Origin: Okamejei kenojei
Lineage: Eukaryota
NCBI GenBank assembly: GCA_035221665.1
Contig: CM069161.1
Coordinates: 3,348,001-3,412,000 of the forward strand
Direction: 5' to 3'
DNA length: 64,000 nucleotides
Below, piece after piece: positions 1 to 64,000 of this stretch. Numbering within the stretch: the first letter of the stretch is position 1; each line of letters begins with the position of its first letter. Made by a program: the position numbers and the translations under genes. Below the pieces are notes generated by a model. The model was not told the DNA's origin. It did not search any database and saw nothing but the letters and a program-made list of their open reading frames with translations.

Positions 1-440
1 GCATAGCTTTAAGGTGAGAGGGGCAAAGTTTAAAGATGTGCGTGCAAGGGTGCCTGGGTTACGCTGTCATGGGTGGAGATGGAGGACGATACAATAGTGA
101 CCTTTAAGAGGCTTTTAGAAAGGCTCATAGATAGTCAGAGAATGGAGTGCATGGATCATATTGTTGTGTTTCAGATGTTGTAAATAACTGAAGCCTTACA
201 CCAAGATAAAGGGCCAAAGACTTTATTAACTACATAGCAAATATGACTTCACACTTGCATGTCTCTCAAATTCTAAGGGAACCAGGCAAGGAGCGTTACT
301 GGGATGCTATTGGGCGTAACTACAAAAGCATGACTCATAACATGATTGACATTGATCTACACACATGTAGAAGATGAGATTAGTTTATCTTAGTGTTACG
401 CTCGGTACAGACATAGGTTGAAGGGCCTGTTCTGTGTGTC
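1..440 (+). mobile_element. HER1/CR1-type LINE 3' fragment, interrupted by a solo LTR at 162-363
   Basis: Encodes the CR1 C-terminal motif HSFKVRG (catagctttaaggtgagagggg). It ends in the gaagggcctgtt tail shared with other HER1 copies and with the SINE tails in the window. Confidence 0.7.
162..363 (-). mobile_element. Solo LTR (Gypsy-like)
   Basis: A 202-bp insert bounded by TG...CA, with AATAAA on the minus strand (tttatt 222-227) about 60 bp from its end. It is flanked by catat (157-161) and catgt (364-368) and interrupts a LINE. Confidence 0.6.
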
Positions 441-1470
441 CATTTGAGCATTGTGGGAAGATATGCACTGGCCCACTTCGCACATCCAACCTATGTCTGT
501 ACCGAGCTTAACTTGCTATACTTTTCTAAGTTCTATGGTCTTTCTTATCGATCTCGTGTTTCCGATACCACTCATTACAACACTATGGTAGTATGGTTAC
601 CATATAGAGTGATTTTTGTACATTTTCCAACATGAATAATATTGTAATATGGATGCGTGTAAAACGGAGGTTGTTTGTTACTCAAGGGTGGCCTGTACAC
701 TGTGACTAATGCAAAGGTATCATGTTGGACAAGGTGGCAAATTTAGTCCAGTGGGAGGCAATGTTTGGGGAAAATATTCCACACACAGTGTGGCTAAAAC
801 ATGGAGTGAACAATGACTGCAAAGGAAACATTTTTAGTAATAAACATCACTGGATGTGCTAAGTGGGCCAGTGCATATCTTCCCACAATGCTCAAATGGA
901 CATGCTGAATGGCCCTCTGCTGTCTTGTGTTCCCTTTCCTCTTGTCCTAGTTTGTTCATGCAGTAGCCATTGTCCATTCCATGTTCTGGTCACACTGTGG
1001 ACGCATAATATCATGAGAGCTGAGTGCATTCAGGGGTCACATTGCAGTGTTGTGATGAAAATGCGTTGCCTCAATTGTTGAGTGAAGCAGCAATCAACAG
1101 CGGCTCAGCCTCGGGAGAGCAGATAGAACTTTGAGATACTCAGTTTTTGCCCTCCAGCCCACTGGAAATCATTTCACAATGACCTGCGAGGTTCAATCAT
1201 TTTCTTTTGTTGCTGGGAGCGGTTTGAATTTCATGCCCAAGGGATCACACTAATACAGCAGGATTACACTCTCACCATCCAGAAATTATATCGTGAAATG
1301 TAACGTCAAAAAATATTGTTTGCTTAAACATATAAAGAGTTTCTTTTTCTCCCCCAACGTAGGATATCACGTGGATTATGTAGTCTGAATCATTCCACAG
1401 TGCAGTGAAATTCTTACCATTAGCTTCTTACCAGCACCTGGCAGAGGAGATCAGTTTATACTTCACAACA

Positions 1471-1645
1471 ATTAGGATTAGTATTGGTACAGGTGTCAGG
1501 GGTACAGGATTAGTACAGGTGTCAAGGGTTATGGGGAGAAGGAAGGAGAATAGGGTTAAGGTAGATAAGCCATGATTGGATGGTGGAATAGACTTGATGG
1601 TGCGAATGACCTAATTCTGCTCCTATCACGTACGAACTAATGAAC
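1471..1645 (+). mobile_element. CR1 LINE 3' end fragment
   Basis: ggtgtcaagggttatggggagaagg...ctaattctgctcctat matches the CR1 3' end at 26058-26414. Confidence 0.7.
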
Positions 1646-2342
1646 AATGAATAGATTGTGAAAGAGAATTCCAAGTGCACAACGTACGTGTGTACTGGGA
1701 CATCCCGCTACGAAGCTGATTTCCTAAAACTAAGCGATATTTCTAAATGTGAGCAAGTCAGAATCGCTGCCGAGTATGAAGGCAGTAAAATTTCCAAATT
1801 TGGAAATCCATCCAGAAGTGGCAGATCTTAAATAACCATCCACCCATGGATGCTAAAAAAAATTGGATAGTTTTTGTAACATGACTCACCCACCTCCGAT
1901 AAATGTCTGTGGTTTTGGAAGATTTCCTCAGTAGCAGCCCTGAAGTCAGATAATCAGTCATTTTGGGCCCTCATTACATTAAAGGTCTTTCTGAAACAAT
2001 GAGTCAGGCTAAAATAATTGCCATCTGACCAAGACTTAACCATTATGAAACATATTATCCATACAATATAATGAGATGCAGTGTGCATAATTTGCAAATA
2101 ATATAATATATTTGAATTTCTCAGGGGAATGGTGAATCTTGGTGCAAGTTTCGATAATTATGTTTTGTCATTTGTATGCTCTTGAGCCTCTGCAGATGGT
2201 TTTAACTCTAAACACGCTGGAACATTTAGAAACACAAATGGGCCTGCTTTTAGGATGTAATCGACTAGCATAGCTGAATTCAAATGCTCCTGGATCCCAG
2301 GTGTTTTGATACCTTTGTATACAAATTCAATTCAAACATTAG

Positions 2343-2862
2343 GGAGCACAGTGGCCCTGCTGCGGAGTTGCTGCCTTCCAGCCTTACCCATAGACCATGG
2401 TTCAATCCTGACAACGGGTGGTGTCTGTACGGAGTTTGTACATTCTCCCTGTGACTGCGTGGGTTTTCTCTGGGCGCTCTGGTTTCCTCGCACATTACAA
2501 AGACGTGCAGGTTTGAAGGTAAAATGACTTCTGTAAGTTGTCCCTAGTGTGTAGGATAGTAGGAAGGAACTGCAGATGCTGGTTTACACCAAAGATAGAC
2601 ACAAAATGCTGGAGTAACTCAGCGCGACAGGCATCATCCCTGAATAGAAGGAATGGATGATGTTTTGGGTCGAGACCCTTCTTGAGACCCGAAACATCAC
2701 CCATTTCTTCCATCCAGAGATGTTGCCTGTCCCGCATAGTTACTCCAGCATTTTGTGTCTATCTTCGGATAGAACTAGTGTACGTTTGATCACTGGTTGG
2801 CATGGATTTGATGGGCCAAAGGGCATGGTTTCACGTTGTATCTCTAAACAACACTAAACTAA
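2343..2862 (+). mobile_element. HE1/V-SINE-type tRNA-derived SINE, split by a Penelope pLTR pair
   Basis: Has a B-box-like ggttcaatcc, the V-domain (ggagtttgtacattctccctgtgactgcgtgggttttctc) and a HER1-like tail ending (ctaaa)n. Confidence 0.85.
2560..2766. mobile_element. Head-to-head inverted pair of Penelope pseudo-LTRs
   Basis: The two arms are reverse complements meeting at the hammerhead motif. ggatag is duplicated at 2554-2559 and 2767-2772, and removing the insert restores the SINE. Confidence 0.85.
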
Positions 2863-3265
2863 ATAAGGGTGCAGTCAACTATTTACACAGTCCTGTGCTC
2901 ATTGATCTGCATTCATTTCTGGTTGACCAATGGTGAGATATTGAAATTCCCATTCATGCTTTATAATCCATTCACAGTCTTTCATCTTCCAGTTTATTTA
3001 TTCCTCCCTTCCCCACGACAGACTACACCCCTCCAAGATCTTTGCGCTCCTCAACTCTTTCCTCGCTTGCTGCAATTGTAATACTTCTGTCATCTGCGTC
3101 CGTTCTTACAGAGGGGAACGCCTTAAAATGTGGATTTGTCTTCCTCTGTGTATCTTCCCACTTTGCATCACTGTCCTGAATAAAACCACTCCTTAGCACT
3201 CACCTCTGATCCGAGCACATCTGCAGAAATACCGTACCATTGATCTGAAATGTAAACCTTGTTTG

Positions 3266-3397
3266 TGTAGGAAGGAACTGCAGATGTTGGTTTTGGACCA
3301 AAGATAGGCACGACATGCTGGAGTAACTTAGCAGATCAGACAGCATGTCTGGAGTAAACGAATAGGTGACGTTTCGGGTCGAGACCCTTCTCCAGAC
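3266..3397 (-). mobile_element. Penelope pLTR inserted into an older plus-strand pLTR (~3240-3460)
   Basis: The minus strand reads gtctggagaagggtctcgacccgaaacgtc... The flanks tgaaatgtaaac and tctgtttctctcttcacagatgctgcc belong to an older pLTR family. Confidence 0.75.
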
Positions 3398-3573
3398 TCT
3401 GTTTCTCTCTTCACAGATGCTGCCCGATCTGCTGAGTGTTTCCAGCACTGGCTGTTTTACCTCACTCCAGGTATCATGTTTATCCCTTGCCTGGATCAGG
3501 GGAAATACTTGCACAGTGATTATTCTGCCTGTATTATATCAGGACTAAAGGAAATCATTCAAATCCCTCAACA

Positions 3574-3838
3574 TAGGTGGCGCAGCGGTAGAGTTGCTGC
3601 CTTCCAGCGCCGGAGACACGGGTCCGATCCTGACTACGGGTGCTGTCTGTGTGGAGTCTGTACGTTCTCCCCGTGATCTGCGTGGGTTTTCTCCGAGATC
3701 TTTGGTTTCCTCCCACACTCCGAAGATGCCCAGGTTTGTAAGTTATTAAGTTGCTTGGTATAAGTGTAAATTGTCCCTAGTGTATGTAGGATAGTGTTAC
3801 TGTGCGGGGATCGCTGGTTGGTGCGGACACGATGGCCG
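3574..3838 (+). mobile_element. HE1/V-SINE-type SINE
   Basis: A-box ggtggcgcagcggtag, B-box ggtccgatcc, V-domain. Confidence 0.9.
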
Positions 3839-4104
3839 AAACAGGGCCTTTGGCAATCAGGCCCTTTGGCAATCACCAACCAGCAATCACCTGTACACTA
3901 GTTCTATTCTACACACTGGGGACAATCTACAGAAGCCAATTAACCTACAAAGCTGCACATCTTTGGAATGTGGAAGGAAAGTGGAGCTCCCGGAGAAACG
4001 CCCAAGCAGTCACGGGAAGAATGTGCAAACTCCGTACAGACAGACCTGTGGTCAGGATCAAATTTGTCTCTCTGGTGCTGTGAGGCTGCGCCACCGTGCG
4101 GCCT
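3838..4104 (-). mobile_element. HE1/V-SINE-type SINE, tail-to-tail with the previous copy
   Basis: Reverse-complement SINE with its head ctgcgccaccgtgcggcc at ~4086-4103. Confidence 0.85.
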
Positions 4105-5576
4105 TTGCCCTTTAGCGAAAGAGAGGATTTCATTTTTGACGCCACTATTTTCAGATCGCCAGCACTTTTACCTTTAAGATATTAGTTGCAAATACAGGAT
4201 TAAAATGGCAGGATTTTTATAGGAACTGCTTCAATAATTGAGAACAGCAGTCTTTTACTTTGGGGAGTAATTCGCCATCTGTGCTCATGTCACCTGGTGT
4301 TTCACTTCTAAAATGATAAGCCCCTTCAGGGATCAGGAGCCAAAGGTGAGTTGATGACCAGGTTCTGAACAGTCACAGGAGCACAATACACTCTGGATTT
4401 CTCCCCGGTTTCCAACATGGGTGAGATTAGCCAGATCCAGGCCTCATCCCTGTCAGGGCCTGTGCTGCAACAATGGTCCCATTTCAGAACCGACTGTTCA
4501 AGCCTCGTTTAAGGGAGACTGCACCGTGGAATCCAATCTGCCGCTAATCGCACACAAAAAAAAAAAGATTATCCAGTTATATAGTAACGGCTGTAATCTC
4601 ATCATTCCCAAAGTGTTTCATAATCTACAAAACACTGTTATTATTTCTTAAGAACATATCAACAAATAAAATAGGAGCAGCAGCAGTCAGGCTTTGCCAT
4701 GGCTGATATGGTTGTAATCTCAGCTCCAACTTCTCTCCTTCTCTCACTAACCTTTCACCCTCTTGCAGTTGAAGCATTCATCCCCCTCCTTTAAATTATA
4801 TATGAACATGTAATATGACCATGACTGATCTAAGCTGCCCCTATCTCTTCTTCAACGCTATTTCTCCACATCTCTCTATTCCTCAATCTTTTTTTTATCC
4901 GCACTTTCTCAGTAGCCGTGACGCTGTAACGCTGTAACGCTGTGCCCTCACATTCTGCACCCTCGTATTTCAGCACTAGTATTCTGCACTGCCTGCTGTA
5001 CTTGTGCATGGCCTGACCGCACTCATGTAAAATATGATTTGACTGGATAGCTTGCAAACATCAAAGTTCTATGTATCTTGGTGCACGTAACAATAATAAA
5101 CCAATACTAATATTAATATCAAAATTAGCCCAACCGATGTCTTATGGATATTAGTAATGCATTTCATGCTAAAGATTTATGCAGTAATGGATTCAACATA
5201 TCCGACACTTCTTTGTTTGGTGTTTTTACTTCATCCAATTTGTTTTCTAAAGACCTGACATTTACCTTTGCCACCCTCTTCCTGTTTGTTTATCCATAGA
5301 AACTCTCTTTGCTCCTTTTCTCCCTTTTTATGAGCTTCATGTGTTTCTGCAGATGGATTCTAAAAACCTCCCAGTCCTTTGACCTACCAACAGGCCTTGC
5401 TGCTTTCAATTTAACATCACTCTTTATATTTTTTGTTATTGTCCCGCTTTCTCATGATTGGGATAACTCTTGGTGAGTATTATTGCAATATCATTTGAAT
5501 ATTGACCACTGTTCACCTACTGGCCTTCCGTTTAAATTGTTGACCAACTCACCCTAGGCAACTCCTCCTCCATACC

Positions 5577-6133
5577 GAAGATAGACACAAAATGCTGGAG
5601 TAACTGAGCAGGGCAGGCAGCATCTCTGGAGAGGGGGAATGGGTGACGTTTCAGGTCGAGACCCATCTTCAGACTGAGGTCAGGGGAGAGGGAGATACAG
5701 AGATAAGGAAGTGTAAGGTGTGAAAATGTGACAAAGGGGATGGGGATCAAGGAAAATGTAGAATAGATCGTTGTTAGTTGGGAGAAGGTAACAACAAAAC
5801 AAACAGAGATAAAATGTAATCGGAGATAGTCAGACTGGTGGGAGAACTGGGAAGGGGAGGGATGGAGAGAGAGGGGAAACAATAATTACTTGAAGTTAGA
5901 GAAGTTTCATCCCGCTGGGTTGTAAGCGAAATATGAGGCTCTGTTCCTCCAATTTGTGCTGGGCCTCACTCTGACAATGGAGGAGGCTCAGGACAGAAAA
6001 GTCAGTGTGAGATTGGGAGGGGGAGTTAAAGTGTATAGCAACCGGGAGATCAGGTAGGTTTGGGCAGACCTGAGCGGAATTGTTCAGTGAAACGATCGCC
6101 AAGTCTGCGCTTGGTCTCACCAATATATAGGAG
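5577..6133 (-). mobile_element. 5'-truncated Penelope-like element (GIY-YIG C-terminus, 3'UTR, pLTR)
   Basis: ORF 5896-6144 PDLPVAIHFNSPSQSH...HKLEEQSLIFRL matches the endonuclease at 16840-17529. TSD tcctcctccatacc (5563-5576) / tcctccttcacacc (6134-6147). Confidence 0.9.
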
Positions 6134-6885
6134 TCCTCCTTCACACCACCATAATTGCCCTTAATTCAATTGAAGGCACTGGTTATACATCTAGTGTGTA
6201 CATCCTCAATCTCTATTTGAAATTCTATTATATTGAAGGCACGACCCTCTAGCATGTCTTTAACTGTCAAAGACCAAACCTACAATAACCCATTCCCAGG
6301 TAGGCTTCATCAAGCACAGCCTTTAAAATTTCTACTTCCTTAGAAGATTGAGGAGATTCAGTATGTTGATGAATATTCTCTTAAACCTCTATCGGTGTAC
6401 AGTACAGAGAATACGGTTGCATCATAGGCTGGTTTGGCAACTTAATGCCCAGGAATGAAGAAGATTGTAGAAAGTGGTGAACACTGCCCAGTCCATCACG
6501 TGTACTGACCTCCCCACCATCGAAGGGAGCTACAGGAGTCGCTGCCTCAAAATGTCAGCCAGCAGCATCAGAGACCCACACCACCCTGGCCAAGCTCTCA
6601 TTTCCCTCCTGCCATCGGGAAGAAGGTATGGTAGCCTGAAAACCGTAACATCCAGGAGCAGCTTCTTCCCGACATCCATCCGGCTATTTAACACTGCAAC
6701 CTCCAAATAAGCTACAAACTACAAAGACTTAGGGGAATTGTTTTTGTCTTTTCACTATTATTGTTTTTTTAATATATATCCACTGAACTTTTTTTCTGGT
6801 GTTTTCTTAAGGTGTAACAGGGTATTATGTTTGCTGCAGATTATAATGGTGTACTGCTTCAAACAAGAATGTAATTCTTCTGTTT

Positions 6886-7557
6886 CCATACAATAAAACT
6901 CCTCAAACTGCAGAGCATCCTGGACAATACAGCTCACCCTCTCCATGACACACTGGTCAACCTGAGGAGTACCTCCAGCACCAGACTGGTTCCACCAAAA
7001 TGCAGGACAGAATGCCACTGGAGATCCTTCTTCCCCAAGGAAGAAGGATCTAAGGATAAGGGGGAATTCCTTTAGGACCGAGACGAGGAAAACATTTTTC
7101 ACACAGAGAGTGGTGAGTCTCTGGAATTCTCTGCCACAGAAGGTAGTTGAGGCCAGTTCATTGACTATATTTAAGAGGGAGTTAGATGTGGCCCTTGTGG
7201 CTAAAGGGATCAGGGGGTATGGAGAGAAGGCAGGTACAGGATACTGAGTTGGATGATCAGCCATGATCATATTGAATGGCGGTGCAGGCTCGAAGGGCCG
7301 AATGGCCTACTCCTGCACCTATTTTCTATGCTTCTATGTTTCTATGTTTCCCTGGGGCTGCATCCCCTCCCCCTTCTGTCGTGGGGTACACTGAGACAGA
7401 CTCCTCCACCCCCCCCCCCCCATCCGCAACATTTGCACGTCCCCAATCCTTTCCACTCGTCACTTTAGTGACATGTTTCATGTATTTTGTGTTTTTATAA
7501 CTGTTGGCAGATCAATCTCCCTCCTGGGATAAATAAAGTTCAATCGTATCGTATCGT
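6886..7557 (+). mobile_element. Rex1-type LINE 3' fragment (second subfamily), split by a CR1
   Basis: Translates KLQSILDNTAHPLHDTLVNLRSTSSTRLVPPKCRTECHWRSFFP. It resumes after 7349 and ends aataaagttca(atcgt)n. Confidence 0.7.
7051..7349 (+). mobile_element. CR1 LINE 3' end
   Basis: Encodes the FFTQRVVSLWNSLPQ motif and ends in a (tttctatg)n tail. Confidence 0.9.
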
Positions 7558-7607
7558 CAAAACACTCTTGACTCTTGATCATCATGGTGGGCTAGAGGGC
7601 TGTACGG

Positions 7608-7756
7608 GGTGGGGAGATCGCAACCTTCACGTGGTCCGCCCTGTTTCGACGAATGCAATCAACTCGACATGCACAATCAAATAAGATCAAATAGAACAAG
7701 TTGTCCTACAACTTTAGGCTGTGCACGCCATACACAAGAGAGAGAGAGAGAGATAG
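7608..7756 (+). mobile_element. Short retroposon with (AG)n tail, possibly RTE-mobilised
   Basis: Flanked by a 14-bp TSD, agagggctgtacgg (7594-7607) / agagggctgtatgg (7757-7770). Family not identified. Confidence 0.55.
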
Positions 7757-7879
7757 AGAGGGCTGTATGGCTCAATGAAGCATGGAGGGAGGCAGATATA
7801 GCAGAATCAATAGTTGAGCCCGCAATGGTAGCACTGCATGGAAGGAACCAGGAGGATGTTCTATCGTTTTTGACAGATT

Positions 7880-8172
7880 GTCAGCATGCTGACCAGTTGC
7901 ATCGTGGCTTGGTTCGGCAACTTGAGCGCCCAGGGGCGGAAAAGACTGCAAAAAGTTATAAACACTGCCCAGTCCATCATCGGCTCTGACCTCCCTTCCA
8001 TTGAGGGGATCTATCACAGTCGCTGCCTCAAAAAGGCTGGCAGCATCATCAAGGACCCACACCATCGTGGCCACACACTCATTTCCCCGCTGCCTTCAGA
8101 TAGAAGGTACAGGAGCCTGAAATCCGCAACATCCAGGTTCAGGAATAGCTGCTTCCCCACAGTCATCAGGCT
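7880..8172 (+). mobile_element. Rex1/Babar LINE 3' fragment, left part (host of the DIRS insertion)
   Basis: ORF 7886-8194 LTSCIVAWFGNLSAQGRKRLQKVINTAQ...FRNSCFPTVIRL. It continues at 13559. Confidence 0.85.
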
Positions 8173-8453
8173 GTTTTACTTCGGAGTCACGTGAGTGACT
8201 ACGTGAAGAAGCCCCGCCTGGCGCTTGATCGGCATTACGTCGACGCTGATGGCAGAAGCAAGAGCTGCAGAGCGCAGCTCCCCTCAGCGGTAAGAACGGG
8301 CCCGCAGGTAAGTGCAATTGATTTACTTTAGGGCGTTCTAAAAAAGCATTACGTTGGCGTATAGAACCAGCAAAATGAAAGTAAAATGTTTACAAAAAAT
8401 CAGAGTCACGCTGGCGTACTGATCCAGCAAAGATAATAAGAAATTGAAACAAA

Positions 8454-10250
8454 ATGGAGAAGTCTCAGAGGAAGATTTTGCGGGTAAAAAGATCGTCCCG
8501 GGGAGAGGCTAAAGAGTCGGGACAAGAGATTAGTGCGGAGCCGGTTCCGGTACCGGTGGCCGTTGATTCACCCGTTAGTGAGACTATAATTCCTCCAGAA
8601 ACATAAACCACGGAGGAAAATGTGCCTAAGAAAAGTAAAAAGAAATCCGTGAGGCCCGTGGTTTCTGATGATGACTCTGATAATGAAAGTCCTCCGGATA
8701 ATAAAGCTATATGGCTAAAAATGGAACATATGGAGAAAGTGCTCCAAAATATTATGAGACAAGGGTCAAAGAACCCAGAATTTTCCCATACAGACCCTGA
8801 GGGGTTTGAATATCCAGAATATGGCTATGTGCCAAATTGGGAATATGAAACCAGACCCAGGATTAAGGGTGGAGGAAGTCTCCTTTGATGAAGTTCCAGG
8901 AGTATCAGGGCTGCAAGAGACAGACCCTGAAAGTGGTGATGTGGATTATGAGTGCACACCACAAATAAAAAAGAGAAGGCCATATGTGCCTGATATGGCA
9001 AAAGATTTTGCTATACCTGAAGGAAGTGGTGAGGCTATGAAAGAAAACTTAGCTGCCAGCATTAATTATATGGTATCTCACCAACTTCAAGATTCTGTTA
9101 TGGCTGAAACAGCAGAATTATATAAAACACCGGAAAATTGCACCTCATTGAAGGTACCTACGGTGAATCCGACTATATGGACATCAGTCATGAGAGGACA
9201 AGAAATAAGGTTTCAAAGAATCCTCAAACTGATTTCAGCTGCCATTACTGCTTTTGGAAAGCAAATGGAAGGGTCAGAAATGATCAAAATCCAAAGAAAT
9301 AGAAACATAGAAACATAGAAATTAGGTGCAGGAGCAGGCCATTCGGCCCTTCGAGACTGCACCGCCATTCAATATGATCATGGCTGATCATCCAACTCAG
9401 TATCCTGTACCTGCCTTCTCTCCATACCCCCTGAGCCCTTCAGCCACAAGGACCACATCCAACTCCCTCTTAAATATGGCCAACGAACTGGCCTCAACTA
9501 CCTTCTGGTGCAGAGAATTGCACAGATTCACCACTCTCTGTGTGAAAAACGATTTTCTCATCTCGGTCCTAAAAGACTTCCCCCTTATCCTTAAACTGTG
9601 ACCCCTTCTCCTGGACTTCCCCGACATCGGGAACAATCTTCCTGCATCTAGCCTGTCCAACCCCTTAAGAATTTTGTAAGTCTCTATGAGATCACCCCTC
9701 AATCTTCTAAATTCCAGTGAGTACAAGCCAAGTCTATCCAGTCTTTCTTCTCTGGGAAGTCGTGCCATCCCAGGAATCAGTCTGGTGAACCTTCTCTGTA
9801 CTCCCTCTATGGCAAGAATGTCTTTCCTCAGATTAGGAGACCAAAACTGTACGCAATACTCCAGGTGCGGCCTCACCAAGACCCTGTACAACTGCAGATA
9901 CATTGGGCTTATTGTGCAATTCCTTTTATGAAATTAATTGTATGAGGAAAATTGCGATTCGGCCCATATTTCATCCTAGATTTGCAGGTCTGTGCCGATC
10001 AAGTGGTGTTCAATCTTCTGGTTATCTATTTGGAAAACCTGCCTAAACAAATAAGAAAAATGGATGAAGAGGCTAAATCTATTAGCTACATGAGACCTTT
10101 CGTTTTTGGACAAAAAAGGTACTATACACCAAGAAGGGGATCTGATTTTGGAACAAATAGAGGCAGGAATATGGTAAGAAAATATTACCATCCAACACAG
10201 CCTAATGTTCACCCATATACGGGGAGAAGGAGACCACCACGTTCATATGG
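8454..10250 (+). pseudogene. DIRS ORF1 (gag-like), with stops and frameshifts, interrupted by a CR1
   Basis: ATG at 8454 (MEKSQRK...) is in frame with ORF 8622. ORF 8806-9318 (TPENCTSLKVPTVNPTIW) is homologous to the second copy at 37435-38790. Confidence 0.7.
9297..9897 (-). mobile_element. 5'-truncated CR1 LINE inserted in DIRS gag
   Basis: ORF 9397-9903 LYRVLVRPHLEYCVQFWSP...; (tttctatg)n tail at 9297-9320. The second DIRS copy lacks this insert. Confidence 0.95.
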
Positions 10251-12127
10251 AGAGATACAAAAACTTTATTCTGTTCTTGAAGGAACTTTGGACGAATCTC
10301 TAGTTGGTGGGAGATTAGAAATGTTTTATGATGAATGGCTTTGCATCACATCTGACCGGTTTATTTTACAAATGGTTTCAGGAGCTACAATAACATTTAA
10401 AGAAGGTGTTGATTCTCCGGTACAATATAAACCTACTTATAGTTTCATGTTCTCTGCTATTGAGGAAGCAGAAATGAATGTGGAAATTGACAAATTGTTT
10501 AAAAAAGGTGTTATTGAAAAAACTGTTAAGCATCCACACCAATTTGTGTGAAACATCTTTCCAAGATATAAAAAAGATGGTGGTTGTAGAATGATTCTGG
10601 ACCTTACAAACTTGAATACATTTGGCCAGTATAAACATTTCAAGATGGAAACGTTCAACACTGCAAGACATTTGATATCAGCAGGTTGTTATATGGCTAC
10701 AATCGATTTAAAGTATGCATACTATTCAGTACCAATACATCGGTTTTTTCGGAGGTACTTAAAATTTAATTGGCTGGGACAGCTGTGGCAATTTAAAGCA
10801 TTACCTAACGGGTTCAGCTCCTAGGCTCTTCACAAAGCTGTTGAAACCATCTTTAGCACAATTAAGAGCACAAAAGCACAGTGTTATGGCTTATCTGGAT
10901 GACATTTTAATTGTCAGTGGTAATCAGGAATCAGCTGGAAAATCAGTTTCAGCAACTAAAACTTTATTTGAAAAACTAGGGTTCCTGATTCATCCAATTA
11001 AGTCCAAGTTGCAGCCAGCACAAACAATTAATTATTTAGGTTTTGTGATTAATTCAGTTACTATGTTAGTAACTTTACCAATGGACAAGATTGTTGATAT
11101 TTCAACTGTATGTTGGGGCCTCATTCACAAACCTTATCCCTCCATCTGAGAAGTAGCAAAGGTTATTGGTAAATTAGTAGCAGCATTTCCTGCAGTGGAA
11201 TTTTGTCCATTACATTACCAAAACCTTCAAAGGGACAAAACGCGAGCTTTAAAAAAGCGAGCAGGCCATTTTGATTGGCCTATGCAATTAACAAAAGAAG
11301 CTTTATTGGAATTACAATGGTGGATTGAAAAAATGTTCCACATGCTGCAAAAAAACATTTTTAATACAGCAGCCTGAAGTATTTTTACAAACAGATGCAA
11401 GTGCTCTCGGATGGGATGGGGGGGCGACAGATAAATTTACCAGCTGTGGGGGCAGATGGACTGTCCAAGAGGAATTGTTCTCCAAACATATGGTATTAAT
11501 TATTTGGTGTTATTGGGGGCATTTTATGGATTAAAAGCCTATTGTTCTACAAAAAAGGATCTGCATGTCCAGGTACAATTAGACAATAAGACAGCTGTTG
11601 CATATATTAATCACATGGGTGGAGTAAGGTCGGTATCATGTGATTGTCTGGTCAATCAGATATGGCATTGGTGTATTGAGCACCAAATTTGGGTTTCAGC
11701 AAGTTATATCCCAGGTAAAGACAATGTGGTGGCAGACAACAGATCAAGGGTATTTAAAGACAACACAGAATGGATGTTGAACCCACAAGTTTTCAGTAAA
11801 ATTGTTATTCGCTCTGGGTTACCAGACATTGATCTGTTTGCATCAAGATTAAATCATCAATTGCCTAAATATGTGTCTTGGGAACCCGATCCAGGTGCGG
11901 TAGCAGTAGATGCTTTATCGCTACTTTGGGGAAATATGTTCTTTTATGCTTTCCCTCCATTTTGCCTGGTTAGGCAATGTCTTAAGAAAATAGAACAAGA
12001 TTCTGCCACAGGACTGTTGGTGATTCCAAATTGGCCCACACAACCATGGTTCCCGTTGATGTTAAATATGATTAAGGAACCATGTATGTCAATTCCTAGC
12101 TGCAGTGATTTGTTAATACACCAGTAA
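10250..12127 (+). pseudogene. DIRS pol: reverse transcriptase, RNase H and Dam-like methyltransferase domain (frameshifted)
   Basis: RT motifs VGGRL..F..W, ILDL..LN, HFKMET, IDLKYAY, FKALPNG, AYLDD. RNase H motifs LQTDAS, QLDN, DNVVAD. MT motifs DIDLFAS and FYAFPPF. Confidence 0.92.
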
Positions 12128-12199
12128 CAAAAGAAATTCATCCATTACATGTTTATATGAATTTGTTAATCTGCAGGTTTTGACCAGACCACTACAAGG

Positions 12200-13154
12200 G
12201 CTTGGACTGTCAGATAGGACCATGGATGTTATAGTCTCATCATGGCGAGATAGCACTAAGAAACAATATATGACACATATAAAGAAATGGGAAGTTTTTG
12301 TAGACAATCAAATATATCTTATCATACTGTGAACATTTCAAACATATTGGGAGTTCCTTGCTGAGTTGTATTTTGAGCAGCACTTGAGTTATAGTCCATT
12401 TAATAGTGCGCGTCGTGCTTTATCGTGCTATTTAGGACAAATTTCTGACCATGAATCAATTGGATCTCATCCATTAATATCCAGGTTTATGAAAGGGATT
12501 TTTAAAACAAAAAATCCGCCCAAGCCAAGATATACAGAAATTTGGGATGTCAGCATTGTACTTACTTTGCTTAGGCAAGGGACTCCAATCACAGTTATGT
12601 CTTTGGAAAAATTAACATTTAAAGTAGTAATGTTAATGGCATTGGTATCAGCACAAAGAGTGCAAACATTGCAAATGCTACGTTTAGATTGTATGCATGT
12701 GGCTTCAGATAACATTGTGTTTTACGTTTATGATCTGATCAAACAAAGCAGACCAAGAAGAACTGGAGCTAAGGTAATGTTTCAAGCTTACTCTATTGAT
12801 CCAACGTTGTGTGTAGTTAGACACTTGACTCAATATATAAAAGTCACCAAGAGTCTTCGAGGTGATGATAAAGCGTTATTTATTACGCATAAGAAACCAC
12901 ACACAAAAGCACCAGTACAAACCATTTCAAGATGGTTAAAACAGGTGTTACTTTTAGCGGGAGTAGACACTGATGTGTTTAAATCTCACTCCACCAGGGC
13001 TGCAGCTACATCCGCGGCGAAGTTACAGGACGTACCGCTCGAACACATTTTAGAAGCCGCAGGGTGGTGTAAAGAAGAAACTTTTTCAAAGTTCTACGAT
13101 AAACCTGTTCTCACAATGCCAGGCTTTGGACACGCGGTGTTGGGTTCACTGTAA
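12200..13154 (+). pseudogene. DIRS tyrosine recombinase
   Basis: N-terminal SSWRDSTKKQY lies upstream of a frameshift. ORF 12366-13154 carries AQRVQTL, HSTR, AAGW and FSKFY, i.e. the R...H-x-x-R...W...Y catalytic set. Confidence 0.92.
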
Positions 13155-13403
13155 TCACCTGCTTTGTTTCACTATCAATTGATATTATCGATTTATGTTA
13201 TCACTTTATATATTTTATCTCTTTGTAGTGATTTTCCCCAGGTATAAAAAAGGGGTTATTATTTGTTCTTTTATCATTAAAAGATTTATGAAATAAACTA
13301 AAACTGAATTCTGGTAAAAGGTTATTTACTCATTTATGTGTTGACCTCGCCGGACTGTCCTATGGAATGACTCTACGACATAAAAAACACAGAAGCTACA
13401 AAA

Positions 13404-13484
13404 TCTTCACGTAGTCACTCACGTGACTCCGAAGTAAAATATAGTAAGATTAAACGAGACCCACTTACCAGTTCGAAGTTTGAT
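13404..13484. repeat. DIRS internal complementary region (ICR)
   Basis: 13404-13439 is a perfect 36-bp reverse complement of the left end (8174-8209). The following ttaccagttcgaagtttgat is nearly complementary to the right end (13531-13551). Confidence 0.9.
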
Positions 13485-13558
13485 GTTTTTCATGCCGCGT
13501 TGAAGTATTTAGGCGGGGCTTCTTCACGAGATCAAACCCTTCGACTGGTAATCACTAT

Positions 13559-13768
13559 TGAACTCAACTCAAACAAAACTCTGAACATTAATAGCCCATT
13601 GCACTTTATCTGTTTATTTATGTGTGTATATATATTCAATGGTTTAGGGTCACACTGATCCATTCTGTATTTATTTATGCATACTATATTCTGTTGTGCT
13701 GAAGGAAAGCAAGAATGTCATTGTCCTATCTGGGACACATGACAATGAACTCTCTTGAATCTTGAATC
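13559..13768 (+). mobile_element. Rex1/Babar LINE 3' fragment, right part
   Basis: Continues IRL|LN across the DIRS insertion and ends in (tcttgaa)n. Confidence 0.8.
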
Positions 13769-13789
13769 ATAGAAGGCCAGAGCACATGC

Positions 13790-14415
13790 TTAGTCATAGA
13801 GCCACAGTCGTACTCCATGGAAATGGCTCTGTGGCCCATTGTCAATGCCAACCAGAATGCCCCATCTAAGCTCGCCCCATTTGCCCAGGTTTGGCCCAAA
13901 ATGCTTTAAACCATTCCTCTCTATGTAGTTGCCTAAATGTCCATGCAATTTTGTTATTGTACTGCCTCAACTATTTTTTCTGGCAGATAGTTCCATTTAC
14001 CCACCACCCTCTGTGTGAAAAGATGCCCTTAGATTCCTATTAAATCTTCCCCCTCTCACTTTAAACCTGTGCCTTTGGAATCCCCTTAGCTGGCGAAAAG
14101 AACTGAGTGCATTTACTCTATCTTTTCCCTTCATGATTTTATGCACCTCTATTGGATCGCCATTCAGCCTCCTGTGCTCCGAGGAATAAAGTCCCAGCCT
14201 GCCCAACTTCTGCTATAGTTCAGGTCCTTGAGTTCAGGCAACATCCTCATATATCTTTGCTACACCAGAAGGGTCTCCACCCGAAACGTCACCCATTCAT
14301 TCACTCCAGAGATGCTGCCTGTCCTGTTGAGTTACTCCAGCATTTTGTGTCTATTTTTGCTGCAACCTTTCCAGCTTAATGGCATCCTTCGTGCAACAGG
14401 GTGACCGGAACTGTA
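13790..14415 (-). mobile_element. HER1/CR1 LINE 3' fragment containing a pLTR insertion (14267-14351, +)
   Basis: ORF 13997-14206 RLGLYSSEHRRLNGD...HRFKVRG. The inserted pLTR starts agaagggtctccacccgaaacgtc. Confidence 0.8.
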
Positions 14416-15003
14416 CGTACCGCATCCATTCATTCCGTGCACTTGTCTGCATTCACTCCGCAACTAACCACATTGACCAGAGCAGCCACATTACAGGCAC
14501 ATTGCCTTGCTGAACACTCAGAGAAATGCTGTACCTCAGTGACTGGTTCCTGCAACATGCTACTGATTGAATATCAAGATGGAAATCTAAATTAAGCGTC
14601 TGCAATTGAAGTTTAACAAAAGAGACTAAGATTTGGAGAACGTCACCCAGAGACCAATCTGCTGAATATAATCCTGCTTCAGGAGCTGAATATATTAAAA
14701 AACAAAACAAATGTGAAATGGAAAAGAGAATTTAAAAGGAATTAAAAAAATATTTTTCAAGTGCTGTATTATTACAATATAATTGAATCTTCATTTTCAA
14801 TTGAGCCATTGTTTTCAAAACATCATGAGAAGTGTTTTGTCAATGAACTAGGACAGGAGGGGTAAAGAGTTATCCTTGGGCTCTGCGGTCAAAGATATGC
14901 AGCCAATCAGCTGCCCTGCACTTGATTATATTGGCCCCAATGGAACCAAGTGCTCACTGGGTATGCCTCTGTCACCCAATTTAGTCCCCATGGACTTTTA
15001 AAA

Positions 15004-15320
15004 TGGCACACTGGCACTGCTGGTAGAACTGATGGCTCACAGCACCAGACACCCGGGTTCCACCCTGGCCTTGGGTGCTGTCTGTGTGGAGTTTTCACAT
15101 TCTCCCTGTGACCGCATGGGTTTCCTCTGGGCGCTCTGGTTTCCTCCCACATCCCAAAGATGTGTGGGTTTTGAGGTTAATTAGCCTCTGTAAATTGCCC
15201 TTGGTGTGTAGGGAGTGAGAGAGTGTGATGACTTACAACTAGTGTGATTGCTAATCGGTGTGGACTCCGTGGGCCAAAGGTCCTGTTTCCATGTTGTATC
15301 TCTAAAACCTAAAAACTAAG
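15004..15320 (+). mobile_element. HE1/V-SINE-type SINE
   Basis: tRNA-like head, V-domain and cctgtttccatgttgtatctctaaa tail. Confidence 0.85.
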
Positions 15321-15344
15321 ACTACAGACAAACCTCTTCCTCTT

Positions 15345-17529
15345 GTGGTCCTCACCATCCCCACGGACCTCCCCCTCTCCGACACTGAAAGGTCGGTCCT
15401 CAGCAGAGGTCTCACCTTTGTCCCCCTCCATCCCCACCTCAATGAGTTCCGCGCCCACCACGACTTGGAGCTCTTCTACCGTCGCCTCCGCCTCACAGCG
15501 TTCTTCCACGGGAAGAAGTCCTCGCCCTCCACTGATGATCCCTTTTCCTGTCTCCAACGTACCCCTTCCAATTGGACCCCCCCTCGTAGCCTTCCGGCTC
15601 TAGAACTATTTATCCAGAACTGCCGTCGGGACATCAACCGCCTCGACTTCTCCACTCCCCTGTCTCACTCCAATCTCTCCCCCCCCCCCCCCCCCCGAAC
15701 GTACTGCCATCGACTCACTCCGTAACAACCCAGACTGGGTTATCAAACCCGCCGACAAGGGAGGTGCCGTGGTAGTCTGGCGCGTCGATCTCTACAAAGC
15801 GGAGGCCGCGCGCCAACTCTCGGACACCTCCTCCTACTTACCCCTGGACCATGACCCCACTGACATACACCAGGCCACCATCTCGAGCACCATAACCGAC
15901 TTCATCAGCTCCGGCTCCCTACCCCCCCGAGCCTCCAACCTCATCGTTTCCCAGCCCCGCACGGCCCGATTTTACCTTCTCCCCAAAATCCACAAACCCG
16001 ACTGCCCTGGCAGACCCATTGTCTCTGCCTGTTCGTGCCCCACCGAACACATTTCCACATACCTTGACGCCATCCTATCCCCCTTTGTTAAATCCCTCCC
16101 CACCTATGTTCAAGAAATCTCAGACACTCTCCGTCGGCTCCGCGCATTCCATTCTCCAGGCCCCCATCCTCTCATCTTTACCATGGACGTCCAGTCACTC
16201 TACACCTCCATCCCCCACCAGGACGGTCTCAAAGCCCTCCGGTTCTTCCTTGACCAGAGGAGCAACCCATACCCGTCCACTGACAACCCTCCTCTCCGCC
16301 TAGCAGAGTTGGTCCTTACCCTCAATAACTCCTCTTTTGACTCCTCCCATTTCCTCCAAACACAAGGCGTAGCTATGGGCACACGCATGGGCCCCAGCTA
16401 CGCTTCCCTCTTTGTTGGGTACGTCGAACAATCCTTGTTCTCAGCGTACCAGGGCCCCAATCCCCGACCTCTACCTCCGTTACATCGACGACTGCTTTGG
16501 TGTCACCTCCTGCACCCACACACAACTGACTGACTTCATCCATTTCACCACCAACTTCCATCCGGCACTCAAATACACTTGGACCAATTCCTACATTTCC
16601 CTACCATTCCTTGACCTCACCATCTCTATTGCAGGTGATACACTCCTGACCGACATCCACTACAAACCAACTGACTCCCACAGCTACCTGGACTACTCTT
16701 CCTCCCACCCTGCTTCCTGTAAGGACTCCATCCCCTATTCCCAATTCTTCTGTCTGCTCCCAGGATGAGGTGTTCCACACCAGGTCATCACAAACGTCCT
16801 CATTCTTCAGAGAACGGGGATTCCCCTCCCCCACTATAGATGAGGCTTGCACCAGGGTCTCCTCCATACCCCGCAACACTGCCCTCTCTCCCCATTCCCC
16901 CACTCGCAACAAGGGCAGAGTCCCCCTGGTCCTCACCTTTCACCCCATCAGCCGGCAAATACAACGTCCTCCGCCAGTTTCGCCACCTCCAACGTGACTC
17001 CTCCACTCGCCACATCTTCCCATCTCCCCCCCTGTCTGCCTTCCGCAAAGACCACTCCCTCCGCAACTCCCTTGTCAATTCTTCCCTTCCCTCCCGCTCT
17101 ACCCCTTCCCCGGGCACTTTCCCTTGCAACCGCAAGAGATGCTACACTTGTCCCTTCACCTCCCCCCTCTACTCCGTTCAGGGACCCAAGCAGTCCTTCC
17201 AGGTCCGACAAAGGTTCACCTGCACCTCCTCCAACCTCATCTACTGCATCCGCTGCTCCAGATGCCAGATGATCTATAACGGTGAGACCAAGCGGAGGCT
17301 TGGCGATCGTTTCGCCGAACACCTCCGCTCGGTCCGCAATAACCAACCCGACCTCCCGGTGGCTCAGCACTTCAACTCCCCCTCCCATTCCGTATCCGAC
17401 CTCTTGGTCCTGGGCCTCCTCCACGGCCAGAGTGAGCAACACCGCAAGTTGGAGGAACAGCACCTCATATTCCGCTTGGGGAGTCTGCATCCTCTGGGCT
17501 TGAATATTGAATTTTCTCAATTCTGTTAA
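15345..17529 (+). pseudogene. Penelope RT + GIY-YIG endonuclease ORF (frameshifted)
   Basis: RT motifs KPADKG, FYLLPKIHK, GRPIVS, MDVQSLYTSIP, GVAMG, YLRYIDD, LPFLD. Cys linker CNRKRCYTC. Endonuclease LIYCIRCSRCQMIYNGET..R..EH...E...GLN. Confidence 0.93.
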
Positions 17530-17760
17530 CCCTTGCTGTCTCCTCCCCTTCCCACCTCTCCCTCAGCCCTCGGGCCCTGGCATTCCCTCTCTCTCTATCT
17601 CTCCCCCACCCTAGTCGCACTAGCTTCTCATTTTCACACCACAAACAGCTTACAATGGCTTGTTCCCTTTATCATCGATACTTTTTTGCATATCTTTCAT
17701 TCATTGTTCTTTATCTCTCCACATCACCGTCTATATCTCTCGTTTCCCTGATCCCTGACC

Positions 17761-17794
17761 AGTCTGAAGAAGGGTCTCGACCCGAAACGTCGCC
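17761..17794 (+). ncRNA. Minimal type I hammerhead ribozyme in the Penelope pLTR
   Basis: agu-CUGAAGA-a-GGGU(cucg)ACCC-GAAA-cg-UC^gcc. The conserved core is intact, stem III is palindromic (ACGU), and cleavage is predicted after C17791. Confidence 0.8.
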
Positions 17795-17982
17795 TATCTC
17801 CTTCGCTCCTTAGATGCTGCTGCACCCGCTGAGTTTCTCCAGCCTTTTGTGTACCCTCTTCCTCTTTATCTTCCTTCCAGAAGTTTGAGGCAAATCTTGT
17901 CAACTAAATGTTTGGGATTGGCAAAATCAGTGGCTGGGATTGCAGGCCCCTGACAGACCTGGAACTGTGCCAAGGACAATTA

Positions 17983-18027
17983 GGTGGTGGTGGTGGTGGT
18001 GGGGGGGGGGGGGGGGGGGGGGGGGGG
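17983..18027. repeat. (GGT)n plus poly-G run
   Basis: Directly visible. Confidence 0.9.
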
Positions 18028-19977
18028 ATGGAGCAATGGGGAGAGGGCCTGAGGTTCTTTTTGCAGCATGGAAGTTACCCCAAACATAAATCACTCACTT
18101 CATCAGCCGCTGACGTTGTACAGTACTGCACTGAGGGTGTCAGGGTGGATGTGTAAATAATTTTTGCTAGTGGGAGGACCTAGATCTATGGGTCACTGGT
18201 TAAAACAGATATGAGACACTTTTTTTCAATAAGTCCATAACACCTTAAGGAGTTGGAGGTGGAGAAGGCCATTCAGCCCCTTGAGCCCGCTCTGCTCTTC
18301 ATTAGGATTGTAGTAGATCCAACATTCCGCATTCACTTTCTTAGCCCTTCCCCATAACTATTGATCCCTTTACTGACTAGGAAATCTGCTCATTTCATCC
18401 TTGAATATATCGAAGGACACTTCCCCACTTTTCTGTGGCAAGCAGTTTCAAATGCTCACAGCTCTCTGAATGAAGGAGTCTTTTCATATCTCAGTTTTAA
18501 ATGGACACCCCCTTATCTGACACCATGCCCTCTAGTTTTCTCGACTCTCCTATGAGAAGAAGCAATAATGTAATCAGTCAGGTTTCTAGTGAGTGGGCTA
18601 TACCACTCAAGCACCCTACAATGTGGACTCTTGAATTTTCAGCAGTGCAGAATATGCAATGGAAATCCAATTAAATTTAATAATTAACTTAAATAAAAGT
18701 CCATTGTATAGGTTATAAATGATCTTGCTCTCAGATGCAATCACGGGTCCAAATTGCTTTTGACACAGGGTGAAAAATGTCTGCTAAGCTCGCAATTTTA
18801 CAATTGAGCAGATTTATCATTTCTCCTCTCCTGTAATGACTTATTATGTCTGGTGTCACAAGTCGAAGGCAAAATTTTAAGACATTTACATTATTCTGAC
18901 TGTTTTCTCTACTCCAGCTCATGTGAGGCAGAAATGACGCAATTCTTCAATGTTCTCCAACCAACTAATATCAGCTCTTGCTTTAGGTTTGAACTTAAAT
19001 CCCGTGACAGTATGATGACATTGACATGAGTGTTACTGGGTTAGGAATGGGGGGGGGGGGGGGGGGAAGTAAAGGATCTCAAAGCTCAGATGAGTTGCTG
19101 GTGGTTGATGTTAACATTCCGCAAGAGGCAATTGGAAACTAAAGCCATGGCATTGCTTGATTTAAAGAGAGACGCACACACTTGGGTCTGTGAGTAGATT
19201 GACCCAGACAGCTAACATGAATAGTCAACTAGACAATGACCCTGCCCATCTGGATTAGTCTTGACGAAGCATTGCATTTTCATAATGTTCCCTCAATGGT
19301 CAATGAATAAAGTCAGCTGGAGTCTGGTCAAAAAGCTAGGGATCAATTCCTAATCTTTGTTCAGTTAGCTATCACAATGACTACCTACAAAGCCTAGAGC
19401 CTCACATTTGGTAGATTAAGGGCAGGGATTACTGATGAGCAGCAACTAATAATTTCTGCAGGACTTTGTGTTTGTGTATTGTGCTGCCCTTCCGTTTTCA
19501 TATTTACACATATGTGGATTGTTGATGCTCAGTACTCCTGTTTCCAGAGTTTCTGATTTGCTTTGATTAAGTGGAGGTTGACTCGGAGAGAACGGCACTG
19601 CAATGTCAAGGCAGAACACTGCTCTGAGAGATGCCGCAGCAGATATGGGCTAGCTGTCAGCACATTACATGGAAGCACAGCGCACTGAGGCAGAAGGGAA
19701 ACTGTTGTGGCAGGAATTAAGTCCTTGGAGAAGACCATAAAGGAGAAGTCACCGGAGATGATATTGTGACGACAGAAGGGACAGAAGAAGAGCGGAGGTG
19801 TCTGATGTCAACAAGCAGTTAAAGAGAAAGTCAATGTGAATGCCAAGGTTCAAAAAATGAACAGTTTTAGGAAGCAAGAAATATGTAAATTGTTCCAATT
19901 GAGTTCATGATTTTCAGTAACACACTGACACAATGCATAATTGGGACTATTGTAATTGCTGATGAGAGTTAAGAGTG

Positions 19978-20098
19978 GCTGAAGAAGCGTCTCAACCCAA
20001 AACATCGCCTATTCCTTTTCTCCAAAGATGCTGTCCGACCCGCTGAGTTACTCCAACTTTGTGTCCATCTTCGGTTTAAACCGGTTCCTTCCTGCACA
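19978..20098 (+). mobile_element. Solo Penelope pLTR (degenerate hammerhead)
   Basis: ctgaagaagcgtctcaacccaaaacatcgcc...; agagttaa is repeated on both flanks. Confidence 0.8.
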
Positions 20099-20989
20099 AG
20101 AGTTAATAACCTTTGCATTAGGTTTTAAGTGAACTGTTTAACATTTCACAATATGCTATACTAATTTATTCATACTTGTGGAGACAAATATGTAAAAGTA
20201 ACTAAAGTAAAACAAGATATGAGACTGGATGTGTCCCTGGAATAATGATCCCTGGAAATTATCCATATCTCTCATGAAGAGTTTAGAAATATCAAATACA
20301 GCAGATAGTCGAGAGATTTGGAGTTAAAATACAAATAGACTGAATTACCTATGGTATATTTTATCTAAATCTGTAAATAATTAGTTAGGTGCGCAAGGTC
20401 AAATATGTAATTGTTCAGAATATGATATTATGTAAGTAAATAGTTGATTTGCTTGTGTAGTTGGGTACTTTTTTTTTAAAGGGAAACCAAACTAATGTAT
20501 AAAGTCCATATTAAAATGCAAGGACTGAGCTTACGAGGTCAGCGTCTTTAGTCGATAGTTTAGTGCCTGCAGTACCAGAAGCAGTGCTCACAACAGTCAG
20601 CAGCCACATCTGAGAACCAACAGACGCTTCAGCAGCGCTGGGGAAAGCACGAGAACACAGTAAATGGAAGCAGGAGTAGGTCATTCAACCCCTTGTGCCT
20701 GCTTCAGCGTTCAATTACACAGTTGATCTTTCACCTAAGTGCCACACACCACATCCTTTAATTCTTTCAAGATTTACAAATCTATTGACCTCTTTTTTGA
20801 ACATATTTGGTGACTGAACCTACACGGCTCTCTTGTGTAGAGAATTCTGGAGACTCCCTGCCCTCTGGGTGAAGAATCTTCATCTCTGTCCTGAATGGCT
20901 GACACCTGGTTTTGAGACCGTAACAATATCAACCGGTTCAAGTCCGATTAGACCTCTCATTCATCTAAACTCAGGAAAATACAGGTTCA

Positions 20990-21232
20990 GGTAGACAAAA
21001 ATGCTGGAGAAACTCAGCGGGTGAGGCAGCATCTATGGAGCGAAGGAAATAGGCAACGTTTCGGGTTGAGACCCTTCTTCAGACTGATGTGAGGGTGGGA
21101 TGGGGGGGCGCGAAGAAGAAAAGAAGAGGTGGAGCCAGTGGGCTGATGGAGAGCTGCGAAGGGGAGGAGAAAGTAGGGACTACCTGAAATTAGGGAAGTC
21201 AATGTTCATTCCGCTGGGGTGCAAACTGCCCA
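20990..21232 (-). mobile_element. Penelope 3' end fragment with pLTR, inside an old CR1 fragment
   Basis: The minus strand encodes LGSLHPSGMNIDFPNFR and continues into ctgaagaagggtctcaacccgaaacgttg. Confidence 0.85.
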
Positions 21233-21654
21233 GGCTTAGTCTGCCTACCCAATTCCCACCACCAACCCCAGGAACTAATCTGGTGAAATGGCATTGCTCT
21301 CCCTGTAGCTGGAGTCTATCTTCCTTTGAAAGGTAGAGCAGACACAATGTTCTAGGTATGACCTCGACAGAGCCCTACATTTGGCAATGAGTTTACTCTG
21401 CTCCTCAAATCCTCTTGCGGTTTGGTCAATGTAACTCACAACTGTTCACTGCATAGGCACATTAACATCCGGTGATTCATGTACGATGAAATCTGGGTCC
21501 CTCTGACCAACAACAACCCTCAATTACTTCACCATTTCAAACAATACTCTGTCTTCCTATTTTCCCACGTTCCCTGCCTGTGATTTGGGGTTTGTAGGAA
21601 GATCATTGTTGCAGCTTCACATAAAAGTAATTATATATAATATCAAAGCTGCCA

Positions 21655-22065
21655 TTAAGTTGAAGAAAGCGCAGAGAAGATTTACAAAGGTGTTGCCAAG
21701 ACTTGAGGATCTGAGTTATAGGGGGAGATTGGGCACGTTGGAACTTTGTTCCTTGGAGCATAAGGGACTTAGGGGTGATCTTTTGGTGGTGTATTAAACC
21801 AAGAGGGACAGAGTGAATGTACATAATCGTTATCCCAGGGGAGAGTAATTAAGAAGTAGAGGGCATTGGTTTAAGGTGAGAGGGAAAAGAACCTGGGGAG
21901 CAATTTTTCAATTCAGAGGGTAGTGGGTGTGTGGAAGCCAAGTTGCCAGAGGAAGTGGTTGAAGCAGGTATAATATCGACATTTAGAAGATATTTGGGCA
22001 GGTACATGGACATGGATATGGGTCTAGCTTAGATGAGGCATGTGTCCTTGCTGTATGACAATATG
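21655..22065 (+). mobile_element. HER1/CR1 LINE 3' fragment
   Basis: AQRRFTKVLPRLEDLSYRGRL...LRGDL in ORF 21585-21797. Confidence 0.8.
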
Positions 22066-22759
22066 TTGTTATAATCAAATCAACACAAAATGTGGATCAC
22101 TGATATTCAGTTTTATCACCTCCTTCGCAACCCCAGTGGCAAAGCTGCTGGATAACCAGCAATAAATCATTGCCTCAGCTACAACGGAGCTGGACATATG
22201 CGTTCAACCTCCGGTAATCATCTGGTGTTCTGCCCCCTCTCCAGGCATGTGAATGGCTGTAATGACATGTGTCCACTGGATGGATGGAATGAAATTGATT
22301 TTCGGAGAGATCTTAATATGTAACACGTCATCAATAGGCAGAAAGGGAGGATGGGTATCTGGCCATACGGAGGTGCTTGTGCAGGGGAATGGGTTGAGAG
22401 GAAGCATCTGACAGATTTGACTTCAGAAAGCAGAATGAGGAGATATGGTTATGTGCACAAGATGTATCTGTGCCACTATAAGTACTTTTTCTGACGGCTA
22501 GGTCATTAACCGGCTTCTTGCACTTTATCCAAAAAAATATCCTTGGCTTCCACCAGTCACCTCCTGATTAATCACCAAACCCACTCTGGTCCTGCAACTC
22601 AACCAGGCTTGTTTAATGCTGTACCTCTCTCTGACTGTGACCATCAAAGATTCCTATACACCATGTATCCTCCTGTTGATATAAGGCCCTCAGTTTTTGC
22701 AGACAATAATAGAAACTAATAACAAAACTTGCTCTTACATGCTACTGCTTTCACATAGA

Positions 22760-23048
22760 CACACAGCACCCAGCGTGCCTATTGTGCCTCCTGGCATGTA
22801 GGGCAGCAACGAAGGTGCTCCACTCCTTGTTGATTCCTTCCGTTGCTGTTTCCGTACATATTTGTTTTACGAGACAAGGTTGTTAGCCCTGTGCTCAACC
22901 TCCAACCTGGAGGACCAGAGGATCGCTCTCCGTCTCGCCTCTACCCTTCCACCTGTCCAGCATGGGAGACCCTAACAGGATACGAATCTCCCGCTGGCGT
23001 AGCTCTAGGGGTCACTGAGACAGACAAGCTCCCCCACCATGACAAGGT
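22760..23048 (-). mobile_element. Bipartite non-autonomous RTE element (5'UTR fused to 3' end)
   Basis: The 5' end ccttgtcatggtgggggagcttg resembles BovB/Rex3 5'UTRs and the 3' end encodes EWSTFVAALHARRH. TSD tgctttcacataga (22746-22759) / tgctttcacaaaga (23049-23062). Confidence 0.75.
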
Positions 23049-23319
23049 TGCTTTCACAAAGAGCCATGTTTTATTTTGGTCTGTGTCCCTCTGAACAGAC
23101 CAGTGAGATTAAGGGTGGCCTGAGCATTGTAACACTTGCTGGGCTCACCATTATCAGCCTTGATTGTATTCTCAAAAAAGGAGTAATGGATTGAAGCAGA
23201 CTTAGAGTGAGCTTGTTTAGCTCAAGGAGATGGTAGCCAACAAAGGGTATGACAGCTGACACTCTTTAGAGCACTTCTAAGTGAAAGAGAATTACATAAT
23301 CTGAGGAATAATACTAAAC

Positions 23320-23720
23320 TGGTGTTTATAGAGCACTTTTCACAGGCTCAGAATGTTGCAAAGCATTTTACAGCCAATGAATGCTTTCTGAAGTGAAAGG
23401 TCACTGCTGCATTGTAGTGAAGAATGACTTTGAATTTTTCAACAACAGGATCTGTCGAGGATCAATGACTTTGTTTTTATTGCTTTTGAGAGGAAACACA
23501 TGTTTGCAAGATTTCAGGTTGAATTCATGCTTTTCCCTGAAACAGTGCCATGGGTTCACTGGAGGGGCAGACAAGCCCATGGTTTACCATTCAGCCACAA
23601 AGGCAGCATCAGTTAATGGCAGTGTGGGACTAGGAGTGTCAACTTCCATCCTATGGCCATGCAAGGTGAGTGAGACCTGAACTCAGGGACTGCAAATCAG
23701 AGCCAAAAGCACTACTGCAG
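23320..23720 (-). mobile_element. Old SacSINE1/DeuSINE-like SINE
   Basis: caaagcattttacagccaatgaa...tgaagtg..gtcactg resembles the SacSINE1 3' region. Heavily diverged. Confidence 0.5.
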
Positions 23721-23735
23721 GCAGAAAAGTCTGAT

Positions 23736-24040
23736 TTGTTTTGTCTAGTTTAGAGATACAGCGAACGGCCACTTGGGCCCACCAAGTTCCCACCGACCAT
23801 CGATTCCCATATACTGCCACTACCCTACACATACTAGGGACAATTCACAATTTTACCAAGCCAATTAGCCTACAAACCTGTACATCTTTGGACTACGGGA
23901 GGAAACCGGAGCACCCGGAGAAAACCCATGCAGGTCACGGGGAGAACGTACAAACTCCGTACAGAAAGCACCCGTGGTCAGGATCGAACGTGGGGCTCTG
24001 GCGCGGTGAGGCAGCAACTCTACCGCTGCGCCACCGTGCC
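23736..24040 (-). mobile_element. HE1/V-SINE-type SINE
   Basis: Full head (ggcacggtggcgcagcggtagag), V-domain and tail on the minus strand. Confidence 0.9.
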
Positions 24041-24714
24041 AACAAATGATATGTCGTATAATTCAGTCTCTGGATGAATACTCTGAGATCTTGTTCAAAC
24101 CAGTCATGTATATATTTATTAGAAACACACCATCAGATGAAATGGTTCATTGACAATTCAGTCTAGTTAGTTCTGCTGAAAGTAATCCCAAACTAAAGCA
24201 GTGGTTAAATTGTACAATTAAAAAATAAAACTTGTATTGCTGTCAGCACTACGCCTGGACTGATGCCTATCACAGTGACCTAGTTACAGGGGCAGTAAAA
24301 TCCAGCTCTACGCTGAAACAAATCAATCATCCAGCTCGGCTGTTTTTCCTGATATCTTGTAAAGTAGTTTTGGTGACATGTAAAGATTTGTTAACCAAAC
24401 TTAGCTTTAAAACCAGTCCTGGAACTTCAATGAATTAAATATATCTTTGCATTTTTTTTTATTCATATAACATGGAATAGCGCATTATTTATTCCCCGTC
24501 TGAAGCTGTGCTGCAGAAGGAGGTGACGAGCTGCTGAAATGTGTGTGATGCCTATTTGTCACAATGCAGTTGTGTAGGAATCCTAAGATTGTGACACAGT
24601 GAAAAGGAGGGAATTGTAATATATTTCTCTGTCTTGTTCATGGCTTAGCTGCATGACTAAAGTTCAGTAAACAAGTTATGCAGAGCTGACAATGGAGCCA
24701 TTTTTTTTACTAGA

Positions 24715-24810
24715 GGCTAAACACAAAATGTTAGAGGAACTCAATTAGTCAGGCAGCAACTGTGAAGGGAATGGATAGACGATAGTTTGGGTCAGAACCT
24801 TTCTTCAGAT
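24715..24810 (-). mobile_element. Solo Penelope pLTR, degenerate
   Basis: acacaaaatgttagaggaactc...gggtcagaacctttcttcaga. Confidence 0.7.
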
Positions 24811-25597
24811 TCAAGGCTATTCATCCCATAGGGTGTCTGCTAGCTCCCCATGGGGTGGTGGGGGGGGGGGGGGGGGGGGAGGGGGGGATTCCCATAAGTT
24901 CCATTCCCTTTCCTGACTTTCCCTGTATTCCTGCAAGTTATTCCCACACATCCATTGGAATAGAATCATACAGCACAGAAACAGGCCCTTTGGCCCAATG
25001 CATCTGTGCCGACCAAGATACCCCTTCTAAGATAGACCCATTTGCCTGTGTTTGGCCCATACCCCTCAAGCCCTCTCTTATCCAAACCCTATCCTTTGAT
25101 TATTTTGCCATTTACCAACACTAAAGTAAACGCACAGTGGCCAATTAACCAGCGTGCACATACTTGGGATAGGGAGGGAACCGGTGCAGCTTGAGCAAAC
25201 ACTCACAGTCAGAGAGAAAAGGTGCCAACTGCACACTCCGAATCGAAGCCTCTGAAGTTGAGGGAGAGTTGTATTAACTATTGCACCCCTGTGCTGCCTC
25301 TCTACACATATAAAACGTGCTCTGATAGGGTGCGCTAAAGAGCATTGCAGTCAATTAATTATTTTTGAACTAACACACCAGGATTTACAAAGAGAAATGT
25401 GAAGCCCTGGTGATCTCTTCTTCCTGATGTTTGGTTGAGGAGCAAACAGGGCCCAGGCCATCATGGACAACCCTGCTATTCTGTTTTAATGCAGTACCTG
25501 GGAATGGTCTGTGCCCACCTTAGTTGGATATAATCTTAAAACCTGAAAACCACAGGTAATCTGAACCCAATCCTAGCCAAGGACATTGTATTTCCAA

Positions 25598-25824
25598 AGA
25601 TAGACACAAAATGCTGGAGTAACTAAGCGGGTCAAGCAGCATCTCTGGAAAAAAGGAATAGATGATGTTTTGGGTTGGAATCTTTCTTCAGACTGGCTGA
25701 AGAAAGGTTCCGACCTGAAACATCACCTATGCCTTTTCTCCAGAGATGCTGCTTGAACTGCTTAGTTACTCCAGCATTTTGTGTCTATCTTCGGTATAAA
25801 ACTAGCATTTGCTGTTCCTTACAA
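25598..25824. mobile_element. Head-to-head Penelope pLTR pair
   Basis: Inverted arms. The flanks gacattgtatttccaa (25582-25597) and gacataatatttccaa (25825-25840) form a TSD. Confidence 0.85.
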
Positions 25825-26057
25825 GACATAATATTTCCAATCTCACATGACCATCACCATAGATATGGTCATCCAATTGTCATCGTAAATATAACCATCT
25901 GCCCATCACTATTTATATAACTATATCACTCATGCAAATGGAGCACCAAACATCGATCAGGCCCAATGCAGGTCAATCCACCCAATTGCCTGGACAAATT
26001 ATCACACAAACACACACACAAGAATACACACTAGTCATTGCACATACATATACACAC

Positions 26058-26414
26058 GGAATAGTGAATAGAGTGGATGTGGACAGGGAGTTTCCACTAG
26101 TGGGAAAGTCTGGCACTAGAGGTCAGGCTCAGAATTAAAGGACATTCTTTGAGGAAGGAGATGAGGAGAAATGTCTTTAGTCAGAGGGTGATGAATCTGT
26201 GGAATTATTGCCACAGAAGGCTGTGGAGGCCAAGTCAATGGATATTTTTAAGGCAGAGATAGATAGATTCTTGATTAGTACAGGTGTCAGAGGTTATAGG
26301 GAGGGCAGGAGAATGGGGTTAGGAGGGAGAGACAGGCATGATTGAATGGCGTAGACTTGATGGGCCGAATGGCCTAATTGTAGGCCTATTCCTTATGACC
26401 TTATGACCTTATGA
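26058..26414 (+). mobile_element. CR1 LINE 3' end inserted in a CA-rich tract
   Basis: FPLVGKSGTRG motif and a (ttatgacc)n tail. CA-rich sequence lies on both sides. Confidence 0.85.
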
Positions 26415-28307
26415 CACACATTCACATGCGTACAAACACATACACAAACATACACACATATTCATTCACACAGACACGCAGAAACACACCAATGGACACA
26501 AGAACACAAACACTCATAAAACAATGGAGGCAGAGCTGATGAAATGGAAAAAAATGTTCACTGTTTAATCTGTTCTGCAGTTTTATGCACCAGAAACAGA
26601 TGAAAGCCATTGTTATTCCATGGATGAACTAGTTGAACAATTGTGGAGTGGGTACGAACCTTTGTGAAGGGAAATTAATGCTCAATGGAGGAAATAATTG
26701 TTTTCATAGTGATAACTAATTGAGAAGGGTGTTAGTTGCAGTCAGCATGGATTTGACAGACATTTGTCCAGATCTCTCATAACAGACTGATCGGAAAAGT
26801 GAAACTTCATGCGGCCTCTGGGGAAAATTATATTTTAATTCAAAATGGCTCAGTGGCAAGTTGTCAATTGCTGCTTTAATGACAGGGAAATGGCTGCATT
26901 AGGGTTCAGAGATCTTCAGAGTTTCATTTCATTAGAAAGAGGATTATGTGTAATGGTATAAAACAAGAGTTAAGCCATAGCATATTGTCACACATTATCA
27001 CATTACCAATTGAATCAGGTAGCTCTGGCTTGGGGATAGAAGAGATTTTCGAGAATATTTTCTGAGCTGGAGAAATTTAGTTATGAGAAAAGGTTGGCCA
27101 TTGTGAGAGTTAACCAAAGAGTATAAATTGATCATAGACAGGAAGTATGAATAGCAAGGACCAGTTCTCTTGTCATAGTGCCTAGAACTAAGGAGTACAA
27201 GTTGAAGATAATTTGTAGAAGGATTGGAAGGGGTGATAGTAAATTGTTTTCACCCATGAGTGTCTGGAACTCTGGCACTGAACGGGTACCAGAAGGCAAG
27301 ACCCTCAGTGTAATTTAAACCTAATTCTGGATGATACTTGTTATAGCACAGAGCTGCAGACCAAGAACTGGGGCGTGCGGTTGTTGGAACTGCTCTCTTT
27401 TGGACAGTAGGGATAGGATGGGCCGAGTAGCCTCTCTCTATGGTCATGGGCAGGCAGAGGATATTCATTTAAATTGGCATCGTGTTATGTGTGGGAACTG
27501 TGGGCCGACAGGCCTGTTATTGTGCTGCACGGTTCAATCTTCTATGTTCTATGAAATAAACTTCCAGGCTTCCAAGGAACCATAGTTGTATCAGCTACAA
27601 CAGTGTAACAGCTGATTCTCTTCTTCCTGCCACCTAGTAAGATCATGGTCAATTGCTACTGTACCTGTTACAGAATGCAATGATTGCATTTGAGATCACT
27701 GGTTAAAGCTGGAATAAAGCAAATGCATCAAAGGCACTTGAATAGAAATCTGACACGAACACACAAAATAAAGAAGCAATCGCTGTTTGACTGGAATCCG
27801 CTCTGAAACGAGGTTGGGGACTCATCCTGCTTACTATTCATGAGGCCCATACTCTCGCTGGATTACAAAATTCATGAAATGTTAATATCCAGGAGATTTT
27901 CTGTTATTATTTTCATTCATCCAAGTCATCTCATAGAGAGAGAGGGCTTCAGTTCCAAAAGATAACATTGCAGGTAAGCCTGAATGGCCAGAAACTGATA
28001 GTAGACATCCATGCAAAAGCTGCACAGCCCTCCTGTATATGGAGATCAACAATGTGTCATGGGCTCTTTTTATTGTTCTATGAAACTTCTCATCTTACAG
28101 TTTAGCAGAAAGCAGGGAGCAAAGGCAACTCACATCCACCTCACATCTCACCATTGCTGGTAAATTCCTGTTCCCTTCACTGAGATTGTCAGTGTGGTAT
28201 CAGTTCAGGGCTTTCCTGGGTTGATTATATGGGTTAACCCACTCAGGCTTCTTAATTGTTGGGTTTACAATCAGGATGAGCAAAACAGAACAACTTTCAG
28301 GATTCTC

Positions 28308-28436
28308 AGTCTGAAGATGGGTCTCAACCCGAAATGCCACCTTTTCTCCAGAGATGCTGCCTGACCCGCTGAGTTACTCCAGAATTTTGTGTCTATCTTC
28401 GGTGTAAAGCAGCATCTGCAGCATCTTCCTTCCTAC
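28308..28436 (+). mobile_element. Solo Penelope pLTR
   Basis: agtctgaagatgggtctcaacccgaaatgcc...; TSD acagaacaactttc (28285-28298) / acagaataacttcc (28437-28450). Confidence 0.85.
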
Positions 28437-28669
28437 ACAGAATAACTTCCCACATGCTGTAAGTGCACGTTCCCAATTGGATCCAACCTTTCTCACCTCC
28501 CTTTATGTGGCCTCTCACACATCCTCAGAACCCCAGGGATCGGGACACAAAGCCTGGTACTTACCTCACCCTTTTCACAACCTCACGTTGTCTCAAAGCA
28601 CTCAATGTGTAAACACTTCGGTAACGTGACAAAAACCGGTAGCCAATTTGCCCTCAATGATTGCATTAA

Positions 28670-28839
28670 CAGTTCATTGGCTATATTTAAGAGGGAGTTA
28701 GATGTGGCCCTTGTGGCTAAAGGGATCAGGGGGTATAGAGAGAAGGCAGGTACAGGATACTGAGTTGGATGATCAGCCATGATCATATTGAATGGCGGTG
28801 CAGACTCGAAGGGCCGCACCTATTTTCTAAGTTTCTATG
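28670..28839 (+). mobile_element. CR1 LINE 3' end
   Basis: Near-identical to 7156-7349. taacag is duplicated at 28667-28672 and 28840-28845. Confidence 0.9.
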
Positions 28840-29100
28840 TAACAGCTTTTTTCCATGAGTAGTAGCTCTACTCAATAACCAAAAATCTGGAGCCTTCTTT
28901 TGCTCTGGTATTTTATTTAATTCACATGTTTAATCAATACTGTTTTGTTATTAATGTTTAATGATTTATGTGTCATTCTTAACTGTCACAGTATGTCATG
29001 TTGTCACTTGCGGGCGGAGCACCAAGGCAAATTCCTTGTACGTGAATACTTGGCCAATAAACATTCATTCATTCATTCACTCATTCTTTCATTCATTCAT
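28840..29100 (+). mobile_element. Rex1/Babar-type LINE 3' end with (attc)n tail
   Basis: An NSFF(P)..VALLN-like end, then aataaac(attc)n. Confidence 0.6.
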
Positions 29101-29274
29101 AATGCAATGGGTGAAAATAAAAACAAATTCCAGTTACTAAAAATCTGCAATTAAAAAATTGTAATAGTTGTAAACACTCAGTCTGACAGGCAGCATCCGT
29201 AGAGAGAAAATTAACCTTTCAGGTCGAAGTTGCCTTCTCTTTCCACAGATGCTGCCTGACCCGCTGAGACAAAC

Positions 29275-29545
29275 AGAGTCACATAGCATGGAAATAGACC
29301 CTTCGGCCCACTGAGTCCATGCTGACCATCAATCGTACATTTATACTAAACTTACATTAACCCCACACGTTATTCTTCCCCTATACTCATCAGCACTCCC
29401 ACCAGCCTAAGACACTACCACTCACCTACACACTAGAGGAAATTTATAGTGGCCAATTAACCTGCCAACCGTTACATCTTTGGGATGCAAGAGGAAACTG
29501 CAGCACCTGAAGGAAACCTATGTGGTTGCAGGGAGAACATGTAAA
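29275..29545 (-). mobile_element. Degenerate HE1-type SINE
   Basis: Tail and V-domain are recognisable; the head is missing. Confidence 0.7.
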
Positions 29546-30380
29546 TATAAATGGTCCTATTAATCTATGTTTTTCAAAGCTTAATAGATAGGACACAATC
29601 ATATAAACAGACCCAAGCCACATGGCTTATTTAGCATGTGCCAGCATTCAATACAAACCATTCTGAAGACGTGCTTTGCTTTACAGGAGGTTGTGATCCA
29701 GATCTCTCGTGTCTTTTCAAATGGTCCATTTGACAGATGAAAGCCCGTCTCAATGGACAACCTCCCAAAGTATCACTGAAGCATCATCCTCAGATTTTTG
29801 TGTACGATGGAAAAGTTAATTTAATTCACTGAAGTTCTCTCACTAAACCCCACTGTTAGCATCCTACTTGCCTGCTGATATTAATACTGAACAATCAGTG
29901 TAAAATGGCATTGCCAATTTAATCTTATTTTTAAATGAAGCGGAAGATATCTTTGGTTCTGAAATTTCCATGGTAACATCAGCTCTCTGCTTCTGGAAAG
30001 AGGTCGGCTGAAGCTAATTTTGAAAGTGTTAGTTTTCTGGCAACTTTAAAAGAAACCAAAACTTCAACATCAGAAACAAAAATAGATCTCCCAGAGGCAG
30101 GAATCAGAGAGGGGGAGCATTGAGAGAGCATCTCACAGACCTAGGTCCTAACCCGGAACATTGCCTATCCATGTAGAGATGTTGCCTGATCAGCTGGGTT
30201 ACTCCAGCACTTTGTGTTTTATCATGGAATGTTGTTAAAGGACACATAGGGTTTTTGACCCAAAGTGATTATCACGTTAAAGAGTGATCCCTCATTGTCG
30301 GTGCAACAGTTTTTTTCACCTTGTTACATAATCCGAGGCAATGGAAGAAGAGCAAGTCAAACCCGGAGGAGTTACTCCAG

Positions 30381-30579
30381 GTTTAGTTTAGTTTAGCTTA
30401 GAGATACAGCACGGAAACAGGTCCTTCGGCTCAACAAGTCTGGAATCCAGAGCTCCCAGAGAAAAACCCATGCGGTCACGGGGAGAATGTACAAGCTCCA
30501 TACAGAGAGCACCCGTAGTCAGGATTGAACCCGGGTCTCTAGCGCTGTAAGGCAGCAAATCTACCACTGCACCTACCAC
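30381..30579 (-). mobile_element. HE1-type SINE with internal deletion
   Basis: Head and V-domain are joined directly to the (ctaaa)n tail. Confidence 0.85.
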
Positions 30580-31340
30580 TGGTTGTTGAAGTTTGTTTAC
30601 TTCTTATCCCAGTGATAAAGTGCTCATCTCTGAAGCACAAGCTCCATGTCAGAAATTTGAGCTCCTCACAATTTGGAATGGCACTCATTTGCCATCTTCC
30701 AATCCAGAGACCACCCCAAAGTTTGTTATATAGTTTCAGGACCAGTTGTGTGCAGGCTTAAGGTGTAGTTACTGTCTGTTCATGTCGCTTTTAAACAGAT
30801 ACTAATGTTGTTACATATGTGGCCCATATAATGTTGGGTTTGTATTCTTTAAGAATTATACCATTCATCCAACTTCTCTCTGTAGATGAGGCCACAATGT
30901 CCATGAAGATTATTTCAGAATATGAGTTTCTCGGTGTAGATCCTGCTTACTTTCTCTGTGTAGCGGACACACAATAGAGAGAGTTTGTACTTATTGGTTT
31001 AATCTCCCAGTTATCTCCAGATACCATGGAAGTTATCCGTGACCTCCAGGCTGTCGGGATGTAGACCAATAATTAATATCTAGCTCTGAAATGGCTGCAC
31101 CTTCATCTCTCTTAGATAGTCATGGGTTCAAACCCTTCTCTGAAGTTTTGAACATGAGAAGAGGATAATTCAGAGAGAATAGCGGACTCCTGCAGTGCGG
31201 TCTCATTCACCAAATGTTAAACTGAAGTCCTACCCGTCCTACAAAGAATGTGCTATAGGGTGCATGACCTCATGGGTGCTCTTGTTGGCTTCTTGACAAT
31301 ATTGATCCCTTGACCAACACCAGTGCAAATTCTCATGTTA

Positions 31341-31525
31341 TGGGCCAGTCCCACTTTCCCGAGTTATTCACAAATTCTCCCAAGTTTTCTCCTTGATTCA
31401 AACTCGCAGAATGTTTGTAACGTGTCCGTAGGAGTCCGTGGATATATCGTAGCGGCTCGTTATGCCAGCTGTAGGTACTTGGGGGTATATTTCTACCCGT
31501 GGACATAAGGTGTCGTCAGATTTAT
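31341..31525. mobile_element. One-ended fragment of a non-autonomous DNA transposon (PIF/Harbinger-like)
   Basis: Starts tta|tgggccagtcccactt, resembling Harbinger-type TIRs (gggcctgtcccact), followed by a CpG-rich body. No right TIR seen. Confidence 0.4.
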
Positions 31526-32228
31526 CTATCATCACTGTTCCTGCCAGATTAGCTCCAGTTCTCTATGTAGATTACAATACATATTGATAAGTTTTGGTGG
31601 CAAGAAATCTGAACACCCACTCACTGTTGAATTATTCACCAGGTCCACCCATCAAGTTACTTGAAGCGATAGCAGATTTGACAGGCTCACATAGAGCTGT
31701 GCAGACTTCTATCGCTTAATCGAATCGCCCTGTCCTAAGGAATTGATCTGGTATTTGGGTTAATGAAATCCACTAAAGTTATTTTGGTTATCAACTTTCC
31801 TCCTTCAGCTAATGATGGATATGAAAGGTTTGGGCGTGTAAACTTTCAAGTCTGTAGGATCTCTTGGTAGCATTTAATCACCTGTCAGCAAAGAAAACAG
31901 TCAGGCAATGAGAATTTTTATAAGACTAAAATGATAAGACTTCAGTTCACACATACACATTATACCCACAAATGCATTCCCTGGTTTTAATATAAAGGAT
32001 ATGTGAATATACTGCAGGGAATACAAGTTGGACAAACACAAGAGACTGCAGTTGCTTGAATCAGGAGGAACTCCACGGGTCAAGCAGCTTCTGTGGTGGA
32101 TAATGGGCATTCGATGTATCAGGTCAGGACTTTTGATCTGACTTGGAAGACAAGGATGCAAGGATGTGCAAGAAAATCTTCACGTTTTCCAGATTGCATT
32201 CCATTTGCCTGTTCACCTAATATATCTA

Positions 32229-32322
32229 AGGCAGACAAAAATGCTGGAGAAACTCAGCGGGTGAGGCAGCATCTATGGAGCGAAGGAAAAAGGCAACGTT
32301 TCAGGTCGAGACCCTTCTTCAG
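32229..32322 (-). mobile_element. 94-bp solo Penelope pLTR with a perfect 14-bp TSD
   Basis: acctaatatatcta at 32215-32228 and 32323-32336. The insert begins at the hammerhead core. Confidence 0.92.
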
Positions 32323-32724
32323 ACCTAATATATCTACATCACTGTGTAACTGCTGTATCGCTTTCTTCTCAGTTTACTCTTCTATCTATCCTGGTGTCAT
32401 CATCTACTTTATCAACTAAAATGCTGGTCATTTCTTCAAAATCATTAATATAAATTGTGGAAAAATTGGTGTCCAAGTACCCTATCAGAAATGTGGGATT
32501 GACTCTGCCACATCCTATGGATTTTGCAATGCCTGCTCTACACACTTTGTTTTTGCACAATCGTGGTCGAGTTTACTTAGAATGTCTGACAATTTATTGC
32601 ATATTTATTTTTGTTCTTATTATTACATCTCGAGTGCCTATAAAGTAGCAGCAATACGAATTTAATTGTTCCTGTTCATATCTGGTGCATATGACGAATA
32701 AGCTCTCTTGGTCGTGATCTTCCA

Positions 32725-33310
32725 AATTATTATATAAATGTCCAAGGACAATGGACCCGGCAAAGATCCCCGAGGCACACCACTAGTCACAGGCCTCCAG
32801 CCTTTCACCATTACATAGACACAAAGTGCTGGAGTAAGTCAGCGAGACAGGCAGCATCTCTGGAGAGAAGGAATGGGTGACGATTCGGGTCGAGACCCCT
32901 CTCTGAAGACGAAGATCTGAAGAAAGGTCTCAACCCACAACGTAACCTAGTCCTTTTCTCCAGTGATGCCCCACTGAGTTACTCCAGCATTTGTGTCTAT
33001 CTTCGGTTTAAACAGCATCTGCAGTTCCTTCCGATACCTTTCACCATTACCCCCTGCTTCTACCTTTAACCCAATTACGTATTACATATAGCTTCTTCCT
33101 GCATCCTGGGCTATTAACTTTCCATGTTAGCCTAACATATGGGACCTTGTCAAACGCCTTGCTAAACTCCATATAGACAATGTCCACCTCCTTGCCTTTA
33201 TCAATCCTCTTGTTTGCCGTTTCAAAAAACTCTTAACAGAAATGTGATATATCCAATATTTCCCACACACGAGGCCTTGCTGACTATTCCTAATCAGTCC
33301 TTGTGTCAGC
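32725..33310 (-). mobile_element. Old CR1 RT fragment
   Basis: The minus strand shows SQQG, VDIVYMEFSKAFDKVP and VTSGVPRGS motifs. Confidence 0.75.
32815..33036. mobile_element. Head-to-head Penelope pLTR pair with a perfect 14-bp TSD
   Basis: cctttcaccattac at 32801-32814 and 33037-33050. Confidence 0.92.
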
Positions 33311-34586
33311 AACATTACTTGCTCCACCACTATGACACCCTTTCACCTGGCACATCCTAAGGTTGCATGTTCCGGAGCCACGTAACTGATGTTAGATGAT
33401 TGCTGGAACAGTCCCTACCCCTCTAGTGCTGAAATATAAGTCAAATTTGACTGGCAACAAGAGATTTGAAGAGCCAAGAGTGATTTACATTCATAGGCAA
33501 GATCTGATCAAGATTCAACAGTATTTTTCTCCATTTGGCCCTGTTTTCTTGTTCAATAACGTTCAGGATTATATTCAAGTAAAACCCCAAACTGTAGGTT
33601 CATAAACTAGATTCAGTTTCTGTATACCGCTCCTCCAGAGTGTAATTCTCATTTAGCTGCCTTTTGCAACTACAGAAAGCAATGTAAAAACCGACATGCT
33701 GATGCTACCTCATGAACATTTCATTTATTTTATTTTTATTTTTGTTGAGAAGCCGCTCATTGGATTTAAGCTGGAAGGTCCCCTGAAATCTCATCATTTA
33801 AAAACAAAGGATGACAGAGTGGCCATTAACTGTCATCCTCAGATGCTGCAGCTAACCTGAACGCCAACAGAAACCATTAAAAATGCACGGGTCTGTGAAG
33901 CTAATTCTCTGGTGTATTATGGATGTTTATTTTCATTGCTAAAGCTTCAGGCGTTTTCTTGAAATAACTTTCCCTGCTGTGTCCATGACTTAGAAATATT
34001 TGTTACTTTTTCCCTCTGAATGAGAACAAAGGTTTTTGAAATGTAAAATTGGAGATCTAAAATTATTATTTTATAGGAAGCATTTGCTTCAGTGGATGTG
34101 TTGGAAACCCATCACCGCATGCTACCACACCTACATGGGATCGTGGAACGTTTTGCTTTGTACGATCAATGTGACGCACCTTGCCTGGAAAATTGATTCC
34201 GTTCAAGTCAATGGATTTCTGCGTACAGAGTGCAGTCGTGATTATATCACCACAATCAATCAGGGATGAACTTTGGGCAGATAGTATACTACCAATGCCA
34301 CTAATTATGTTATATTTAATGTTGGATAAGACATTAAACCAAGGCTGGGTCTGCCCCCTAAAAAGGATGGAAGAAATCCCACCACTCTTATCAAAGATGT
34401 TTTCACACATATCCCTACTTGAACCCTTCAGCTATTGTAACTAAATTAAAGTCATATGTCAACATAAATCACGTGGTTATACAGAACTTATTAGTGTTGT
34501 GAAACATTCCAGCACTCTTGACAGATTCGCCTTTGTCAAATTGGTGGGTTATTTATGGGGCTTTGCTGTGTACACACTTTTAGATC

Positions 34587-34859
34587 AGTTTAGTTAGTTT
34601 AGTTTAGATTAGTTTAGTTTCGAGACACAGAATGAAAACAGGCCCTTCAGCCCACCGAGCCTGTGCTGACCAGCGATCACCCATACACTAGTCCTATCCT
34701 ACATGGTAGGGCCAATTAACCTATAAACCTGCATGTCTTTGGAATGTGGGAGGAAGCCATAGTGCTGTGGTCACAGGGAGAACATACAAACTCCACACAG
34801 ACAGCACCCGTTGTCAGGATCAAACCTGGGTCTCTGGCCCTGCAAGGCAGCAACTCTAT
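34587..34859 (-). mobile_element. HE1-type SINE
   Basis: (ctaaa)n tail, V-domain and tRNA-like head on the minus strand. Confidence 0.85.
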
Positions 34860-36371
34860 ATGCAACTCTACAGCAACTCCATAGATTTCCTACATGAATA
34901 GCAGTTGCATCATAATAGGATGGTAGCTGGATATAAACTGTTCATGGGCTTCGATCGAGAAGAGATCACGTAAGGTGGCGTAAGATGCCGCTCCCTCTAC
35001 TCTTGTGTATCTGTGCCTGAATAGTCACATTGTGAAATCTAGAAACTGGTCTTAATGCAACAAAATGATAATAATATTGATTCTAAAATTGGTGTCAGTT
35101 TAATAGTTACTTGGTAACTTCTTGATGGAGAGGAGAAAAAGTCCTGGAAAAAGTAGAATTGTGAAATAACTGTTGTATATTCAATAAGTTCCACATTTTA
35201 GGCTGGTCTGGACAAACTGTGCAAGGCAAGGTAATACGTGATCAGATGAATCCACATAATTGAATCTTCCGTAATCTTTTTTAAAATTCCCTGTTTATGA
35301 GGCCTTTGCAAATTGCAGCTGCTCTGTTCCTTGTCCTGACTTTTCTCACCTTTTGATGTTGTACCATCTTTCCCTCAGGCTCGAGGGACAAGCATGGCAT
35401 TCATTTGTCTTTATTAGTTTGGCTTTGTGCCAAATTCATCCCATGCACTGTCAACAAAGCCTGGCATCAGTCTGTCGATCAAAGAATGAGGAAGGCATCA
35501 AGCAGATTTGTTTAGTCTGAACTTTGCAAGAGGTTTATGAGAGACACACAGCAGTAATATCAGGGTGGAGAGTAGGCCAGCAGTTAAAGGTGAACTGGAT
35601 TCAACTGAACTGCCAAACAATCCGAAACAATGAGCAAGAGAACAAACTCAGCGAGTCACGTAACATTGCGGACGGAAGTGGCCAGGTGATATTTTGGGTC
35701 GGGACCCTTCCTCTGACTGATGAAAGGCATGTGGCTGTGGTATAAGCTCATACGTTCATAAGTTCTAGGAGCAGAATTAGGCCATTCCTCCCATCAAGTC
35801 TGCTCTGCCATTCAATCATGCCCATTATTGAGTCTCGGTGAAAACATGTTCACCCAGTTTCTGCAGTGTCTATAAACAAGGGTCCCCACAGTGACCAACC
35901 CATTGAAAAACCCAGTTTGGTAAGCTTCATTGAAATCCACACTAGGTTGTAGAATCTGGACAAATATAGAAATCCCCCTATCAATTCTCCACACCAGGGA
36001 CCAGTATTTGAAATCTATCTTTCCCATTTGAGTGGAAATTAGTGATTCAACCTCCTCGAGATGTGTGTTTGAAGAGCTTCCTCCCTAGCCTCGGGAATTG
36101 ACCAGCGACCCTCTACCCCTGCCAGTCCCAACTAAACTCTCCCACACACGCCACAAGGGGGGGGGTGTTAAAAAAATAGTATATGTAAATAATATTAAAA
36201 AAACACAATTAAATATAATAGGGAGAATAAAAATATTATCAAACACGAAATAATGGTATGGGGGGTAAAAAAAAAAAAAAAAAAACTAAGAATAGTGTAA
36301 TAAATAATATTATAATTGTTATTAAATTAATGTATGAAACAATTAAAAAGAAATATAAATGAAAACATCAC

Positions 36372-36871
36372 NNNNNNNNNNNNNNNNNNNNNNNNNNNNN
36401 NNNNNNNNNNNNNNNNNNNNNNNNNNNNNNNNNNNNNNNNNNNNNNNNNNNNNNNNNNNNNNNNNNNNNNNNNNNNNNNNNNNNNNNNNNNNNNNNNNNN
36501 NNNNNNNNNNNNNNNNNNNNNNNNNNNNNNNNNNNNNNNNNNNNNNNNNNNNNNNNNNNNNNNNNNNNNNNNNNNNNNNNNNNNNNNNNNNNNNNNNNNN
36601 NNNNNNNNNNNNNNNNNNNNNNNNNNNNNNNNNNNNNNNNNNNNNNNNNNNNNNNNNNNNNNNNNNNNNNNNNNNNNNNNNNNNNNNNNNNNNNNNNNNN
36701 NNNNNNNNNNNNNNNNNNNNNNNNNNNNNNNNNNNNNNNNNNNNNNNNNNNNNNNNNNNNNNNNNNNNNNNNNNNNNNNNNNNNNNNNNNNNNNNNNNNN
36801 NNNNNNNNNNNNNNNNNNNNNNNNNNNNNNNNNNNNNNNNNNNNNNNNNNNNNNNNNNNNNNNNNNNNNNN
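36372..36871. other. Assembly gap (500 N)
   Basis: A run of N. The round number suggests a scaffolding placeholder of unknown true size. Confidence 0.99.
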
Positions 36872-39044
36872 GACTGAAATTGGAGTGCTCAGCTGACTCT
36901 TGACTATCATTACAATCAGAATATCATACAGATAAGCTTTACATGTGTTTCTGTGCTCTTAATTGAGCTAAAATGGTTTCAACCCAGTTTGTAAAGGTCT
37001 AGGATGCTGAACTTAATCCATTTGGTAAAAGCTGTTGAACTGCCATAATTGCCCTGCCAATAAAACTTTAAGTTATCTCCGAAAAAGAGGATGAATTGGA
37101 CAGAATAATAGGCGTCTTTCAAATCAATCTTAGGCCTTATAAGAACATGCTGAAATCAAAAATAGTTGCAGTTTTAAATGTCTCTATCTTTAAAACGTTT
37201 GTATTCTACAAACTTATTTAGATCTGTAAGATCTAGAATTATTCTACAACCACCCTTCTTTCTGATCCTGCGAAATATATTAGAGACAAATTGATGCTTT
37301 GTTCATAAGTTTTTTCAATCTACCCTTTTTCGGATAATTTGCCAATTTCCACATCAATCTTCCATTTCTTTCTTATGGAGAAAACACATAAGCATAAGGC
37401 AGGTTTATTCGTACCAGGAGGATTGTCCCCTTCTTTAAAATATAATATAGGCTCCTGAAACTGCTTGTAATATAAATCGATCAGAAGCTAATATTAAGCC
37501 AGGCATTATAAAAATTTTTGCAATTCTCCCTCGAACTGGAGATTCATCCACTGTTTCTTTAAGGATAGAAGTCTTGATTACCTCCATAGGAGCGGTGATG
37601 GTCTCATCTTTCCCGAATGCAGGGATGCAGTGGCTGTGTAGCACGATAATACCTTCGTGACAAATTTTCTGCCTTATAACGAAAATCAAAACTCCTTCGG
37701 GCCGAAAACCCTTTTCTTTGTTCCAAAGACAAAAGCTTATTGTGCTAAAATATCTTAAGCTCTTCATCCAAACTGCTTCAGTTGTTTCGGCAGATTTTCT
37801 CCAAACAAATATCCAGGGCTTGGAACTCCACTTTCTTGACACAGGCTTGCTATCTAGGGTGAAATTGGGCCGAATCGCATTTTCCTCCCTGCAATTGATC
37901 TCATAAAACGAATTGCACATTAAACCCAAGTATCTTTTTGAATTCTTGTACATTTCCAGATTCTCAATTTGCATGCCAAATGCAGTGATGGCAGCCGAAA
38001 TAATTTTAGCACACCTTTTGCAAATTTCATTTTCTTGGGCTCTCATACTTGGAGTCATAGATTCCTCATCCATCGGATTCACGTAGCACTTCCAATTGAG
38101 GCACAATTGCATGGTGCTTTTATATAATTCTGATTAATTCATTCATCACAGTATATGAAGCTGGTGAGATACCTTATAATTTTTATTGGCAGCTAGGCTT
38201 TCTTCCATATCCTCACCACTTCCTTCAGGTATAGAAAAACTTTGTGCTATCCTAGGCAGATCAAGCCTTTTCTTTTTACTTAGTGGCGTTCTTTCAAACA
38301 TCATTTCAAATTCAGCAGGGGGTCTGCCTTCTGCAGCCCTAATTCATCGGGATATTATCCATAGAGACTCTTCCAGCCAAAATCGTGGGTTGGAGTAATC
38401 ATATTCCAACTTGGCCACAGCCATATTCATCATATTGAAACCCCTCAGGATTTTCTGGGATTCATGAGGGTTACTGTGACCTTGTCTCATAATAGTTTGG
38501 AGAACGTTCTCCTTATGCTCCATTTGTAGCCACATAGTTTTATTATCTGGAGGTCTTTCAAAATTCAGAAATCTCAGAAAACCACGGGCTCACAGTTTTC
38601 TTCTTTTTGCATTTCTTAGGAACATTTTCCTCCGCGGTTATAATTTTTTCCGGAGAATCTTGGAAATTCTATATCGGGTAAATCAGTGGCCAACGGTATC
38701 GGAACCGGGTCCACTCTAGCTTCGCTTCCGTATATTTACTTATCACCCGGGAGCTCTTTTCACCCGCGAAGCTTCTTCCGATTTCTCCATTTGTTATAAT
38801 TTATTTGTGCTTAATCAGCACGTTTACGTCTAAATTTATTACTTTTAGTTGTCGCTGTTGGACAACCATTTCCAGCGTAACTAAACCCGCGCCGATGTAA
38901 CTCTCACTTACCTGCGGGCCTTCCGACCGCTGACGAGGAGCTGCTCCTTACCGCAGCTCCTTCTTTTCGCGTCAGCGTCGACGTCATGACGTTACAGGTG
39001 AGGCGGGCTCTTTCTTCACGTAGTCACTCACGTGACTCGAAGTA
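36872..39044 (-). mobile_element. Second DIRS1-type element (left end, gag, RT N-half), cut by the gap
   Basis: The left terminus ttcgagtcacgtgagtgactacgtgaagaa matches 8180-8210. ORFs 38344-38535 and 37435-38112 align to copy 1 (WLQMEH, IISAAITAFG, SDRFILQAVSGA), and AYLYDILIV lies near 36910-36937. Confidence 0.9.
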
Positions 39045-39446
39045 TTAATTGAGATCCCTCTATAACTGTACTCATTGCAGTTTTTCTGTGTAATACACTC
39101 CTTTGTATTAATCTCACTAAATTGCATAATCTACACTGTCCCATTTCAATTCAATTTGCAAGCTTTCACCACTCTCTAATTATTCTATAAGCTGCGCAGG
39201 CTCGTAAAATCCCCAGTACAACACATCCTCCCACTGATTGTCGTGTCATCGGTTAAGTTGGATGTCTTCCCCTCAGCTTCCTTCTTTGCATCATTAATAA
39301 CCACGGTCTCCAAAATGGCCCCAGGGGCACTGCATGTGTTACATCCTTGAAGCCTGGAATAAAACGTTATTTTGACTCTCTTTGCAATAACAAATCTTCA
39401 ATCTATGCCAGCACACTTGCCCTAAAACCACGTCATCTTGTCTTAT

Positions 39447-39656
39447 GGTAGACAAAAATGCTGGAGAAAGTCAGCGGGGTGTGGCAGCATCTAAGGAGCG
39501 AAGGAAATAGGCAACATTCCGGGTCGAAACCCTTCTTCAGACTTCGACCCGAAACATTGCCTATTTCCTTCGCTCCATAGATGCTGCCTCACCTGCTGAG
39601 TTCCTCCAGCATTTTTGTCTACCTTCGATTTTCTAGCATCTGCAGTTCCTTCTTAA
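39447..39656. mobile_element. Head-to-head Penelope pLTR pair with a perfect 14-bp TSD
   Basis: tcatcttgtcttat at 39433-39446 and 39657-39670. Confidence 0.92.
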
Positions 39657-40671
39657 TCATCTTGTCTTATCTAGTGCACCAGCCCTTGTTAACTGCCTTC
39701 TAAAAATCCAAGTACACTCCATTACAGGTTCCCTGTGATCAACTCTTCTAATGACATCCTCAAAGAACTCTGTTGTTAAAACTCTTTATCTTTTGTAAAA
39801 CTATTTGTGTTTGATTGGTTTGGTTTGATATCATTACATTAAGCTTCTCTAAATGATGAACGGTTTATTAGTAGTTAATCAAGTAAGAAAAACATAACAT
39901 ACCTGTTACATCGTAGTGTACAGATAAGAGAATTAAACAGTGCAGAGCTGTGTATGGATGTACAAGAGCAAAGTAGTATTGAGATTTAAAAAAAAATATT
40001 ACCAAGGGCTGCATCCAAGGGAGATCGGAACGACAACATTTAGCTATTGAGAGGCCCATTCACCAGTTTGGTAACATTTTGGTCTGAACTGGTTTAATGT
40101 CTTCAGCGCGTTTGTACCTTCAGCCTGTCAGACATGGTGACCCATCTTCTGATTCCTCCCTGGATGGATCCTTCTCAACCATCCACTCGCAAGTGTGAGG
40201 AATTAGCACATTTTATAGTGCCATGCCCTTGTGTCATTTAAATTGCCAGCAAAGGTACTTAATTAACATGAGTTTATAATGCCAGCTGGCATGCTAACCT
40301 TGGCTTCCTTCCAAAACGCTGCCTCCAGACCTTTCTACCCTAAACATTGCTTCAACACTACTAGAATAGTAGTTAGGCATAAACCAAACATAAAAAGGGT
40401 TGAGGCAGCATCAAACCAACATTTATTGTCCAACACTACAAATGACACATATGCTCCAACTCATAGAGTCATAAAGAATCGCAGTGTTGCACAAACAAGA
40501 AACCAGTTCTTCGGTCCGCACTTCCATGCTGACCTTTTTATCTATGTTAACTTTGCCGCACTACGCCCTACTTTTTTTAAGTCTCTCAATTTCATAGGAA
40601 TTGGAAGATGTCAATTCTGGGTCTTCATGGATGTTGAAGATCGTTGTGAAGATCTCCGTTTAGGTTAGGTT

Positions 40672-42150
40672 AGTAAGGGGGAGGTACAGCAAGACTTGGG
40701 TGTCCTTGTACACCGGTCACTGAAAGTTGGCGTGCAGGCACAGCAGGCAGTGAAGAAAGCTAATGGAATGTTGGCCTTCATGACAAGATGATTTCAGTAC
40801 AGGAGTAAAGAGGTTTTTCACTGCGTAGGGTTCTGGTGAGACCATATCTGGAATATTGTGTACAGTTTTGGTCTCCTAATTTGAGGAAGGACATCCTTGT
40901 GATTGAGGCAGTGCAGCGTAGGTTCACAAGATTGATCCCTGGGATGGCGGGATGGTCATATGAGGAAAGATTGAAAAGACTAGGCTTGTATTCACTGGAG
41001 TTTAGAAGGATGAGGGGGGATCTTATAGAAACATATGAAATTATAAAAGGACTGGACAAGCTAGATGCAGGAAAAATGTTCCCAATGTTGGGTGAGTCCA
41101 GAACCAGGGGCCACAGTCTTAGAATAAGATAAGATGCATTTATTTGTCACATGTGCCAATTGGCACAGCAAAATTAAATCACCATACAGCCATACATTAA
41201 AAATAAAGAACACAACATGGAGTAGATAGGATTCAACATAAAACATCCCCCCACTGCAGGATCAACAGTTCCCACTGTGAGGGAAGGCACCAAAGTCAGT
41301 CTCTTCCCCTGATGTTCCCCACTGTTCCCCTGGTCGGGGCCTCCCCGAGCCCCCTGCAACGTGTTCAGGGCCCTCGCCGGGGTGATTTGTAAGTCGACGT
41401 CGGGGCTGGGGGACGTCCTCAGAGGCCTGGCCTACCGGAGTCTCCAAAGTCCACTTCGTTCGCCGCCCGCGTTGGGAGGCTCTCTAGACCAGAGCTCCAC
41501 GATGTTGGAGCAGCGGCCCAACGCTGCGGAGCTCTAACGGTATCGCCCGCTCCGTGGTGACTCCAGCGCCGCCGCTGTTGCAGCTCTGGTCCGGTTCCCG
41601 GTCCCCGGCAGGAAAGGCCGCTCCGATCCAGGAGGTAGGCCGCGAGGTGGGGGGGCGAGGACGCAACTCGGAGAAATAGTCGGGTCCCCGCCAGGAAGTG
41701 ACTGGGAATTAGTTTCCCCCTTACCCTGTCCCGCTCCCCCACATAAAAAAGTTAAAGTTTCCCCACAAACAAACTTTAAACGGACTAAAAATAAAAAAAA
41801 GATGGAAAAACAAACGGGCTGCTGGCAGTCCAGCGCCCCCTCGTGTGCTGGACTACCAGCAGGACTACATAAAGGGGAGGTCATTTAAGACTGAGCTGAG
41901 AAAAAACTTTTTTACCCAGAGAGTTGTGAATTTATGGAATTCCCTGCCACAGAGGGCAGTGGAGGCCAAATCACTGGATGGATTTAAGAGAGAGTTGGAT
42001 AGAGCTCTAGGGGCTAGTGGAGTCAAGGGATATGGGGAGAAGGCAGGCACGGGTTATTGATAGCGGACGATCAGCCATGATCACAATGAATGGCGGTGCT
42101 GGCTCGAAGGGCCGAATAGCCTCCTCCTGCACCTATTGTCTATTGTCTAT
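40672..42150 (+). mobile_element. 5'-truncated CR1 LINE split by an insertion at 41128-41868
   Basis: ORF 40836-41132 (RPYLEYCVQFWSP...TRGHSLRI) and ORF 41845-42060 (KGRSFKTELRKNFF) join seamlessly. Tail (tattgtc)n. Confidence 0.93.
41128..41868 (-). mobile_element. Non-coding GC/CpG-rich non-autonomous retroposon with (atctt)n tail
   Basis: Interrupts the CR1, with ataa duplicated (41124-41127 / 41869-41872). The minus strand ends gtgacaaataaatgcatcttatct, like Rex1/Babar tails. Confidence 0.7.
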
Positions 42151-42517
42151 TATATGTTGATTATAATAAATAGTGTGTCCGAAATGGAGGCCTGAGAAGA
42201 CAGATGGAAGACGATGAAAATCCTGAAAGAATATTTAGCATTTGTTTACAGGGAAGTGGAGTTCGATAGTGGCATTGATACCAAGGTGGGAGAATGTAAG
42301 GTAGGGACATGATTAGCTGAGGAAGGGTTCATTGTTCATAAGGGGCCTTTGTACAGACATTGCCGGAGCACTGTAAATTGTGAGAATGCCTGTTTCCTGT
42401 TCTTTCCAAGAGGAAATGTGATAGATGAGTGAAAACATTGCACACCTGACACTCGAAAAATCTAACCAGAACTTACAACACAGTCGAATATTCTGAAATA
42501 CTTCTCTTTGTGTGGTT

Positions 42518-42892
42518 TATTAGCACACGGGTACCATGTAATCCCGTGCTACCTGCTCCATGGTCGGATAGTCGGTGACTAAACCATCTATCCCACCTTG
42601 CCAGGTGAGGAGGGGGCTGTGGACCCCCCAGCAGGACCAAACACAAGACCTGTCAAAGGGCGGATGAGCTTCTAGCGAGCCAACGGCCATCCACACTTCA
42701 GTGGAAGTTGCGATCACTCTCGTACACGGCATTGTAAGGAATGATGATAAAACACACACACACAATCCTACACTTCCAGCGGCGGAAGTCCGCAGGAACT
42801 GGTGGACAGAGATGTGTGGTGCGTCCGTCACTGTTCCCGTTGGAAACCAGCACCACTGCGTCACTAATGTTTTCAACGATGATGAATGAATG
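42518..42892 (+). mobile_element. Probable bipartite non-autonomous RTE-like element
   Basis: A CpG-rich 5'UTR-like segment, a (CA)n junction, a DRDVW-like C-terminal remnant and a (gat/gaat)n tail. Confidence 0.45.
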
Positions 42893-43159
42893 CTTTAATA
42901 CTGACACTAGGATTCTATTACATTGTTAAATGCTAGCCCGTATATTCTAGAGTGGGTTTCTTGGTTTATGAATGCACAAATCCAGCAAAAGGTTGGCATG
43001 AGGTGAGAAGCTAAACACGAGATGTTACTTTCAGTCACATATGGAACATAACTCGACAAGTTCCGTACATTCACAATTAGAAGCACATTTAATAATCCGC
43101 TGAACCCATAGATTGGTTCACATATAAAGAGTGATGTTCAACATTACAATGTCGTCATT

Positions 43160-43570
43160 TAGAAACATCGAAACATAGAAACATAGAAAAGAGGTGCAGG
43201 AGTAGGCCATTCGGCCCTTCGAGCCAGCACCGACATTCAATATGTTCATGGCTGATCATCCAAAATCATTACCCCTGCTTTCTCCCCATATCCCTTGATT
43301 CCATTAGCCCTCAGAGCTCTTGAAAACGTCCAATTAATTAGACAATGGACAATAGGTGCAGGAGTAGGCCATTCAGCCCTTCAATTGGCCTCTACTGCCT
43401 TCTGTGGCAGAGAATTCCACAGGTTCACGACTCTTTAGATGAAAAAGGTTTTCCTCATCACAGTCCTAAATGGCCTACCCCTTATTCTTAAACGGTGACC
43501 CCTGGTTCTGGACTCCCCCAACATTGGGAACATTTTTCCTGCATCTTGCCTGTCCAATCCCTTAACAATA
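43160..43570 (-). mobile_element. CR1 LINE 3' end containing a ~50-bp second CR1 tail insertion
   Basis: (tttctatg)n tail at 43160-43190. An extra tagacaatggacaataggtgcaggagtaggcc at ~43338-43381 lies between caatt repeats. Confidence 0.85.
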
Positions 43571-43574
43571 CCTT

Positions 43575-43722
43575 TTTTTTCCTCGTGTTTCCCTCTTCCC
43601 TGACTCATTCTGAAGAAGGGTCTCGACCCGAAAGGCCACCTATTCCCCTTCTCCCCGCTGAGTCACTCCAGCATTCCGTGTCCATCCTCGGTGCACACCA
43701 ACATCTGCAGTCCCTCTGTACA
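43575..43722 (+). mobile_element. Penelope 3'UTR/pLTR fragment
   Basis: ctgaagaagggtctcgacccgaaaggcc... Confidence 0.8.
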
Positions 43723-44892
43723 CAAAGATACAGGCAGCATGGGAAGTGCCTATACAGTATATTTCAGAAATAATTGTGATCCTACCTTTGGCAAGCTTCT
43801 CTTTAGTGAGCTGCAGAACTGGTCAGAATATGCGTGCCAGAAAGTGGGAACGGGATCCTGCTACGTTCATGAGTCAGATTCTGTATTTTTGATGCCCCTA
43901 ACATTTAAGCCATAGACGTCTTGTAAGACGTCATTAATAAGTTTGCCAGCCTAATCACCTGTTAGATAACAGTTACCTCCTTGTTGGAGATTGTCCAAGA
44001 CAGTGAATATCAGCCCCAGCTTGTCCAGGTAGATTATCCTTATTCTCAATGCCGAGGTAGTCTCTATCTGTGGTGGATTCTAATGACAAATAGAACATTT
44101 CAAATTGCCCTTGCAGAGTTGCAATTCATTGGAGAATCAGTCACTTATTCTGTGCTGGAATAGAGATTTTGCAATCAGTTTGAAACTCCCCTCACCATCC
44201 CACTGATAATTGCACCTCAATTGATTTCATCCACCTCCATTAGTTCATGAAAGAGTTGAACGTGGTTTTAAAATAGAAAAGCAGTGGATTTTGTTTCCGT
44301 CGGGTTGCTGGTGAGTAGGTGTGATGTGTATACAATGCAGCAGCAATGACGCAGGTAACATGGGGCTCAAAGCACCAACTCTGAACACAAATCGGAAGTA
44401 GAAGGCTAATTTGTTCGGGGAATTCAGCAAGTGGTACCTAACCTAACAAATGTCACCGATTAACTGAAAATAAATCAGTACTGAATGGTTCAGACATATG
44501 CCGGCTGAGGTTTCTGCCTCTGACATGTGGGATTTGCCTCAGACAGTGTTTTCAAGTAATATTTTCCTTTACTATTAATAAATTCTGGTGTTTAAATTTG
44601 AGCAGACCCCGAAATAACACAATGGTTGCAATGAAGATTGAGCCACAGAACAAGCCAACTTTCTGGTCCTGCCCGTTGTGATGTCTCGCGAGTCCAGCCG
44701 GCATTAATCATACCTGTGGATAACATCTGTCAAAGTTGTTCCCTGATGGCAAGGTTCATTGCAGCTGATGCAGATGTTGACAGCTGTTCTATGGAGGACC
44801 TGATATGGACAACAGCGGGGAGTGAACCAACACAGAAGGGAATAGCATCTCGATGCCAGAGTGGAGCTCTTGGTGGAGGAGTGATGCCCTGT

Positions 44893-45545
44893 AGAGTCAC
44901 AGTGTCACAGAGTCATAAAACATGGAAACTTTGGTCCAACCTGTCCATGCCAACCAAGATGCCCACCAATGCTAATTCCATTTGCCTGCGTTTGACCTTA
45001 TCCCTCTAAACCTTTACAAACCAGCTGTCCAAATGTCCCTTAAATGGTGTTATTCTACCTGCCTCTGGCAGCTCATTCCATATACGTACCAGCTTCTTTG
45101 CGAAAAAGTTGCCCATCGGGTTCCTGTTGAACCTGGGATACAAGGTGCTGGAATAACTCAGTGGGTCAGAAATAGATGTGTGTAGGATCATGAGAGTAAT
45201 AGAGAGGGTCACAGCACAGTCTTCTACCCAGAGTTGGGGAATCAAGAAACAGTGGACACATGTTGAAGGTGGGGGAGGGAGGGGTTTAATAGGAACCTGA
45301 GGGACAACCTTTTACACAAAGGGTGGTGGGAATATGGAAATAGCTACCAAGCAGGTAGCTGAGGCAAGTACTATCACAACGATTTGTGGAATCGTCTTTG
45401 TGGAATTGTGGAACAAATTTGGACAGGTACATGGATAGAAAAGGCTCGGAAGGATATGGGCCAAATGCAGGGAGGTGGGATGAGAATAGATGGGGCATGT
45501 TGGTTGGCATGGACAAGTTGGGATGAAGGGTTTCATCAGGGCTAG
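44893..45545. mobile_element. Two divergent HER1/CR1 3' fragments (44893-45130 minus, 45180-45545 plus)
   Basis: RFNRNPMGNFF..VRIWNELPE on the minus strand and an equivalent segment on the plus strand. Confidence 0.75.
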
Positions 45546-45746
45546 TTGTTTTCCATGGGTTCATTCTCAGGAAGGCCGATTTGGGCACAGGCGCACCCAA
45601 GGCAGTCAGAGTGGATGAAGTCTGTGTTTGGAAATGTCCAGGCAGAAACGTTTTTATATTTAGATACGTTCCATTCCATCTACTACCTTACAGATAGTAA
45701 CCTGGCTAATTGCTTTGAAGGTTTAGCACTCCCAGCTTTATTGTAA

Positions 45747-46024
45747 TTAGTTTAGTTTAGAGATTCGCCGCGGAAACAGGCCCTTTGGCCCACCGAGTCC
45801 GCACCAACCTCCGATCCCCGCACAGTAACACTATCCTACACGCACTGGGCACTATCCACACTTATAGCAAGCCAATTAACCTACAAACCAATACATCTTA
45901 GGAATGTGGGAGGAAACCGAAGATCTCAGAGAAAATGTACAAACTCCGTACAGACAGCACCCACAGTCAGGATCGAACCTGCGCCTACTGGCTCTGTACG
46001 GCAGCAACTTTACCACCATGCTGC
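45747..46024 (-). mobile_element. HE1-type SINE
   Basis: Tail, V-domain and head are recognisable. Confidence 0.85.
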
Positions 46025-46855
46025 ATTAGAAGGGTGGTTAGTGGTCTGTGTTTGATTACTATAAATCTCGATTACTGGTGCATTTGGTCTTGGTTACCTT
46101 TTAATGGAAAACTCGGTGCCTTTCTCTTTTCCTGACTACCATTCCCAGCTGTGACCTTTAGCAAAATCAGGTTTAATTCCCAGATAGAATTGGTAGACAT
46201 TGTCTCAGGCGGATTTGCACATTGTATAAACAAACATAGAAACCGAAGAAATGATTCCAATCACACACCGAAGTCCGTGGCCAAACATTGCAAATCCTCC
46301 AGAGGGTATCGACAGGAAGATGTAACTGACATTTTCCTTGTAATTATTTATGTTATTACCTCTGCAGCGCCAGTTCCCTTTGACTGCGCCACAAGAGAGA
46401 TGTACTTATTGGATCTCAGTATCTACATAGGGATGAGCACTTCACATATACCAGGTTCCTGCAACATGGAAGGAGACTATTTGTCCTGTTGAATATTGAA
46501 CTGAAATATTCCCTTTGCTCCACACTCCCTCCCTGCCCACCTTCTCTGCTACTGATCTCTCTCTCTGCCATTCCTGAAACTTGAACTGATTTTTCCTTCC
46601 GCGGATGCTGCCTGACCTGATGAGTGGGTTCAGCATTTTCTGCTTTTGCTCCTGTAATACCTGTTGTGTGCAGGCTTGATTATGATACCGGAATATTTCC
46701 AGCATCTAGTGTTGTTTGATTTTGTTTCCAGTCTACGTGGACCAGTTTTACTCTCGTCCCGTTGAAACGTGTCTTGCTGGGATTAACTCTTTATACCCAG
46801 ATGTGTTCAATGTCCTTTTCTATTGCTAATGGTAGACCTGATGATATTATCTCAT

Positions 46856-47152
46856 CAGAGCTGCTACCTTGTAGCCCCGGAAGCCCAGGTATAATATTAA
46901 CCTTGGGTGCTGTCTGTGTGGAGTTTGCACATTCTCCCTGTGATCGTGCGTGTTTCTTCCGGGTGCTCCGGGTTCTTCCCATACCCCAAAAAAATGTGGA
47001 TTTGTAGGTTAATCGGCCTTTGTAAATTCTCCTTGGTGTGCAGGAAGTGGATGGGAAAAGGGAATAATGGAATTAATGTGGACAGGTCATTGATGGTGGT
47101 GTGGGCTGAAGGGCCTGTTTCCATGCTGTACCTCTAAACTAAATTAAACTAG
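46856..47152 (+). mobile_element. HE1-type SINE
   Basis: V-domain ggagtttgcacattctccctgtg and tail gaagggcctgtttccatgctgtacctctaaactaaa. Confidence 0.85.
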
Positions 47153-47644
47153 AATAAACAATCACTGTGTCCCAGATGTTCGCCCACTTGTACTTGATTT
47201 AGAGACCTAGAGCCAAATAATCAATGTTGTCATGCATGACAACAGGTCCTTTCGCCCAATTCATCCATGCCAACCAAGGTGCCCCATCAAAGCTAGTCCC
47301 ATTTGCCTTCACATGGCCCATATCCCTCTCAAACTTTCCTATCCATGTCTTGGAAAGGTGTTTCAAGGAAACAACTCTTCTCACTGCAGCAATAGATTGG
47401 TCACACAAACACATTTAGACTGACTTTTTAAAAATAATTTTTCAAATTTTCTTCATATTTTTAAATTGTGGGATGAGTGTACCAGGCGAAAGAACATGTT
47501 TTCTTGCCTTCCTCACTGCCAGCACTTGCCTTGCCAAGTAAAGTGTGTACAATTTAAATGCCGCGTTTATTTAAAGCACATTAGAGTATGGGATTTAAAC
47601 AATATTTTAGAATAGTTGCATTTAGCTGTCAAGAGGGAATTATT

Positions 47645-48005
47645 CAGTAGCAGCACTATTATATCTGAGGCAGAGGTTTGTCGATTCAAGTCCCACTCAA
47701 AGGCGTTGACAATGGAGGCTCAATTGATACTATAATGAGGGTACACAAAAAGCTGGAGAAACTCAGCGGGTGCAGCAGCATCTAAGGAGCAAAGGAGATA
47801 GGCGACGTTTCGGGTCGAGACCCTTCTTCATGAAGTGCCTTTCAGATGAGACAATGTGTGAGATCTTCTCTTTTATCCTATTTACCACTTCACTTTGCTG
47901 TCTGCAGCACATCCTACATTGCAACTAGGATCGCCTTATATGAGTGCCTACATTTGAGGATATCCCGAGAGTGGGAAAGATGCTATCGAACCAAAGTTTT
48001 CTTTC
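47645..48005 (+). mobile_element. Old SacSINE1/DeuSINE-like SINE split by a pLTR
   Basis: Head gattcaagtcccactc and tail gatgctat...tttctttc. Diverged. Confidence 0.5.
47739..47830 (-). mobile_element. Solo pLTR nearly identical to the pLTR of the coding Penelope element
   Basis: About 2 mismatches to 17765-17855 over ~91 bp. Confidence 0.92.
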
Positions 48006-50069
48006 TTATGGAGTTGTAATTATGTAGAGGAATTAAATGTAGGACATATTCTGCTGCAGAAAAAATACTCCTGTGTTTCAAGCTGTTCTTTCTACATATA
48101 AAGCTATTACCTTTTTCCTTTATAATTTCAAGAACATTAGACTCAAGCTCATAAAAGCTTTTTCACTTATTTCATTCCTTCCTCAAATCAGCTACCCCCC
48201 TGTGTCCTGGCCTTTTCTTTATCCCCACTGTCTAATATTTCCTGAGGTACACATCAAAACATTTCAGATGGCGAGTTCAGACAGCACCTGTAGAAAAATA
48301 AACAGGATGTAAATGTGCCAAATTGAAGGCTTGCTATCAGATGAACCCTTCTAGAGCTTCTTGTCACAGGTTTGCTCTTGTTAATCAACACAATATTTAA
48401 CTGCATTGAGGAATATTGGCTAGGTATTTGATTGTAAACCACCACATTTTTATGTACATGCAATCTAATTACTATAAAGCATAGAGCAGGAATGAAACTT
48501 GGGACTTGACAATATTATTCCCCGAACTGCAATTTTGTATTCCCGTGTTCTCTGTGAGTCTGCACATGAAGCACTCCAGACTTGCTTAATGGTATCCAAC
48601 AATGTGATTCAAAGGGAATATGTTGAGTAGGGAGCCTGATTTAGAGAGTTCCCTTTAACTTAGTTATCTACCATATTTCCATCAGCGCCACCCATACATT
48701 TTGTTAACAACATTGACTCCCACCGTATGTGAGCATACTTTCCCTTCTCCATTGATCACCAGACACCCTAATCTTCTGCCTGCCAAGCCTGTAACCCCAG
48801 GATCACTCTGACCCACACCCGAGCCGATCACGCAACCAGAATCCCCCACCTAGGTCCAAATCAGCACAAATCTCCCACTCAGGCACGGACAGTCACTCCA
48901 CCGTTCCATCCCATTGCCACACCCTACAGACCGGACCATGGTCCCGGAGTTGTATAATTGCCTCAACGTGCCTGTGCCTATGTCAGTCGGTACAATACCA
49001 ACTAGTGTCTGGCCAGGGGCACTGCCAATCTCACAGCCAAGGCCCCGTGACCAAAACAGTGGCCGATGTGTTACATGGGGCCATTTCCTGCACCCCCAAC
49101 TAGTGACCATTTTCTGTGCACCCCTGTGGCAGCCATTTCCTGTGCCTCTGCAGGTATAGAAGCAATTCTAGCCCACAGTATCAATGTGAGTGTTGCTGTT
49201 GGCATGAATGGAGCTGGTGCTTCAGTGCCTGAGCTGCAATGTTTTTGCTCTGCGAAACTCATCCTTAGCAACAGCCCGACTGGGGTTTGTCAGACTGCAT
49301 CATGGCTGTAACTGCGTCTGGATACGGTGGAGAGTCAGCAATGCTGCACGTCCCTCGAGCTTACACTAACTCATTCCTGAGAGAACCCGGACTGATTATT
49401 AATTTTAACACGATAATCTTGTGATTATTTGCCATCGAGACAGACTTGAGTGACAACCATGATCTGTGTACATTTTTTGAGTGGCAAACTCTGGTCCATT
49501 ACGATCAAACCTATTGCCCAGAGAAAATGGCAAAGCTTTCTTTTGACCTAAGCTTGATAAGGAAGCTTGAACTTGAGGTGAATGTATCTCCATACAAAAT
49601 GATAAATATTGAGGAACAGATGCCACTTTGCCTTGGTGGTATGTTAAATATTCATCAAAGTCAGCCACTGGAGATTTCGGAGCAGAAGATCCAGGCTGAT
49701 CACATCAACTTCAAGATCACTCTTCAGCCAAAGTTTTTCTCACTCAAGGTGCTTGCGTCTATCTTCATCTTACTTGTCACTCATATCTGTCTCAATGGCA
49801 ATCAGTCACTAGATTATCATGTTACAATGATCCATCAGTCCTGGTTCTCACGGGATGTATTTTTCTTGAATGTGTTCTTGTCACCATTAAAGCTGTAATA
49901 TGTGCAATAACTGATCAGGGGCAACATCGACAAAGATGAGTGTTTCAGTTACAGACAAGCTAAGCCACAATGTCCACCTGTCCCATGTTTATCACAAGTT
50001 TCTACACCTGAGAAAGATGAATGAAGCAAAACCATCACTTGGAAAGCAGCTCCAAGGTCATTTTGTATG

Positions 50070-50240
50070 AGATAAAAACAAAAATTGCTGGAAGCACTCA
50101 GCAGGTCAGGCAGCATCTGTGGGAGAGAAACAGTTGGTGTTTCAGGTCAATGATCTGATGATCATTTACTGTCTGATCTACCGAAAGCTTCCAACATTTT
50201 CTGTCTTTATTTCAGATTACCAACACCTGCAGCATTTAGA
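50070..50240. mobile_element. Old-family Penelope pLTR inverted pair
   Basis: tgctggaagcactcagcaggtcaggcagcatctgtgggagagaaac...gtttcaggtc followed by the opposite arm. Confidence 0.65.
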
Positions 50241-52017
50241 CTTTAATATATTGTTGAATGACAGTCTCCCTTAATGCAATCCTACAAGGCCTGAAAATCA
50301 AAAGAAAAATGCAGAGGCCTCACCAGATTTTCTATATCTCTCTCCCTACTCCTTCGCTTCAGCAGTTCACACCTCCTCTAGATTCAACTTTCGACTCATC
50401 ACCACTTCTTTTTGCCTGACACAATCAACACAGAGAGTTGATTCAGACAGAGGCAGAAAATAGGCCCAGTTGCATCAGGGTGGTCCTTCCAATTAGGATG
50501 GGAAAGCAGTAAAACATAGTGATGGTATTTCGGTTGGTGTGGTCATGGCAGAGTGGGAGCCAGGGTGTTGCTTATTGAAGAAGCGAAGGACATGTTCATA
50601 CAGAGCTGACAGCCCTGATGGATGAGTTCTGATGGAATCATTTGTATCTAACCTGCAACTCCGATGACCCTGGGCTAAGGGAAGATATTACTAACTGGGT
50701 TACCAGCCATCACCTCAGATGCAGAGTTCTAAAATATAACTTTTGACCATCGCTTTTCGCTTTCATGAACATTGTGTCGTAAGTGTTACTCCAAATTAAC
50801 GATGAGATAAAAATACATCAGATATGTACTGGGCATAATTCAAAGATTCAGATCGCGATCTGTGAATTCTAGTGTATTTTTGTACCTCGAGAAGAAATGT
50901 CACTTATTTTGAGATGACTTACAGCAAGTCATTTTCAGTTTGGTAGCTTTTGTGCCTACTGTTACCATGGCAATCTTTCTTCAGCAAAGAAAGCAAGCAG
51001 ACTGAGTAACCCTTTCCTCTGCTTTTTTTCACATATGTGTTTGCCCAGGTTTCATCCATTTGCTATTTGCTCAAACCCATCTGCTCACACTTATATTTAA
51101 TTAAATATAAATGCACTCTCAGGATTACATCCATACTACCCTTTTTGTATGCAATAAAATAGGTGAGACCCAGTAGTACTGTAGCCAAATCGATATCATT
51201 CATCACCATAAATACTCAGCAAGCTGTGGCATGGTTTTCACATATCCAAATATCACAACAAATTATGACACAGACTCCCACGCCCACATATAATCCAATT
51301 CAGGTTTGTTAATTTGTAAAAGTCCGTTATTATTTTCCATTCCTGACTCAGTAGTCGATGCAGATTACATAATCACCTCAGGCTTTATCTGTTGTTCAGG
51401 TGCATACATTTCATGCCTACATTTCATGCTTTAACCCAATAATCCTTCAGCATAATATCAGATATCAACTGTACCAGTCGCCAGCTCGGGATTTTGCTGA
51501 TGTTTCAGGGGAATAGTGGGACATAATTTTAGAATGCTGCTGCTTTATCAGACAGTCCATTATCTGGGAATTAAATGATGATATGGCTAACACCATAAGC
51601 TCATTGAATGTTGTGCACAGTTAATGGAGCAGATTAACCTGCTATTCAATGACGATGTTACACAGAAGCACATACGAACTAATACAATTCCCACCACTTA
51701 AATTATTGATTTTGTAGTAATCGATCAATTGGCTTGCTGTAAACTTACCATCATTAGCTTTTTGACAAGTAAAGGAGAAGGGGGGGGGGGGGAGAGAGAG
51801 GGGATACTGTTTCTGTTGACAGAAGAATTTGTGCCAGGAACCAAATATGGGATAATTTTTTTGATGCAGCTAATTATCATGTCCAGGAATCTCGAACCTG
51901 AGGAGGTGATGGAAGCACAATCAACTTAAAAAAACAAATCGGATTAATATTTGAAAGTGGAAACCACCACCAAAAAAATATGGGTATGCATGTCTGTGTG
52001 GGGCAGGGAGGGAAACA

Positions 52018-52475
52018 TGCAAGATAGAACAGTGCAGCACTGGAACAAGCCCTTCCGTCCACAATGTCTGTGATGAACACGGTGCCAAGATAAACTAATC
52101 TCATCTACCTGCACATGATCCATATCCCTCTGTTCTGATGAGTCTGATGAAGGGTCTCAATCCAAAACATCGCCTCTTCCTTTTCTCCAGAGATGCGGCC
52201 TGACCCGCTGAGTTACGGCAGCATTTTGAATGTTCCTTCTGAATGTTTCTATTTAAAAGACACTTAAATGCCACCATCGTACCTGTCTCCACCGTCTCCC
52301 CACCAATCATAGACAATAGACAATAGACAATAGGTGCAGGAGTAGGCCATTTGGCCCTTCAAGTCAGCATCGCCATTCAATGTGATCATGGCTGATTATC
52401 CCCAATCAGTACCCCGTTCCTGCCTGCTCTCCATATCCCCTGACTCCGCTATCATTAAGAGCCCTATCTAGCTCC
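52018..52475 (-). mobile_element. HER1 3' fragment with a pLTR insertion (52135-52228, +), followed by a CR1 3' end (52310-52475)
   Basis: gtctgatgaagggtctcaatccaaaacatc pLTR and a (tattgtc)n CR1 tail. Confidence 0.75.
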
Positions 52476-53628
52476 TAATGGGGAACAAGGGAACTGTGTA
52501 GAACTAATTGTGAAGCTTTTTCAAAAATCCAGCACTGCAATGATGGGCCAAATGGGTTCCACCCCCATGAGATATTTCAATGATGCCCATGATCTTTTAT
52601 AGTCAATAATAATGTAACTGCATGCACGCTATTTGGGGAATAATATTGATGTGACATCATAGCTAGAGATGTGAAGCTGTAATTCATTAAAGTGGACTTA
52701 TATTTTATCAGATAATGTTACAGCAGGTAACAATTCAGCAAAAGTAGTCTGTCAGATCATTCTGCATTCGAACCTGAAGCCTCGAAAACGTGCGCATAAT
52801 TGTCCTAATAAAGTGAATGGTTGCAATCTCAAAAGTACACGGTGTACCAGGATTCAGAACGTTCCAAGGTAATTGTGATTGTGCTTTACATCTCAAATGC
52901 CAACACCCTCAACACCAATCAGAACACACATTCTAGTCAAAACATGTTCTGAAATTGTGCAAATTGGACCCAATGACACCAAAGGAAAAAATATGCTGGA
53001 GCTAATTCATTTAACCCTGGCTTACTTTGAATAATTCCAAGAACATTTGGCTGATTTGTGATACTCAGAACTTAGTTTGAGCATTTGACATGCTTGCAGG
53101 GTAAGTGGTATCAGACTCAGTAGGAGTGAACGTCAGTTGTCTTGGGCTGAATAGGAATCAAGGTTTCTGCTCCCCGAACAATCTCCGGCAGACAAAGCAT
53201 ACAAAACAGCTTCATTAGTGCCGTTGTTTCAATCCCAGGTGAATCATTATCTTCTGCTAATAGACCTCAGATGAGGTTAAACTAGCAGAAACTTCACAGT
53301 CTTGTAATTAATAGGGAGTTCGATCAGCCATGAATTACATAGACAACATGCGAAAGAGAGTGCTATTTTTAGAATACATTTCTGTTCACAGATACAACTA
53401 CCACTGTTAAGAGATGGGACGATGTTAAAAGAAATGACTACAAAACAACAAAGAAGGATAGTGGTATTATCCAGACATCATCCAGAGGATAATAATTATA
53501 TTTCAGGAACATCAAACGCCACTGAGCCTAACATGACTCCTAAAGCAAAGGGCTCAATCCTTTCTACCCCTGGACAGAAGTCTTATCTCAAAGTAAAAAT
53601 TCACCCTGAAGAACAGCAAGGGGGAATA

Positions 53629-55027
53629 TAGAATCATAGAATCATAGAAAATAGGTGCAGGAGTTAGGCCATTCGAGCCTGCACCGCCATTCAATATGAT
53701 CATGGCTGATCATCCAACTCAGTATCCCGTACCTGCCTTCTCTCCATACCCCCTGATCCCTTTTAGCCACAAGGGCTACATCTAACTCCCTCTTAAATAG
53801 AGCCAATGAACTGGCCTCAACTAACTTCTGTGGCAGAGAATTCCAGAGACTCACCACTCTCTGTGTGAAAAAAGATCTTCTCATCTCCGTCCTAAAATAC
53901 TTCCCCCTTATCCTTAAACTGTGACCCCTTGTTCTGGAGTTCCCCAACATTGGGAACAATCTTCCTGCATCTAGCCTGTCCAACCCCTTAAGAATTTTGT
54001 AAGTCTCTATAAGATCCCCCCTCAATCTCCTAAATTCCAGCGAGTACAAGCCGAGTCAATCCAGTCTTTCTTCGTATGGAAGTCCTGTCATCCCAGGAAT
54101 CAGTCTGTTGAACCTTCTCTGTACTCCCTCTATGGCAAGAACGTCTTTCCTCAGATTAGGAGACCAAAACTGTACGCAATACTCCAGGTGTGGCCTCACC
54201 AAGACCCTGTACAACTGCAGTAGAACCTCCCTGCTCTTGTACTCAAATCCTTTTGCTATGAATGCCAACATACCATTCGCTTTCTTCACAGCCTGCTGCA
54301 CCTGCATGCCTACTTTCAATGACTGGTGTACCATGACACCCAGGTCTCGTTGCATCTCCCCTTTTCCTAATCGGCCACCATTCAAATAATAGTCTACCTT
54401 CCTGTTTTTGCCACCAAAGTGGATAACCTCACATTTATCCACATTATACTGCATCTGCCATGCATTTGCCCACTCACCCAACCTATCCAAGTCACCTTGC
54501 AGCCTCCTAGCATCCTCCTCACAGCTAACACTGCCCCCCAGCTTCGTGTCATCCGCAAACTTGGAGATGTTGCATTCAATCCCCTCATCCAGATCATTAA
54601 TATATATTGTAAATAGCTGGGGTCCCAGCACTGAGCCTTGCGGTACCCCACTAGTCACTGCCTGCCATTCTGAAAATGACCCGTTTACTCCTACTCTTTG
54701 CTTCCTGTCTGCCAGCCAGTTCTCTATCCACATCAATACTGAACCGCCAATACCGTGTGCTTTAAGTTTGTATACTAATCTCTTATGTGGGACCTTGTCG
54801 AAAGCCTTCTGAAAGTCCAGATATAACACATCCACAGGTTCTCCCTTATCCACTCTACTAGTTACATCCTCAAAAAATTCTATAAGATTCGTCAGACATG
54901 ATTTAACTTTTGTAAATCCATGCTGAATTTGTCCAATGATTTCACCGCTTTCCAAATGTGCTGCTGTCCCATCTTTAATAACTGACTCTAGCATTTTCCC
55001 CACTACCGATGTTAGACTAACTGGTCT
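53629..55027 (-). mobile_element. 5'-truncated CR1 LINE with most of the RT
   Basis: ORF 54056-55063 [40 protein letters not shown]; (attctatg)n tail. Confidence 0.95.
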
Positions 55028-55173
55028 AACATCGGTATATCTGTCGAAAATTCCTACAATCACTTTCAGTGGTTGGGATGTCTTACTGTATTAAAGTCCT
55101 CACTGTATATAAATCCAAACAGCACATTGGGAACATAAATTCACCCCCTTAAACCTGCTCCATCATTCAATAA

Positions 55174-55494
55174 TGTGTAACAAAGAACTGCAGATGCTGT
55201 TTTAAACCGAAGATAGACACAAAAAGCTGCAGTAACTCAGCGGGTCAGATGGCATCTCTGTTGTGAAGGAATGGGTGACATTACCTGTTTAGGAAGGAAC
55301 TGCAGATGATAGAATATCGAAGGTAGACAAAAGTGCTGGAGAAACTCAGCGGGTGCAGCAGCATCTATAGAGCGAAGGAAATAGGCAACGTTTCGGGCCG
55401 AAACCCTTCTTCAGACCGGGTGACATTACCTATTCCTTTTCTCCAGAGATGCTGTCTGAACCGCTGAGCTGCTCCAGCCCTTTGTGTCTATCTT
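55174..55494. mobile_element. pLTR pair with a younger pLTR (55287-55417, minus) nested at its centre
   Basis: Inner TSD gggtgacattacct (55273-55286 / 55418-55431). Outer TSD ccatcattcaataa (55160-55173) / ccaccattcgataa (55495-55508). Confidence 0.9.
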
Positions 55495-55789
55495 CCACCA
55501 TTCGATAAGGTCACGGAGGAGATGTAACCCACGCCCACCTTTTCTCTACATCCCTTCATGCCTTGCAAAAACGTGTTAACTTTAGTTTCAAACTTTAGTT
55601 AAGATATTTACAGAAGTTTGTCTGTGCCTCTTAAGCTTGCATTTTTGATCTTCATTAGGTTAAAGGTACTAAACAAACATGTTGTTATATTGAGGCAGGA
55701 GAACACTGTTTGGTAAAATGAAAATAATGGTCCAGTTTGTTTTTAATGGGTGGCTATTGTTATTGGGGGATAGAGTCAAAGGGACATCA

Positions 55790-56053
55790 CACTGCCGGAG
55801 ACCCAGGTTCGGGCACCGTCTGTGCAGAGTTTGCACGTTCTCCCTGTGACCATGTGGGTTTTTCCTGGGTTTTCCGGTTACCTCCCACAATCCAAAGACA
55901 TGCGGGTTTGTAGGTTAATTGGCTTCTGTAAATCGTCCCTAGTGCATAGGGAACAAAAGTGGGATAACATAGAACTAGTGTAGGGGGGTTTGATGGCCAG
56001 CATGGACTTGGTGGGCTGAAGGGCCTTTTTCCACAATGTATCTCTAAATAAAC
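55790..56053 (+). mobile_element. HE1-type SINE
   Basis: V-domain and HER1-like tail. Confidence 0.85.
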
Positions 56054-57152
56054 TATTGGTGTGGAGCTCAGGACCTCAACCTTATGATCTGAAGTTCTAG
56101 GTGCTACGACTGAACCATGGAGAACCACAGCAATGACAGCACAGTGTGCAGATCAACTGCCCTGAAACAATGCAATATCTGAATTTTTATGAAACTATAA
56201 ATCCTGGTTTCTATTAGCAACCAAAGATATGAACAAATATAAAGCCAGAATCTCGACTGCCGTTTCCACTGGTGCATCAGTGAATGGTGCATCGTGGCTC
56301 AGCTGATGATATTGCTGGATTATGTAGAAAGGTCATACATTTTGGGTTTGGGCTGATATGTGCTAGACCCTCAGTGTGGCTGCCTTTGTACGTTATAGCT
56401 CGGTTTACTCCAAGCAATTACAATTATATTAAAACCACCACGAGGTGATGTAGTGCCTTTAATACAACCCAGTGCAATCTTAGAGATCAGGCTGCCACAT
56501 CTGAATTGGCTCCAAGCTGAGCTACAAATAATTGACATTTGTTCAGTCCTCGTACTTCAGCTCATTAAAACATCTGAATCATTATTTTTCATTCTTGCAC
56601 CCCCCAAAATTGTCTCATGAATCATTTACACTGGATGCCATGGGCAACTAATGTCACTAATTAATCTTGTCACTTAATTTTCTTGAACTGGCAAATAAAT
56701 TACAAGATTTATTAATGTAACTGTCTGCAAGCTCGAGACAGCAGAATATTACAAGGTTTCATTCTGATGTTATGCCTGGAACAAAACAAATGACGTAAAA
56801 CAGATTTTCCTGTAAAGTTAAAGCCTCCAGTTATTGAGAGAATCAACTTTCTGCTGCTACTCTTGCTACTTTACTGCCTCTACTCTTTCCCTGGTTCAGT
56901 TCCAGTGGTATCATTGGTGTCAAGCAACAGTGTGTCTCAATGCTTTCTTGGTTGTGGTGCCAGTCCCACTTCAAAGGCATGTTCAGACAATGTTGGCAGA
57001 GACTCCAGCGCAATACTAAGAGAGTGCTAAACTGCCAGAGGTTCCAACTCTGATATAAACCCTGCATTGCAGCTTGGAGCCAATTCAGGCATGGCAGCTT
57101 GACCTGCAACCCTGCATTAGAATGCATGAAAAGTAAGACATGGGCTTACCTG

Positions 57153-57232
57153 AAGCTGCCTGTCCCGCTGAATTACTCCAACATTTTGTGTCCACCTTCG
57201 GTGTAAACCAGCATCTGCAGTTCCTTCCTATA
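57153..57232 (+). mobile_element. 5'-truncated pLTR lacking the hammerhead
   Basis: gctgcctgtcccgctgaattactccaac...cagcatctgcagttccttcc. Confidence 0.8.
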
Positions 57233-58274
57233 CTTTACAGAGGCTGACTGCTTCTCGGTACTTGGACTAAATCAAATTAATTAGATAATGTGATGTAGCC
57301 GTTCTAAGTGACTCAGTATTGCAATGAGTGCCCATTCATGTCGTAAAAAAATCCAATAATATGAGATTAATTCTACCCCTACAGCCATGCTGCAGCCATT
57401 CGGAATGTGTTTAAATTAACAAATTCACATTCCCAGTCTTGGCTAGATTTTTGTCAGAACTGATCAAATGATAAATCCCTGTCTATCTAGAATATTAACG
57501 CAGCTTCCTCTCTCCATGGAAGCTGCCTGGTCTGCTGATTTTATTGCAGATGTCCAGTCTCTGTAATTTTTTTCTAACGCCCCTTCTTATAAAGGAAGTA
57601 TGACCCAACAGGAAATGAATTGGACTTCTTAGGCAACCCAGCCTATTTGCACTCAGCATTGCCTTACGTTCACTCTATGGTACAGTGCTGTAGCTGGCAC
57701 CATCTAGTAACCTTCACTGATACAGACAACACAGACGGACCAGTAACAAACTTCACGGCTACCCTCTGAGAGCTTCAGGAGTTTCCCCGAGCAGATGGTG
57801 CTACCTCACAGTGACGTCTGCTGAGCTCCACATTCCTGGAGTGAAAGTGGCCGGCAGAGTGTGGAGGTGAATATCTGAGCTCGGAATCAGAAATGATTTG
57901 AAGACTAAAACAGTCCGAAGTAACTAAGATAAACTTAGATAAAGCAGTAAGATAAGCCTCCTCAGCATTCGATTCGCCTGCATACTGATGATCAGAAGAT
58001 GCTGGTTTGTTTGTTCTGATATGTAGAACAACTGGATTATTTTTATTTAAACAGACAAATTCAAATACTTCAGTTTGAAGTACATTTTGTTCAATATTTT
58101 GTGACTGAAGCAGTTTACTGGTTGTACGATCATCTAAAAATGTTGCAAGACGAGAAACAGCACTGGGAATTATGTTGTATCAATAAAGCTTATCATATAA
58201 ATCCCTCTTGATTGATTAATCAATTCATTATGAATATGACATTTAAGTGAGGATTAATACTAATTGCAGTGGCA

Positions 58275-58565
58275 AGATGAGAGGGGAAAAGTTAAAGGTG
58301 AGAGGGGGGAAAGAGTTAATATGCTCCCGTGGGGCAACGTTTTCACTTAGAGCGTGGTGGGCATATGAAACGAGCTGCCAGAGGAGGTAGTTGAGGCAGG
58401 TACAATAACAATATTTAAAAGACATTTGGGTAGGTACATGGATTGGAAAGGTTTAAAGGGATGTGAGTCAAATGCAGGCAAATGGGATTAGCTTAGATGG
58501 GACATCTTGGTCGGCATGGATGAGTTGGGCTGAAGGGCCTGTTTCCACGTTGTATAATTCTATGA
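58275..58565 (+). mobile_element. HER1/CR1 LINE 3' end
   Basis: ttaaaggtgagagggggaaag...gaagggcctgtttccacgttgtataattctatga. Confidence 0.85.
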
Positions 58566-59113
58566 CACTAAGTTATGTTCAAAGAGAGCATAGACCAGTA
58601 TTGCCGCTTTAACATTAGCCAACGTTATAATTTGCAAGAGAGTTTACGGAAGAAAGTCTAACAAGGCAGCAGGATCAGGCTACAGTGCCATATGCCTGTT
58701 CTGCCACTTACAAAGTAGGGACAAAAGATCTCATTCCATCTAACAAGCCGTCGTTGTCTTGCAACACAGGGGACAGTTCGACCCACTATGTTGGCCTCAG
58801 CTCTTCATTCCTCTGACTCCAGCTAGTTACAGCCCTCATCAGATGTCTCGCCCTGTTCCCTTGAACTAGTTCCTAAACCGACCCTTGCTTTTCGTCTCTC
58901 CGTAAATATCTTTCTGCTTACCCTGCTGTTTAACCAAAACTGTCTTCATGTCTTCTTCCTGGACACAGAATTGCCTTTCTTGACATGCCTAAGAATTAGA
59001 TAATAATATTAAAGCTTCATGCACATACAAGTGACTGGTGAAAGCACTAGCTTTGTTTTCCATATAAAAGGTGGAATAATGGTACGTTATCCCTAATCTA
59101 CCAACCATGTCCT

Positions 59114-59206
59114 AAAGATAGACACAAAGTGCTGAAGTAAATCAGCGGGTCAGGCAGCATCTCCGGAGAAAAAGGATGGGTGATGTTTCGGGTCGGGACC
59201 CAGTCT
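59114..59206 (-). mobile_element. Left arm of a pLTR pair split by the 4-kb CR1
   Basis: aagatagacacaaagtgctg...gtttcgggtcgggacccagtct. Confidence 0.85.
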
Positions 59207-59314
59207 AAATAGACAATAGACAATAGACAATAGGTGCAGGAGTAGGCCATTCGGCCCTTCGAGCCAGCACCGTCATTCAATGTGATCATGGCTGATCATC
59301 CCCAATCAGTACCC

Positions 59315-62242
59315 CGTTCCTGCCTTCTCCCCATATCCCCTGACTCCGCTATTTTTAAGAGCCCTATCTAGCTCTCTCTTGAAAGCATCCAGAGAACCTG
59401 CCTCCACCACCCTCCGAGGCAGAGAATTCCACAAGACTTACAACTCTCTGTGAGAAAAAGTATTTCCTTGTCTCCGTTCTAAATGGCTTACTCTTTATTC
59501 TTAAACTGTGGCCCCTGGTTCTGGACTCCCCCAACATCGGGAACATGTTTCCTGCCTCTAGCGTGTTCAAACCCTTAACAATCTTATATGTTTCAATAAG
59601 ATTTCCTCTCATCCTTCTATACTCCAGACTGTACAAGCTCAGCTGCTCCATTCTCTCAGCATATGACAGTCCCGCCATCCGGGGAATTAAACCTTGTAAA
59701 CCTACGCTGCACTCCCTCAATAGCAAGAATGTCCTTCCTCAAATTAGGGGACCAAAACTGCACATAATACTTCAGGTGTGGTCTCACTAGGGCTCTGTAC
59801 AACTGCAGAAGGACCCCTTTGCTCCTATAACTCTTGTCATAAAGGCCAACATGCCATTCGCTTTCTTCACTGCCTGCTGTACCTGCATGCTTACTTTCAT
59901 AGACTGATGAACAAGGACCCCCAGATCCCGTTGTACTTCCCCTTTACCCAACTTGACGCCATTTAGATAGTAATCTGCCTTCCTGTTTTTGCTACCAAAG
60001 TGGATAACCTCACATTTATCCGCATTAAACTTCATCTGCCATGCATCTGCCCACTCACCCAACCTGTCCAAGTCACCCTACATTCTCATAGCATCCTCCT
60101 CACAGTTCACACTGCCACCCAGCTTTGTGTCATCTGCAAATATGCTAATGTTACTTTGAATCCCTTCATCCAAATCATTGATGTATATTGTAAATAGCTG
60201 CGGTCCCAGCACCGAGCCTTGCGGTACCCCACTAGTCACTGCCTGGCATTCTGAAAGGGACCCGTTAATCCCTACTCTCTGTTTCCTGTCTGCCAACCAC
60301 TTCTCGATCCATGTCAGCACTCTACCCCCAATACCATGTGCCCTCATTTTGCCCACTAATCTCCTATGTGGGACCTTATCAAATGCTTTCTGAAAGTCCA
60401 GGTACACTACATCCACTGGCTCTCCCTTGTCCATTTTCCAAGTTACATCTTCAAAAAATTCCAGAAGATTAGTCAAGCATGATTTCCCCTTCGTAAATCC
60501 ATGCTGACTCGGACCGATCCTGTTACTGCTATCCAAATGTTCAGCTATCTCATCTTTTATAATTGACTCCAGCATCTTCCCCACCATCGATGTCAGGCTA
60601 ACTGGTCTATAATTCCCTGTTTTCTCTCTCCCGCCTTTCTTAAAAAGTGGGATAACATTAGCTACCCTCCAATCCACAGGAACTGATCCTGAGTCTATAG
60701 AACATTGGAAAAGTATCACCAATACATCCACGATTTCCAGTACCACTTAAGGAAGCCACTTCCTTAAGTACCCTGGGATGCAAACCATCAGGCCCTGGGG
60801 ATTTATTAGCCTTCAGTCCCATCAGTCTAGCCAAAACCATTTCCTGCCTAATGTGGATTTCCTTCAGTTCCTCCGTCACCCCAGATCCTCTGGCCACTAT
60901 TATATCAGGAAGATTGTTTGTGTCCTCCTTAGTGAAGACAAATCCAAAGTACCTGTTCAACTCATCTGCCATTTCCTTGTTCCCCATAATAAATTCACCC
61001 TTTTCAGTCTTCAAGGGTCCAGCTTTGGTCTTAACTAATTTTTTTCCTCTTCACATACCTAAAGAAGCTTTTACTATCCTGCTTTATATTCTTGGCTAGC
61101 TTACCTTCGTACCTCATCTTTTCTCCCCGTATTGTCTTTTTGGTTATCTTCTGTTGCTCTTTAATCATTACCCAATCATCTTGCTTCCCGCTCATCTTTG
61201 CTACGTTGTACTTCTTCCCTTTCATTTTTATACTGTCCCTGACGTCCCTTGTCAGCCATGGTTGTCCCTTTCTCCTCTTGGAATCTTTTTTCCTCCTAGG
61301 AATGAACTGATCCTGCACCTTCTGTATTATTCTTAGAAACACCTGCCATTGTTGTTCCACTGTCATCCCTGCTAGTGTATCTTTCCAGTCAACTTTGGCC
61401 AGCTCCTCCCTCATAGCTCCATAGTCCCCTTTATTCAACTGTAACACTGACACCTCCGATCTACCCTTCTCCCTCTCCAATTGTAGATTAAACCTGCCCA
61501 CGTTATGGGCACTGCCTCCAAATGGCTCATTAACCTCGAGGTCCTTTATCAAATCCGGTTCATTACATAACACTAAATCCAGAATTGCCTTCTCTCTGGG
61601 AGGCTCCAATACAAGCTGTTAGAAGAATCCATCATGAAGGCACTCTACAAAGTCCCTATCTTGGGGTCCAGTACCAACCTGATTTTCCCAGTCTACCTGC
61701 ATGTTGAAATCTCCCATAACAACCACAGCATTACTTTTACTACATGCCAATTTTAACTCCTGATTCAAATTGCGCCCTATGTCCAGGCTACTGTTTGGGG
61801 GCCTGTAGATTAGTCCCATTAGGGTCTTTTTACCCTTACAATTCCTTAGTTCGATCCATACTGACTCCACATCTCCTGTTTCAATGTCACCCCTTGCAAG
61901 GGACTGAATTTCATTCCTCACCAACAGGGCAACCCCACCCCCTCTGCCCACCTGTCTGACTTTTCGATAGGAGGTATATTGAATATCCTTGAATATTCAG
62001 TTCCCAGCCCTGGCCCTCTTGCAGCCATGTCTCAGTACATCATACTTGCTAGTTTCTAACTGAGCCTCAAGCTCGTCCACTTTATTCCTTATACTTTGCA
62101 CATTCATATACAGCACTTTGACCTCTGTATTCTCGTCCCCCCTCGCACCGCTCGCAATTGGCCCTGACCTTACTCTGTTGTCCATTCTCGAGCTTTCCTT
62201 CCCATTAATTCGAGAATCATTTGTAAATTTTCGTGTCGTCAC
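59315..62242 (-). pseudogene. CR1 ORF2 (AP endonuclease + reverse transcriptase), frameshifted
   Basis: APE motifs VLYMNVQSIRNK, GRGGGVAL, IYRPP, MGDFN, LDLV, SAH(N). RT motifs [34 protein letters not shown]. Confidence 0.95.
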
Positions 62243-62244
62243 TT

Positions 62245-63205
62245 GCCCTTCAAATCCATCTTTATATTCCTAATTTGTCAATCCTTTTCCCCCCCACAAT
62301 TAAGTTTAAACCCACACGTGTAGCCCTAGCAAACCTGCCAGCCAGAATGTCGGTCCACCTCCAGTTAAGATGTAACCCGTCCCTTTTGTACAGGTCACCC
62401 CTACCCCAGAAGAGATCCCAGTGGTCTATAAATCAAAATCCTTGCTCCCTGCTCCAGCCCCTCAGGCACATTCAGATCCCCTATCTCCCTGTTCCTGTCC
62501 TCACTAGCACGAGGTACTGGAAGCAATCCAGAAATAACCACCCTAGAAGTCTACCATTTCAGTCTTCTTCCCAGCTCTCTGAACTCATGTTGGAGAACCT
62601 CCTTCCTCTTCTTCCCGATGCCGTTTGTGCCTACGTGTTCAACTACTGCCGGCTGTTCACCTTCCCTCTCGAGGATGTTCAGAATTTGGCCCGTGACATC
62701 CTGAACCCTGGCACCAGGGAGGCAACAGACCATCCTCGCATCTCGTCTGCCGCCACAGAATCTCCTGTCCGCTCCTCGGACAATGTAGTCACCCACCACT
62801 AGGGCTCTGCCCGGCGTCAGTCTCGCCGGTCGAGTCCCATCTCTAGGATTGGAGCCACCATGTGTGTCCACCGCTCGGACTGGAAACATCATCTCCCCGG
62901 ACAGTTCCCAAGAGGGCGTACCTGTTTTCATTAGGCACAGCCACCTGAGTCTTCTGCACTCCACGATTTCCACTCTTTCTCTCCATCACACACCTTGGTT
63001 CTTCCCGTACCCTCTGCGTGACTACCTCACTGTAGGTCCTGTCCAGGAAACTCACATTTTCCCAGATGGCCCTGAGGTCATCCAGCTGCTTCTCCAGTGC
63101 CCCAACACGGTCCTTTAGGAGCTGAAACTGTACGCACTTGCCACAGTTGTAGCAGCCAGAGGCTCCATCTGTGTCCCTGGGCTCCCACATTCTGCAAGCC
63201 TCACA
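62245..63205 (-). pseudogene. CR1 ORF1: Cys zinc finger/leucine zipper + SGNH esterase domain
   Basis: QCEACRMWE...YNCGKC, LLKDRVGALEKQLDDL, ALVVGD(Y)IVRG, CLPGARV, HVGTN. Confidence 0.88.
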
Positions 63206-63342
63206 CTGAAGAAGGGTCCTGACCCGAAACATCACCCATTCATTTTCTCCAGAGATGCTGCCTGGCCCTTTGAGTTACTCCAGCGCTTTGTGTCTATCTT
63301 TGGTATAAACCAGCATCCGCAGTTCTTTGTTTCTACTGTTTA
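63206..63342 (+). mobile_element. Right arm of the split pLTR pair, with hammerhead motif
   Basis: ctgaagaagggtcctgacccgaaacatc... extending into the cagcatccgcagttctttg tail. Confidence 0.88.
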
Positions 63343-64000
63343 AACCGTGTCTTGAATCCTGGAATCCTACTTTTGATTAATGCGGCAGAATATTAAGTGT
63401 AAAATTTACTGATTATGTACTCCAGCAGTTAAGATAATTTACCTCTGATGTTTGCTCAAAGAATGTATCCTCTTCGATCAGCATAAACCAGTGGTCCACA
63501 CTATTTCGAGACTAATAATAAAGTCATGGTACTGTAGATTTGCAGACTCCAGCTTCAAAATGGTTTTTTTGTTATGACAAAAATGTTACTTAAATGATCC
63601 AGTCCGTGACTATTAATCACCGCAGCTCCAACTCTTCCCAGCTTCTAGCATTGAAATTAACAGTAACAGCCATCGTTGGTCTGGAGATTGGTCCCACAGT
63701 CACTGATAGAGGAATCGTTAGAGTCGACTGTTTGATCTGGGAGAGTTAAATCCCAAAGTGAAGCTTAAATTAGCAGTGGTGCAAAATCCTCTCATTACTG
63801 AGATGGTTCAGGGCCCCAAGGGAGCTCAGTGCAAAAGAAATTGACATTAGCACAGTAAACTAGCCAGCGACATTGATTCTAAAGCAATTAAGGAAATGCC
63901 AGTGCAATCTTCACAGCAGTTCAATTTATTTGGGAAGGAAAATGAGAAACGGAAAGCCTGACCAAGGGAATTAAAGAGCTGTCTGCCCGAGTCTGGGGCT

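Follow-up and report, generated by a model that had tools for sequence, protein, structure and literature searches.

The short repeats scattered through the 64,000-nucleotide stretch of Okamejei kenojei DNA analysed here (the window) derive from the terminal ~100 bp of a Penelope-like element (PLE) of the Neptune type and are often flanked by target-site duplications (TSDs) of 14 bp. The family is an expected by-product of PLE activity. These stubs were probably left by the PLE reverse transcriptase (RT)/GIY-YIG protein, starting internally ~95 or ~130 nt into the mRNA and running off a fixed RNA 5' end. The observations behind this reading are a common 5' boundary, two classes of 3' ends, TSDs of ~14 bp, head-to-head doubles and decay of the hammerhead core.

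The parent element has a single ORF, in which RT pieces are followed by a C-terminal GIY-YIG-like domain (15306-17529) that was read from motifs; a Pfam search gave no GIY-YIG match to this ORF. There are 817 homologs, the best named ones being from cartilaginous fishes (62-69% identity). The linker (CX4CX2C) and a CxxC inside the GIY-YIG core agree with the linker and GIY-YIG motif definitions of PMC8557442 (CX2-5CxxC before the endonuclease, and the CCHH motif), in which the CX2-5CxxC linker marks the Neptune/Nematis type. Judged by these motifs, the element appears to be an EN+ PLE of Neptune/Nematis type, with Neptune chosen over Nematis by host group. The structural traits of EN+ PLEs were also found, namely 5' truncation, an inverted 5' copy, a tail at one end (30-40 bp by the usual criterion) and TSDs.

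A profile built from 18 arms and run over the window with nhmmer gave 36 matches, all at E<=7e-4, of which 18 were the seeds, and the reversed window as a control gave one match at E=0.06. All 26 coordinates listed in the earlier note fell on a profile match or its tail. The family is real, and its origin from the pLTR, its PLE-type minimal hammerhead motif and its division into at least three subfamilies are supported. The copies occur about every 3 kb, are 100-130 bp long with the motif mostly mutated, and together cover 3338 bp, or ~5% of the window (Table 1). What they have in common is narrower than had been proposed: the last ~100 bp of the pLTR and an optional ~33-nt tail are shared, but the ~130-240 nt pyrimidine-rich 3' UTR is not. 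A class of ~180-230 bp does exist, but it consists of head-to-head palindromes. An older, diverged subfamily accounts for several of the other solo or decayed copies.

Table 1. Coordinates of the parent element, the palindromes and the solo units in the window.
Feature	Position	Strand	Basis
PLE ORF, 5'-truncated and frameshifted: RT, CX4CX2C linker, GIY-YIG with internal CxxC; apparently Neptune-type	15306..17529	+	ORFs, weak RVT_1 match, homologs, motifs
Pyrimidine-rich 3' UTR part of pLTR; missing from most short copies	17530..17760	+	
Putative RNA 5' end, A of Initiator-like site; 5'-junction hot-spot	17761..17763	+	15/23 ends in -6..+5; top loose ends before 17760-17762
Minimal hammerhead: C3 at 17764, extra A between A9 and 10.1, stem II 17772-17775/17780-17783, GAAA 17784-17787, palindromic ACGU stem III, predicted cut after 17791	17764..17791	+	architecture as in PMC4209133
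Downstream segment to 3'-end class 1 (~+90 to +102); putative RT start site 1	17792..17860	+	
Longer 5'-truncated copy: GIY-YIG ORF end, 3' UTR, hammerhead; subfamily A; 14-bp TSD, 2 mismatches	5575..6133	-	
5'-truncated copy: ORF end, 3' UTR, hammerhead; subfamily B	20990..21235	-	
Head-to-head palindrome, one arm tailed	2557..2770	.	
Head-to-head palindrome, 16-bp TSD with 2 mismatches, one tailed arm	25595..25822	.	
Head-to-head palindrome, perfect 14-bp TSD, one tailed arm	32815..33033	.	
Head-to-head palindrome, perfect 14-bp TSD, one tailed arm; sub-threshold miRNA-hairpin match in Rfam	39447..39657	.	
Palindrome centred on stem III ACGT, 15-bp TSD with 2 mismatches, contains nested unit	55174..55496	.	
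Probable palindrome, arms 59114-59207 and 63205-63335, split by ~4 kb CR1-type LINE	59114..63335	.	
Clean solo unit, subfamily B, perfect 14-bp TSD, intact core	32229..32323	-	
Tailed solo unit, subfamily B, perfect 14-bp TSD, nested in centre of older palindrome 55174-55496	55290..55417	-	
Tailed solo unit inside older opposite-strand copy	3266..3398	-	
Solo unit, start at +5, TSD ~13 bp with 2 mismatches	14266..14357	+	
Tailed solo unit, 8-bp TSD	19977..20100	+	
Tailed solo unit, 12-bp TSD with 1 mismatch	28305..28440	+	
Solo unit, subfamily C, 58/60 identical to ORF-linked 17761 pLTR	47737..47830	-	
Further solo/decayed units: 24715, 29170-29268, 30143, 32032, 35644, 43608, 45137, 46573, 50076, 52141, 57152, plus 3406, 57507	24715..57233	.	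profile matches

The 5' ends, placed by eye with eight older arms left out, are not smoothly distributed: 15 of 23 lie within 12 nt (-6..+5), where truncation at the background rate would give 0.4-0.8, and the cluster stands ~30 nt upstream of the predicted cleavage site. In genome-scale contigs the top 5' loose ends likewise fell before 17760-17762 (1209, 650 and 659 contigs in set X1; 232, 108 and 108 in X15), with the reservations that subfamilies differing in their UTRs contribute part of the signal at 17760, that contigs cannot show RNA starts, that X15 is probably DNA, that X16 has few contigs and no sign of transcription, and that the raw-read run X21 placed 0 reads on the stretch. The agreement of the flanks at these loose ends was low (0.32-0.42), which points to heterogeneous flanks and not to a fixed exon. 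An origin of the 5' end in spliced RNA was considered and rejected, as there was no fixed exon and no GT..AG joint among the rows listed. Directly before 17761, a single G replaced the pLTR C in 3 of the 10 X1 joint rows listed (213 further; row orientation not given), and among the window copies this extra G was inconsistent. The site at 17761 is called Initiator-like by comparison with the Initiator consensus.

The 3' ends form two classes ~30 nt apart, which correspond to the known PLE tail, with 15 arms ending at +88..+102, 11 at +120..+131 and one at +109. A search for TSDs gave a score >=8 in 8 of 23 insertion units, as compared with 1.7% of 296 random controls; three of the 23 have perfect 14-mer TSDs and a fourth such TSD flanks the 55287-55417 unit, in support of the proposal that the pLTR copies were inserted by target-primed retrotransposition.

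Each of the six palindromes combines a tailed with an untailed arm, an asymmetry with P=0.07 if arms were paired at random. In the four true pairs that were compared, the arms rank 1-8 of 26 to each other, and private variants are shared only in 25594; by this comparison of arms, the palindromes may have arisen either by fold-back or from two templates. The unit at 55287 is a younger one nested in the 55174-55496 palindrome, and the idea that palindrome arms came from two subfamilies (55417/55423) was rejected since the arrangement is this nested insertion; the copies at 59114 and 63206 are probably one palindrome split by a CR1-type LINE (TSD match 11/14, reached by 1.25% of controls).

The complete set of hammerhead features (CUGANGA, the extra base, a G-C-closed stem II, GAAA, palindromic 15.2-16.2 and UH) was found in the majority sequence and in 5 of 27 arms, including all three ORF-linked pLTRs. 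The four stem II and loop sequences that had been quoted are all present, but the claim that pairing is kept while the loop varies reduces mostly to plain conservation, with a two-sided change in one of 92 stem II cells. Covariation barely exceeds shuffles, the score being reached by 17 of 500 and the two-sided cells by 57 of 500. G12 is missing from 5 of 22 arms, and 14 of 24 no longer have the stem III CG; the changes are mostly of the CpG type. The core did carry fewer changes than the remainder (7/197 versus 125/1384, P=0.008), and shared variants occupied 1 of 17 core and stem II columns against 15 of 56 elsewhere (P=0.10). The lower rate in the core was nevertheless not read as selection on the copies, because the difference was gone for singleton changes (9/343 in core and stem II versus 47/1345, P=0.50). 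These results, with 5' ends well upstream of the cleavage site, do not support the suggestion that the ribozyme defines or mobilises the unit.

Helix I has 2 bp, or 3 bp if G stands at -3, short of the 4-5 bp of the PLE criterion, and its predicted pairing is near zero. Five of seven sequences had no excess stability on folding (z between -0.30 and 0.66, with -1.56 and -2.16 for the remaining two). Of six monomer contexts, five gave stem II a predicted probability of 0.00-0.13 and the sixth 0.65-0.81. For the hammerhead dimer the predicted energy was -8 to -13 kcal/mol, whereas the more stable cofold optimum reached -15 to -21. An Rfam scan of the window found no hammerhead family at E<=1, and its miRNA-hairpin matches were sub-threshold, the best two coming from the 39447 palindrome. 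Exact-pattern scans of metagenome, viral and prokaryotic genome contigs gave no match. An ATG lies at the hammerhead in 2 of 23 aligned arms, with no conserved ORF starting there.

The copies likely share a nearly identical start base because the RT turns no more than the first ~100 bases of the element's RNA into cDNA. The RNA 5' end would be fixed three bases before CUGA by a Pol II start at the Initiator-like sequence, and the two 3'-end classes would reflect two internal RT start sites, as in the anole PLE. For the palindromes, both nicked target strands would prime, one per start site, and the cDNAs would join head to head. An extra G at some junctions is as expected if the RT copies a cap. 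The template would be uncleaved; the ribozyme would ride along and matter, if at all, only in the source elements, and most copies would be dead on arrival.

The earlier note had taken the repeats for a SINE-like unit mobilised by the PLE protein. In an independent family of this kind, short units would be transcribed, perhaps from their own Initiator or from flanking promoters, would be re-mobilised in trans by the PLE protein and would form lineages of their own. This is rather unlikely. Short units outnumber ORF-linked copies in the window by about 19 to 3, with which the summed contig depth of the last ~120 bp agrees (roughly 10-20x that of 16.7-17.1 kb, which is not a copy number), and some subfamily variants lack an ORF-linked partner in the window; however, all three young subfamilies have an ORF-linked pLTR there (A at 5675, B at 21085, C at 17761), and the short copy at 47830 matches the 17761 pLTR of subfamily C at 58 of 60 positions. 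The fixed 5' end would suit a SINE, yet no tRNA-, 5S- or 7SL-like head precedes the units (by eye and Rfam) and the flanks are heterogeneous. Internal RT initiation would make a defined 3' end unnecessary, action of pLTRs in trans is documented for rotifers (PMC3846280), and there are known non-autonomous derivatives of PLEs, but the RNA of the anole PLE must reach +172, past both RT start sites, so that the stubs would be without the protein-binding segment.

An improbable source of the fixed boundary is ordinary 5' truncation, in which full-length RNA is copied from its 3' pLTR and a stall or microhomology hot-spot lies at the RT's passage from the hammerhead into the pyrimidine tract, or at a splice-acceptor/branch structure. 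Heavy truncation is typical of PLEs, and several junctions have 1-3 nt of microhomology, but an RT stall would be expected at the 3' foot of the structure (+20..+30) and not beyond it, stem I has only 2 bp with predicted pairing near zero, and a stall leaves the extra G unexplained. An AG follows the pyrimidine tract at -3/-2 in all three ORF-linked pLTRs, as a splice acceptor would have it, whereas no spliced joint into 17763 was seen among the joints listed (292 further). Far less credible is a non-LTR retrozyme, whose ribozyme-cut monomers or circular RNAs would be reverse-transcribed and inserted. The copies do carry a type I hammerhead motif, and non-LTR retrozymes descend from PLEs, with one chondrichthyan case reported (bioRxiv 10.64898/2026.07.22.740005); yet the motif is minimal and not canonical, none of the 23 5' ends falls at +29, the base after the predicted cut, and no copy ends at +28, none of the 12 tandem arrays found by TRF in the window is of the pLTR unit, and the doubles are head to head, which makes a same-strand dimer impossible. 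For the window copies this origin is largely refuted already.

Much of what surrounds the run-off reading is already published, namely solo minimal hammerheads from truncated PLEs, inverted pLTRs, tails and internal RT initiation. The available text of Cervera and De la Pena 2014 (PMC4209133) describes, as found here, a minimal core with an extra base between 9 and 10.1, a G10.1-C11.1 pair and palindromic 15.2-16.2, and thousands of dispersed single motifs ascribed to truncated PLEs, with opposite-strand pairs 100-700 bp apart; stem II and stem I have 4 and 2-3 bp here as opposed to 7-8 and 4-5 bp in Schistosoma. That text does not map 5' boundaries, report a fixed start or list cartilaginous fishes. 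For Poseidon PAc of Anolis carolinensis (Frangieh et al. 2024, PMC11167929), RT was found to initiate internally at two tail-bounding sites and both target strands were extended; products shortened with the RNA 5' end, and hammerhead cleavage was not needed. Its 3'-end classes, like those in the window, are ~30-40 nt apart and ~100-150 nt downstream of the hammerhead, and its uncleaved template and extension of both strands match the model proposed here. This biochemistry is that of a Poseidon-clade element, whereas the window element is Neptune-type by its CX2-5CxxC linker and its hammerhead starts no conserved ORF; the available main text reports no genomic 5'-end hot-spot. Penelope of D. 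virilis has its start site ahead of an intron ending at the hammerhead, whereas here it would lie at the hammerhead itself. Head-to-head inverted 5'-truncated copies with a single-end tail and TSDs are known from EN+ PLEs (PMC3846280, PMC8557442), but both arms here are ORF-less ~100-bp stubs and the TSDs are ~14 bp as against 8-10 bp in Adineta. Non-LTR retrozymes (PMC7229834; bioRxiv 10.64898/2026.07.22.740005) are also non-coding and PLE-related, with a type I hammerhead and some dispersed monomers, but the window copies have no tandem repeats, no canonical hammerhead and boundaries away from the cleavage site. In the literature searched, no earlier report of the sharp 5' start or of the run-off explanation was found.

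A further step, doubtful as it stands, would make the stubs "strong-stop" cDNAs of the normal PLE cycle. Having begun near the mRNA 5' end, the RT would run off the cap, and copying of the ORF would require a jump to the 3' end of the mRNA; hammerhead cleavage in the downstream pLTR would provide a 3' end that has ~31 nt (-3 to +28) in common with the 5' end. The ~100-130 bp stubs would be what remains when the jump fails, and one-tailed palindromes would result if a protein dimer primed on both target strands, using the two start sites. If true, the PLE hammerhead would have a definite function, and solo minimal hammerheads across animals would be accounted for. In cartilaginous-fish genomes, the family will raise the number of predicted hammerheads and miRNA hairpins. 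It is valuable as a natural dataset of large size on how PLEs replicate, a cycle that is poorly understood, with thousands of junctions that could be used to test the RNA start, the copying of the cap, the use of both RT start sites per event and the role of the hammerhead in the template jump.

When positions 14001-18200 were searched against the window by BLAST, many recurrences were found for the last ~100 bp of the Penelope-like element (PLE) at 15306-17860. A profile built from 18 of these short copies, or arms, recovered 36 arms at E≤7e-4 with the seeds counted, and the reversed window gave a single match (E=0.06). All 26 coordinates at which the earlier note had placed pLTR-derived copies fell, on manual comparison, on profile matches or their tails. 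Together the units make up about 5% of the window (3338 bp) and comprise subfamilies A, B and C, set by three ORF-linked ends with differing 3' UTRs, as well as an older, diverged group. Repeat libraries likely already contain the family, given such abundance.

Features in and around the short-copy family of the window
Feature	Coordinates	Strand	Remarks
ORF-linked element end	5575-6133		one of two beyond the parent
ORF-linked element end	20990-21235		second of two beyond the parent
3' UTRs of ORF-linked elements	17530-17762, 21084-21181, 5674-5886		
Younger units within older same-family copies	55276-55431, 3266-3449		
Head-to-head pair	29170-29268		older diverged subfamily
DIRS-like tyrosine-recombinase retrotransposon remnant	8758-13154	+	RT 10763-11146; phage-integrase-family 12333-13151
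Second decayed DIRS-like piece	near 37435-38133	-	
Another dispersed family, ~200-300 bp	15006-15313		immediately 5' of the truncated PLE ORF; resembles a shark V-SINE/HE1-type SINE
Further sites of this family (about 10)	2346, 3578, 3909, 23860, 29419, 30442, 34710, 45751, 46901, 55818		
CR1/L2-type LINE fragments with RT	54056-55090 and 59208-63204	-	3' end a 7-bp microsatellite
Assembly gap	~36370-36870		500 N

The parent ORF pieces (15306-17529) match RVT_1 weakly and have 817 homologs, the named ones of best identity being those of Heterodontus, Chiloscyllium and Pristis (62-69%), which points to a likely cartilaginous-fish host. As the motifs were read, the RT precedes a GIY-YIG-like domain, with a CX4CX2C linker and a CxxC within the core. 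In the available text of PMC8557442 such a linker and core CxxC are marks of Neptune/Nematis, the type to which these protein motifs would assign the parent. A pyrimidine tract and an AG directly before the hammerhead are present in the 3' UTRs, which in subfamilies A and B open with a GT at the stop codon, so that the 3' UTR is intron-like in appearance. The intron of D. virilis Penelope likewise terminates at helix I; no spliced joint from the 3' UTR was found among the contig joints listed.

The 5' ends of 23 insertions were set by eye, with eight older arms excluded, and numbered from C3 of the hammerhead CUGA (+1, 17764). Fifteen lie within -6..+5, where 0.4-0.8 would be expected, with four upstream and four downstream, and joining a probable split palindrome makes this 15 of 22. 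None of the 23 starts at +29, the predicted first base of a cleaved RNA. Target-site duplications (TSDs) scoring at least 8 flank 8 of 23 units, compared with 1.7% of 296 controls, the clearest being 14 bp long. Of four sequencing runs aligned to 16701-17900, X21 contributed no reads; in the contig sets X1 and X15 the best-supported 5' loose ends among those listed fall before 17760-17762 (agreement 0.32-0.42). The summed depth of X1, which may be the window's own source, is 15-24 million at 17741-17860 versus 0.6-2 million at 16.7-17.1 kb, although depth is not copy number, and a single G precedes 17761, where the pLTR base is C, in 3 of the 10 X1 joints listed. Subfamilies A and B read TCAGTC around -3 and subfamily C reads CCAGTC, contexts that we take to be similar to the Initiator consensus.

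At the other end, 15 arms stop at +88..+102, 11 at +120..+131 and one at +109. Six insertions are head-to-head palindromes, every one of a tailed and an untailed arm (P=0.07 for random pairing); a unit with a perfect 14-bp TSD lies nested inside one of them, and another was probably interrupted by a CR1-type LINE. No tandem arrays of the unit were found within the window. The joints listed also include returns from 17792-17798 to 17760-17762, and together with the nested units these hint that the element's own sequence may be preferred as a target.

The model proposed here starts from the observed boundaries, TSDs, palindromes and decay. For the anole PLE, the available part of PMC11167929 describes internal RT initiation at two sites bounding the tail, cutting and extension of both target strands, and products that shorten as the RNA 5' end is shortened; hammerhead cleavage is dispensable and the RNA must reach +172. 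We infer that the mRNA in the skate begins at -3, that its cap is copied by the RT and that both target strands are primed as a pair; by analogy between PLE clades, exactly the observed stubs would result if the RT started at the 5' copy of the initiation site. D. virilis Penelope has, in the accessible text of PMC2377424, an internal TATA-less promoter, but an intron follows its start site, and inverted pLTRs and one-sided tails are known in PLEs from the available parts of PMC3846280 and PMC8557442.

That the stubs are, beyond this, strong-stop cDNAs left by a failed template jump seems doubtful. The earlier note had proposed a SINE-like unit mobilised by the Penelope protein, and a short-unit lineage of its own is likewise questionable: every young subfamily has an ORF-linked partner and the 47830 copy matches the ORF-linked 17761 at 58/60, although additional subfamily variants in the contig data would fit such a lineage. 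A 5' boundary set by an RT stall or a microhomology hot-spot is unlikely and fits more poorly, because the stops occur beyond the structure, which has already been passed. A retrozyme origin is highly improbable, failing on tandem arrangement and boundaries, which do not match those in the available parts of PMC7229834 and bioRxiv 10.64898/2026.07.22.740005; the supplements of the latter may name the family for its one chondrichthyan sampled. The building blocks are already known, and in the open literature (Repbase, Dfam and subscription journals lying outside this scope) neither a cartilaginous-fish account of the family nor a fixed 5' start ascribed to run-off was found.

Across 23 aligned arms the majority sequence reads CUGAAGA, then one additional A, a stem II of 4 bp with a closing G-C pair, GAAA and a palindromic ACGU, with H17 being C or U. 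It is the minimal hammerhead described for PLEs in PMC4209133, the available text of which attributes single motifs, thousands per genome, to truncated PLEs and already reports low dimer activity as well as pairs on opposite strands. Stem I has no more than 2-3 bp, the hammerhead is predicted not to be favoured in monomer folding, and an Rfam scan of the window gave no hammerhead match. Covariation is weak, with one two-sided cell in stem II; its overall score was reached by 17 of 500 shuffles and the cell count by 57 of 500. The core is intact in 5 of 27 arms, all three ORF-linked ones among these. The core has a lower rate of non-CpG changes (7/197) than the downstream part (125/1384; P=0.008), singletons do not differ (9/343 versus 47/1345 elsewhere; P=0.50) and columns with shared variants avoid the core (1/17 versus 15/56; P=0.10), a pattern that we read as suggesting source elements under constraint, the copies of which would decay neutrally.
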